DNA of 64,000 bases, taken from Balanoglossus misakiensis (taxonomy: Eukaryota; Animalia; Hemichordata). The stretch is from positions 8,493,664 to 8,557,663 of the forward strand of contig CM082590.2 in the NCBI GenBank assembly GCA_040954595.2. Direction: 5' to 3'. The position numbers and the translations under genes are program-made. Below, in pieces: positions 1 through 64,000 of the stretch. How positions within the stretch are numbered: the stretch's first letter is position 1; the number at the start of each line of letters is the position of its first letter. The notes below the pieces were generated by a model, which worked only from the letters and a program-made list of their open reading frames with translations, had not been told where the DNA came from and ran no database searches.

Positions 1-34
1 AACGTGTGCCTTTGGAGTGGAGGGTGCCTGCAAC

Positions 35-36
<2 letters not shown>

Positions 37-75
<39 letters not shown>
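37..75. repeat. (CAAT)n microsatellite
   Basis: Direct tandem CAAT run. Confidence 0.9.
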
Positions 76-460
76 CCAATACTCAACCAATAATACTTTG
101 TTATCACATGACTGGACAATTGACATTGCAATAGTGACAAACATGATATATCAAACATAAAAACCTGAATAAAAACACAAAATATTAAAACACCGAAAAT
201 CACATCGGATTCGTGAAAATTACGGACGGATAATTTAACAATTAAGGAGGAAAATGCAGGAGTCAAAATAAATCAGAGTCTAGTATTACCCATGGACAGC
301 TTTGGATGTGCGCATCTGATTGAAAGACACGACAACGCTTTTGAAATCAAATTTGGAGACCACGTTCAGTCCACAGTTTTGAAAATTCGTTTTTAGCAGT
401 GGTGGTCATTGAGTTTTGATATCACCGAGAGAGAGAGAAATAAGTGACTGATTTTCTCAC

Positions 461-863
461 CTCTGCCGTCATGTGCCAATATCTCAGTCTGGATGTTGAC
501 CGGTCTTTCACTGAAATGCTCTTGCTGCCTGAGCAGCGCCTGCTTGATGGCTTCATAACCGTTCAAGACCACCACTTCTTTGGTCCCCAGTTGCATCCGA
601 TAGACGTTGCCGTATTTCTTAGCCAGGTCCACCATGTCGGTCCACGGCGTTCGACTCCAGATTAAGTGCAGGTTACCGATGATCGGCAGCACCGGCGGGC
701 GGGGCGGGAGTTTCTTGCCGTTGCGGTAGTTGGACATGGGACCGTAGTTCTTGATGATCCAGGATGTCGTGATGAGAACGATGATGGCCAAGAGCAGAGT
801 GACCGGGTCGACAACAGAGAAGACATTCTGCGCGAAGACTTGAGCTTGGGCCGTGGCTATCAT
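461..863 (-). CDS. Cytochrome P450, clan 2 (CYP1/CYP2-like), first coding exon; rest of the gene lies beyond the window start
   Basis: ATG at 863. Hydrophobic anchor (VTLLLAIIVLITTSWII), proline hinge PPRPPVLPIIGNL, KKYGNVYRMQLG..VVVLNGYEAIKQAL..FSERP. Ends at a phase-1 donor DGRG G|gtgag (461/460). Confidence 0.88.
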
Positions 864-1067
864 TTTCGCACTACTTGTATTAAAAAGTCTACGATGACGA
901 TAGCTTGCTTTCAAGAGAATAAGACTTCCCCGATGGCGATGACTTGCTTTCAGGAGAAAAAAAAATCTGACTTCTCTTCTTCAGCGATCCAAACTCGGAG
1001 TCAGTCGCAACTATAGAGACTGGAACGACTCTTGTCAAATCATGCAGACTGATGCTACCCCGCCGCC

Positions 1068-1145
1068 TATATATAGCGCCTCGACGGATCCCCCACACGT
1101 GACGGGTTTATCAACCGCCGGGTATTTTTGGAACCACTTCACGTG
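1068..1145 (-). promoter_or_regulatory. Putative CYP proximal promoter: TATATATA box plus two CACGTG E-boxes
   Basis: TATATATA at 1068-1075 in GC-rich context about 205 bp upstream of the ATG; CACGTG at 1096-1101 and 1140-1145. Confidence 0.5.
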
Positions 1146-4100
1146 ATGGTCAAGCATAGCGACCGGCTGGAGTGGGGTCTAAGTGGTCGCACACGACTTG
1201 GGGTCAACCCCTGTAACCACGATCTGGTCATTCCTTCGCTATATCATTCTCTCCAAACACACAATGCAATGTTACTGACAGCAAATTTTAATACATTAAT
1301 ACCGAAGACAAGCAAACATCGGTAAATTAAAATCTATCATTTTCGTCAGAATCAAACCTGACCAAAATAATGCATAGGGAGTATAACTACTTGTTTGCTA
1401 AAGGGCGGTTAATTTTATTTTGATTACATATAACTTTGCTTGAGTGTTTATCACTTCGCCATAAAATGCCCTCACAAATACAGAATCAAAAAAGCTACTG
1501 GTCTACTTCAGTTGAAAATCAGTCAAGATTTTGCGTGATTTCGTATTATTCCTTCCGCGGTTACTGAGCAACTAGCTCTCATATTTTGGCCTTAATTTTG
1601 CGACCAGAAAATAACTTTATTTGATTGATTTTCTTTCCGTTTATTTCTTGAGCTGATATGGGAAATGACGCACCCGAACCACGCGTGCTGTTTGTTGGTT
1701 TTCAGTTGTGACGCTCAAAGAAAAAACACGTGACTAATTAGCGTCCGTATATCAATCAATCTTTGAGAAAAGTTCAGAAAACTTTACGTTATATTGAACT
1801 GAACTGAAATGAACTTCATTCGCCCTTTCAGTCTAATATTGACGTAGCATCGGAGAACACGTTTGCCGTGAGACGTTTGCGACAAAACACTGCAGCTTTT
1901 TGTGGAAAACGAAAACGATGAAATTTAAAGAACTTCTCAGTTCTACGGGGATTATTACGACTTTTGATAGTACTGCGGTTTTCATTTTAATTCCTCAAAT
2001 TCTAGACATCCTCCCCTACAAGTGAAAATGTCCACGTCTACACATTTAATCTTGCTTATAAATGCTCGGCCACGATTTCTTGAACGGCTACTTGCATCGC
2101 GCCTCAAGCAATCACCATTGGTCACGTCAGTACAAGATGAACAAGAAAAAGAGATCGAACAGCTATTTACATGTTTGGATCACATTCATGAGGTCAGTAC
2201 ACATTTTACTGTATTTTTTCAATCATTGAGACTTTAAGGCTACGTTGACGAGCAGAATCTTGGGAATTTTAGCACAGTACAGAAAGCACGAGAAATTGTA
2301 GTTGATACACAGTAAAACACTAAAAATAGCCAAAAGTTGTAGACACAGAGAAAGAAAAACAAACAAACAAACAAACAAACAGACAAAGCAACATTTGGGG
2401 ACTGTAATCAACTGATTTCGAAATATCCATACGCAGACTTGAATAATGACATATATCTAAGTGCACAAAGACGTTTCGTCCCATGACTTTGTTTTTGCAA
2501 ATTGAACTCTTCAGATCGTCCAACTTGGAGATGTCTATCACTTTGAAGCCGAAAAAAATGCACGGTTGATCACGCTGGGAAATCGTGATGGTTTCATGCT
2601 CACGTCATGAGACTGTTTTGATACGAATTGAAGTCGCTGATTTGACAGGGACGCGTGTCACGTGACCCGATTGGCCGAAACTGCCGGATGCTCTTTGGGT
2701 AATAGGGTCGGTGATTTTTCGTGATACAGTTCTTTATTTTTTGGTTAAAACCTCTCTTGAAGCCCGAAGGGGTTACATTCATTTTGTTTTCAAGAAATTT
2801 TGTACCGTACATGCGATAAACATCACATCTCATCAAAGTCCTGCTTTGGTATTAACGTTTTAATTTTATTGGGCGTGAAGTTTTCAACTTGAAACCGTAT
2901 GCATTTTTGACCAATATTTAAGTCGCACGAAAAGGCAAAGGATCCGTTTGACATAAATTTCTGTCCTGTCGAGTATTTTGCCCCATGCCTCGAAAAAAAA
3001 TAACTTTTTCACGTTTAGTTTGGAGAAGAAAATAATTGGCGCGACACAGCAAACGAAACTGGTCAGATTTGAGGTAAGCTATACAGTCGGGTCTAATCAT
3101 CACCAATATAGTCGAACTTAAACAGGAGACGATTACTGCATAAAATAACGAGTGACCATGATGAAATATAAAATAATTTATATATCTCGATGGTTCATAT
3201 TTTTTTGAAATCTTCGAAGTCTGTTATCCAACTTCAGATTTATATCACAACACTGGAGTAAAAGATAATCGGACCACTAAAGTGTATTTTTTGTTATAAG
3301 CGCGTTGCTTTCCATACCGATTCCTCGAAGACTGGGGGATATGATTTCGATTCATCGCAAGGAAATTTAACAGTGATATCGAGAAACCAAAATACTGATT
3401 CTGTTTAGTTTTGCCCAAAACTTTATGTTAAAGTTATTAATCGTTAGTCGAAAGGTGCGCATATGGCGCCACACGCAACGAAATTGCAAAGGTTCTTTTA
3501 GTTTTGCTTAAAAGTTTTTACAGGTGAGTTTTTTTCGGTGTTTGCTGGTTCAAACGATTGATATGGCCTTGGTGATTATAGAAAATCATGTCCGCACACA
3601 TTATCTGTGTTCAACGTGTTTGTTCCTCGCCACAACCTTGTAAAACAACCTTCGTTACAACTCGAGTCCTTGACAGTCTGGGCGGTGGGATTTGACGCGC
3701 CTGCGTCTACAAATCACGCAGACGCTACCTGGACGCGCGCGCGATACCGGACGCCACAAAAACAGGTGTTCTGGTAAGTGACTGGTCTTTCCTTGCGATT
3801 GGTGGATGCGCCGCGCAGTATAAGTTTCATGGGTGAAATGGATGATGGTTGTTTTAATTGTCTCATGAAACTGACATCGGAAATATTATATGGTGATATA
3901 CATTTCCGGAACTTCATAAACTGAGCGTTGAATCTTTTATCATGGATAAATTCTTGTAGTTTAGGGAAATATTGTTTCATGTACATGGTGTCGCATTGGA
4001 TAATATTTCCAGCGGCGAATATTCGTTTCACTAGTTTAATACTGTTTTTCATTCTCTGAGCTTTGTCAAGGGAGGTCGGAAGGAAGGGGGAGTTGTTTCT

Positions 4101-5251
4101 GACTACCTGGGCAACTATCGCCGTCATGGATGAGAATTCCGACAATGTGTGGTTAAAATCTCCAATATTAACGAGCAGCAAGACAGTTTAGGCATCTGTC
4201 CTTGCTCTAGACATTACAAACAAACAAATATGCCTATTTTCCCACGTGAGTTCATGGCGTTATACATGATAGCACGAGTTTGAAAACATAGTTTGTTTTA
4301 AAATGATTCCAGAGCGCACGCAGTCGGGACAGGTGGATATTTTGATCATTCTTTATTAAAGCCCCTATAGCTGCTAAATTTTTCATATTTTTGTCCACAG
4401 TAAAATATTTCAAATATATTCCCTATCATCTAAAATTCTCACCATAAAACTATTTTACTTGCATTTGCATCAGTTTGTCATCACTTGGTGACGCATACCA
4501 CGATAGCTGTGTCCTGTTTGCATGGAGGCTGATTAAATCGGGTAACACACAATTTTCTTCTTGGCCTAATCCAACCAAAGCATTCTTATTTCATTTACAT
4601 ATAAAGTACAGAATCATTGAAAAAGCATGCACTACTAGCGTGAACGAGGTTAAAACGACAAATATCGGACAATGACAAGTTTATCAGTGGAACAAACAGA
4701 CCTGAGTTTTATTTTTAGAATCGTTTGTGAAAAGACAGTGATTGAAATCTGTTTGTAACGACACTCGGGTCAACATGAGTCTCGTGTGCATGACATTATT
4801 TTTGCCCACACCTTCAAAATGCAAGTCATTGTTCCATCGTTGATACCCACAGAAAACATTGTGACGTTGCATCGCAGGCTTGTGGTCCACACTCAGACTC
4901 TAAGACAATGTCACAATTGTCCCTATCTCTCTCCTTCCACCTCTCCTGGTTGCTCTATTCTTTGATGAACTCAGATTCACACAACACTGTGTTGAACACA
5001 CCTTCGCAGTATGTACACACGTAAGACATGACAAACTGGGATTCATTCACACCAATTAGCCACAAGTCACTCGATTTAATTGGAAAATTACTTCCTTACT
5101 TAGTTGCTTAAAAAAATAAATAATTAATTACTTGATTTTAATTTATTTATTAAAGCTGTCTGTCTGTCAATCAACCAACCAAATACTCTTGTTAATTAAT
5201 TGGTTTATTAATTAAATAATTGATTAATTAAATGATTACTTAATTGGGTGG

Positions 5252-5295
<44 letters not shown>
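5252..5295. repeat. (GATT)n microsatellite
   Basis: Direct tandem run. Confidence 0.9.
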
Positions 5296-6441
5296 CAGAC
5301 AGATTTAATAAATTGATATATTGATTGAATGGTTGGCTAAACAGTATCATTGTTTTTAACTTTGTGAATTGCACCTGGGCTAATTCCAAAACTCTAATTT
5401 ATTTCCACTGACAGGTGAGACTGCAGCTGATTATGCAAATGACCACTCGCCTTGCTTCCAGAGTCACGCTGAAATTCACAAACACTCGGTCAGATTTCAA
5501 TCCAAATTTTGACTTTATTCTACCTCATACACTTCCTCATATCTTGGTCACAGCACTCTATTTATCAGTCTGTCAACAATCCCAGTTTCCATGGCCACCA
5601 TCCATTCTTAGCTACTCAGTATCTGTGACATCTCGAGAGTGTGTGATTATTTGTTCGACCTTTGTGATGCTGAGCTTTTTTTGGACACAGGCGTGTTATT
5701 AATAAAACAAGCATATTTACCAATCTGGGTGATGTATGTTGTTGGTTTGATAGCGATCTGTGATGAATAGGTGTTTGATATTGATACAATTTATTTTTAG
5801 AATTCAAGCCGTCTAGAGATACTTTTTTCATATCTGTTACTGCCCGACACAGAAGTCACAACAACCGCGATGAATGCTGCAAGTTTGTCCTAGGTGATTG
5901 AAGATCAAAACCGCGACATGGCTACAGTTGACTATGCAGGACAAGGCGGGCTATGTTGTTTCTTAATGTGAGCGATGCAAATTTGCGTGTGCGTTTGAAA
6001 AAAATCAGGTGCATGACAACTTAAAGGTAGACGGTCAACAACAATGCAAATTTAAGTTAACCACTCTTAACATGAAATGCCGAGATCCAGCCAATCACAG
6101 ATTTTCAGGGGTTAGCCATGCAAAAAAGAGCACCACCAAACTAAAACGTCGCCCCTATAGAAGTGGTTTTTTTTCAAGACACACACTTACCATGGTTGCT
6201 GGGCCAGTTAAGTCAGTGTAAAATGTTTCTCTACTCAACCATCAATGAGCCAAGACTGGTAACTGTGGTCCCAGGACTTGAGTGTGTTCAGCAATAACAA
6301 TTTCAGTCTTACATTCCTGTATCAGCATATGTTGCCCAATTCCTGTTGAGAATTAAAGTTGAACACTTTTTTACTGTAGCTGCAACCAGATGCCAAAAAA
6401 CTTGTCAGTGAAATATCTCAAAGCCTGATCATAAATTAACT

Positions 6442-6617
6442 TAAAGTCAAACCTATGTTAGTGACCACCTCTACCGGTATATAGTGGTCACTTTGTTACG
6501 GTCCCTGTGCAACTTACATACATGTGCATTAATTGATCTGTCTATAAAGACCACCTGTCTATAAAGGCGAGTTAAGGAAAGTCCCTTCACTGGCCACTAT
6601 AGACACGTTTGACTGTA
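6442..6617. mobile_element. Tc1/mariner (pogo-like) MITE, family with CAGTCAAACC termini
   Basis: Ends ta(a)agtcaaacc...cgtttgactgta; internal sequence matches the copy at 50231-50393 in reverse orientation. Confidence 0.7.
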
Positions 6618-7947
6618 TATATAATTATTTAAGTGGCCAGTCAAGGGACTGCAGTAACATGTGGGTCAATGCAGTAGTTTTACATGAGGAGTCAGTTGAT
6701 TGTTTATTTTGATTTGTAGCCAAAGATTTCAGTGAAGATCGTTGGTTTCCATTATATCTTTCCACAGAATTTCTTCGTTTCTATTGCGACTTCAACAATA
6801 CTTTCTTTCTGTCTTTTAATGAGCTGTTGAAACAGCTGAGCTTTGACAAAGTTTTTGGTGAGCAAGTAGCGTGCAGTGCCAACTGTAGAGGGCTTCACAG
6901 CAAATTTTTAACTTCTGATGTTAATAATTAATTCACTACTAGTAACTCATTATACTAGGAAGGTGGTTCATGTTGCAGTTGCAAGTCGTCACTCACTAAA
7001 AGTAAGCGATTATTATGGTATTTTTTGTATAAATGCTATATTTTAGAAAGGACAGTGTAAAAAAGTGCATGAGGTTAGGATATAATCGAAAAGAGAACCA
7101 AAACTGTAAAATTATGATTTTTTGTAATTGTTCATCTGTGTGAAAAAGTACCACAGAGGTATTGCAGAGGTCATCTGAGGTTACTTATGGAATTTCTATT
7201 TCCTTGTACTAAATTCTAAATTACGAAGAAATGTGTGTTGTTAGAGGGAAATTATTATCAAATCTTGTATTAATGGTTGTTGAAGAAAATTCACAGACAA
7301 TGCAGGCTTCGATCAGAAATTTGGAAGTATCATATATTTGCGTTGAAAGTCTAGTCAGTTCTCGTCAAAAATATTGGTGTGGGTAGATAGAGATGCACTG
7401 CACCTAAAGGTACTGGCAACAAAACATTTGATTGGTCCGCGATCATTTGGTAAAGTAGACAGGCTATGATTGGTCTACAGTGTCACAAAGCACTCCACTG
7501 AAGACAGCTAGGCTTACAAGAACGTTGTTGGGTGAAATTTTTCAGGGAAAAAAATGCAAATAAACCAGAATTAATGCAGTGTGCATGTTTGTGTGTGATG
7601 GGGCCACTGTTATTGTTGACAAATTCAATGCTGATAAAAAAGTGATTGATTCACATAATCGATTCACATGTATTTACCATAATGTGACATTGTTGGTAAA
7701 AAGTTTGTTTATTCAGAATACTTTGTTAAAACCTTTTTCTTGACATTATTTGGGGAAAAATATGTATAGATGTGTAGCTTATGAATTATCATACCAAAGT
7801 AAACAATACAAGTCTACTTGATACTGCTATTTTTTTATTTACTTGACACTGATATGTTCTTTGATAGGTGTGACAGATATATTGCGTTCTGTTGTTAACA
7901 CTTTGAAGAACTCCACACACTGAAGTGAGCTGGAAATATAACCAAAG

Positions 7948-10900
7948 ATGGCAGGATTTGACCCATTTAAGGTGTATCTTATAAGGCTGGCAGATGATAT
8001 TGTAGGTGGTGAGTGTGCATTTGACTGTTTTTACTCCAGTGACACTTGAAGACACTCATGGATGTCTATCTGTCAATATGCAGGGCTGTGACCACAGACA
8101 TTATAACTCACACAAGCCTGAACTAATTTTTATGCAAACTTGGCGCAAGGATAGTGTATGCATATGTAATCATTCATACTTCTTGTACTAATGCATGTAT
8201 CCAAGTCATTTTGTTTCATGATATAATCCCATACGGCTAACCACAGCCCACAAGGGATATTTTGTCAAGAAACTTTTTCATGTCTTAAAGTTTCAATATT
8301 AATGCATTTTGGACAGTGATTGCAACTGTAACATTGAAGTATTTCAGGAGAGCATTATTTCCAGAAAATGTTTAATGTATAATCTTTTCTTTTATGCATT
8401 AAAGATGACCTGATTAAATTGGTCAATGGACTGGGTGCTATATTGGATCCTTCAATACCTGCAGTTAAAAGGGAAGAAATTCGGACAGAGAAACATGCAT
8501 TTCTTTTGTTTGAAACGTTGTTAAAATTTGGACATTTATCAAGGGATGAACCTGAAACTCTTATTCAGCTCTTGAAAAATGCCGGACTTTACATGTTAGC
8601 AAAGCATGTAGAAGTTCGATATGAGAAAAAGTTTGACAAAGACTATCCATATGATGAAGTGACAAGAGAAGCAGAGTCCAAGACTCAAGTATCAACCACG
8701 GAATCTTATGGTAAGGACTTGCAGAATTTACTAATGTACATTTGCATTTAATACCGTAATCACCCTTAATGTTTAACCATAATTAAATTTATAGAGGCCA
8801 ATCAAGGCTTTCTTGGCCTTTATGGACAGATGTTCTTTATAGACAGATCAATTAACGCTTACATTTAATTGCTCAGGGACAAAGTGGCCACTAACACAAG
8901 TTCCAGTGCGAAAATAGATGATTTTAAGAACTGGTGGCCAAATATATGGAGATGAATTGAAAACTTAATTTGGAAAAGAAATAGTGGTCAAACACTTAGA
9001 GTGCTTACAGTATTAAATTGAAATATACTTTAAAAAGAATTCCACACACAATTAATGCACCGATGCGATTTTTCACATGATTCAGATATCTCATATGTCG
9101 GTGATGTTGCTGCTAGCAGTGCAGTTAGTTCAGCTGCAACACAGATAGAGATAAAGACAATGATGAATGATCCAGAAGGTGAAACCACAAGTGTACAACA
9201 CCACATAGACAGACATGATTTACGTTGTGCACAGTATCACTTGATGGCAAGACTGCAGACGCTATCACCTAGGCAACAAACTGATTCAGCTGTAGAGGAC
9301 ACTACAACCGCAGGTAAACTTACTTTTGAAATCATCATTTTATACGAGTATTCAAATTTTCTTCACCAGTGGAAAAGATGTGCAGAAATTATAGTGCACA
9401 AAGGCACAAGATTCGAATAGTATGGTATTTCAATGTTCGATGATAAATTCTACATTTGGTTTTACCTGTAACTACTGCCTATGAATGTATCAGTGGGTTT
9501 TTTTATTTAGAACATCTGCAATGAATGGATTATTTTATGTCAAAGAAGAGAAAAAAATCATTATTAAAGATTTGTTTTATGTTAATTATTTTATTTTGAT
9601 AGATTCTCAACAGGATGATCAACCTAGCACTTCTGATTATAAACCAACCATGAATATGCCAACTGTAGATATGTCAACCATGAAAACTACACCAGGTAGG
9701 TTTCTTAATTACCATGTTTGGTTGAACCCTTTCACTACTATGGTTTGGTCCACGTGGGTGAGAGAATTAGATTTTCTAATCTCAATCACAAGAAGACATC
9801 TGAGCCCATCAATCATTTTGTTATCAGTGCTTGAAAATTTTTAATCAGGAATCACTTCATTGATGTTCAATTATGTTGAGGGGCTATTTCATTCAAATTA
9901 AACACTCAAAAATCACATTTGATGAATTGTTGGCTGTTGCTCCATGATACTTTGATTCTTGTGATCAGTAATACAGAAATATTCAATGATAATAATTTCA
10001 GATGTTGTCATCAAGTGCCAACAAAAGTTGCAAGAATACTATGAGAGACAGTCCAACATTCTCCCCTTACCATGGTGGGATGGAACAGAGAGATTGAAAC
10101 TTGAAGATATCTACATTGAATTAGAATTACAAACCAAAGATGGACATTTCAGAGATTTTGCAATACAAGATTTATTCACAGGAACTAATAATTGTAAAAA
10201 TCCAAGACGAATTTTAATAGAAGGTGATCCAGGGTATGGTAAGTCAACTCTTTGTAAAAAGTTGGCATATGATTGGGCAAACGGCAATGTAAACTTTCTC
10301 AATTGTTTCAAACTTCTTTTTCATTTTGAATTGAAAGATCTACATGAATACCATTCAGAAAATAGTCAGAAACAAAGTCTTAAAGATGCAGTTTTTGATT
10401 GTTTGTTACAAAATGTCGAAGGAGCAGATGAGATATGGAGTTTTGTTGAAAGCAATCAATCACAAGTGTGTTTTGTCTTTGATGGACTTGATGAAGTCAG
10501 TACTGATGATCTCCCAGTGTATTTTAAGCAAATGATCCGAGAAAAAAGACGACTGCTGCCTAACTGCCCAGTAATTGTAACGTCTCGGAAAATCAGGGAT
10601 AAGAACTCTAAACAGATGTATGAGAGACAATTATTGATTAAGGGTTTTGATACAGAGAATGCAGAAGCTTTTATTAAAAAGCATATAAATGCAATGTCTT
10701 CAATGGATGAAACTGTAACACCAGAAACAGTTGAGGGTTTTATCAATGAATTGAACACATCCACCCATGACAGCATTTTGTATGGATTTTTGCAGAGTCC
10801 TTTGAATACTTTGATGTTGTGTGATATTTGGATGGAAACAAAGAAACTACCACACACAATCACAGGACTTTATAAAGAGTTAACTGATTATGTTGTAAAG

Positions 10901-13900
10901 CGATACTGTGAAAAACAAGATAACATTATTGATCCAAATAGTGATGAAATCATGGATGAAATTCTCTACTTATGTAAACTCTCATATACTGCTTTGAAGT
11001 CTGGTAAATATTCTTTCAGTGAGAAAGATATTTCAGGTCATCCACACTTACAGAAATTGGGACTTCTGACAAAAACCTCTCGACCTCCAAGCTATAACTT
11101 TTATCATTTCACATTTCAGGAATATTTTGCTTCATTGTACATTTCCAATCTATGCACTAGTAACCATAAAGAATTTGAAGATTCTGTTGCATTTTCAGTT
11201 ATTGGAGATTATTTACTTAGGAATGATGCAATGTTGAAGTTTCTTGGTGGTCACTTGCAAGACAATGTTGGTGAAGTATTCAAGGTTTGGGAGAGTAGGC
11301 CTTTTTCAGATAAATCCTTTGATGCAAGGCCAATGTTGTATGAAAGTGGTTGTGAATCTGAGGAAACAATATTTTACTGTGCTAAGTTTTTACCCAAATA
11401 TCTGAAAATAGACCTTAACGACATCATGGATAACCAGTCTGACAAATACATGCTTCATGTCAACACAGAGCTGTTGAGATGCCCAAATATTAGTTCTAAA
11501 TTCATCACATTGAATATGTCTGCATCAAATTCTATGACAACAGATATATTCAGAAAATGTTTGGACTCATTCAAAACTAAGTACCGGTATAATGAGGACA
11601 TGTGCCAGAGGACTATAAATATAGAATATGATATAAAAGAATGCGATGACAAAAATTTTGTGTGCAATTTTGATTTTATAAATGAAATATCCTCTGACAT
11701 ATTGAGAGAAGCAAGTGTCACTACTGCCAGAGATGAAGAGTGGAAATATCGAAAATATGTGGGGATTGAAGTGAGGGTTTTGAATGACGATAATTCAAAC
11801 ATGAAAAGCATTCATCTGCATAATATAAAGTGTCTAGTGGAAGGTTTGTCAAAGTTGACTGAACAATTTGACATGGATGGATTACCTGTTGAGTATTGTG
11901 AAGTTATGAAACTTTTACGCATTGAGAAAGTTTCCAACCTGATAAACCGTGTGTCAGTCAATTTTGCTGAATGTCAACAATACCAGCAAACAGTACTTAC
12001 ACAGGCTGATTGTGACCATTATAAACTATTCTTGGAATGTTCTGATTCTAAAAGTACTGACATAGACATAAACGCTTTGACAAGTATGGTCGAATGTCTG
12101 TCACAGATTACTGCCAACAAGCTTGTCATTGAAGGGTTACCTGCAGGTGATATTAAGTTCATAAAAAATGTATATGCATTATTATGTGGGAATAAGTCGC
12201 TTGGGTCAGTTGATGTGAATGCTGGTTTGAAACCATGGCAATTACATTATAAACTAAAGATCAAAGCTAGGTTTGGACAGTTTCAAAGCTTTTACAGGAT
12301 AGATACCATAAATTTTGATTTACCAAGTTTATGTGAGATGTTTTCACAGTATGCATCTGTTCGTAATGAGAAACTTTTACTAGACGTGGAAGTAAAGTGT
12401 GATTTTAAAGATGAGAACAGTGATTCTGACATGGAGACTTTGTTGAGAGGAGTGACATCAGTTGAATTTGATTATCTATTATTAGTATTCGAGAATTATA
12501 CTGACGAAGAGCTCAGTTATCGTGGTCTTGGAGGTGTAGTCCAATGTCTGTCACAGATTACTGCCAAAAATCTTGTCATTGAAGAATTACCTTTTGGTGA
12601 TATGAAATTCATGGAAGCTGTACATGAATCATTATGTAGAAATCAGTCTCTTGGATCAGTTGCCATTGAATCCAAGTGCAGTTCAGGGCAAACTAAGTTC
12701 AGACCCTTTGACAGAAGCACATTTGATTTTGAGGGGAAGCACAGTTGCTTTAAGGGCAAATACACTGTGAATACTAGGGATTTTTCTTTAATAGATTTGT
12801 GCCAGTTGCTTTCTCAATATGGTAAGATTAACAGAGTTAGGCGGGAAATTGAAGTCAGTTATGATTCCAATAATGAGAACATAAAAGCTGATATACAGTC
12901 TTTGCTGGCAGAAGTGAGTTCTGTTAATTTTGAAAAACTGTCATTGAAATTCAATATTTCAAGAGACGTAGAAACTGATTTTCTTGTTGCCACAACAGAT
13001 GCCATCCAATGTCTGTCACAGATAACTGCCAACAAGCTTGAGATTAAAGGGCTCCCAGGGTGTGACATGGAATTCATTAAAGGTGTACATACACAGTTAT
13101 ATAAGAATAAGTCTCTTGGATCAGTTGATGTTGAATTTTATGATCCAGGCGTGGAATTGTCGAACATAGGTCAACTGGTTATTAAGGCAAAGTTTGCACA
13201 TTTTAATTTCTGTTACGAGACATATAACATGAATTTTGATATTGTGAGTCTACACCAGTGTCTTTCAGAGAATGCATCTGTGAATAATGATGGACTTAAA
13301 CTAGACATGGATATTGAGTGTGATTTCAGGGACAAATCTGCAGCTGATGTACAGACTTTGCTGCAAAGAGTAAAATCAGTTGGTTTCAACATTTTATCAC
13401 TGAAATTGTCTGATAGCACTGATTCTTATTCAGATTATGATTCTTGTTCTGGTTCTGATTCTAATTGTTCTAACTTAATCACTGGTCTTGCTGGCCTAGT
13501 CCAATGTCTGTCACAGATTACTGCCAACAATCTTGTCATAGGGAGGTTACCGATAGATTGTACAGAATTCATGAAAACTGCATATGCAGTGTTGTGTGAG
13601 AGTAGGTCGATCAGGTCAGTTGATGTAGAATTGTATTGTGATGGTAACAAGAGGCAGAGGTACAGACATGTTACAGTACATGCTAGTGCCAAGTTTGGAA
13701 AGTTTGAAATCCATTTCTCTCCAGATTTTGTGAGTGTTTATCAGGCACTTTCAGAGTATGCATCCACTAATCATGATGAAGTTACTCTAGACATGAGAAT
13801 CATGTATTTTCGTGATTTGGAAAACACGATCATTTCTGACATACAGGCCTTGCACAGAAGGGTGGCCCTGGTAAAGTTTGATAGGTTGTTAATGGACTTC

Positions 13901-15919
13901 TCTATTAGGGACAGGACATACCGGTACTACAGCTTCAAAGAAGACATGTCCAACACAGCTGGTCTGGTCCAATGTGTATCACAGATTACTGCCAAACAAC
14001 TTCACATTAACTTGCCACGTCACTGCAGCACAGCATTCTTAAACACATTGCATGCAGCATTGTGTGAGAATAAATCACTTGGTTCCTTTTCTTTGAAAAT
14101 TGGCACGACAGACCGACTTGGTCAGAAAGTCAGGGGAAGGCAAATGAGTATTACTAATCTAAATCTCACTGCCAGGTTTCAACTTGACAAGTTTTCTAGC
14201 AGGTGTTACAAGATGTATGGACAGAGTTTAGATTTCCTTAATCAGTTTCAGTTGTTGTCACAGAATGCGTCCATTGATAGTGACAGAGTTACACTGGACA
14301 TGGATATCACATGTGATTTAGATGATGAGAACCTTGAGTCTGATGTAAAAGCAATGCTTAAAAATGTTGTAGTCAATTTTAATAAGCTGTCCTTGGTAAT
14401 TTATGGTTACACGGGTTACACCATTTCCATTCATGAAAGTATTTGTCGTATTACTGGCATAATCTCAGACTTTCTGAAATTAAGAGCCAAAGAAGTTAGT
14501 TTGGTAGTAAGATATGTCAAGTTAGATTTCATCAAAACTATACATAATGCGTTAAAGAAATACCAACCAAGTACGCCAAAACGAGTGCACTTTCAACCTA
14601 GTTGCCCTGGGGACTGTCAGCTTTGCTCAGATTCTCATCGATATCACTGCAAGATTATCGCCAAGATTGGAAATCATGAATTTTTAATTGATATTTGCAA
14701 ATCAAGTTGTGACCCTATCGGTCTTCATCAAGTACTTTCAGATTGTCTGTCGACAGACGAGGAGAGCATTTCCATAGATGCAAAGATATCTCATTGTTCC
14801 TGCAAACTCTGTTGGGGGAACTTTGGTGTTGTGACACAATTCATATTGGCCTTTTCGGATTTACTTAGGTTCAACAACGTCAGATTGAGTGATGATTGGT
14901 GGGCATTGTCCTGGCCTCGCAGTCAACAAATATTACATAGTTTGGCTCTGGTGAATGCCCCAACTTTTACCTATAAATCAGAGTGCATTGACAATTATGG
15001 CTTCGCAAAGGCCTTATGCAATATTGTTCAAGAATGTCAACATGTTGAAACATTCATCTTGTCAGTAATTAGCAGGGTAAAAGATGCTCATAGAATTTCA
15101 GAGGTAACTGATAGATTTGTGGTTGCTGGCATGGTTATCGGTCAATTGGAATTTGAAGGTCATTACTTAACTGTGTGTGGCAGATACAACTCATCCAAAA
15201 TCATCAAACTTCAATATTCACTGCATTATGCTTCAGATTTAACCTATTATCATCAGTATGTAGGGCGTGAACCTCGTGAGACCAAGATTGTCGAATTCAA
15301 ACGTGAGACTAAATTGGACAGGTATATTGAACTGTGTGATGTCACTGAGGTGGAATCTATCTTACTAGAAGACAACAATGCTTTGACTGAATTGCACAGA
15401 CAAATCTGTTGTGGTCTATCAAACACATCTGAACTGAAGTCACTGACAATTAAAATGCACCCTGGTTATCGATCGTCTGGAAAATCCTATTCACGAGTTT
15501 TCTCACTGGAGAATGTGTGTAGATGTGTTCGAGTTCTGCCATGTCTGTCCAAAGTCAGCATCATTGATGGGAAAACACCATCACATGACACTTGCAGAGA
15601 TCAGTGGAAAGAGTTGATCAGCAAAGAGTCATTGGAAGACGTAGAGTTCAAAGGTTGTGATTTGAATGGCAGTACTCAGGCTTTGATTGACAGCATCTCA
15701 GAATCTGATAAATGTCGACAAAGTCAACTTCAGATTGAACTCTGTGATGCATTGCAACCAGGGAATGTAAACATCTTGAAAGATGCATTGATGGAAGGTG
15801 GTTTTGTCGTGGATGATAGTTGCTCATCCTCAGATGATGAATGTATTCTGTGTTTGAAAGGTGACCATATCAAAGTTACTTTGACCTCTTGTGGCCAGAA
15901 AGTCCTGACCGCAACCTGA
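7948..15919 (+). CDS. NLR-like protein copy 1 (DED-like + NACHT + long repeats), join(7948..8008,8405..8710,9086..9313,9603..9695,10002..15919), 2201 aa
   Basis: All introns are GT-AG phase 1 and exons sum to 6606 nt. N-terminus FDPFKVYLIRLADDIVGDDLIKL..LFETLLKFGHLSRDEPETLIQLL resembles the FADD DED. NACHT motifs: Walker A GDPGYGKST, Walker B FVFDGLDE, sensor-1 VIVTSR, SPL, winged-helix FYHFTFQEYFA. Confidence 0.85.
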
Positions 15920-16161
15920 ACTCTGACCTGAAATATCAAATAATAACCAAACAATAAAGAAACCCCCTTTTCGCAAAACTACTGGTTTCAGATAATGAAT
16001 AAGTCTTCATTATTAAAACCATTTAATTTGTATTTTCATTTATGTTAGGAGGTGGAGCAAAAGTTGCCAAAAACCTTCATGTGTATAAATTTTTATATTG
16101 TAGTATACTATATTTTTGTATTATATAAAGATTGTGTACATAAGAATTCATATGTATGTTT

Positions 16162-16221
<60 letters not shown>
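16162..16221. repeat. (GT)n microsatellite downstream of NLR copy 1 stop (paralogous runs at 26657-26689 and 37652-37693)
   Basis: Direct run; length differs between the three units. Confidence 0.9.
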
Positions 16222-16223
<2 letters not shown>

Positions 16224-17623
16224 CGCACTTGTGTGCACGAATGTGTATATAGTGATGAGAGTGAGAAAGTATAGTTTGACTTTTTCTACATTGTAAAAGT
16301 TCATATTGGCTCACATACAGCCATAGAGACACAGTATCCAAGTTTCATGTTAGAAATCTAACCATTCCTGTATACCCTGGTATATATTGTATAACTTTAG
16401 TCACATTTTTACCACAATTAGGTACAAGTATATATCTACCGTTGAACGATGTTTTTTATTCTTTTACATGAAAACTGCCATGCCCTGGATCACTCAGGTT
16501 TTTATCAATGTTATTTGACATTTTATAATAAACAAGCAATTATTGTAATATTTCAAGGATTTCAGCATAAGTATTCAAATCATTGCCATACAAGTATTTC
16601 ACATTTACTTGTATTTTCTCTAATGTATGCTTATCATTTTTGTCAATGTAAGATTGTTTCCAGAAACTTATTTCTTAATCTGTTATTTTTATACATGTTG
16701 TGAAAAGATTGTCATGTTTCATGAACCACTGTCATGCAATTTTTCTTTTAATGTACAAACATTTGAATTTGTTGCTTGAATTTTACATAAAACAGTCAGA
16801 TTACACTGTATGTTATTTGGAAAATTGTAAATAAAATATTAATAAAAAAGAAGGAATTTTCAGTATTATTTTGTGTCTGATGGTATTTTTACCCCAGCTG
16901 TCATGATTCTCACAGGAATAATGGAAATAATCTTAATCAAATAACTTCTTTGGGCAGTTTAAACAGTGCAGTGCCAACTGTAGAGGGCTTCACAGCAAAT
17001 TGTTAACTAATTCTGTTGTTGATTAATTCACTACTAGTAACTCATTATACTAGGGAGGTGGTTCGTGTCGCAGTTGCAAGTCGTCACTCACAAAAAGTAA
17101 GAGATTCTTATGGTATTTGTTTTGTATAAATGCTATATTTTAGAAAGGACAGTGTAAATAAGTGCATGAGGTTAGGATATAATTGAAAAGAGAATCAAAA
17201 TCACTGCAAAATCATGATTTTTTTAATTGTTCATCTGTGTGAAAAAGTACCACAGAGGTATTGCAGAGGTCATCTGAGGTTACGAATGGAATTTCTATTT
17301 CCTTGTACTAAATTCTAAATTACGAAGAAATGTGTGTTGTTAGAGGGAAATTATTATCAAATCTTGTATTAATGGTTGTTGAAGAAAATTCACAGACTAT
17401 GCAGGCCTCGATCAGAAATCTGGAAGTATCATATATTTGCGTTGAAAGTCTAGTCAGTTCTCGTCAAACATCTTGGTGTGGGCAGATAGAGCTGTACTCC
17501 ACCTAAAGGTACTGGCAACAAAACATTTGATTGGTTCGTGATCATTTGGTTAAGTAGATAGGCTGTGATTGGTCTACAGTGTCACAAATCTTTCCACTGA
17601 AGACAGCTAGGCTTACAATAACA

Positions 17624-17781
17624 TAGACTGTCTCACAGCCCCCCTCGCCTTCCATGCTTATACTCTGATTGCATGTGTACCAGGCGAGAGGTTCGCTACA
17701 CAACTTCATATGGGGCTTTGCTAAACGGTTGAGGGGGCATCAGTGAGGAGCCAGCGAACCGTGGGCTGTGAGAGCTCTCTG
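17624..17781. mobile_element. Degenerate MITE of the same family as 18398-18572
   Basis: TAGACTGTCTCACAGCCC...GGGCTGTGAGAG ends; shares internal tctgattgcatgtgt..ggcgagaggttcgctacacaac and aaacggttgaggg. Confidence 0.75.
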
Positions 17782-18170
17782 TTTGTAGTGTGTGTTTGTT
17801 TGTTTGATGTTATTGATTGATATAATAAACAAAAAAATGCTTGAAAAATTTGTTTACAAATATTATCACATTTGTTTGTATGTTTGTTTGTTGATAGGTT
17901 AATAGGAGGATTGGGGTTGGCGTTCATTCACGTGACATTGTTGATAAGACATTAAAAGCCTTTCTTTGCATGAAAAATATACGTATAGTTGTGTATTTTT
18001 TCTAATCATCAAACCAAAAATAAATAAAACAACTCTACTTGATACTGCTATGTTTTTTTTACTTAAAACCTAATATGTATTCCTTGATAGGTGTGACAGA
18101 TATTAAAATCTGTTGTTCATCCCTTTAGAAGAACTCCACAAACTGAAGGCAGCCGGAAGAATAACCAAAG

Positions 18171-21100
18171 ATGTCTAATTTTGATCCATTTAAGAAATAT
18201 CTTTTTAAGCTGGCAGAATATGGCATTGGAAATGGTGAGTCGTACATTTGAATTTTTTTGCCCTGTTTGAGTACTCTAGCACACTCATGGATGTCTACCC
18301 AACAATTGGTGTCACGCCTCGGTTTTGACTGTGGATGCATGGATTGTATAATGATACATATGCATGCATCCACAGTCAAAACGCACATACACCTGAATAG
18401 ACTCTCTCACAGCCCTTCTCGCCGTACATGCAGGCTTATATGGTCTGATTGCATGTGTGCCCGGCGAGAGGTTCGCTACACAACACCAAACGATGCTTCT
18501 CCCTTGCCAAACGGTTGAGGGCGTGTCAGTGAAGAGCTTGTTGTAGCGAACCATGGGCTGTGAGAGAGTCTAACACCTGAACTGAATTTATTCAAACTTG
18601 GTCCAAGGACTATACACGACCATCTCAGTTTCAATTTGAATAATTTGACAGTGATATCCTATAATTTTAAAGTACACATGTATCTCATAAACAATTTATT
18701 TAATTAGAAAAATGTTTAATTTATAATCATTTTGTTTTTGCTTTAAAGATGACCTGACAAAATTATTAGATGCCTTGACTATTTTAAGGAATCCTTCAAT
18801 ATCTAAAAGGAGAATTGAAGAAATTAAGAAAAGCAAAAATCCATTCAGTTTGTTCGAAGAATTATGTGACAATGGACATTTATCAAAGGACAAACCTGAG
18901 ACACTTATTCAGCTGTTGGAAATTGCCGGACTTAACCTGTTAGCGAAGCATGTAGAAGTTCGATATGATAAAAAGTTTGACAAAGACTATCCATATGATG
19001 AAGTGACAACAGAAGCAGAGTCCAAGATTCCAGTATCCACCACAGAATCTTATGGTAAGGACTTGCAGAATTTTACAATACAAGTATGCATTTATATTAT
19101 GCAAATACCATGTTCACCCAAAATTATGATTTTGGGTGAGATGAAATGATGAAAAAAAGTCTCTCTTCAGCTGGTCAAAGTGATTGAAACATATGGCATT
19201 TTGAAGTCATCTATGCAGTTCAAATGGTCATGGTTTGATGCTGTCATCACTAACCACAGACCATCCTACATAATGGTTTGAATGCTCGCATTTGTGAACT
19301 AATGAGCCAAATGTATGGCAGTAAAATGAACATTTAATTTTGAAAAGAAATGGTGGTTAAGCATTTTGAGCAGTTGAACACTTAGAGTACTTGTGGTAAT
19401 TGAAATATATTTTAATAGGAATTCTACACACAAGAATGAATTCAGCAGTGTTTATCTTTCCCATACTGTACATCAGGTTTTTCAAATGTCGGTGATATTG
19501 CTGCTAGCAGTGCACTTAGTTCAGCTGCAACACAGATAGAGATGGCGACAATGATGAAAGATCCAGAAGGTGAAACCACAAGTGTACAACACCACATAGA
19601 CAGACATGATTTACGACGTGCACTGGATTCCTTGACAACAAGACTGCAGTCACTATCACCTAGGCAACAAACTGATTCAGCTGTTGAGGACACTACAACT
19701 GCAGGTAAACTTGTTTTTAAAATCATCATTTATTCTTGTATTTGTATATACCAGTAATAATTTTACTTCGATTTGAATACAGATTTCAATGTTCGAAAAT
19801 AAATTCTACATTTGGTTTTATAGTAGTTACATGTACAAGTATACTTGTAACCTCTTCTTATAAATGTATCAATACTTTTTACTTTACAACATCTGCATTA
19901 ATTTTGTGTCAAAGAAGGAGAAAAAATGTTATTAAAGATTTGTTATACGTTATTTTTTTTTTATAGATTCTCAACAGGATGACCAACCAAGCACTTCGGA
20001 TTATACACCAACCATGAATATGCCAACCGTGGATATGCCAACCATGAAAACTACACCAGGTAGGTTTCTCACAATGAATTGGTTGAACCCTTTCACCACA
20101 ATGGTTTGATCCAAAACTATTGTTTTCCGTGGTGAAATTGGTCCTTCATAAAATGAAATGGGTGACAGAATTAGATTTTCTGGTCTCAATCACAAAAAAA
20201 GACATCTGAGCCCATTCATCATTTTGTTATCAGTGCTTGAAAATTTTTAATCAGGAATCTTTTCAATGATGTTCAAAGATGTTGTGAGGCCTATAAAATG
20301 CTCAAAAAATCACAATTGATGAAATGCTAGCTGGTGCACCATGATACTTTGGTTCTTGTGATCAGTAATACAGAAATATTCAATGATAATAATTTCAGAT
20401 GTTGTCATCGAGTGCCAGCAAAAGTTGCAAGAATACTACAAGAGACAATCCAACATTCTCCCCTTACCATGGTGGGATGGAACAGAGAGATTGAAACTCA
20501 AAGATATCTACATTGAATTAGAATTACAAACCAAAGATGGACAGCTCAGAGATTTTGCAATACAAGATTTATTCACAGGAACTAAAGATTGTAAAAATCC
20601 AAGACGAATTTTAATAGAAGGTGATCCAGGGTATGGTAAGTCAACTCTTAGTAAAAAGTTGGCATATGATTGGGCAAAAGGCAATGTAAACTTTCTCAAT
20701 TGTTTCAAACTTCTTTTTCATTTTGAATTGAAAGATCTACATGAATACCATTCAAGAAATAGTCAGAAACAAAGTCTTAAAGATGCAGTTTTTGATTGTT
20801 TGTTACAAAATGTCGAAGGAGCAGATGAGATATGGAGTTTTGTTGAAAGCAATCAATCACAAGTGTGTTTTGTCTTTGATGGACTTGATGAAGTCAGTAC
20901 TGATGATCTCCCAGCGTATTTTAAGCAAATGATCCAAGAAAAACGCCCACTGCTGCCTGACTGCCCAGTAATTGTAATGTCTCGGAAAATTAGGGACAAG
21001 AACTCCAAACAGATGTATGAGAGACAATTATTGATTAAGGGTTTTGATACAGAGAATGCAAAAGCTTTCATTAAAAAGCATATAAATGCAATGTCTTCAA

Positions 21101-24100
21101 TGGATGAAACTGTAACACCAGAAACAGTTGAGAGTTTTATCTATGAATTGTACACATCCATCCACCGCAGCATTTTGTTTGGATTTTTGCAGAGTCCTTT
21201 GAATACTTTGATGTTGTGTGATATTTGGATGGAAACAAAGAAACTACCACACACAATCACAGAACTTTATAAAGAGTTAATTGATTATGTTGTAAAGCGA
21301 TACTGTGAAAAACAAGATAACATTATTGATCCAAATAGTGATGAAATCAGGGATGAAATTCTCTACTTAAGTAAACTCTCATATACTGCTTTGAAGTCTG
21401 GTAAATATTTTTTCAGTGAGAAAGAAATTTCAGGTCATCCACACTTACAGAAGTTGGGACTTTTGACAAAAACCGCTCGACCTCCAAGCTATAACTTTTA
21501 TCATTTCACATTTCAGGAATATTTTGCTTCATTGTACATTTCCAATCTATGCACTAGTAACCATAACGAATTTGAAGATTCTGTTGCATTTTCAGTTATT
21601 GGAGATTATTTACTTAGAAATGATGCAATGTTGAAGTTTCTTGGTGGTCACTTGCGAGACAATGTTGGTGAAGTATTCAAGGTTTGGGAGAGTAGGCCTT
21701 TTTCAGATAAATCCTTTGATGCAAGGCCAATGTTGTATGAAAGTGGTTGTGAATCTGAGGAAACAATATTTTATTGTGCGAAGTTTTTACCCGAAGATCT
21801 GACAATAGACCTTAACGACATCATGGATAACCAGTCTGACAAATACATGCTACATGTAAACACAGAGCTGTTGAGATGCCCAAATATTACTTCTAAGTTC
21901 ATCAAAATGAATATGTCTGCATCAAATTCTATGACACCAGATATATTCGGAAAATGTTTAGACTCATTCAAAACTAAGTATAATGAGGACATACGCTTGA
22001 ATTTGACTATAAATATAGAATATGATATAAAGGAATGCGATGACAAAAATTTTGTGTGCAATTTTGATTTTATAAATGAAATATCCTCTGACATATTGAG
22101 AGAAGCAAGTGTCACTTCTGCCAGAGATGAAGAGTTGAAATATCAAAAATACTTGGAGATTAGTGTGAAGGTTTTGAATTATGATAATTCAAACATGAAA
22201 AGCTTTCATTTGCATAATGTCAAGTGTCTAGTCGAAGGTTTGTCAAAGATCACTGAACGATTTGACATTCATAGGTTACCTGTTGAGCATTCTGAGGTTT
22301 TAAAACTTGTAAACATTAACGAAGGCAGTAACCTGACAAATAGTGTGTTAGTCAGTTTTTATTCCCCACAACACAGGAGAACACAAATTGATATCATGGC
22401 TGATTATAATCGTTATAATCTGTTTTTGAAATCTTCTGATTCTGAAACTACAGACATCAACTCTTTGACAAGTATGGTCCAATGTTTATCACATATTACT
22501 GCCAACAAGCTTGTCATTGAAGGGTTACCTGTAGGTGATATTGAGTTCATAAAAACTGTACATGCATCATTATGTGGGAATAATTCTCTTGGGGCAGTTG
22601 ATGTGCATGCTGGTTTGGAATCACAGAATAAACCAAACATCAAAGCTAAATTTGGACATTTTCAAAGCTTTTACCACATAGATACCTTAAATTTTGATTT
22701 ATCCAGTTTGTGTGAGATGTTTTCACAGTATGCATCTGTTCATAATGAGAAACTTATTCTAGATGTGGATATCAAATGTGATTTAAAAGATGAAAATAAT
22801 GATTCTGACATGGAGACTTTGTTGAGAGGAGTGACATCAGTTGAATTTGATAATTTAGCATTGGAATTCAAGAATTATACTGATGAAGAGCTCAGTTATC
22901 GTGGTCTTGGAGGTGTAGTCCAATGTCTATCACTGATTACAGCCAAAAACCTTGTCATCAAAGGATTACCATTCGGAGATATGGAATTCATAAAAGCTGT
23001 ACATGAATCATTATGTAGAAATCAGTCTCTTGGATCAGTTGCTGTTCTAGTTGATTCTTTCAAACAGTCAAGACAAACTAGTTTCAGATCCTTTGACAGA
23101 AGTACATTTGATGTTGATGGAATAAATGGTTGCTTTAATGGCAGTTACACTGTAAATACCAGGGATTTTTCTTTAATAGATTTGTGCCAGTTGATTTCTC
23201 AATATGGAAAGATGAACAGAATTAGCCGGGAAATTGAAGTCAGTTATGATTCCAATAATATGAACATTAAGTCTGATGTACAGTCTTTACTGGCGGAAGT
23301 TTCTTTGGTTGATTTTGAATACCTGTCATTGACATTTGAGGTTTCCAGGACCGTAACATTTTATTTTCTTGATTCCATAATCCAATGTCTATCACAAATT
23401 ACTGCCAACAAGTTAAAAATTGTGATTGAAGGACTGCTGATTTGCGACATGGAATTTTTAAAAGCTGTACTTACTCAGTTATGTAAGAATAAGTCTCTTG
23501 GGTCAGTTGATGTTGAATTTTATGATGATGCAGGTATGAAATGGAACAGGGGTCCCATGTTGCATGAAATCCTATATTATCATGCCATGGGGCTTAATTT
23601 TCTTAACCAGGAGCTTTGTATTAAGGCAAGGTTTGCACATTTTAATTTCTGTTACAGGACACGTAACATGAAGTTTGATATTGGGAGACTATATTACTGT
23701 CTTTTAGTGTATGCATATGTGAGTAATGATAGACTTAAACTAGACATGGAATTTAAGTGTGATTTCAGGGACAAGTCTGCAGCTGATATACAGGCTATGC
23801 TTAAAAGAGTGAATTTAGTTGGTTTTATCTTTAACTCTTTGTCACTGAAATTATCTGAATTCACTGGCCTTCGCTTTTGGACCTCCGAAACACAAGGTTC
23901 TGATTCTGCTAGTATCAAGGGTCTTGCAGGTATAGTCCAATGTCTGTCACAGACTACTGCCAACAATCTTGTCATTGAAAGATTACCAATAGACAGTATA
24001 GAATTCATGAAAACTGCATATGCAGTGTTGTGTGAGTGTAGGTCAATTAGGTCAGTTGATGTAGGATTCAGCTGTGATGGTACCAAGAGAGAAAAAGATG

Positions 24101-26412
24101 TAAAGATTGATGATACTGTCACTGCCAAGTTTGGAAAGTTTAAAATCCATTTCTTTCAAGATGGCAAGAGTTTTGATTTTGTGAGCGTTTATCAAGCACT
24201 TTCAGAGTATGCATCTATAAATAATGATGAAGTTACTCTAGACATGAACATCACATATTCTGGTAGTTTGGAAGACATGAACATTTCTGACATACAGGAC
24301 ATGTACAGAGGAGTGGCCCAGGTAAAGTTTTGTAGGTTGTCAATGGACTTCTCCCATGTGCATTCAGAGCTCCGCCATAAGGATGACATAATTTACACCT
24401 CTGGTATACAGGTAGTCCAATGCATATCAGAGATTACAGCCAAACAACTTGACATTAAATTACCTTACTGCAATGTACCGGCGGCATTCTTGAACACATT
24501 ACATACAGCACTGTGTGAGAGTGAATCAATTGGTTCGTTTTCTTTGGAAGTTGGTAAGAATAGTCGCTTTAGGGGTAAACAAGATCTCACTGCCAGGTTT
24601 CAACTTGAAAAGTTTTCTAGCTTGTGTTACAAGATGTATGAACAGAATGCAGATTTCCTTAATCAGTTTCAGTTGTTTTCACAGAATGCGTCCATTGATA
24701 GTGACAGAGTTTCAGTGGACATGGATTTCAGATGTGACTTAGATAAAGAGGAGCTTGAATCTGATGTAAAAGCAATGGTGAAAAATGCGATATCAGTCAA
24801 ATTTAATAAGCTGTCATTGCCATTTTTATATGGTCACACCAGTTTCACTCATAAAAGTGATTGTCGTATCACTGGCATAATCTCAGACTTGCTCAAATTT
24901 AGAGCCAAAGAAGTTAGTTTGGCAGTACGATATGTCAAGTTAGATTTCATCAAAACTATACATGGTTTGATGAAGAAATATCAACCCAGTACACCAAAAC
25001 ATGTGCACTTAAAACCTATTTGCACTAGGGACTGTAGACTCTGCACGCAACCTAACTGCAAGATTATTACCAAGATTGAAAATCATGACATTGTAATTGA
25101 TTTTTGTAAATTAAGTTGTGACCCTGTTAGTCTTCATCAAGTACTTTCTGATTGTCTGTCGACAGACGAGGAGAGCATTTCTATAGATGCAGAGATATCT
25201 CTTTGTTCCTGCGAATTCTGTTGGGGGAACTTTGGTGTTGTGACACAATTCATATTGGCCTTTTCAGATTTACTTAGGTTCAACAATGTCAGATTTTGTG
25301 ATCATCGGCAGAAATTGTCCTGGCCTCGCAGTCAACAAATATTACATAGTTTGGCTCCAGTGAATGCCCAGACTTTTACCTATGTTTCCGAGTGCATTGG
25401 CAATGGCTTTGCAAAGGCCTTTTGCAATATTGTTCAAGAATGTCAACATGTTGAAACATTTGTCTTGCCATATCGTTGTTTATATGATACTCATGAAATA
25501 TCAGAGGCAATTGATAGATTTGTGGTTGCCGGAATGGTTGTTTGTCAACTGGAGTTAGTAGGTGATCACTTAACTGCATGTGGAAGATGCAGAAACTCAT
25601 CCAAAATCATCAAACTTCTATTTGCATTGGAATATGATTTAGATTTAGCCTATCCTGACAATTTAAAGGCTACACATTTACCCGCCTTGATTTCCCCTGA
25701 CACTTTCCAGAGTATATTTTTCCCTTCCATGACTTTCAACGACAACACCAAAACTAAGAGTGAATGTAAATTAAAGTTTGTCAATGTCAAAACAGACACT
25801 AAACTGTACCGTTATATTGAACAGACGTGTCATGTCACTGAGGTGGAATCTATCTTGCTAGAAGAGAATAATGCCTTGACTGAATTGCACAGACAAATAT
25901 GTTGTGGTTTATCAGACACATCTGAACTGAAGTCACTGACAATTGAACACCCTGGTTATCTGTTCTCTGAAACACAATCCTTTTCACGAGTTTTCTCAAT
26001 AGAGAATGTGTGTAGATGTGTTCAAGCTCTGCCATGTCTGTCCAAAGTCAGCATCATTGATGGGAAAACACCATCACATGACACTTGCATAGATCAGTGG
26101 AAAGAGTTGATCAGCAAAGAGTCATTGGAAGACGTAGAGTTCAAAGGTTGTGATTTGAATGGCAGTACTCAGGCTTTGATTGACAGCATCTCAGAATCTG
26201 ATAAATGTCGACAAAGTCAACTTCAGATTGAACTCTGTGATGCATTGCAACCAGGGAATGTAAATGTCTTGAAAGATGCATTGATGGAAGGTGGTTTTGT
26301 CGTAGATGATAGTTGCTCATCCTCAGATGATGAATGTATTCTGTGTTTGAAAGGTGACCATATCACAGTTACTGTGACCTCTTGTGACCAGAAAGTCCTG
26401 ACCGCAACCTGA
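18171..26412 (+). CDS. NLR-like protein copy 2 (divergent DED-like + NACHT + long repeats), join(18171..18234,18749..19054,19477..19704,19967..20059,20399..26412), 2234 aa
   Basis: Internal exon sizes match copy 1 (306, 228, 93 nt), all phase 1, total 6705 nt. NACHT motifs intact except sensor-1 VIVMSR. Confidence 0.85.
18398..18572. mobile_element. 175-bp MITE with 18-bp perfect TIR and 9-bp TSD (TAG..CTA termini, Academ-like or Mutator-like)
   Basis: TIR TAGACTCTCTCACAGCCC / GGGCTGTGAGAGAGTCTA; TSD ACACCTGAA at 18389-18397 and 18573-18581. Confidence 0.9.
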
Positions 26413-28518
26413 ACTATGACCTGAAATATCAAATAATGACCAAACAGAAAAGAAACACCCTTTTCGCAAAACTACTGGTTTCAGATAATGAATAAGTCTT
26501 CATTATCAAAACCATTTAATTTGTATTTTCATTTATGTTAGGAGGTGGAGCAAAAGTTGCCAAAAACCTTCATGTGTATAAATTTTTATATTCAGACAGT
26601 ATACTATATTTTTGTATTACATAAAGATTGTGTACTTAAGAATTCATATGTATGATTTGTGTGTGTGTCTGTGTGTGTGTGTGTGTGTGCACGCACTTGT
26701 GTGCACGAATGTGTATATAGTAATGAGAGTGTGAGAAAGTAATTTGACTTTTTCTACATTGTATAAGTTCATGTTGGCTCACATACAGCCATAAAGAGAC
26801 AGTATCCAAGTTTCGTGTTAGAAATCTAACCATTCCTGTATATCCTGGTATATATTGTACCACATTAGTCACATTTTTACCACAAGTAGGTACAAGTATA
26901 TATCTACCGTTGAACAATGTTTTTTTATTGTTTTACATGAAAACTGCCATGCCCTGGATCACTCAGGTTTTTATCAATGTTATTTGACATTTTATAATGA
27001 ACTAGCAATTATTGTAATATTTCAAGGATTTCAGCACAAGTATTCAAATCATTGCCATACTAGTATTTCACAATTACTTGTATTTTCTATAATGTATGTT
27101 TATCATTTTTGTCAATGTAAGATTGTTTCCTGAAACTAATTTCTAAATCTGTAAATTTTTATACATGTTATAAAAAGATTGTCATATGTTTTCTAAATCC
27201 CTGTCATGCTATTTTTCTTTTTATGTACAAAAACTTGAATATTATTGCTTGAATTTTACATAAAACAGTCAGATTACACTGTATGTTATTTGGAAAATTG
27301 TAAATAAAATATTAAGTAAAAATAAGGAATTTTCAGTGTTATTTTGTGACTGAAGGTATTTTTACCCCAGCTGTCATGATTCTCACAGGAATAATGGAAA
27401 TAATCTTTATCAAATAACTTCTTTGGACAGTTTAAACAGTGCAGCGCCAACTGTAAAGGGCTTCACAGCAAATTTTTAACTTCTGCTGTTAATTAATTCA
27501 CTACTAGTAACTCATTATACTAGGGAGGTGGTTCGTGTCGCAGTTGCAATTCGTCACTCACAAAAAGTAAGCGATTCTTATGGTATTTTTTGTATAAATG
27601 TTATAAATTTTAGAAAGGACAGTGTAAATAAGTACATGAGGTTAGGATATAATTGAAAATAGAATCAAAATCATTGCAAAATTATGATTTTTTTAATTGT
27701 TCATCTGTGTGAAAAAGTACCACAGAGGTATTGCAGAGGTCATCTGAGGTTACGAATGGAATTTCTGTTTCCTTGTACTAAATTCTAAATATCGAAGAAA
27801 TGTGTGTTGTTAGAGGGAAATCATTATAAAATCTTGTATTAATGGTTGTTGAAGAAAATTCACAGACTATGCAGGCCTCGATCAGAAATCTGGAAGGATC
27901 TTATATTTGCGTTGAAAGTCTAGTCAGTTCTCGTCAAACATATGGTGTGGGCAGATAGAGATGCACTGCACCTAAAGGTACTGGCAACAAAACATTTGAT
28001 TGGTCGGTGATCATTTGGTATTAAGTAGACAGACTGTGATTGGTCTATAGTGTCACAAAGCATTCCACTGAAGACAGCTGGGCTTACAAGAACATTGTTG
28101 GATGAAATTTGTCAGGAGAAAAAATGCAAATAAACCAGAATTAATGCAGTGTGCATGTTTGTGTGTGATGGGGCCACTGTTATTGTTGACAAATTCAATG
28201 CTGATAAAAAAAGTGATTGATTCACATAATCGATTCACATGTATTTACCATAATGTGACATTGTTGGTAAGAAGGGTTATTTTTCAAAATACTTTGTTAA
28301 AACCTTTTTCTTGACATTTTTTGAAAAAAATATGTGTAGATGTGTAACTTATGAATTATCAAACCAAAGTAAACAATACAAGTCTACTTGATACTGCTAT
28401 TTTTTTTATTTACTTGACACTGATATGTTCATTGATAGGTGTGACAGATGTATTGCATTCTGTTGTTAACCCTTCGAAGAACTCCACACACTGAAGTGAG
28501 CTGGAAATATAACCAAAG

Positions 28519-31500
28519 ATGGCAGGATTTGATCCATTTAAGGTGTATCTTATAAGGCTGGCAGATGATATTGTAGGTGGTGAGTGTGAATTTGACTGTT
28601 TTTACTCCAGTGACACTTGAAGACACTCATGGATGTCTATCTGTCAATATGCAGGGCTGCGACCACAGACATTATAACTCACACAAGCCTGAACTAATTT
28701 TTATGCAAACTTGGCACAAGGATAGTGTATGCATACATGGTAGCATACAGAATCATTCATACTCCTTGTACTAATATGCAAGTCAATTTGTTTCATGATA
28801 TAATCCCATCTAACAAGGGATATTTTGTCAAGGAGTTTTTTCACATCTTTCAATATTATTGAATTTTGTACTGTGATCAACTGTAACATTGAAGTATTTC
28901 AGGAGAGCATTATTTTTTGGAAAATGTTTAATGTATAATCTTTTCTATTATGCATTAAAGATGACCTGCTTAAATTGGTCAATGGACTGGGTGCTATATT
29001 GGATCCTTCAATACCTGCAGTTAAAAGGGAAGAAATTCGGACAGAGAAAGATGCATTTCTTTTGTTTGAAACGTTGTTAAAATTTGGACATTTATCAAGG
29101 GACAAACCTGAAACTCTTATTCAGCTCTTGAAAAATGCCGGACTTAACCTGTTAGCGAAGCATGTAGAAGTTCGATATGAGAAAAAGTTTGACAAAGACT
29201 ATCCATATGATGAAGTGACAAGAGAAGCAGAGTCTAAGACTCATGTATCCACCATAGAATCTCATGGTAAGGACTTGCAGAATTTACTAAGTAACAAGTG
29301 TACATTTGCATTTAATACCGTAAAAACCCTTAATGTTCAACCAGAATTAAATTTATAGAGGACAATCAAGGCTTTCTTGGCCTTTAAAGTGGAACGTTGT
29401 GATCCGTTTTTGAGCCAATTCTGCGAAATGCGATTAAAAAGTACTATGAAAAACGTTGGTTTCATTCACTTTCACTTACGCATAACAGAGCTACAGCCAG
29501 CCAAAAACTGCGCGAACCCGGAAGTGAGTGACGTCAGCAACTCGTTGGAGCGAGCTTATGCTTATACACGCCTGCACTCACGCGCCCGACGACGTTAGCA
29601 TGGCAACATATTCTCGGGTAGTAGGCTACAATTTTGAACCAGAGATTCCCTTCTACGACCAAGCGACTGAATTTTACAGAGGACAAAAGTTCATGCAGTT
29701 CTGATCTCCGATGTGTCCCGTTTGTCAAGGCTTACACTTGGTGTGGTTTCAGTGAAACCATAGACCCTAGAGTCTATGGTGAAACAGACAATGCTGCAAT
29801 TAAACAATACCCTCCCTCGTTGTCACCTTTTCGAACCACTTTTCTTACAAAAATACTTAGTCACCTTTTATGGAGTTGAAAAGAACGCAGGTGCATCGTC
29901 CTGCTCTCCAGGTGTAGTACGTCCGTAGTATAATGGAAGCCAATACTATAGTTATTGTATGCATGTTTCGTCTCTTGAAATGTATTAAAACTGCCCTTTT
30001 TAGTTGCTTTCATTTGATAACTATGCGATCGTCAATAAATGGAAATTAAACCCAAATACGTGTACCAAAAAACGTGCAGGAAGGATTTAAAACGGTACGT
30101 TTATTATTATCAGCGGCAGTTAGAACAACTTTGTATAGGCCTTACGGTTTGTTCATAAACGTCGACATGCATGGCATCATGGACATTGCAGGGTCTATGT
30201 CTGCACGCATCGACAAATAAAATACACGAAGAGCATTGCCTTTGAAAGAAACTTATCCCCGTCGATTTTCCGAATATGTTTTTAAAATCATGAACTTGAC
30301 ATTTCGCCATGTCAGATCCGCGCAAAATGTGTCTGTTTATTGGAAATGACACGTCGAACGTGTAAGTTGCTGACGTCACTGTAGTATTTTCAACGCGCGT
30401 CTTCTGCTTGCGCAGGAAGTGAAAGTGAATTAACCCATCGGAACGTTGCCGTTTTTGACACCCGGTTTGTACTTTGAAGCCCAAAATTGAGGGTGTCGTT
30501 CCACTTTAAGGACAGATGTTCTTTATAGACAGATCAATTAACGCTCATGTTAATTGCTCAGGGACGAAATGGCCACTATATAGAGGTGGCCACTGTGATG
30601 TAAAGTGATGTAGGCAGTCTATATCTTTAGCTTTGTCAAAGTTACTGAAACACACTGCATTTTGCATTCATCTGACCCTTTGAAAAAGTGTCATTCACAA
30701 AGCAAAAGGTCACGTTTAGATGCTGTCCTCATTAAGGACAGAAATGTTTCATTATCCTTCATTAGGTTTTGAATGCAATCATTTAATTTTAAGACTGGGT
30801 GGCCAAACATGTGCAGGTGAAATGAAAAATTAATTTTTATTAGGAAATAGCGGTCAAAGTAATTTTGAGCAGTCAAACACTTAGAGCGCTTAAAGTATAA
30901 TACTTTAAAACGAATTTCACACATAAACACTTGGATCGTGCCTGTGGTAATTGAAAAATATTTTTAAAGGAGTACAACACACACACAATTAATTCTCTCT
31001 TTAATGTTTATCTTTCATTCTTTCATATACTTCAGGTATTTCAGATGTCGGTGATGTTGCTGCTAGCAGTGCAGTTAGTTCAGCTGCAACACAGACAGAG
31101 ATGATGACAATGATGAAAGATCCAGAAGGTGAAACCACAAGTGTACAACACCACATAGACAGACATGTTTTACGTCATGCACTGGATTTCATTATGACAA
31201 GACTGAAGCCACCATCACCTAGGCAACAAAGTGAGTCAGCCGCTGCGGACACTAAGAATGAGAAAGGCAAAACATTTTACAAAAAATTGATCAAATTGTT
31301 GCACTAATATTTTTTTCATAGAAAAATTCTTTAAGTTAATCAGAAAATCACATGTGATGAAGTGTTGTTGCACTGCAATTTGAAGTGCCACCCTGACATT
31401 CATGTATTGGTATTCATGTAAGCGGTTAAATAAGAAATATTCAATTGATTTAATTTCAGATGTTGTCATCGAGTGTCAGCAAAAGTTGCAAGAATACTAC

Positions 31501-34500
31501 AAGAGACAGTCTAACATTCTCCCCTTACCATGGTGGGATGGAACAGACAGACTGAAACTCGAAGATATCTACGTTCAGTTAGAATTACAAACCAAAGATG
31601 GACATTTCAGAGATTTTGCAATACAAGATTTATTCTCACCATGTTATGAATGTGAAAATCCAAGAATTTTAATAGAAGGTGATCCAGGGTATGGTAAGTC
31701 AACTCTTTGTAAAAAGTTGGCATATGATTGGGCAAACGGCAACGTAAACTTTCTCAATCGTTTCAAACTTCTTTTCCATTTTGAATTGAAAGAATTACAT
31801 GAATACCATTCAGAAAATAGTCAGAAACAAAGTCTTAAAGATGCAGTTTTTGATTGCTTGTTACAAAATGTCGAAGGAGCAGATGAGATATGGAGTTTTG
31901 TTGAAAGCAATCAATCACAAGTGTGTTTTGTCTTTGATGGACTTGATGAAGTCAGTACCGATGATCTCCCAGTATACTTTAAGCAAATGATCCGAGAAAA
32001 ACGCCCACTGCTGCCTGACTGCCCAGTAATTGTAACGTCTCGGAAAATCAGGGACAAGAACTCCAAACAGATGTATGAGAGACAATTATTAATTAAGGGT
32101 TTTGACAGAAAGAATGCAGAAGCTTTTATTAAAAAGCATATAAATGCTATGTCTTCAATGGATGAAACTGTAACACCAGAAACAGTTGAGGGTTTTATCA
32201 ATGAATTGAAGACATCCACCCATGACAGCATTTTGTATGGATTTTTGCAGAGTCCTTTGAATACTTTGATGTTGTGTGATATTTGGATGGAAACAAAGAA
32301 ACTACCACACACAATCACAGAACTTTATAAAGAGTTAATTGATTATGTTGTAAAACGATACTGTGAAAAACAAGATAACATTATTGATCCAAATGGTGAT
32401 GAAATCAGGGATGAAATTCTCTACTTAAGTAAACTCTCATATACTGCTTTGAAGTCTGGTAAATATTCTTTCAGTGAGAAAGAAATTTCAGGTCATCAAC
32501 ACTTACAGAAATTAGGACTTCTGACAAAAACCTCTCGACCTCCAAGCTATAACTTTTATCATTTCACATTTCAGGAATATTTTGCTTCATTGTACATTTC
32601 CAATCTATGCACTAATAACCATAAAGAATTTGAAGATTCTGTTGCATTTTCAGTTATTGGAGATTATTTACGTAGGAATGATGCAATGTTGAAGTTTCTT
32701 GGTGGTCACTTGCAAGCCAATGTTGATGAAGTATTCAAGGTTTGGGAGAGTAGGCCTTTTTCAGATAAATCCTTTGATGCAAGGCCAATGTTATATGAAA
32801 GTGGTTGTGAATCTGAGGAAACAATTGTTCATTGTGCAAGGTTTTTACCCGCACACCTGAATGTAGACTTTGACATCATGGATAACAATTCTGACAAATA
32901 CATATTTATCAACACATTCAAGCTTTTGAAATGCCCAAATATTTGTTCTAAAGCCATCACATTGAAGATTTCTGCATCAAATCCTTTGACGCCAGATACA
33001 TTCAGAAATATTTTTGACTTATTCAAAGCTAAACACATGGAGGATATACATCTGGATATAGATATGAAATATGATATAAAACAGTGTGATGTCAAAAATA
33101 ATGTTTGCAATTTTGATTTTATAAATGAAATATGTTCTGACAAATTGAGAGAAACAAATGCCACTTCTGCCAGAGATGAAGAGTTGAAATATCTAAATAA
33201 TGTGGAGATTAAAGTGGAGGTTTTGAATCACGATAATTCAAACATGAAAAGCATTCATCTGCATAATATTAAGTGTATAGTACAAGGTTTGTCAAAGTTG
33301 ACTGAACAATTTGACATTGAGGGATTACCTGTTGAGTATTGTGAAGTCATGAAACTTGTACGCATTGAGAAAGTTTCCAACCTGATAAACAGTGTGTCAG
33401 TCAATTTTGCGAAATGTCGACAAAACCACCAACCATCACTTCATATTAAGGCTAATGGTAATTGTAAGAAGCTGTTATTGAAAAAATACCAGCAACCATC
33501 ACTTAATATTCATGGGGCTAATGGTAATCATAATAGGCTGTTATGTTCTGGTTCTAATAGTACTGACTTAGACGTGAAGTCTTTGACAAGTATGGTTGAA
33601 TGTCTGTCACAGATTACTGCAAGCAATCTTGACATTTTAGGATTACCTGTAGGTGATATTGAGTTCATAAAAACTGTACATGCGTCATTATGTGGGAATA
33701 AGTCCCTTGGGTCAGTTCATATGAATGCTGTTTTGTTACCATGGGAATCACATAATAATAAACTAACGATCAAAGCTAAATTTGGACAGTTTCATAGCTT
33801 TTACAGGATTGATACCATAAATTTTGATTTACCAAGTTTATGTGAGATGTTTTCACAGTATGCATCTGTTCGTAATGAGAAACTTATTCTAGATGTGGAA
33901 GTAATGTGTGATTTTAAAGATGAGAACAGTGATGCTGACATGGAGACTTTGTTGAGAGGAGTGACTTCAGTTGAATTTGATAATTTATCATTGGTATTCA
34001 GGAATTATACTGATGAAGAGCAAATTCATCTTGGTCTTTCTGGTGTAGTCCAATGTCTGTCACAGATTACTGCCAAAAACCTTGACATTAAAGGATTACC
34101 TTTTGGAGATATGGAATTCATAAAAGCTGTACATGAATCATTATGTAGAAATCAGTCTCTTGGATCAGTTGTTGTTGAAGTTGAATCTTTCCAGCAGTCA
34201 AGACAAACTAGTTTTAGATCCTTTGACAGAAGTACACTTTACATTGAGGGGAAGCACAGTTGCTTTAATGGCAGGTACACTGTGAATACCAGGGATTTTG
34301 ATTTTTCAGATCTGTATCAATTACTTTCTCAATATGGCAAGATTAACAGAAACAGAATTAGACGGGAAATTCAAATTAGTTGTGATTCTAATAATGAGAA
34401 CATAAAAGCTGATATACACTCATTGCTTGCGGAAGTGACTTCTGTTAATTTTGAAAAACTGTCATTGAAATTCAATATTTCAAGAGCTGTAGAAACTGAT

Positions 34501-37401
34501 TTTCTTGTTGCCACAACAGATGCCATCCAATGTCTGTCACAGATTACTGCCAACAAGCTTGAGATTAAAGGGCTGCCAGGGTGTGACATGGAATTCATAA
34601 AAGGTGTACATACACAGTTATGTAAGAATGAGTCGCTTGGATCAGTTGATGTTGAATTTTATGATCCAGGCATGGAATTGTCGAAGTTAGGTCAACTGGT
34701 TATTAAGGCAAAGTTTGCACATTTTAATTTCTGTTATGTGACACGTAACATGAATTTTGATATTGTGAGTTTACACCAGTGTATTTCAGAGAATGCATCT
34801 GTGAATAATGATAGACTTAAACTGGACATGGATATTAAGAGTGATTTCAGGGACAAGTCTTGTGTAGCTGATGTACAGGCTATGCTTGAAAGCGTGAAAT
34901 CAGTTGGTTTTAAAATTTTATCACTGAAATTGTCTGATTACACTGGCAGTAACACGCATTCTGCAGCTGGTACAAATGTACAACAAAGTTCTGATTCTGC
35001 TAGTCCTGACTTAATCACTGGTCTTGCTGGCATAGTCCAATGTCTGTCACAGATTACTGCCAACAATCTTGTCATAGGGATCTTACCGAGAGACAGTATA
35101 GAATTCATAAAAACTGCATATGCAGTGTTGTGTGAGTGTAGGTCAATAAGGTTAGTTGATGTAGAATTCAGCTGTGATGGTACCAAGAGAGAAAAAGATG
35201 TAAAGTTTGGTGATACTGTCATTGCCAAGTTTGGAAAGTTTAAAATCCATTTCTTTCCAGATCGCAAGAGTTTTGATTTTGTGAGCGTTTATCAAGCACT
35301 TTCAGAGTATGCATCTATAAATAATGATGAAGTTACTCTAGACATGGACATCACGTATTGTCATCAATTGGAAGACAAGAACATTTCTGACATACAGGCC
35401 TTGTACAAAAGAGTGACCCTGGTAAAGTTTTGTAGGTTGTCAATGGACTTATCTGATTTCATGTACAACACTGCAGGTCTAGTCCAATGTGTATCACAGA
35501 TTACTGCCAAACGAGTTGACATCAAATCGCCACATGATTGCAGTGTAGCATTCTTAAACACATTGCATTCAGCATTGTGTGAGAATAAATCACTTGGTTC
35601 ATTTTATTTGGAGGAATACCACAGGGGAATGCAAAAGAGTACTCTGAATCTCACTGCCAGGTTTCAACTTGACAAGTTTTCTAGCAGGTGTTACAAGATG
35701 TATGGACAGAGTTTAGCTTTCCTTGATCAGTTTCAGTTGTTTTCACAGAATGCGTCCGTTGATAGTGACAGATTTACAGTGGACATGCATATTGTATGTG
35801 ACTTAAGAGACAAGAACCTTGAGTCTGGTGTAAAAGAAATGCTGAAAAATGTTGTATCAGTCAATTCTAATAAGCTGTCCTTGGCATTTTATGGTTACAG
35901 CATTTGTCGTACCACTGGCATAATCTCAGATTTGCTAAAGTTAAGAGCCAAAGAAGTAAGTTTGAAAGTAGAGTATGTTAAGTTAGATTTCATCAAAACT
36001 ATACATGATGCGTTAAAGAAATGCCAACCCAGTATGCCAAAACAAGTGCACTTTCGACCTAGTTGCCCTTGGTACTGTGTACTCTGCTTTGGTAAACACT
36101 GCAAGATTATTGCCAAGATTGAAAATCATGAATTTTTAATTGATATTTGCAAATCAAGTTATGACCCTATCATTCTTCATCAGGTACTTTCTGATTGTCT
36201 GTCGACAGACGAGGAGAGCATTTCCATAGATGCAGAGATATCTCATTGTTCATGCAAATTCTGTTGGGGGAACTTTGGTGTTGTGACACAATTCATATGG
36301 GCCTTTTCGGATTTACTTAGGTTCAACAATGTCAGATTTCGTGATGATCAGCAGAAATGGTTCTGGTCCAACCAACAAATATTACATAGTTTGGCTCTGG
36401 TGAATGCCCAGACATTTACCTATGTTTCACGGTGCATTGACAATTATGGCTTTGCAAAGGTCTTTTGCAATATTGTTAAAAAATGTCAACATGTTGAAAC
36501 ATTTGTCTTGTCACGTGGGTGGGATATCAGTTGGTTTTATAATAATGATGTTCGTAAATATCCTCATAGAATATCAGAGATAATTGATAGATTTGTAGTT
36601 TCTGGCATGGTTATTCGTCAATGGGAATTTGAAGGACATCACTTAACTGCATGTGGCAGATACACCAACTCATCCAAAATCATCAAACTTCAGTTTGCAT
36701 TGTTATATCATTCAGATTTGGCCGACTATGATCAGTGTGAACAGAGTGAACCTACCTTAAAGTTTGTCGAAGTCAAACCTGAGACTAAATTGGACCGGTA
36801 TATTGAACAGTGTGATGTCACTGAGGTGGAATCTATCTTACTAGACGACAACAAGGGTTTGACTGAATTGCACAGCCGAGTATGTAGGGGTCTGTCAGAC
36901 ACATCTGAACTGAAGTCACTGACAATTGAACACCCTGGTTATCTGTTCTCTGAAACACAATCTTATTCACGAGTTTTCTCAATACAGAATGTGTGTAGAT
37001 GTGTTCAAGCTCTGCCATGTCTGTCCAAAGTCAGCATCATTGATGGGAAAACACCATCACATGACACTTGCAGAGATCAGTGGAAAGAGTTGATCAGCAA
37101 AGAGTCATTGGAAGACGTAGAGTTCAAAGGTTGTGATTTGAATGGCAGCACTCAAGCTTTGATTGACAGCATCTCAGAATCTGATAAATGTCGACAAAGT
37201 CAACTTCAGATTGAACTCTGTGATGCATTGCAACCAGGGAATGTAAACGTCTTGAAAGATGCATTGATGGAAGGTGGTTTTGTTGTGGATGATAGTTGCT
37301 CATCCTCAGATGATGAATGTACCGGTATTCTGTGTTTGAAAGGTGACCATATCACAGTTACTGTGACCTCTTGTGGCCAGAAAGTCCTGGCTGTGACCTG
37401 A
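28519..37401 (+). CDS. NLR-like protein copy 3, join(28519..28579,28961..29266,31036..31230,31460..37401), 2167 aa; lacks the 93-nt linker exon
   Basis: Exons 1-2 nearly identical to copy 1; phase-1 donor A|gtgagt at 31230/31231; total 6504 nt; NACHT motifs intact. Confidence 0.8.
29388..30505. mobile_element. 1,118-bp non-autonomous DNA transposon with TTAA TSD and AG..CT termini (Kolobok-type)
   Basis: TTAA|AGTGGAACG...CGTTCCACT|TTAA; absent at the paralogous site in unit 1 (ggcctttatggacagatg, about 8815-8832). Confidence 0.9.
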
Positions 37402-37647
37402 ACTCTGACCTGAAATATCAAATAATGACCAAACAGAAAAGAAACACCCTTTTCGCAAAACTACCGGTTTCAGATAATGAATAAGTCTTTATTATCAAAA
37501 CCAATTAATTTGTATTTTCATTTATGTTGGGAGGTGGACCAAAAGTTGCCAAAAACCTTCATGTGTATAAATTTCTTATTCAGACAGTACACTATATTTT
37601 TTGTATTATATAAAGAATGTGTACATAAGAATTTATGTATGTTTTTT

Positions 37648-37694
<47 letters not shown>

Positions 37695-38922
37695 ACGCAC
37701 TTGTGTGCACGAATGTGTATATAGTGATGAGAGTGTGAGAAAATTGTTTGACTTTTTTTTACATTGTAAAAGTTCATATTGGCTCACATACAGCCATAGA
37801 GACACAGTATCCAAGTTTCATGTTAGAAATCTAACCATTCCTGTATACCCTGGTTTTGTATAACTTTAGTCACATTTTTACCACAAGTAGGTACAAGTAT
37901 ATATCTACCGTTGAACAATGTTTTTTATTGTTTTACATGTAAACTGCCATGCCCTGGATCACTCAGGTTTTTATCAATGTTATTTGACATTTTATAATGA
38001 ACTAGCAATTATTGTAGTATTTCAAGGATTTCAGCACAAGTATTCAAATCATTGCCATACTAGTATTTCACAATTGCTTGTATTTTCTATAATGTATGTT
38101 TATCATTTTTGTCAATGTAAGATTGTTCCTGAAACTTATTTCTTAATCTGTTATTTTTATACATGTTGTGAAAAGATTGTCATGTTTCATAAACCACTGT
38201 CATGCAATTTTTCTTTTAATGTACAAACATTTGAATTTGTTGCTTGAATTTTACATAAAACAGTCAGATTACACTGTATGTTATTTGGAAAATTGTAAAT
38301 AAAATATTAATAAAAAAGAAGGAATTTTCAGTGTTATTTTGTGTCTGAAGGTATTTTTTACCCCAGCTGTCATGATTCTCACAGGAATAATGGAAATATT
38401 GTTTATCAAACAACTTCTCTGGACAGTTTAAACCGGTACATAGTCCAATAAATTTCTCTGCATGCAACTCTATATACTACTGTTTAATAACAGTTTGACT
38501 GAATTTGGAAACAAAGCTAACATGATCCAATATGACGTAAATCTGTCTATTTAGAATACCTGAACCCAGGTTTACCATTTTTTTGTTTTGCGCATATTCA
38601 ATGTTTTTTTTTAATTTTTAAATAACTGACTGTGCAATCCCTGGGGACAACCACCAGTTTATATTAAAGAAAAAGTTTTACTAACTGATAAAAAACAATG
38701 CTAGAGTATACTTATACAGGAGCTTTTTTTGCATGAGTCCAAAGTTCATTCATCTCAAAAAAAAATTTAAAGAGTTCTTTAAATAGAAATGCTCTTAAAA
38801 GTTAAAGACAGCATATATTTCTATATTTATTTATTAGAATTCATTTTGTCAGTATCAATATTGGATGTTAAAATACAAACTGTAGCACACTGTGCTATAT
38901 ATATAAAAGTTTCCCTTTCATA

Positions 38923-38936
38923 GCGCCCTCTATAGT
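38923..38936. promoter_or_regulatory. CTCF-like GCGCCCTCTA motif upstream of ZNF-A (second instance 42887-42900 upstream of ZNF-B)
   Basis: Matches the reverse complement of the CTCF core AGRKGGCGC. Confidence 0.4.
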
Positions 38937-39018
38937 TTGTCATGAACGGGTGCAAAGGTCAAGGTGGAAATAGACATCAGTAGCTATAGCCAGACAGCGA
39001 ATATCGACACTTGTCGCC

Positions 39019-39684
39019 ATGGATTCCTGTCCTGACTCAATCGAGGGGAGCGAAGCGGGACCTCTAGCTGCAGATTCACAAGTCATTTGTCCCCCCAGAT
39101 ATTTGGGTGAGTTATTCTTGGCGTTTAAGCGACGCTAGCCTACTAGCCCCACAGTGGATAAAACTAATGAATCCATTTGTTTATTACAGAAAATGGCTAT
39201 GTTGATTTCAGTCCCTCTGTATTTTAATATAGTGAAATAAACATGAAAATGTAGCAGGAAACGATAATAATAATCACTAGTGTCTGTGTTTTGTTTATGT
39301 GTCACTTTGGCGACGCTGGTTTATTTAGAGGGGCCGTTTGCTACATCTCTATGTTCACCTGATATTGTTAAGGGCCAGATATATTAGTTTATGCCTTCAA
39401 ATGGAGTGATTCAAATCACAGGAGTGGGATGGAATATTCTAAACACAGATACCAAATATATATGTTATCAATGTTTCAGAATGTGAAAAGAAAGAGGACA
39501 GTAGCAGCACTGGCGGGCAACATTCTGACTCGATGATCAAGGTTGGCGATGCATTTGAAATGGTCATAGAAGAAATCTACCAAAAATTTCAGGAGGACAG
39601 TCTTTCTGAAAGTGGTAAGTAAAACTGCAAAGTATGTCCTCACATTGGTTTCTCTATAGCAGCAAGGAGCACTGCTTTTTAATT

Positions 39685-39747
<63 letters not shown>

Positions 39748-39786
39748 TTTGTTTGTTTGTTTGTTTGTTTGTTTGTTTATTTATTT

Positions 39787-39863
<77 letters not shown>

Positions 39864-40766
39864 CATCCTGGAATGTAATATATATTTATAATGCATAACT
39901 GCCACTTCCCCTGTCAGATTTAATTCCTATACTTTGTAATGTTACCCAGAACCATTAAACACTCAACTCATGTTTTCAACCCCAGTGACACCAGAACTTT
40001 TTCTCATTGAAACCGTTTCTCCATTCTCTCTACAGACATTACAGTTATCATACACAGTCTTAGGGAGAGTGGATTTTTAGCAGTGGAAGATTTGGATGCA
40101 GATAATGAATATTCTGGAATTCAGAGTTGCGGAGAAGACGAATGGGACACGCAGCAAATTGAAGATGTGCAACAGAGGACCTCGGATGACTGTTACGTGA
40201 TGATACATACAATCGATGAAAGCCCTGAGAATCCGAACCCTGAACTGGAACGCGCAGAACAGCGGGAATTCCAGTGGAATAACGCACCACAGCTTAGTAA
40301 GCCATTTAAAAAACGATCGCGAATTCACCAAACTCAAACCCCGTGCGATGGTGAACGCAGTAAAAAGGGACGTGCAAATATCGACCTGACAACACCGCTG
40401 GTGATCGACATGGGGAAAGAATGCAAAGGGGGCGAAGGAGAGACACTCGAAGGCGAACCCAGGATCCACACGTACGATATACCGTTCGAATGCAAAGAGT
40501 GCGGACAGATAATCAAACGGAGCAGCTATCTGAAGGTACATTTACGGGTGCACTCCAAGGAGAAACCTCACGAGTGTCGGATTTGCGGGAAAAAGTTTAG
40601 CCAGAAAGGGAATCTGAACAAACACCTGCTGACTCACTTCAACATGAAACGCCACGAGTGTGACGTGTGTGAAAAATCCTTCATGCACAAGGGCCACCTG
40701 CAGAGGCATCTCAGGTTGCACGCCAGACCCTATGAACGCAGAACCACTCGGAAAATGTTTTACTGA
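39019..40766 (+). CDS. C2H2 zinc-finger protein A (3 fingers) with shared N-terminal domain, join(39019..39106,39480..39614,40036..40766), 317 aa
   Basis: gccATGG start, GT-AG phase-1 introns, 954 nt in frame; fingers CKEC, CRIC and CDVC with HSKEKP-type linker. Confidence 0.8.
39682..39862. repeat. Compound (ATTT)n/(GTTT)n/(ACTT)n microsatellite in ZNF-A intron 2
   Basis: Direct runs. Confidence 0.9.
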
Positions 40767-41389
40767 AGTACAGTTTTCGCTCTGGGTTGTTCATATTAGC
40801 CATTACTGCAAAACACTGGGTTTTTTTTACAAATTATGTTGGAACCCTGGTAACACTTCTGCAGCACAATTTTATGACAACGGTATTAATATACTATTTA
40901 GGAAACTGGTAAAATACTGCCCTTAACAAAAACAATGAAAACGGCTCTTGGACTGAGAGGTTACAATTATTAATTGGTGAGTTAATGTGCACTGTCAAGT
41001 GGTTATAAATGCCCTATGTGTAGCCTATCAAGGTTCAATTACAATTCCTGTTATTTTATTGTATTTTTTCTGCATGTAACAAATAATGCTGTAGTTGAAC
41101 TTGTGACTATGCCTTTACATTTGTATACAGTGTCATCTCCAACTGAGTTTGATGACGTTCAACATAGGATTTTCTGCTTTTTGCGAGATCTAGGAAGACT
41201 TGGTTAATTACCGTAGCAATGGGTTGCAAGTAATATAGGACAAGCTTTGCATGAAGCTAGAATAGGTGCAGAGTTTAGTATACTATTATTATTGTAACTT
41301 TTGTGCTGTTGTACATCTGTCAATCAATGTTTTTGCCAATGTAAATCTTTATCAGTGTGTATCAGTTCAGTGCAATAAAATCTGTAACA

Positions 41390-41524
41390 CATGATTGCTA
41401 GGGCAATATCATAATTTGTTGCCTGTTGTCAGACTGCTGCCAGTGAAGGGTGATATTGATGATACCGTCACTGGCGCCATCCCTTTGACAGGCAACAAAT
41501 TGTGTTATTGACCATACCATCATG
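41390..41524. mobile_element. Imperfect ~135-bp foldback (hairpin) element, probably an old MITE
   Basis: aatttgttgcctg / caggcaacaaatt and gccagtga / tcactggc are nested inverted repeats. Confidence 0.6.
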
Positions 41525-41698
41525 CATTATTTTTTAATTATGAATATGACTACAGTTATTTCTCATTACACAAAACTATTAGCTCAGGTTAGATCTCTAA
41601 GGATAGAAGTACACAAAACTGTTTTATCGACCCAAGTAATGGGTGTGTCAGCAGTAATTGTTGCATTTATACATGAGAGGGCCAACTACATTATGTGG

Positions 41699-41798
41699 TT
41701 AAAATTTGCATTAGTTTATGATTAAAATTTGCATTAGTTTATGATTAAAATTTGTATTAGTTTATGATTAAAATTTGCATTATTATATGGTTAAAATT
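41699..41798. repeat. 23-bp minisatellite, about 4 copies
   Basis: Unit ttaaaatttgcattagtttatga. Confidence 0.85.
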
Positions 41799-42019
41799 AA
41801 ATTTTTATTTTGACATAATTTCCCTAAAATAAGGACCATCTTAAATGTAGTCATGCTACTGGAACTCAACTGTACAGAAGCATGTAGTTATTTCTGGTTG
41901 GTAAATACAGCTCTAAGAACTAACATTACAGATCTGACGATACTTTTGAAAGCACAGTTCATTTCAGCATCTGTTGCAGACATATGTAGAAGCTAAATTT
42001 AAATAGGCCTTGTGATTAA

Positions 42020-42319
42020 AGGTATATTGGTCACCTCCAATTTACATACGCCCATACATTTGAGCGTTCTAAAGAACATATGGTGGCGCTCTTTTTATCG
42101 AGTGTGCCACCCACTGAAAATCTGTGATTGGCTAGATCTCAGTTGGCCATGGAGCACTTTGTGGATAGAATAACGCAGGGGGTTGTGGGACAGTTTACGT
42201 TCCGTGTGCGTGTGTTAGACGCATGTTGAACGCAAATCATACCATCATGCATTGCAGATACCCTATCCGCGAAGTGGTCTATGGTAACTCTAGCTATATT
42301 TGCAGGTGACCGTATACCT
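42020..42319. mobile_element. 300-bp MITE with TTAA TSD (Kolobok-type termini)
   Basis: TTAA|AGGTATATTGGTCACCT...AGGTGACCGTATACCT|TTAA. Confidence 0.8.
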
Positions 42320-43172
42320 TTAATCTTAACTACTACTGAAAATATTCCTTACCTTACCTGCACACAACTCTGGGAATTTTCTTCTGCATTTTTGCTAAGA
42401 ATAAAAAAGGTTAAAAGTTAAACATGTACTTACCAGTACACAGCATTTGTGACGACTTCTCCATCCAACACAGTGGTTCACTTGTCCATTCCTTCGTCTG
42501 TCAACACAATATTCCAGCATTTGTGGCCGATATAATTCTCACAATGTGCTATAAAATCATACTGAGTCGTTGAATATAATACTCCATTTCCGAGTTTGTA
42601 GCCGACAATTGTACTGGTAGCGAATTCCTTACGCGAATAATTTCGGGACTTGTAAAAAGGTGGGATAATTCCATGAAGTTGAAAAAGCGCGAATTCCAGG
42701 ATATTTACCAAATTCCTCTTGTAATCCTCGGCAGCCGTATATCCAGCAGCATTATATACAAAAACGGACCATTATACACGTGTCTCAGCGACCTACAGGC
42801 GAAAAACGACAATAATTGCTAATTTCCGACAGCAGACGACAAGCCGTGCACATTTCATATATGTATGTTTCGTGACGTATAGATGTGCGCCCTCTACCGG
42901 CAAATTACTTTACATCACGTTTTTGCATAATATAAAACGGGAGTATAGACTTTTTATACGACTTTTTTTATTTTTAATGAAATTCGGGCAAGATTTGAGC
43001 ATTCATATGGGTATAAACAGTGCATCACTTGTTTATTTACTTAGTATCCTTCTTTTCATATATCCAGATGACTTTTAAATGAGAGAAACAACAGAACATA
43101 TGGCTCAACATAACACCAGTAACCTTGTGTGTAGTTTAGGTTTTTTTCAACAAGGGATGGACACCTTGCACA

Positions 43173-43213
<41 letters not shown>

Positions 43214-43259
43214 CCACCACCACAATCATCATCATCATCATCATCATCACCACCACCAC

Positions 43260-43301
<42 letters not shown>

Positions 43302-43323
43302 AAGCATTATCATCATCATCATC
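43173..43323. repeat. (CAT)n/(CAC)n microsatellite
   Basis: Direct runs with a duplicated caccaccacaat interruption. Confidence 0.9.
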
Positions 43324-43555
43324 ACACATGACTGAAAAAATAGATAACAAATGATACATATAATAATTATGGTAGGCAAAATAATACGACAACTTTGGCA
43401 GTACATGTATTAACAAAATTAACCAGTGGTGATATTCACACACAAATGCACCCTGAATCTGAATCTGATTCTATCTACAAAACACTCAATTCTCGATGTG
43501 ATGGGAGGTGGTTGTGTGTGACTTATGGACTAAAAAAGTGGGGAATGTTTGCAAT

Positions 43556-46547
43556 ATGGACCCCGATCGCTCTGACTGTGTTCCCGTGGATGTAGCATGT
43601 GGTATCCATGAAAACGAAGAGACTGAGTCTTGTCTTGCTAGTCCCAATATTCTGGGTGAGTACGACGCATTTATCTGGTCAGTTATGTTTATATATACAG
43701 TAGTCTATTTCACACACTCGTGTGTATATCATATATGTACTGTACCAATGTATATTCATCGTCTTCATTGGTTTTGACACTCGTTTGTAAATCAGTCTTT
43801 CAGTTATTTTCACCCTGATTCTATCCTGCCTACGAAATTATGACTAAAATCACGAGAGACTGTCGTTTAGTTAGATTACAGGGATTTTAAGCAGCGGCGT
43901 TGCTAAGTAATCGAGTCAAATTTGCATAACAATACAATTAATCGCTAAGTATTATGTGAGAGAAATTCTGTAATACGTCCATAAGTAAGCGAATGATCTG
44001 ATCCAGATTTACTGTTTTCTATGGGATGTTGGACCTGTACAACACAATGTGGGGATGAAAGGATAGTTCGTCTGGGAGGGGGAGGGGCACAAATAATTGT
44101 GTCATACTACATGTACACAACTGTGCCATTGAACTCTCATACATGCATTCAACACATATCAAGATCACTACATGCAAGAACAACACAAGTGATCTCTATT
44201 AATAATACATATCGTTCATTTCAAAATGTGTTTGAGTTGTCCCACTGGCCAAGTTCACGGCTATCCTAGTGCTTGTCTCTTGTTTTGGTAATATCATGTA
44301 TGTTTTGTTGTTTTACAGGATGCCAACAGATATGTGAAAATGCTCGACTTTGCAACCAGTGGTCCCAGTTTGGTGAAGACTTCAAAGCATCCACTGAGAA
44401 TATCATGCAAAGATTTCAAGAAGACGCTATGAGTTTAAACGGTATGTGATAAAATTTCCACCTATGGTTGATACCACAGAACAGGGAGACCCCATATTCG
44501 ACATTTCCTGGCAAATTTGAAAATACTGGGAAAAACTGTTACCCCACAAAAACCAAACTCATAACTAAGGTATTGATATAAGATACCATTTTCCTACATC
44601 CTTGCTGTTTTTAAATTCGTCAAACTCACTGAGAATCTTATTTTCTATCTTACAGATAAATCTGTAGTGATCAACAGCCTTGCACAGCATTGTCATATTT
44701 CGGGTGAAATCACAGAAACCAGCGATGATTTGAATCCGTCGAGCGACCAAACACCAGAAGACAGTGAGAGTCGGGACCAGGCAGAGACCGACAGCATTCA
44801 AAAAAAGCAGATATTTGCCATCAGTTATAAGTTGAAGAAGCAGAGTAAGGGACAGTTCAAGTGCCGAGACTGCGGGGTCATGTCGTTCAAGATGCCGTTC
44901 AAGTGTGCGACTTGCGGTCGGGCCTTCAGGAGACGAGGGAGCCTGAAGATACATCGGCAGATACACGCGAATCCATCACATGACGAAGAAAAGAATCGCG
45001 CTAAACTATTCAGGATTAAGACTCTAAATAGCCATTATGCAGTGAAATCTCCTGACAGAAGCTATGATTGCAAACACTGTGGGGAAAGATTCAGCCAAGC
45101 GGGCGATCTGGAGATCCACCTGGCTGGGGTCTCCGACGGCCGAACGGACATGTGCAAGTATTGCGGCAGCGTGTGGAAGCGGACGGCCGACCTGAAACGA
45201 CACCTTATGATTCATTTGAACGTGAAGCCTTACCACTGTGCCGAGTGCGGTGACACGTTCACTCAAAGGGGATCTCTCAAATCGCATATGATGATACACT
45301 CGGGGGAGAAACCATTTAGTTGCGGGGTGTGCGGGCGTGCTTTCCGCAGGAGGGGCGTTTTGAAGAGGCATCTGAAGACGCATGGAAGACAAAGCAACAG
45401 TGAAGAAAAATGTAGCGCTGAAAAACTCCCTGATAGCTTGGATAATATGACAGATGTTTTGCCACTACAGACCAGTAATACGCCCCAAAACTCTAGTCAA
45501 GCGCCACCACAGGTGAGTCGTGCCCCACCGAACGTAAGTGACGCGTCTCCACCACCGACGGGCGGCGCACCAGGAAAACCACATGCGTGCCAGTACTGCA
45601 GTAAATCCTTCCAGAGCAGCAGCGATCTTCGGAGGCACGCCCGAGTTCACACGAACGAGCGACCGTACCGGTGCAACGAATGCGGCAAGGCGTTCTCGCA
45701 GAGCGGCACGCTGAACGATCACATGCGCATCCACGCGGACGAACGCCCGTACGTCTGCCAGGAGTGCGGTAAAGCCTTCCGAAAGAGCGGGGCGCTGAAA
45801 CGACACATGCAGTCGCACTTACGAGTGTACAGCAAATCAGAAATCAACGAAAGTCATACTGAAAACACTAGAAGCGTCCTTGTTACGCCAGCGCCTGTTT
45901 TGCAGACAAAGAAGAAAACCAAGATATGCAGATATTGCGGTAAAGCGTTTCATACGAGCGGCGATTTAGGAAAACACGTTAGGATTCATACAAAGGAAAA
46001 ACCCTATACATGCACTGTGTGTGGCATGGCGTTCACGCAAAACGGGTCACTGAAAGGTCACATGCGCACCCATTCCGACGAAAAACCCTATACATGCGAT
46101 ATCTGCGGTAAAGGTTTCAGGAGAAAGGGCGGACTGAAGAAGCACCGGCCAATCCACCAGAAACAACACCAATGCAAACACTGCGGGGAAGTATTCAACC
46201 AAGCGAGTAGCCTGGAAACGCACCTAGCCAGTATAGTGACGGATGACAAAAACATGTGCAGGTTCTGCGGGAAATCGTTTCATCGCCGTGGCGACCTCAA
46301 GAAGCACTACCGGACACACACGAACGAGAGACCGTTTCAATGCAGCGACTGCGGGCAAGCGTTCACGCAAACAGGCTCCCTCAAATCACACCAGCTCATC
46401 CATTTGGGCCTTAAACCTTTCAAGTGCGAAGACTGCGGTCAGAGATTCAGAAAGACCAGCGCTCTGTATCGACATCAACGAATGCATTTAAAGAAATCAA
46501 CCACCACCACATACAATACCGACCCAACAGAATTACCTCTGGACTAG
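43556..46547 (+). CDS. C2H2 zinc-finger protein B (13 canonical + 2 degenerate fingers) with shared N-terminal domain, join(43556..43655,44319..44441,44656..46547), 704 aa
   Basis: GT-AG phase-1 introns, 2115 nt in frame; repeated CxxC..H..H fingers with TGEKP-like linkers. Confidence 0.85.
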
Positions 46548-46710
46548 CAAATTCAACATCCCAGCCCTATTATTATTTGCTCAGATTTTAAATTTTGCAA
46601 ACATTGCTTTTAACATTCAGTTTTATTATTAATTTTTAATTGACGTAGAGGATGTATTGTTCATTTTTGATGTTTAAAAAGTGGATTTTAAAATCTGTCA
46701 ATAGTTGTGC

Positions 46711-46817
46711 CAGTGAAGGGACTTTGCTTAACTGGCCTTTACAGACAGGAGGCTGTAAGTGACCACTATAGATAAGTTTCCACTATACAGAGGTGGCCAC
46801 TTCTCAGGTTTGACTGT
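46711..46817. mobile_element. Partial CAGTCAAACC-family MITE
   Basis: cagtgaagggact..ctggccttt..gaggtggccact..caggtttgactg matches 50231-50393. Confidence 0.6.
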
Positions 46818-47922
46818 TGTGATAAAATATTTCAGTCTTCTCGTTATCTTTGGCCAACAGGAGACTCCATTTTACAGTTGAGATTCCAGTAAGAGACTTT
46901 TTTTTTATCATTTCATGTTTAAATTACAGCCAGATAACTGTGTATTGCCATCAGTAAGCTTACTTTCAATGGACCAATCATGAGTGTAATTTTGAAATTA
47001 AAATCATGAATATTATGCAAAAGTGACAGCTACTGGTGTTTTACAGCTGTTTATGTGTTATTGGGTGTACCACATGGAATGTCAATGATAATTTAATGGT
47101 AAATAAAAATAGTAAACTATTCTTATATGTTTTTGTTTGTGTTGTTATTATTGTTCTTGCAAATTTTGTACTTGATAAAAGGAAAAGGCTATAAGTTACC
47201 ATACAGCTACAGTTCATTTAACAAAATATTTTAAAATGAACAGAAAAAAAAAAGGACAATGAAATAAAAAAATCTATTTAATACGGACGCTTTATTTCAG
47301 AAAGTACTTCATATAAAGTACTGTTGGTTTTATTACAGTAATGACTGAAGAAATATTTTATCTGAACCAATACAACCCCTACAGAATAAATACCATCACA
47401 TTATATGGATGACTACAAAATATACATTTGTAGAACCACTATATATAAATAATGTTAGAGAACTCATTTCATGAGTAACTGAAATTGTCACACAATATGT
47501 AAAGATCTACCAATTTCTCACGATGGAGTTTATTAAATAGAGGGTTCCTAATTAAAGTAATTAATCAAGAAAGAAGCAAGTTGATTTTTCAAAAGTATTC
47601 CAGTACATGTAGTTGTTTAATGTTTCAGTACACTTGGATCAGCAATAAGAAAACTGGGCCAAATGTCGGACGAGGTCGCCATACATATGTTTATGGAATA
47701 CTAGTATAAACCCTATTAAAGATTTAGAGACCATCTCCTTGGTAAGTTTAGCATATACCATCGTATTTAGAAGCAACCGGGAATTGATCATTCAACATGT
47801 ACTGAGTGGATAGCTTATGAGGTCAGAGTTCAAGTCCAAGGCCAGCCAACAGAACCGGCACCAGTCTTTTCAGAAACCAAAATTATCCATTCAACTCTGT
47901 AGCATCAGTAGCGTTTTCACAT

Positions 47923-50850
47923 TCAGAGTCCATCCACAGTGCCAAATATGTGACCATTCGCAAGAAGACTTTTTACAACAAAAACAATATCTGTTGGAAG
48001 AACAGAAAAAACTTGTCACTGCACCGCTGTCAAATATACTTAGAGATTTCAAATAGTCACATAGTTTACATGTTTATACATTTACCTTCTCACGACCATG
48101 GTTTGGTCCAAATCCATTGTTTACTATGGGAAAGTTAGATCTCTATAGAGGGAACTGGGGGTGGAAGGGTTAAGGTTCTCTGATTAGGGTAAGTATACTG
48201 TACATTATATTATAGTGTTAATTCACACAACTATTTTATAACTGTATAGTATAGTTTTAATTCACTCATTTATTTATTAACCTCTGCACACATTTCTTAT
48301 AAGATATGTTACTATATTACTGGTTTTTTTTTATTTATTAATTTTAAATGCTACCTGGTAGTCGTGATTTGCTTTGCTCTCTTGTTGTTATTACTTGAGT
48401 TTTGTCACTGAAGTGATACACACACACATACAGATACAGACATGTACCATATGTACACACCCACACACACACACACACACACACACCACCACCACCACCA
48501 CCACCACACAGCACTGCTCTCCCCTATCTTAAATTTCACACAAAACACAAAAGACACATTGTATCACATACCATTTTTGGAGAGATCATCTTCTGCAAAT
48601 CTCTGACAGACAGCTTCTGTGGTCTTTTCAAAGTCTTCATAGGAACTGGCATTTACATCTATCATTTTGTTTCCTGAAATAAAATATAAACACTGTGAAC
48701 AACAGATGCATGAAGCCACCTCAGACAGTTTCAAGAAAAATATCTTAACAGTGACCACTTTGTTACAGTCCCTATTCAATTTACATGTGCATTAATTGAC
48801 GTGCTAAAAGCCAGTTTCGGAAAGTCCCTTGACTGGCTGCTATAAACATGTGATATTCGACACCTCTATATAGGGGAAACTTGTTTCTAGTGGCCATTTT
48901 ATTGCAATCCCTGTGCAATTTACATGTGTAGTAATTGATCCATCTATAAAGGCCACCTTTCTATGAAGGCCAGTTTAGGAAATCCCTTGACTAGCCACTA
49001 TACACAGGTTTGACTTTACCTGGATGGTCACACATCTTCAGGTGTTCCTCCAGACGAGATCCGTCTGGAAATTCTTCCCCACATCCAGTGCAGTGATGTA
49101 TCCGTGCGTGGCTTCGGACGTGTACCTTCAGGTTGCTGCTGTTGATGAAGGCCTTGCCGCATTCCCTGCAGACGTAGGGTCTCTCGTTTGTGTGCGTCCG
49201 CGTGTGTATCTTCAAGGTGCTGCTCTGGGCGAAGCGTTTCCCGCACTCTTTGCAGGGGTACGGTCTTTCTTTTGAGTGGATCCGGGCATGCATCTTAAAG
49301 CTACCGTACTGGCGGAACGTCTTGCCGCAGTCGTCGCAGGCGTACGGTCGCTCGTCCGAGTGCACGCGACGGTGCACTGCGAGGTGCGTCTGTTGGTTGA
49401 AGCGCTTGCCGCAGTCCCGGCATGGGTAAGGCTTCTCGTCGGTGTGTGTGCGGAGGTGAACCTTCAGTGTGGAGTTGTAGTTGAACGTTTTTCCGCACAC
49501 GTGGCACGCATACGGTCGCTCGTTTCGATGCGTCCTGAGGTGTGTGTTCAGGTTGCTTTTCTGCGAGAAGACTTTCCCGCACTCTGTGCATTGGTGCTGT
49601 CTTTTCACCGCGCGAATCTCCTGCGGGTCGACTTTCTGGTGGACCATGATGTAGCCGGTCTGATTGCAAGCCTTGCCGCAGTCCTTGCATTCCGATGGCT
49701 GCAGGACCGGGTAGATCCGAATGTGCCGATTGAGGTGCGATTTCTTGCTGAAGGATAGACCGCAGTCGTTGCATTTGTACTGTCCTTCGCTTGCACGGGC
49801 TGCAGGTAATGTCTTCCGACCGCTGCGATTTTCCCCGTGGCGCGATATCCCTTCTCTGACGCCTTCAGTATCTTCTATACAGCTAGATGTCCCTACCACT
49901 TTGCTCCCTGTTAAATCATCCTTGGTTATCGCTGCTGATTTGAAGTGTCCGTTTTCGTATACAGCCATAATGGGGCTGCTACTAACACTGTCATTTTGCT
50001 GCGTCTTCCTGCCGTCGCATTTACATGGTGGTGTGCTTTTCTGTGTACTCACTTGCCCGACGTTCGTAGCAGCTTTGCTGAAAAACTGGTACTGGTCGAT
50101 TTTTTTCCCCGACTCTGTTTTTTCTATTGAAATATCTCCAGTATCTGCAAGCCTTCTGACGATGACCGACACATCTGATGGGAGAAAAAAAAGTACAGTC
50201 AAATCTGTGTTAGTGGCCAACTCTATTATACAGTCAAACCTCTCTATAGTGGCCAGTCAAGGGACTTTCCAAAACTGGCCTTTATAGAGAGGTGACCATT
50301 ATATAGAGGTTAATTAACACACGTGTGAATTGCACAGGGACTGTAACAAAGTGGCCACTATATAGAGGTGGCCACTAAAGAGGGGTTTGACTGTAGTGGA
50401 AACTTGTGTACAGTGGCCATACAGTCCCTGTGCAATTTACACATTCAATTATAATTGACCTGTATATAGCCATTTCCCTATAGATTAGTCCAACATCACC
50501 AGCAACTGTTTGCCAAGCAATATACCGGTACATGACACAACAAATGATTTTCTCAAGATTCACATACCATGAATTGTCAGCGAACATTCCTCGAACCTTT
50601 CACCAATATTCTCAGCCAGCGTTTTAAATACTTCTGCAAAGTTTGTCATCTGTTCACGAAGTCTGGCATTTTCACATATTTGATGGCATTCTGTAATTAA
50701 AAAGGAATATTGATACAATGAATAAGAGAAGGTAGTCACGTCTAGTCTATCTGTATTTTCTTGCATTATGTCAATTTATGAATTTAAGCTTGAGAGATTA
50801 AAATATTACTTCACACAGTGACACACACACACACACACACCTAGGGTCTA

Positions 50851-50881
<31 letters not shown>

Positions 50882-51470
50882 TGTACCAGAAAACACCACG
50901 AGCTGCCATACTGATCCACAGCCGGAAGCTGATTCCTGTAATGTAAACAAACCATCAGCTGGGCACAGACTGCCTTATTTATCAATCTAAAGATTGGAGA
51001 GAAGAGATGAGGACTCTTTAATGACTTTATTTGCATTTGAATGGTGAACTTACCTTTTGACGATGAACCCCCCTAGCTGGACGACAAAATGATCTAAACG
51101 TATCATGAACGTTTATATTGTTGGCACCATTCACTAATTTACTTTTTGAAGCATATATAAATGCAATATATTTCGATTGTAGTTAGAGTGCATTTCGACG
51201 AGGTCTCCTTCACTCCAAAGATCACCTGAGCATTCGTGCATATAAATCTACAACTCTAAACCCCAAAAGCTTCCTGCTGGTATTAAAAAACTATGGAAGT
51301 TTCACTTGTGTTTTACCCCATATGCTTGAAACTCGTCTGGCCTACAACTTGTTCAGTGGGAGATCTCGGCTATAAATGTTTGTGAACAATTCCTCACCAT
51401 CCTGGTGCCTACCTTCAGAACTTTTGCGTTCAAGGTCGCATACTGTACTCGTGTGGCTATCCAATTCCAT
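47923..51470 (-). CDS. C2H2 zinc-finger protein C (6 canonical, 1 C2HC, 2 degenerate fingers) with the shared domain at both ends, complement(join(47923..47990,48572..48673,49020..50174,50568..50690,51398..51470)), 506 aa
   Basis: All introns GT-AG phase 1, 1521 nt in frame. Exon 2 is 123 nt like ZNF-B exon 2 (CHQICENARL vs CQQICENARL). An unspliced form would end at the stop at 48991. Confidence 0.8.
48081..48173. mobile_element. ~90-bp dispersed element ending GGG-TTAA (piggyBac-like MITE)
   Basis: accatggtttggtccaaa core and gggggtggaagggttaa end; related fragments at about 9722-9751, 20082-20145, 44005-44062 and, inverted, 53036-53066. Confidence 0.55.
48745..49018. mobile_element. Cluster of CAGTCAAACC-family MITE fragments in ZNF-C intron 3
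   Basis: gtgaccactttgttacagtccc, aaagtcccttgactggc and caggtttgact match the family. Confidence 0.6.
50231..50393. mobile_element. 163-bp Tc1/mariner (pogo-like) MITE with TA TSD
   Basis: TA|CAGTCAAACC...GGTTTGACTG|TA; further fragments on both flanks. Confidence 0.85.
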
Positions 51471-51702
51471 TATCTCTTGAAAATTATGGATGTTTTGGCA
51501 TTCAGTGAATATTTGTAGCCAGCAGCCGAAGATGACCTTTTCCCGGTGCACGGAGTTGACGATGCGGTCTGAATTAGATTCAGATTCGAAGCAGATGCGG
51601 ACAGATAAAGTTAGCATAAGGATCGGATTCGTACAAAAAACACTCCAGTCTTGCTGTACGGGTCACAATTATTTTATCAAAGTCTTTGATATGCTAAATA
51701 CC

Positions 51703-52152
51703 TACAGCCGAAATTATGAAAGGTCGCCGATTCAATATGTGATCTAGACGTCCTGTGTGCACTGAACACACGATGTGTTTATCTAACACAAACAACAGAA
51801 CCTCTCATAAAAGAGATGCGGTATCATTAGACTAATTACAGATGGTAGTCTGGAAACACGCTCCCCCTCAGAGAGAGTTGTTTACTTGGGTACACTCTCA
51901 ACATAAAGCGTATACACTTTGAGATTAAACTCTCAAAGTGTATACGCTTTATGTTGAGAGTGTACCCAAGTAAACAACTCTCTCTGAGGGGGAGCGTGTT
52001 TCCAGACTACCATCTGTAATTAGTCTAATGATACCGCATCTCTTTTATGAGAGGTTCTGTTGTTTGTGTTAGATAAACACATCGTGTGTTCAGTGCACAC
52101 AGGACGTCTAGATCACATATTGAATCGGCGACCTTTCATAATTTCGGCTGTA
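51703..52152. mobile_element. Perfect palindrome (222-bp arms, 6-bp spacer); likely a foldback MITE with TA TSD
   Basis: 51703-51924 is the reverse complement of 51931-52152; ends TA|CAGCCG...CGGCTG|TA. Confidence 0.9.
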
Positions 52153-53066
52153 TCACTACTCGATTGAAAATAGCTATAGTTTCATTCGATTGTTTGGTCG
52201 CTATATTAGCATTTGAGTTCCCCCTCTGATTGACGTCAGAAATCAAAAGTAACCGAGACTAATTCAGCATCTGACGAAGAAATTGTATCTTGGACAGGCA
52301 ATCCTGTTAATGGCAAGAGCGGGCGAGAAATAATTCCCGGGGAGATAAATCACTTTTCTCGCAGAAACAATCATCTCTCCAGAGCTTCTGGGATTGCTCC
52401 GAGCAAATTGGGTGACCGGGTTCTCGTTTATTCACCCTGCTCATCTATTAAAGATCAGTGTTTCTTCATATCCGGATCTGTCTCTTGCACCGGTGTCACG
52501 TGGCATCTGTTTCCAAGCCGACAGCGAACCATTTCAACTGATTGAATTCAGTGAGAGACCTCAAGGGATACTTTGTACATGTTAGGGGAGAACCATATGA
52601 TTACTTGGGGGTGGAGGATGTTTTTTGTTTGTTTGTTTTGGGGGTAGATGTTCTTCATAAATGTTATCTTTACATGTATCAGGCAATATCATTTAATAGA
52701 CAAAATAAACGAGAACATTTCAGCTAAATTTTTGACGAGCTATAGCTAATGTATCCTCCGACCCACCCCCTAATGTAATGAAAGCTCCCTTGGAAGTTTG
52801 AGATCGGAAATCTGGATTTTCTGGTTCGCGTACCATGTCTTCTTTTATAACAGACTTCTTTCCTTAATCTTGTTTACTGTGACACATATCAAATTATGCT
52901 GCATTCTCACATGTAAGCCACGATTCTTTCCCGATCCAGGGCTCAGAAAAGAAAATAATTATTTGTTGAGTTTCCATCAGTAAAATGACTTTCTGCTCGC
53001 TGGAGCTCCATCAGATAACCCTTCAGAGAATAGAAAATAAAGGGTTTGGACCAAACCATGGTGGAG

Positions 53067-56000
53067 AAATTGGCAAAGTCGGCATTCGTCATTTTATCAT
53101 CATTTCCATGGCCTATAACCCATGAAAAGTGACCACAGATGTCAAAATTTCCGAAATTGGCAAAGTGGGCATTCGTCATTTTATCATCATTTCCATGGCC
53201 TATAACCCATGAAAAGTGACCACAGATGTCAAAATTTCCGAAATTGGCAAAGTGGGCATTCGTCATTTTATCATCATTTCCATGGCCTATAACCCATGAA
53301 AAGTGACCACAGATGTCAAAATTTCCGAAATTGACAAAATGGGCATTCGTCATTTTATCATCATTTCCATGGCCTATAACCCATGAAAAATGACCACAGA
53401 TGTCAAAATTTCCGAAATTGGCAAAGTGGGCATTCGTCATTTTATCATCATTTCCATGGCCTATAACCCATGAAAAGTGACCACAGATGTCAAAATTTCC
53501 GAAATTGGCAAAGTGGGCATTCGTCATTTTATCATCATTTCCATGGCCTATAACCCATGAAAAGTGACCACAGATGTCAAAATTTCCGAAATTGGCAAAG
53601 TGGGCATTCGTCATTTTATCATCATTTCCATGGCCTATAACCCATGAAAAGTGACCACAGATGTCAAAATTTCCGAAATTGGCAAAGTGGGCATTCGTCA
53701 TTAAATCATCATTTCCATGGCCTATAACCCATGAAAAGTGACCACAGATGTCAAAATTTCCGAAATTGGCAAAGTGGGCATTCGTCATTTTATCATCATT
53801 TCCATGGCCTATAACCCATGAAAAGTGACCACAGATGTCAAAATTTCCGAAATTGGCAAAGTGGGCATTCGTCATTTTATCATCATTTCCATGGCCTATA
53901 ACCCATGAAAAGTGACCACAGATGTCAAAATTTCCGAAATTGGCAAAGTGGGCATTCGTCATTTTATCATCATTTCCATGGCCTATAACCCATGAAAAGT
54001 GACCACAGATGTCAAAATTTCCGAAATTGGCAAAGTGGGCATTCGTCATTTTATCATCATTTCCATGGCCTATAACCCATGAAAAGTGACCACAGATGTC
54101 AAAATTTCCGAAATTGGCAAAGTGGGCATTCGTCATTTTATCATCATTTCCATGGCCTATAACCCATGAAAAGTGACCACAGATGTCAAAATTTCCGAAA
54201 TTGGCAAAGTGGGCATTCGTCATTTAATCATCATTTCCATGGCCTATAACCCATGAAAAGTGACCACAGATGTCAAAATTTCCGAAATTGGCAAAGTGGG
54301 CATTCGTCATTTTATCATCATTTCCATGGCCTATAACCCATGAAAAGTGACCACAGATGTCAAAATTTCCGAAATTGGCAAAGTGGGCATTCGTCATTTT
54401 ATCATCATTTCCAGGGCCTATAACCCATGAAAAGTGACCACAGATGTCAAAATTTCCGAAATTGGCAAAGTGGGCATTCGTCATTTTATCATCATTTCCA
54501 GGGCCTATAACCCATGAAAAGTGACCACAGATGTCAAAATTTCCGAAATTGGCAAAGTGGGCATTCGTCATTTTATCATCATTTCCAGGGCCTATAACCC
54601 ATGAAAAGTGACCACAGATGTCAAAATTTCCGAAATTGGCAAAGTGGGCATTCGTCATTTTATCATCATTTCCAGGGCCTATAACCCATGAAAAGTGACC
54701 ACAGATGTCAAAATTTCCGAAATTGGCAAAGTGGGCATTGGTCATTTTATCATCATTTCCATGGCCTATAACCCATGAAAAGTGACCACAGATGTCAAAA
54801 TTTCCGAAATTGGCAAAGTGGGCATTCGTCATTTTATCATCATTTCCATGGCCTATAACCCATGAAAAGTGACCACAGATGTCAAAATTTCCGAAATTGG
54901 CAAAGTGGGCATTCGTCATTTTATCATCATTTCCATGGCCTATAACCCATGAAAAGTGACCACAGATGTCAAAATTTCCGAAATTGGCAAAGTGGGCATT
55001 CGTCATTTTATCATCATTTCCATGGCCTATAACCCATGAAAAGTGACCACAGATGTCAAAATTTCCGAAATTGGCAAAGTGGGCATTCGTCATTTTATCA
55101 TCATTTCCATGGCCTATAACCCATGAAAAGTGACCACAGATGTCAAAATTTCCGAAATTGGCAAAGTGGGCATTCGTCATTTTATCATCATTTCCATGGC
55201 CTATAACCCATGAAAAGTGACCACAGATGTCAAAATTTCCGAAATTGGCAAAGTGGGCATTCGTCATTTTATCATCATTTCCATGGCCTATAACCCATGA
55301 AAAGTGACCACAGATGTCAAAATTTCCGAAATTGGCAAAGTGGGCATTCGTCATTTAATCATCATTTCCATGGCCTATAACCCATGAAAAGTGACCACAG
55401 ATGTCAAAATTTCCGAAATTGGCAAAGTGGGCATTCGTCATTTTATCATCATTTCCATGGCCTATAACCAATGAAAAGTGACCACAGATGTCAAAATTTC
55501 CGAAATTGGCAAAGTGGGCATTCGTCATTTTATCATCATTTCCAGGGCCTATAACCCATGAAAAGTGACCACAGATGTCAAAATTTCCGAAATTGGCAAA
55601 GTGGGCATTCGTCATTTTATCATCATTTCCAGGGCCTATAACCCATGAAAAGTGACCACAGATGTCAAAATTTCCGAAATTGGCAAAGTGGGCATTCGTC
55701 ATTTTATCATCATTTCCAGGGCCTATAACCCATGAAAAGTGACCACAGATGTCAAAATTTCCGAAATTGGCAAAGTGGGCATTCGTCATTTTATCATCAT
55801 TTCCAGGGCCTACAACCCATGAAAAGTGACCACAGATGTCAAAATTTCCGAAATTGGCAAAGTGGGCATTCGTCATTTTATCATCATTTCCAGGGCCTAT
55901 AACCCATGAAAAGTGACCACAGATGTCAAAATTTCCGAAATTGGCAAAGTGGGCATTCGTCATTTTATCATCATTTCCAGGGCCTATAACCCATGAAAAG

Positions 56001-59000
56001 TGACCACAGATGTCAAAATTTCCGAAATTGGCAAAGTGGGCATTCGTCATTTTATCATCATTTCCAGGGCCTATAACCCATGAAAAGTGACCACAGATGT
56101 CAAAATTTCCGAAATTGGCAAAGTGGGCATTGGTCATTTTATCATCATTTCCATGGCCAATAACCCATGAAAAGTGACCACAGATGTCAAAATTTCCGAA
56201 ATTGGCAAAGTGGGCATTCGTCATTTTATCATCATTTCCATGGCCTATAACCCATGAAAAGTGACCACAGATGTCAAAATTTCCGAAATTGGCAAAGTGG
56301 GCATTGGTCATTTTATCATCATTTCCATGGCCTATAACCCATGAAAAGTGACCACAGATGTCAAAATTTCCGAAATTGGCAAAGTGGGCATTCGTCATTT
56401 TATCATCATTTCCATGGCCTATAACCCATGAAAAGTGACCACAGATGTCAAAATTTCCGAAATTGGCAAAGTGGGCATTCGTCATTTTATCATCATTTCC
56501 ATGGCCTATAACCCATGAAAAGTGACCACAGATGTCAAAATTTCCGAAATTGGCAAAGTGGGCATTCGTCATTTTATCATCATTTCCATGGCCTATAACC
56601 CATGAAAAGTGACCACAGATGTCAAAATTTCCGAAATTGGCAAAGTAGGCATTCGTCATTTTATCATCATTTCCATGGCCTATAACCCATGAAAAGTGAC
56701 CACAGATGTCAAAATTTCCGATATTGGCAAAGTGGGCATTCGTCATTTTATCATCATTTCCATGGCCTATAACCCATGAAAAGTGACCACAGATGTCAAA
56801 ATTTCCGAAATTGGCAAAGTGGGCATTCGTCATTTTATCGTCATTTCCATGGCCTATAACCCATGAAAAGTGACCACAGATGTCAAAATTTCCGAAATTG
56901 GCAAAGTGGGCATTCGTCATTTTATCATCATTTCCAGGGCCTATAACCCATGAAAAGTGACCACAGATGTCAAAATTTCCGAAATTGGCAAAGTGGGCAT
57001 TCGTCATTTTATCATCATTTCCAGGGCCTATAACCCATGAAAAGTGACCACAGCTGTCAAAATTTCCGAAATTGGCAAAGTGGGCATTCGTCATTTTATC
57101 ATCATTTCCAGGGCCTATAACCCATGAAAAGTGACCACAGATGTCAAAATTTCCGAAATTGGCAAAGTGGGCATTGGTCATTTTATCATCATTTCCAGGG
57201 CCTATAACCCATGAAAAGTGACCACAGATGTCAAAATTTCCGAAATTGGCAAAGTGGGCATTGGTCATTTTATCATCATTTCCAGGGCCTATAACCCATG
57301 AAAAGTGACCACAGATGTCAAAATTTCCGAAATTGGCAAAGTGGGCATTGGTCATTTTATCATCATTTCCGGGGCCTATAACCCATGAAAAGTGACCACA
57401 GATGTCAAAATTTCCGAAATTGGCAAAGTGGGCATTCGTCATTTTATCATCATTTCCATGGCCTATAACCCATGAAAAGTGACCACAGAAGTCAAAATTT
57501 CCGAAATTGGCAAAGTGGGCATTGGTCATTTTATCATCATTTCCATGGCCTATAACCCATGAAAAGTGACCACAGATGTCAAAATTTCCGAAATTGGCAA
57601 AGTGGGCATTCGTCATTTTATCATCATTTCCATGGCCTATAACCCATGAAAAGTGACCACAGATGTCAAAATTTCCGAAATTGGCAAAGTGGGCATTCGT
57701 CATTTTATCATCATTTCCATGGCCTATAACCCATGAAAAGTGACCACAGATGTCAAAATTTCCGAAATTGGCAAAGTGGGCATTCGTCATTTTATCATCA
57801 TTTCCATGGCCTATAACCCATGAAAAGTGACCACAGATGTCAAAATTTCCGAAATTGGCAAAGTGGGCATTCGTCATTTTATCATCATTTCCATGGCCTA
57901 TAACCCATGAAAAGTGACCACAGATGTCAAAATTTCCGAAATTGGCAAAGTGGGCATTCGTCATTTTATCATCATTTCCATGGCCTATAACCCATGAAAA
58001 GTGACCACAGATGTCAAAATTTCCGAAATTGGCAAAGTGGGCATTCGTCATTTTATCATCATTTCCATGGCCTATAACCCATGAAAAGTGACCACAGATG
58101 TCAAAATTTCCGAAATTGGCAAAGTGGGCATTCGTCATTTTATCATCATTTCCATGGCCTATAACCCATGAAAAGTGACCACAGATGTCAAAATTTCCGA
58201 AATTGGCAAAGTGGGCATTCGTCATTTTATCATCATTTCCATGGCCTATAACCCATGAAAAGTGACCACAGATGTCAAAATTTCCGAAATTGGCAAAGTG
58301 GGCATTCGTCATTTTATCATCATTTCCAGGGCCTATAACCCATGAAAAGTGACCACAGATGTCAAAATTTCCGAAATTGGCAAAGTGGGCATTCGTCATT
58401 TTATCATCATTTCCAGGGCCTATAACCCATGAAAAGTGACCACAGATGTCAAAATTTCCGAAATTGGCAAAGTGGGCATTCGTCATTTTATCATCATTTC
58501 CATGGCCTATAACCCATGAAAAGTGACCACAGATGTCAAAATTTCCGAAATTGGCAAAGTGGGCATTCGTCATTTTATCATCATTTCCATGGCCTATAAC
58601 CCATGAAAAGTGACCACAGATGTCAAAATTTCCGAAATTGGCAAAGTGGGCATTCGTCATTTTATCATCATTTCCATGGCCTATAACCCATGAAAAGTGA
58701 CCACAGATGTCAAAATTTTCGAAATTGGCAAAGTGGGCATTCGTCATTTTATCATCATTTCCATGGCCTATAACCCATGAAAAGTGACCACAGATGTCAA
58801 AATTTCCGAAATTGGCAAAGTGGGCATTCGTCATTTTATCATCATTTCCATGGCCTATAACCCATGAAAAGTGACCACAGATGTCAAAATTTCCGAAATT
58901 GGCAAAGTGGGCATTCGTCATTTTATCATCATTTCCATGGCCTATAACCCATGAAAAGTGACCACAGATGTCAAAATTTCCGAAATTGGCAAAGTGGGCA

Positions 59001-62000
59001 TTCGTCATTTTATCATCATTTCCATGGCCTATAACCCATGAAAAGTGACCACAGATGTCAAAATTTCCGAAATTGGCAAAGTGGGCATTCGTCATTTTAT
59101 CATCATTTCCATGGCCTATAACCCATGAAAAGTGACCACAGATGTCAAAATTTCCGAAATTGGCAAAGTGGGCATTCGTCATTTTATCATCATTTCCATG
59201 GCCTATAACCCATGAAAAGTGACCACAGATGTCAAAATTTCCGAAATTGGCAAAGTGGGCATTCGTCATTTTATCATCATTTCCATGGCCTATAACCCAT
59301 GAAAAGTGACCACAGATGTCAAAATTTCCGAAATTGGCAAAGTGGGCATTCGTCATTTTATCATCATTTCCATGGCCTATAACCCATGAAAAGTGACCAC
59401 AGATGTCAAAATTTCCGAAATTGGCAAAGTGGGCATTCGTCATTTTATCATCATTTCCATGGCCTATAACCCATGAAAAGTGACCACAGATGTCAAAATT
59501 TCCGAAATTGGCAAAGTGGGCATTCGTCATTTTATCATCATTTCCATGGCCTATAACCCATGAAAAGTGACCACAGATGTCAAAATTTCCGAAATTGGCA
59601 AAGTGGGCATTCGTCATTTTATCATCATTTCCATGGCCTATAACCCATGAAAAGTGACCACAGATGTCAAAATTTCCGAAATTGGCAAAGTGGGCATTCG
59701 TCATTTTATCATCATTTCCAGGGCCTATAACCCATGAAAAGTGACCACAGATGTCAAAATTTCCGAAATTGGCAAAGTGGGCATTGGTCATTTTATCATC
59801 ATTTCCAGGGCCTATAACCCATGAAAAGTGACCACAGATGTCAAAATTTCCGAAATTGGCAAAGTGGGCATTCGTCATTTTATCATCATTTCCATGGCCT
59901 ATAACCCATGAGAAGTGACCACAGATGTCAAAATTTCCGAAATTGGCAAAGTGGGCATTCGTCATTTTATCATCATTTCCATGGCCTATAACCCATGAGA
60001 AGTGACCACAGATGTCAAAATTTCCGAAATTGGCAAAGTGGGCATTCGTCATTTTATCATCATTTCCAGGGCCTATAACCCATGAGAAGTGACCACAGAT
60101 GTCAAAATTTCCGAAATTGGCAAAGTGGGCATTCGTCATTTTATCATCATTTCCAGGGCCTATAACCCATGAAAAGTGACCACAGATGTCAAAATTTCCG
60201 AAATTGGCAAAGTGGGCATTCGTCATTTTATCATCATTTCCATGGCCTATAACCCATGAAAAGTGACCACAGATGTCAAAATTTCCGAAATTGGCAAAGT
60301 GGGCATTCGTCATTTTATCATCATTTCCATGGCCTATAACCAATGAAAAGTGACCACAGATGTCAAAATTTCCGAAATTGGCAAAGTGGGCATTCGTCAT
60401 TTTATCATCATTTCCATGGCCTATAACCCATGTAAAGTGACCACAGATGTCAAAATTTCCGAAATTGGCAAAGTGGGCATTCGTCATTTTATCATCATTT
60501 CCATGGCCTATAACCCATGAAAAGTGACCACAGATGTCAAAATTTCCGAAATTGGCAAAGTGGGCATTCGTCATTTTATCATCATTTCCATGGCCTATAA
60601 CCCATGAAAAGTGACCACAGATGTCAAAATTTCCGAAATTGGCAAAGTGGGCATTCGTCATTTTATCATCATTTCCATGGCCTATAACCCATGAAAAGTG
60701 ACCACAGATGTCAAAATTTCCGAAATTGGCAAAGTGGGCATTCGTCATTTTATCATCATTTCCATGGCCTATACCCCATGAAAAGTGACCACGGATGTCA
60801 AAATTTCCGAAATTGGCAAAGTGGGCATTCGTCATTTTATCATCATTTCCATGGCCTATAACCCATGAAAAGTGACCACGGATGTCAAAATTTCCGAAAT
60901 TGGCAAAGTGGGCATTCGTCATTTTATCATCATTTCCATGGCCTATAACCCATGAAAAGTGACCACAGATGTCAAAATTTCCGAAATTGGCAAAGTGGGC
61001 ATTCGTCATTTTATCATCATTTCCATGGCCTATAACCCATGAAAAGTGACCACAGATGTCAAAATTTCCGAAATTGGCAAAGTGGGCATTCGTCATTTTA
61101 TCATCATTTCCATGGCCTATAACCCATGAAAAGTGACCACAGATGTCAAAATTTCCGAAATTGGCAAAGTGGGCATTCGTCATTTTATCATCATTTCCAG
61201 GGCCTATAACCCATGAAAAGTGACCACAGATGTCAAAATTTCCGAAATTGGCAAAGTGGGCATTCGTCATTTTATCATCATTTCCAGGGCCTATAACCCA
61301 TGAAAAGTGACCACAGATGTCAAAATTTCCGAAATTGGCAAAGTGGGCATTCGTCATTTTATCATCATTTCCATGGCCTATAACCCATGAAAAGTGACCA
61401 CAGATGTCAAAATTTCCGAAATTGGCAAAGTGGGCATTCGTCATTTTATCATCATTTCCATGGCCTATAACCCATGAAAAGTGACCACAGATGTCAAAAT
61501 TTCCGAAATTGGCAAAGTGGGCATTCGTCATTTTATCATCATTTCCATGGCCTATAACCCATGAAAAGTGACCACAGATGTCAAAATTTCCGAAATTGGC
61601 AAAGTGGGCATTCGTCATTTTATCATCATTTCCATGGCCTATAACCCATGAAAAGTGACCACAGATGTCAAAATTTCCGAAATTGGCAAAGTGGGCATTC
61701 GTCATTTTATCATCATTTCCATGGCCTATAACCCATGAAAAGTGACCACAGATGTCAAAATTTCCGAAATTGGCAAAGTGGGCATTCGTCATTTTATCAT
61801 CATTTCCATGGCCTATAACCCATGAAAAGTGACCACAGATGTCAAAATTTCCGAAATTGGCAAAGTGGGCATTCGTCATTTTATCATCATTTCCATGGCC
61901 TATAACCCATGAAAAGTGACCACAGATGTCAAAATTTCCGAAATTGGCAAAGTGGGCATTCGTCATTTTATCATCATTTCCAGGGCCTATAACCCATGAA

Positions 62001-64000
62001 AAGTGACCACAGATGTCAAAATTTCCGAAATTGGCAAAGTGGGCATTCGTCATTTTATCATCATTTCCAGGGCCTATAACCCATGAAAAGTGACCACAGA
62101 TGTCAAAATTTCCGAAATTGGCAAAGTGGGCATTCGTCATTTTATCATCATTTCCATGGCCTATAACCCATGAAAAGTGACCACAGATGTCAAAATTTCC
62201 GAAATTGGCAAAGTGGGCATTCGTCATTTTATCATCATTTCCATGGCCTATAACCCATGAAAAGTGACCACAGATGTCAAAATTTCCGAAATTGGCAAAG
62301 TGGGCATTCGTCATTTTATCATCATTTCCATGGCCTATAACCCATGAAAAGTGACCACAGATGTCAAAATTTCCGAAATTGGCAAAGTGGGCATTCGTCA
62401 TTTTATCATCATTTCCATGGCCTATAACCCATGAAAAGTGACCACAGATGTCAAAATTTCCGAAATTGGCAAAGTGGGCATTCGTCATTTTATCATCATT
62501 TCCATGGCCTATAACCCATGAAAAGTGACCACAGATGTCAAAATTTCCGAAATTGGCAAAGTGGGCATTCGTCATTTTATCATCATTTCCATGGCCTATA
62601 ACCCATGAAAAGTGACCACAGATGTCAAAATTTCCGAAATTGGCAAAGTGGGCATTCGTCATTTTATCATCATTTCCATGGCCTATAACCCATGAAAAGT
62701 GACCACAGATGTCAAAATTTCCGAAATTGGCAAAGTGGGCATTCGTCATTTTATCATCATTTCCATGGCCTATAACCCATGAAAAGTGACCACAGATGTC
62801 AAAATTTCCGAAATTGGCAAAGTGGGCATTCGTCATTTTATCATCATTTCCATGGCCTATAACCCATGAAAAGTGACCACAGATGTCAAAATTTCCGAAA
62901 TTGGCAAAGTGGGCATTCGTCATTTTATCATCATTTCCATGGCTATAACCCATGAAAAGTGACCACAGATGTCAAAATTTCCGAAATTGGCAAAGTGGGC
63001 ATTCGTCATTTTATCATCATTTCCATGGCCTATAACCCATGAAAAGTGACCACAGATGTCAAAATTTCCGAAATTGGCAAAGTGGGCGATTCGTCATTTT
63101 ATCATCATTTCCATGGCCTATAACCCATGAAAAGGTGACCACAGATGTCAAAATTTCCGAAATTGGCAAAGTGGGCATTCGTCATTTTATCATCATTTCC
63201 ATGGCCTATAACCCATGAAAAGTGACCACAGATGTCAAAATTTCCGAAATTGGCAAAGTGGGCATTCGTCATTTTATCATCATTTCCATGGCCTATAACC
63301 CATGAAAAGTGACCACAGATGTCAAAATTTCCGAAATTGGCAAAGTGGGCATTCGTCATTTTATCATCATTTCCATGGCCTATAACCCATGAAAAGTGAC
63401 CACAGATGTCAAAATTTCCGAAATTGGCAAAGTGGGCATTCGTCATTTTATCATCATTTCCATGGCCTATAACCCATGAAAAGTGACCACAGATGTCAAA
63501 ATTTCCGAAATTGGCAAAGTGGGCATCGTCATTTTATCATCATTTCCATGGCCTATAACCCATGAAAAGTGACCACAGATGTCAAAATTTCCGAAATTGG
63601 CAAAGTGGGCATTCGTCATTTTATCATCATTTCCATGGCCTATAACCCATGAAAAGTGACCACAGATGTCAAATTTCCGAAATTGGCAAAGTGGGCATTC
63701 TTCATTTTATCATCATTTCCATATAACCCATGAAAATGTGACCACAGATGTCAAAATTTCCGAAATTGGCAAAGTGGGCATTCGTCATTTTATCATCATT
63801 TCCATGGCCTATAACCCATGAAAAGTGACCACAGATGTCAAATTTCCGAAATTGGCAAAGTGGGCATTCTTCATTTTATCATCATTTCCATGGCCTATAA
63901 CCCATGAAAAGTGACCACAGATGTCAAAATTTCCGAAATTGCAAAGTGGGCATTCGTCATTTTATCATCATTTCCATGGCCTATAACCATGAAAAGTCGA
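53067..64000. repeat. 87-bp satellite array, about 125 near-identical units, extends beyond the window
   Basis: Unit aaattggcaaagtgggcattcgtcattttatcatcatttccatggcctataacccatgaaaagtgaccacagatgtcaaaatttccg. Confidence 0.97.

Follow-up and report, generated by a model that had tools for sequence, protein, structure and literature searches.

The locus described here raises the question of which kind of sensor is encoded by three very large genes of the acorn worm Balanoglossus misakiensis, in which a NACHT domain is followed by several copies of a unit of about 155 aa. The genes lie in a window of 64,000 nucleotides (assembly GCA_040954595.2, contig CM082590.2, positions 8,493,664 to 8,557,663), which is the whole stretch of DNA analysed; coordinates refer to this window and all features are on its forward strand. 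We estimate at about 65% the probability that these three intact tandem DED-NACHT genes encode intracellular immune receptors of the NLR type, with a predicted sensor of modified LRR arranged in ~155-aa units.

A tandem locus of three genes

Self-BLAST and examination of the junction sequences revealed three tandem copies in the window, arranged head to tail and joined by a common junction sequence: duplication unit 1 (6871..16965, 10,095 bp), unit 2 (16966..27438, 10,473 bp) and unit 3 (27439..38433, 10,995 bp). Stop-free frames of 1,984 codons (9965-15919), 2,016 codons (20362-26412) and 2,005 codons (31384-37401) are joined to upstream exons by AG/GT sites with phase-1 introns, and none of the three genes contains an internal stop. 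The predicted coding sequence of gene 1 (7948..15919, 2,201 aa) comprises exons predicted at 7948-8008, 8405-8710, 9086-9313, 9603-9695 and 10002-15919, and that of gene 2 (18171..26412, 2,234 aa) exons at 18171-18234, 18749-19054, 19477-19704, 19967-20059 and 20399-26412. Gene 3 (28519..37401) is predicted to encode 2,167 aa with a GT donor or 2,179 aa with an alternative GC donor; its exons are found at 28519-28579, 28961-29266, 31036-31230 (GT) or to 31266 (GC), and 31460-37401, without the exon that comes fourth in genes 1 and 2.

These models bear out the three intact genes of about 2,200 aa announced in a preliminary description of the locus, and the limits that it gave for the cluster, from the ATG at 7948 to the last stop ending at 37401, were recovered exactly. 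The same description placed the NACHT and all repeats in one exon of about 6 kb; the corresponding exons of 5,918, 6,014 and 5,942 nt agree in size; their prediction uses the open frame and splice sites alone. A look-up of RNA data for gene 1 listed no entry, which has no bearing on whether the gene is expressed. Pseudogenes were ruled out, as stops and frameshifts are absent from all three gene models. An assembly artefact or a haplotype duplication was likewise ruled out by the head-to-tail order, the common junctions, the 72-77% identity of the three proteins and the patchiness of their differences. Private differences are unevenly spread along the three tandem units (chi-square p 1e-78).

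Death-fold, linker and NACHT modules

The N-terminus of the predicted proteins contains a DED-like death-fold domain (7948..8619 in gene 1) that is interrupted by intron 1, with the same layout in genes 1, 2 and 3. On exon 2, the Pfam DED model gave E 2e-6 for copy 2 and 2e-3 for copy 1 (two of the three scanned), below the gathering cut-off, and a profile built from three hemichordate Pfam-DED proteins scored 20-21.5 bits on all three N-termini versus at most 6.6 bits in 900 shuffles. Comparison of the DED exon with PDB sequences returned one chance row and no true match. The death-fold match anticipated for the N-terminus was thus found, and profile comparison indicates an N-terminal death-fold effector domain in the three genes. 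Exon 3 (9086..9313 in gene 1) encodes a linker without any Pfam match, in which a motif of ~40 aa is common to the window genes, the Ptychodera flava protein XP_070576686.1 and one of two Glandiceps talaboti relatives, XP_077991374.1.

The NACHT core (10208..10687 in gene 1, 20605-21084 in gene 2 and 31663-32142 in gene 3) matches Pfam PF05729 with E 4e-25 to 2e-23 and 84-89 bits, for a cut-off of 26.7. Walker A, Walker B and the sensor-1 Arg, followed by the winged-helix His motif, are intact in all three. The closest NACHTs are those of XP_070576686.1 (54% identity), XP_077991374.1 (39%) and the second Glandiceps protein, XP_078000272.1 (40%), all of which carry an N-terminal Pfam DED as well as the ~155-aa unit. 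These relatives are 1,100-1,250 aa long and annotated as 'uncharacterized', in contrast to the ~2,200 aa and five to six units of the window genes. In a NACHT tree of 24 sampled rows, the hemichordate clade and coral NACHT-LRR proteins are sister groups (SH-aLRT 97). The combination of death-fold, intact NACHT motifs and a helix-strand solenoid, the last of which is predicted in the window genes, is known from NLRP1, NLRP3, NOD2 and coral NLRC3-like proteins.

The repeated unit and its predicted fold

In gene 1, five strong units (12074-12523, 12524-12988, 12989-13483, 13484-13951 and 13952-14446) are followed by a divergent sixth unit with Cys/His-rich loops (14447..14914); units 1-6 occupy 22462..25323 in gene 2, with a 19-aa loop insertion in unit 3, and 33580..36363 in gene 3. 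The spacing reported earlier for copy 1 is exact, a QCLSQITA-type motif recurring every 150, 155, 165 and 156 aa (450, 465, 495 and 468 nt), and the sequence period of the repeat ranges over 147-185 aa. When an HMM was built leaving one position out, with 600 shuffles per test as controls, units 1-5 scored 111-170 bits in all three genes versus at most 12 bits in shuffles; scores were lower for unit 6 (15-22 bits) and the N-terminal flank (5-16 bits). The 'six recognisable repeats' first described are thus five strong ones and a sixth that is divergent; aligned with the unit profile by hhalign, unit 6 together with the Glandiceps units reached a probability of 96.5 (E 9e-10). Units 1-5 of gene 1 share 30-46% identity, and units cluster by position across the three genes.

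Searches for relatives of the unit returned very little. Pfam matched none of the 15 units at any family cut-off (best E 0.017), nor the regions before or after them, LRR included, and a search of PDB sequences gave two chance rows only (E 1.5). Among 1.84 billion representatives the unit matched one Ptychodera DED-NACHT protein and one unnamed fragment, so that its reach at library scale is small so far, with a single Ptychodera protein detectable. This protein carries two near-full and two partial copies, and each of the two Glandiceps proteins a single weak copy, collinear with helix-strand rungs on its flanks. A word-seeded search with the repeat region as query gave no match among 7,988 near-length candidates, and a two-unit alignment search recovered the Ptychodera protein alone among 7,997. 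The first matches in the ESM Atlas, at 0.85, are at lead level only, and LRR clusters appear among the neighbours at 0.77-0.82. A description of the repeat was not found in a search of mainly open-access literature. In sequence comparisons with the libraries covered, the unit is confined to hemichordate relatives, and the suggestion that it is possibly undescribed has been borne out so far in Pfam, PDB sequences and the literature searched.

An AlphaFold model of units 3-4 of gene 1 (pLDDT 78.8, pTM 0.78; 73-79 over five models) predicts the same order of elements in both units: two helix-strand pairs, a variable loop, a two-strand hairpin and two further helix-strand pairs, with strands of 7-10 residues. 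The guess of about four helix-strand rungs with an inserted beta-hairpin is borne out in this prediction. Comparison of the two-unit model by VIA placed mostly RI-type LRR proteins in the top rows (RanGAP complexes, tropomodulin, CARMIL, NLRP1/2/3 and NOD2); the best Z, 7.7 (rmsd 5.4), does not exceed the background of 7-8 given for the tool, and repeats at Z under ~13 may share only a common arrangement. Foldseek gave no LRR among the PDB matches listed for the two-unit model (TM ~0.2) and gave TIM-barrel-like and Rossmann-like rows; against viral models it found none at E<=0.001, the first row being named an LRR protein. Downstream of the units, helix-strand rungs with a cap (15377..15916 in gene 1) are predicted to form an ordinary RI-type LRR. 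These last ~190 residues matched NOD2 (Z 9.9, rmsd 3.4, 151 aligned) and the NLRP1 LRR (Z 9.8, rmsd 3.8, 170 aligned), with Z of at least 8 in 35 of 48,161 chains, values that fall under the same caution; the C-terminal model is weak overall (pLDDT 55.7), and Foldseek gave no match for it at E<=0.001.

The sequence itself gives no such indication. Scores of the unit rungs against a profile of 198 coral LRR rungs lie inside the shuffled range, so the proposed sequence echo of RI-type LRR does not rise above these controls. Homology was not detected between the rungs of one unit, and the 28-29 aa repeat length of RI-like LRR was not found. The periodic LxxLxLxxNxL motif of that class is likewise absent from these genes, with 2-6 scattered, non-periodic matches per ~1,500 aa versus 15-20 in two coral NLRs. 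In the Ptychodera relative, a lone helix-strand rung of 31 aa has been duplicated (residues 831-892), and therefore the rungs behave as LRR-like modules. The sensor was first presented as a repeat 'rather than canonical LRRs', which holds at the level of sequence but not of predicted fold, RI-type LRR solenoids being the nearest structures. Since the nearest folds are RI-type, the C-terminal rungs resemble an NLR-type LRR and the NACHT is sister to coral NACHT-LRR, the unit is most likely a modified LRR, and the predicted sensor a disguised one rather than a non-LRR structure.

An origin of the unit outside LRRs, as an unrelated alpha/beta module that entered between the NACHT and the terminal LRR and was subsequently amplified, appears very unlikely. 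It would agree with the absent sequence link, the background-level Z and the Foldseek rows, but LRR proteins head the VIA lists, the Glandiceps unit is collinear with its flanking rungs and a lone rung was duplicated in Ptychodera; the LRR clusters among language-model neighbours point the same way, at lead level.

A modified LRR has several precedents. Higher-order LRR units are known to duplicate as a block, sometimes containing a non-LRR island (PMC4030839, PMC2946307); examples are the 57-aa A/B unit of ribonuclease inhibitor, the STT units of SLRP and TLR7/8/9, the BRI1 island, and island-containing super-motifs in LRRC17, LRRC32 and Leishmania proteophosphoglycans. In Amphimedon NLR clade A, LRRs were detected by structure-based RNI-like profiles and not by Pfam (PMC3879445); these proteins have CARD or DEATH N-termini, and the available part of that article does not mention a ~155-aa super-repeat. 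Precedent thus exists for LRR super-motifs with islands, for Pfam-invisible LRRs in NLRs and for DED-NACHTs. In the predicted fold, the window genes too appear to have duplicated a block of several rungs with a non-LRR insert as one unit, which is what defines an LRR super-motif with island. The known super-motifs named above keep the canonical motif and span two to three rungs or contain one island, in contrast to the four motif-less rungs found here within an NLR, whose insert likely extends the binding sheet. Unlike NLRs with RI-type LRR, the window genes have no Pfam LRR and a period of ~155 instead of 28-29 aa, and their unit is predicted to have longer strands and a hairpin every four rungs.

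These precedents could also mean that the sensor is an ordinary, highly degenerate RI-type LRR whose hairpin is a protruding island at every fourth rung, that is, a known kind of super-motif duplicated in tandem. The duplication of island-bearing super-motifs and the Pfam-invisible LRRs of sponge NLRs are in keeping with it, as are partial alignments to tropomodulin and NLRP1, in which each hairpin requires no more than about half a rung to one rung extra. Full-length LRR alignments to the 8-rung model, however, need a median of 295 target residues or ~10 rungs (17 rows) for its eight helix-strand pairs, the strands are 7-10 residues long and all LRRs superpose at an rmsd of 4-7 A. Moreover, the hairpin strands resemble sheet strands in being hydrophobic and conserved on one face, polar and variable on the other: like the remaining four strands of the unit they are amphipathic, with a hydrophobic fraction of 0.83 and 0.75 at inward and of 0.10 and 0.27 at outward positions, and the latter are as variable as in the other strands (13/20 and 7/15). 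We consider the protruding island unlikely. For a modified LRR, the hairpin strands would probably join the main sheet as a beta-meander; a unit would then count six strands over four helices, and the sheet would be wider and flatter than the RI horseshoe.

Variable face and possible function

Differences between paralogs cluster in two loops and on a single face of the predicted strands. Outward strand sites, hairpin included, differ at 66/110 positions and inward sites at 24/115. Polar helix positions differ at 37/125, significantly less than outward sites (Fisher p 4e-6; 0/20,000 column permutations), and the contrast persists when the helix set is limited to strictly exposed sites (19/65, p 9e-5). 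In unit 3 the pattern is the opposite, with 9/22 outward versus 13/25 helix. For the outward face, dN/dS was estimated at 1.1 (bootstrap 0.82-1.54); it is near 0.3 inward and 0.4-0.9 across the repeat region. In the predicted fold, the variable outward face fits a ligand surface, and neutrality also explains a dN/dS of ~1.1.

Alternatively, though in our view improbably, the architecture would be as modelled while the variable face stems from relaxed constraint on young duplicates, or serves self-recognition or regulation, instead of resulting from pathogen-driven diversification. The interval spanning 1, the region-wide values and the comparison of only three sequences with patchy exchange would allow it; exposed helices, however, are far more constrained than exposed strands, the three frames are open over ~2,200 codons and inward dN/dS is low.

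For receptors of the NLR type, family logic suggests that the sensor would keep the NACHT closed on ADP, and that a ligand on the variable sheet face would permit ATP exchange and oligomerisation; the clustered DEDs would then, by analogy with the family, recruit a DED-bearing adaptor or a caspase-8-like protease. The variable face is a predicted surface on which ligand binding could be tested.

As for the origin of the sensor, it probably grew from a single segment with a hairpin in an old degenerate LRR, a segment that occurs once in Glandiceps and would here have been copied five times within one exon; the gene would have been triplicated after this intra-exon copying, and the copies may since have swapped patches. 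A broader proposal, which we hold tentatively and below even odds, is that the unit represents a new kind of solenoid block, derived from LRR but with a mixed sheet and one beta-meander per four rungs, which builds a wide, flat and fast-changing sheet of more than 30 strands; it would have been amplified independently in acorn-worm lineages from one ancestral copy, and such hidden sensors would partly explain the absence of NACHT-LRR from hemichordate Pfam surveys, which in Ptychodera counted 73 (77) NACHT proteins, 25 (27) DED-NACHT and 0 NACHT-LRR (PMC13012124). Some Ptychodera-type NACHT proteins that are 'LRR-less' in Pfam would, by their predicted fold, carry a long LRR-type sensor invisible to it, and 'LRR-less' invertebrate NLRs therefore merit a structural re-check. 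The window genes provide a concrete, predicted example of how an NLR sensor can grow when a block of four rungs and a hairpin is copied within a single exon, the copy number of the unit being one in Glandiceps, two or more in Ptychodera and five or six in the window genes.

The repeat and its predicted fold

Examination of the region following the NACHT domain of gene 1, the first of the three tandem DED-NACHT genes, revealed a motif recurring at intervals of 150, 155, 165 and 156 aa, in agreement with the spacings of 450, 465, 495 and 468 nt given in the preliminary description. Scoring with a profile built with each position left out in turn, using shuffles as control, gave 111-170 bits for units 1-5 (shuffles, at most 12), 15-22 bits for the divergent unit 6 and 5-16 bits for an N-terminal partial unit; unit 6 was borne out by profile comparison (probability 96.5). 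None of the 15 units scanned against Pfam carried any family at cut-off, a PDB sequence search with the unit gave no match, and no description of this unit of about 155 aa was found in the literature searched. Two loops of unit 6 (14585-14812) contain Cys/His clusters, C-x3-C-x2-C-x4/7-C and C-x-C-x2-C, which are kept in all three genes and may form a zinc site.

An AlphaFold model of units 3-4, computed from an 11-row alignment (pLDDT 78.8, pTM 0.78), predicts the same order of elements in both units: helix, strand, helix, strand, loop, two-strand hairpin, helix, strand, helix, strand, loop. Foldseek matches listed for this model were only generic alpha/beta rows (TM about 0.2). Against 48,161 chains, the top VIA-align score was Z 7.7 (rmsd 5.4, 177 aligned), and no chain reached Z >= 8; this Z is background for the tool, and the signal therefore lies in the class of the matches rather than in the score, the upper rows being mainly RI-type LRR proteins and non-LRR rows appearing from rank 19 down. 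A second model, from unit 6 to the C-terminus, is weak (pLDDT 55.7 overall, 60-89 over residues 350-480). Its matches were to LRR proteins, and 35 chains reached Z>=8; NOD2 (Z 9.9, rmsd 3.4, 151 aligned) and the NLRP1 LRR (Z 9.8, rmsd 3.8, 170 aligned) both fall below the caution level for repeats of about Z 13. A three-strand meander is predicted with low confidence beyond unit 6.

Like the other four strands, each strand of the hairpin has a hydrophobic, conserved face alternating with a polar, variable one. The 17 full-span alignments covered a median of 295 target residues, or about 10 rungs (helix-strand pairs), for a model of 8, and all but one exceeded 8.5 rungs; partial alignments demand less extra room. 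Several untitled axonemal or complex chains among these 17 targets are presumably LRR proteins. Face alternation and full-span alignment length are indirect signs that the hairpin probably lies in the predicted sheet.

Sequence tests for LRR descent of the unit were negative. Our reading of it as a modified LRR rests on two features: it stands in line with rungs that look ordinary, and its NACHT clade adjoins NACHT-LRR receptors. It is a real and apparently undescribed super-repeat, probably LRR-derived, in a hemichordate DED-NACHT clade. Precedents exist for parts of this idea: published work records invertebrate DED-NACHT fusions (bioRxiv 2025.07.21.665930), sponge NLR LRRs that Pfam misses (PMC3879445), and LRR super-motifs with duplication of island-containing super-motifs (PMC2946307, PMC4030839). 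The published dataset of the first counts 25 (27) DED-NACHT and 0 NACHT-LRR proteins in Ptychodera (PMC13012124, supplementary file 4). The available portions of PMC13133943 and PMC8195603 hold nothing relevant to the repeat. What is new, and open to testing, is the unit as such, together with its predicted hairpin and variable sheet face.

Relatives and history of the unit

The known range of the unit is narrow. A 15-unit profile searched against 1.84 billion representatives found two proteins at E<=0.001, the Ptychodera flava DED-NACHT protein XP_070576686.1 and an unnamed 133-aa fragment. Among 79 proteins, the same profile detected one weak unit in each of the Glandiceps talaboti proteins XP_077991374.1 and XP_078000272.1 (E 2e-7 and 1e-6); the coral and fungal NLRs had none. 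In the Ptychodera protein there are two nearly full units and two partial ones, as well as a duplicated single rung of 31 aa; its sequence stops within a unit, so the protein model may be truncated.

The best 4 of 76 NACHT matches were acorn-worm proteins (P. flava, 54% and 37% identity; G. talaboti, 39% and 40%), followed by coral NLRC3-like proteins with identities near 30%, an order that makes a hemichordate host likely. A quick NACHT tree of 24 of the 79 proteins placed the seven hemichordate-type rows in one clade (98), sister to coral-type proteins (97), the majority of which have Pfam LRRs.

In a unit tree of 25 rows, units of the window that hold the same position in the three genes cluster together (five of the six groups starred; unit 3 group, 86/85), and unit amplification therefore preceded gene triplication. 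The Ptychodera units and the 133-aa fragment group together (80/82, unstarred), which suggests that amplification may have been independent.

Variation between paralogs and proposed mechanism

Paralog identity is 90-93% in the NACHT, 63-82% in the units and 92-96% in the last 150 residues, with a region-wide dN/dS of 0.4-0.9 for the units. With strand faces assigned by hydrophobic alternation after the per-column table was viewed, differing sites over five units numbered 66/110 on the outward strand, 24/115 on the inward strand, 37/125 on the polar helix, and 25/38 and 37/52 in the two loops. The outward strand also exceeds strictly exposed helix sites (19/65; p 9e-5). Four of the five units follow the pattern, and unit 3 reverses it. 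Outward-face dN/dS is 1.1 (0.82-1.54), a value that fits a surface free to change or diversifying but does not prove positive selection. Private differences fall in patches along the three duplication units (p 1e-78); the DED of gene 2, for example, is only 58-61% identical to those of genes 1 and 3, themselves 95% identical. Such patches fit gene conversion or unequal crossover. In gene 2 (18171-19054) compared with gene 1 (7948-8710), the DED is far more diverged than the NACHT, and an effector swap or a different partner is possible.

The NACHT is clear in Pfam (84-89 bits), and its Walker A, Walker B, sensor-1 Arg and winged-helix His motifs are intact in all three genes. Pfam detects the DED only weakly (E 2e-6 and 2e-3, under cut-off), and it had no match in the PDB by sequence; with a DED profile from three relatives carrying Pfam DED, all three N-termini scored 20-21.5 bits, against at most 6.6 in 900 shuffles. 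Exon 3 (9086-9313, 19477-19704 and 31036-31230) encodes a linker motif of about 40 aa ending in a TSVQHHID-like stretch. It is retained in the Ptychodera protein and in Glandiceps XP_077991374.1, where the surrounding linker has diverged. The motif has no Pfam match and may serve in regulation or as a cleavage site.

In established NLR biology the parts of the receptor share out the labour, as PMC8662601 (section 7) also states. On this basis, the sensor would hold the NACHT closed, ligand binding, perhaps at the outward sheet face, would permit ATP exchange and assembly into a ring, and the DEDs, once clustered, would recruit a DED adaptor or a caspase-8-like protease.

Gene models and neighbourhood

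The window contains three long open frames (9965-15919, 20362-26412 and 31384-37401), one inside each of three head-to-tail duplication units of 10.1 kb (6871-16965), 10.5 kb (16966-27438) and 11.0 kb (27439-38433). The proteins are 2,201, 2,234 and 2,167 aa long (gene 3: 2,179 with a GC donor), and their big-exon parts are 72-77% identical pairwise. Splicing is predicted, the upstream exons being connected across phase-1 introns at AG/GT sites, and none of the joined reading frames has an internal stop. About 80 bases 5' of each ATG (about 7870, 18090 and 28440) lies a conserved site resembling a splice acceptor, which suggests that an untranslated first exon lies still farther 5'. In gene 3, intron 2 exceeds its counterparts in genes 1 and 2 by about 1.4 kb and has a higher GC content (29400-30800), possibly through an insertion. 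Near 30504-30594 there is a short dispersed repeat with further matches at 6478-6623, 8818-8893, 48888-49018 and 50224-50376.

C2H2 zinc-finger open frames lie downstream of the cluster at 40011-40766 (+) and 48991-50256 (-), both by translation, and at 44577-46547 (+), by Pfam and translation. The segment 393-980 (-) looks like a cytochrome P450 first exon, judging by its N-terminal anchor and proline-rich motif. An 87-bp tandem array (53066-63997) of at least 125 copies with 99% identity runs up to the window end, and a minus-strand open frame of 2,538 codons is a spurious product of it.
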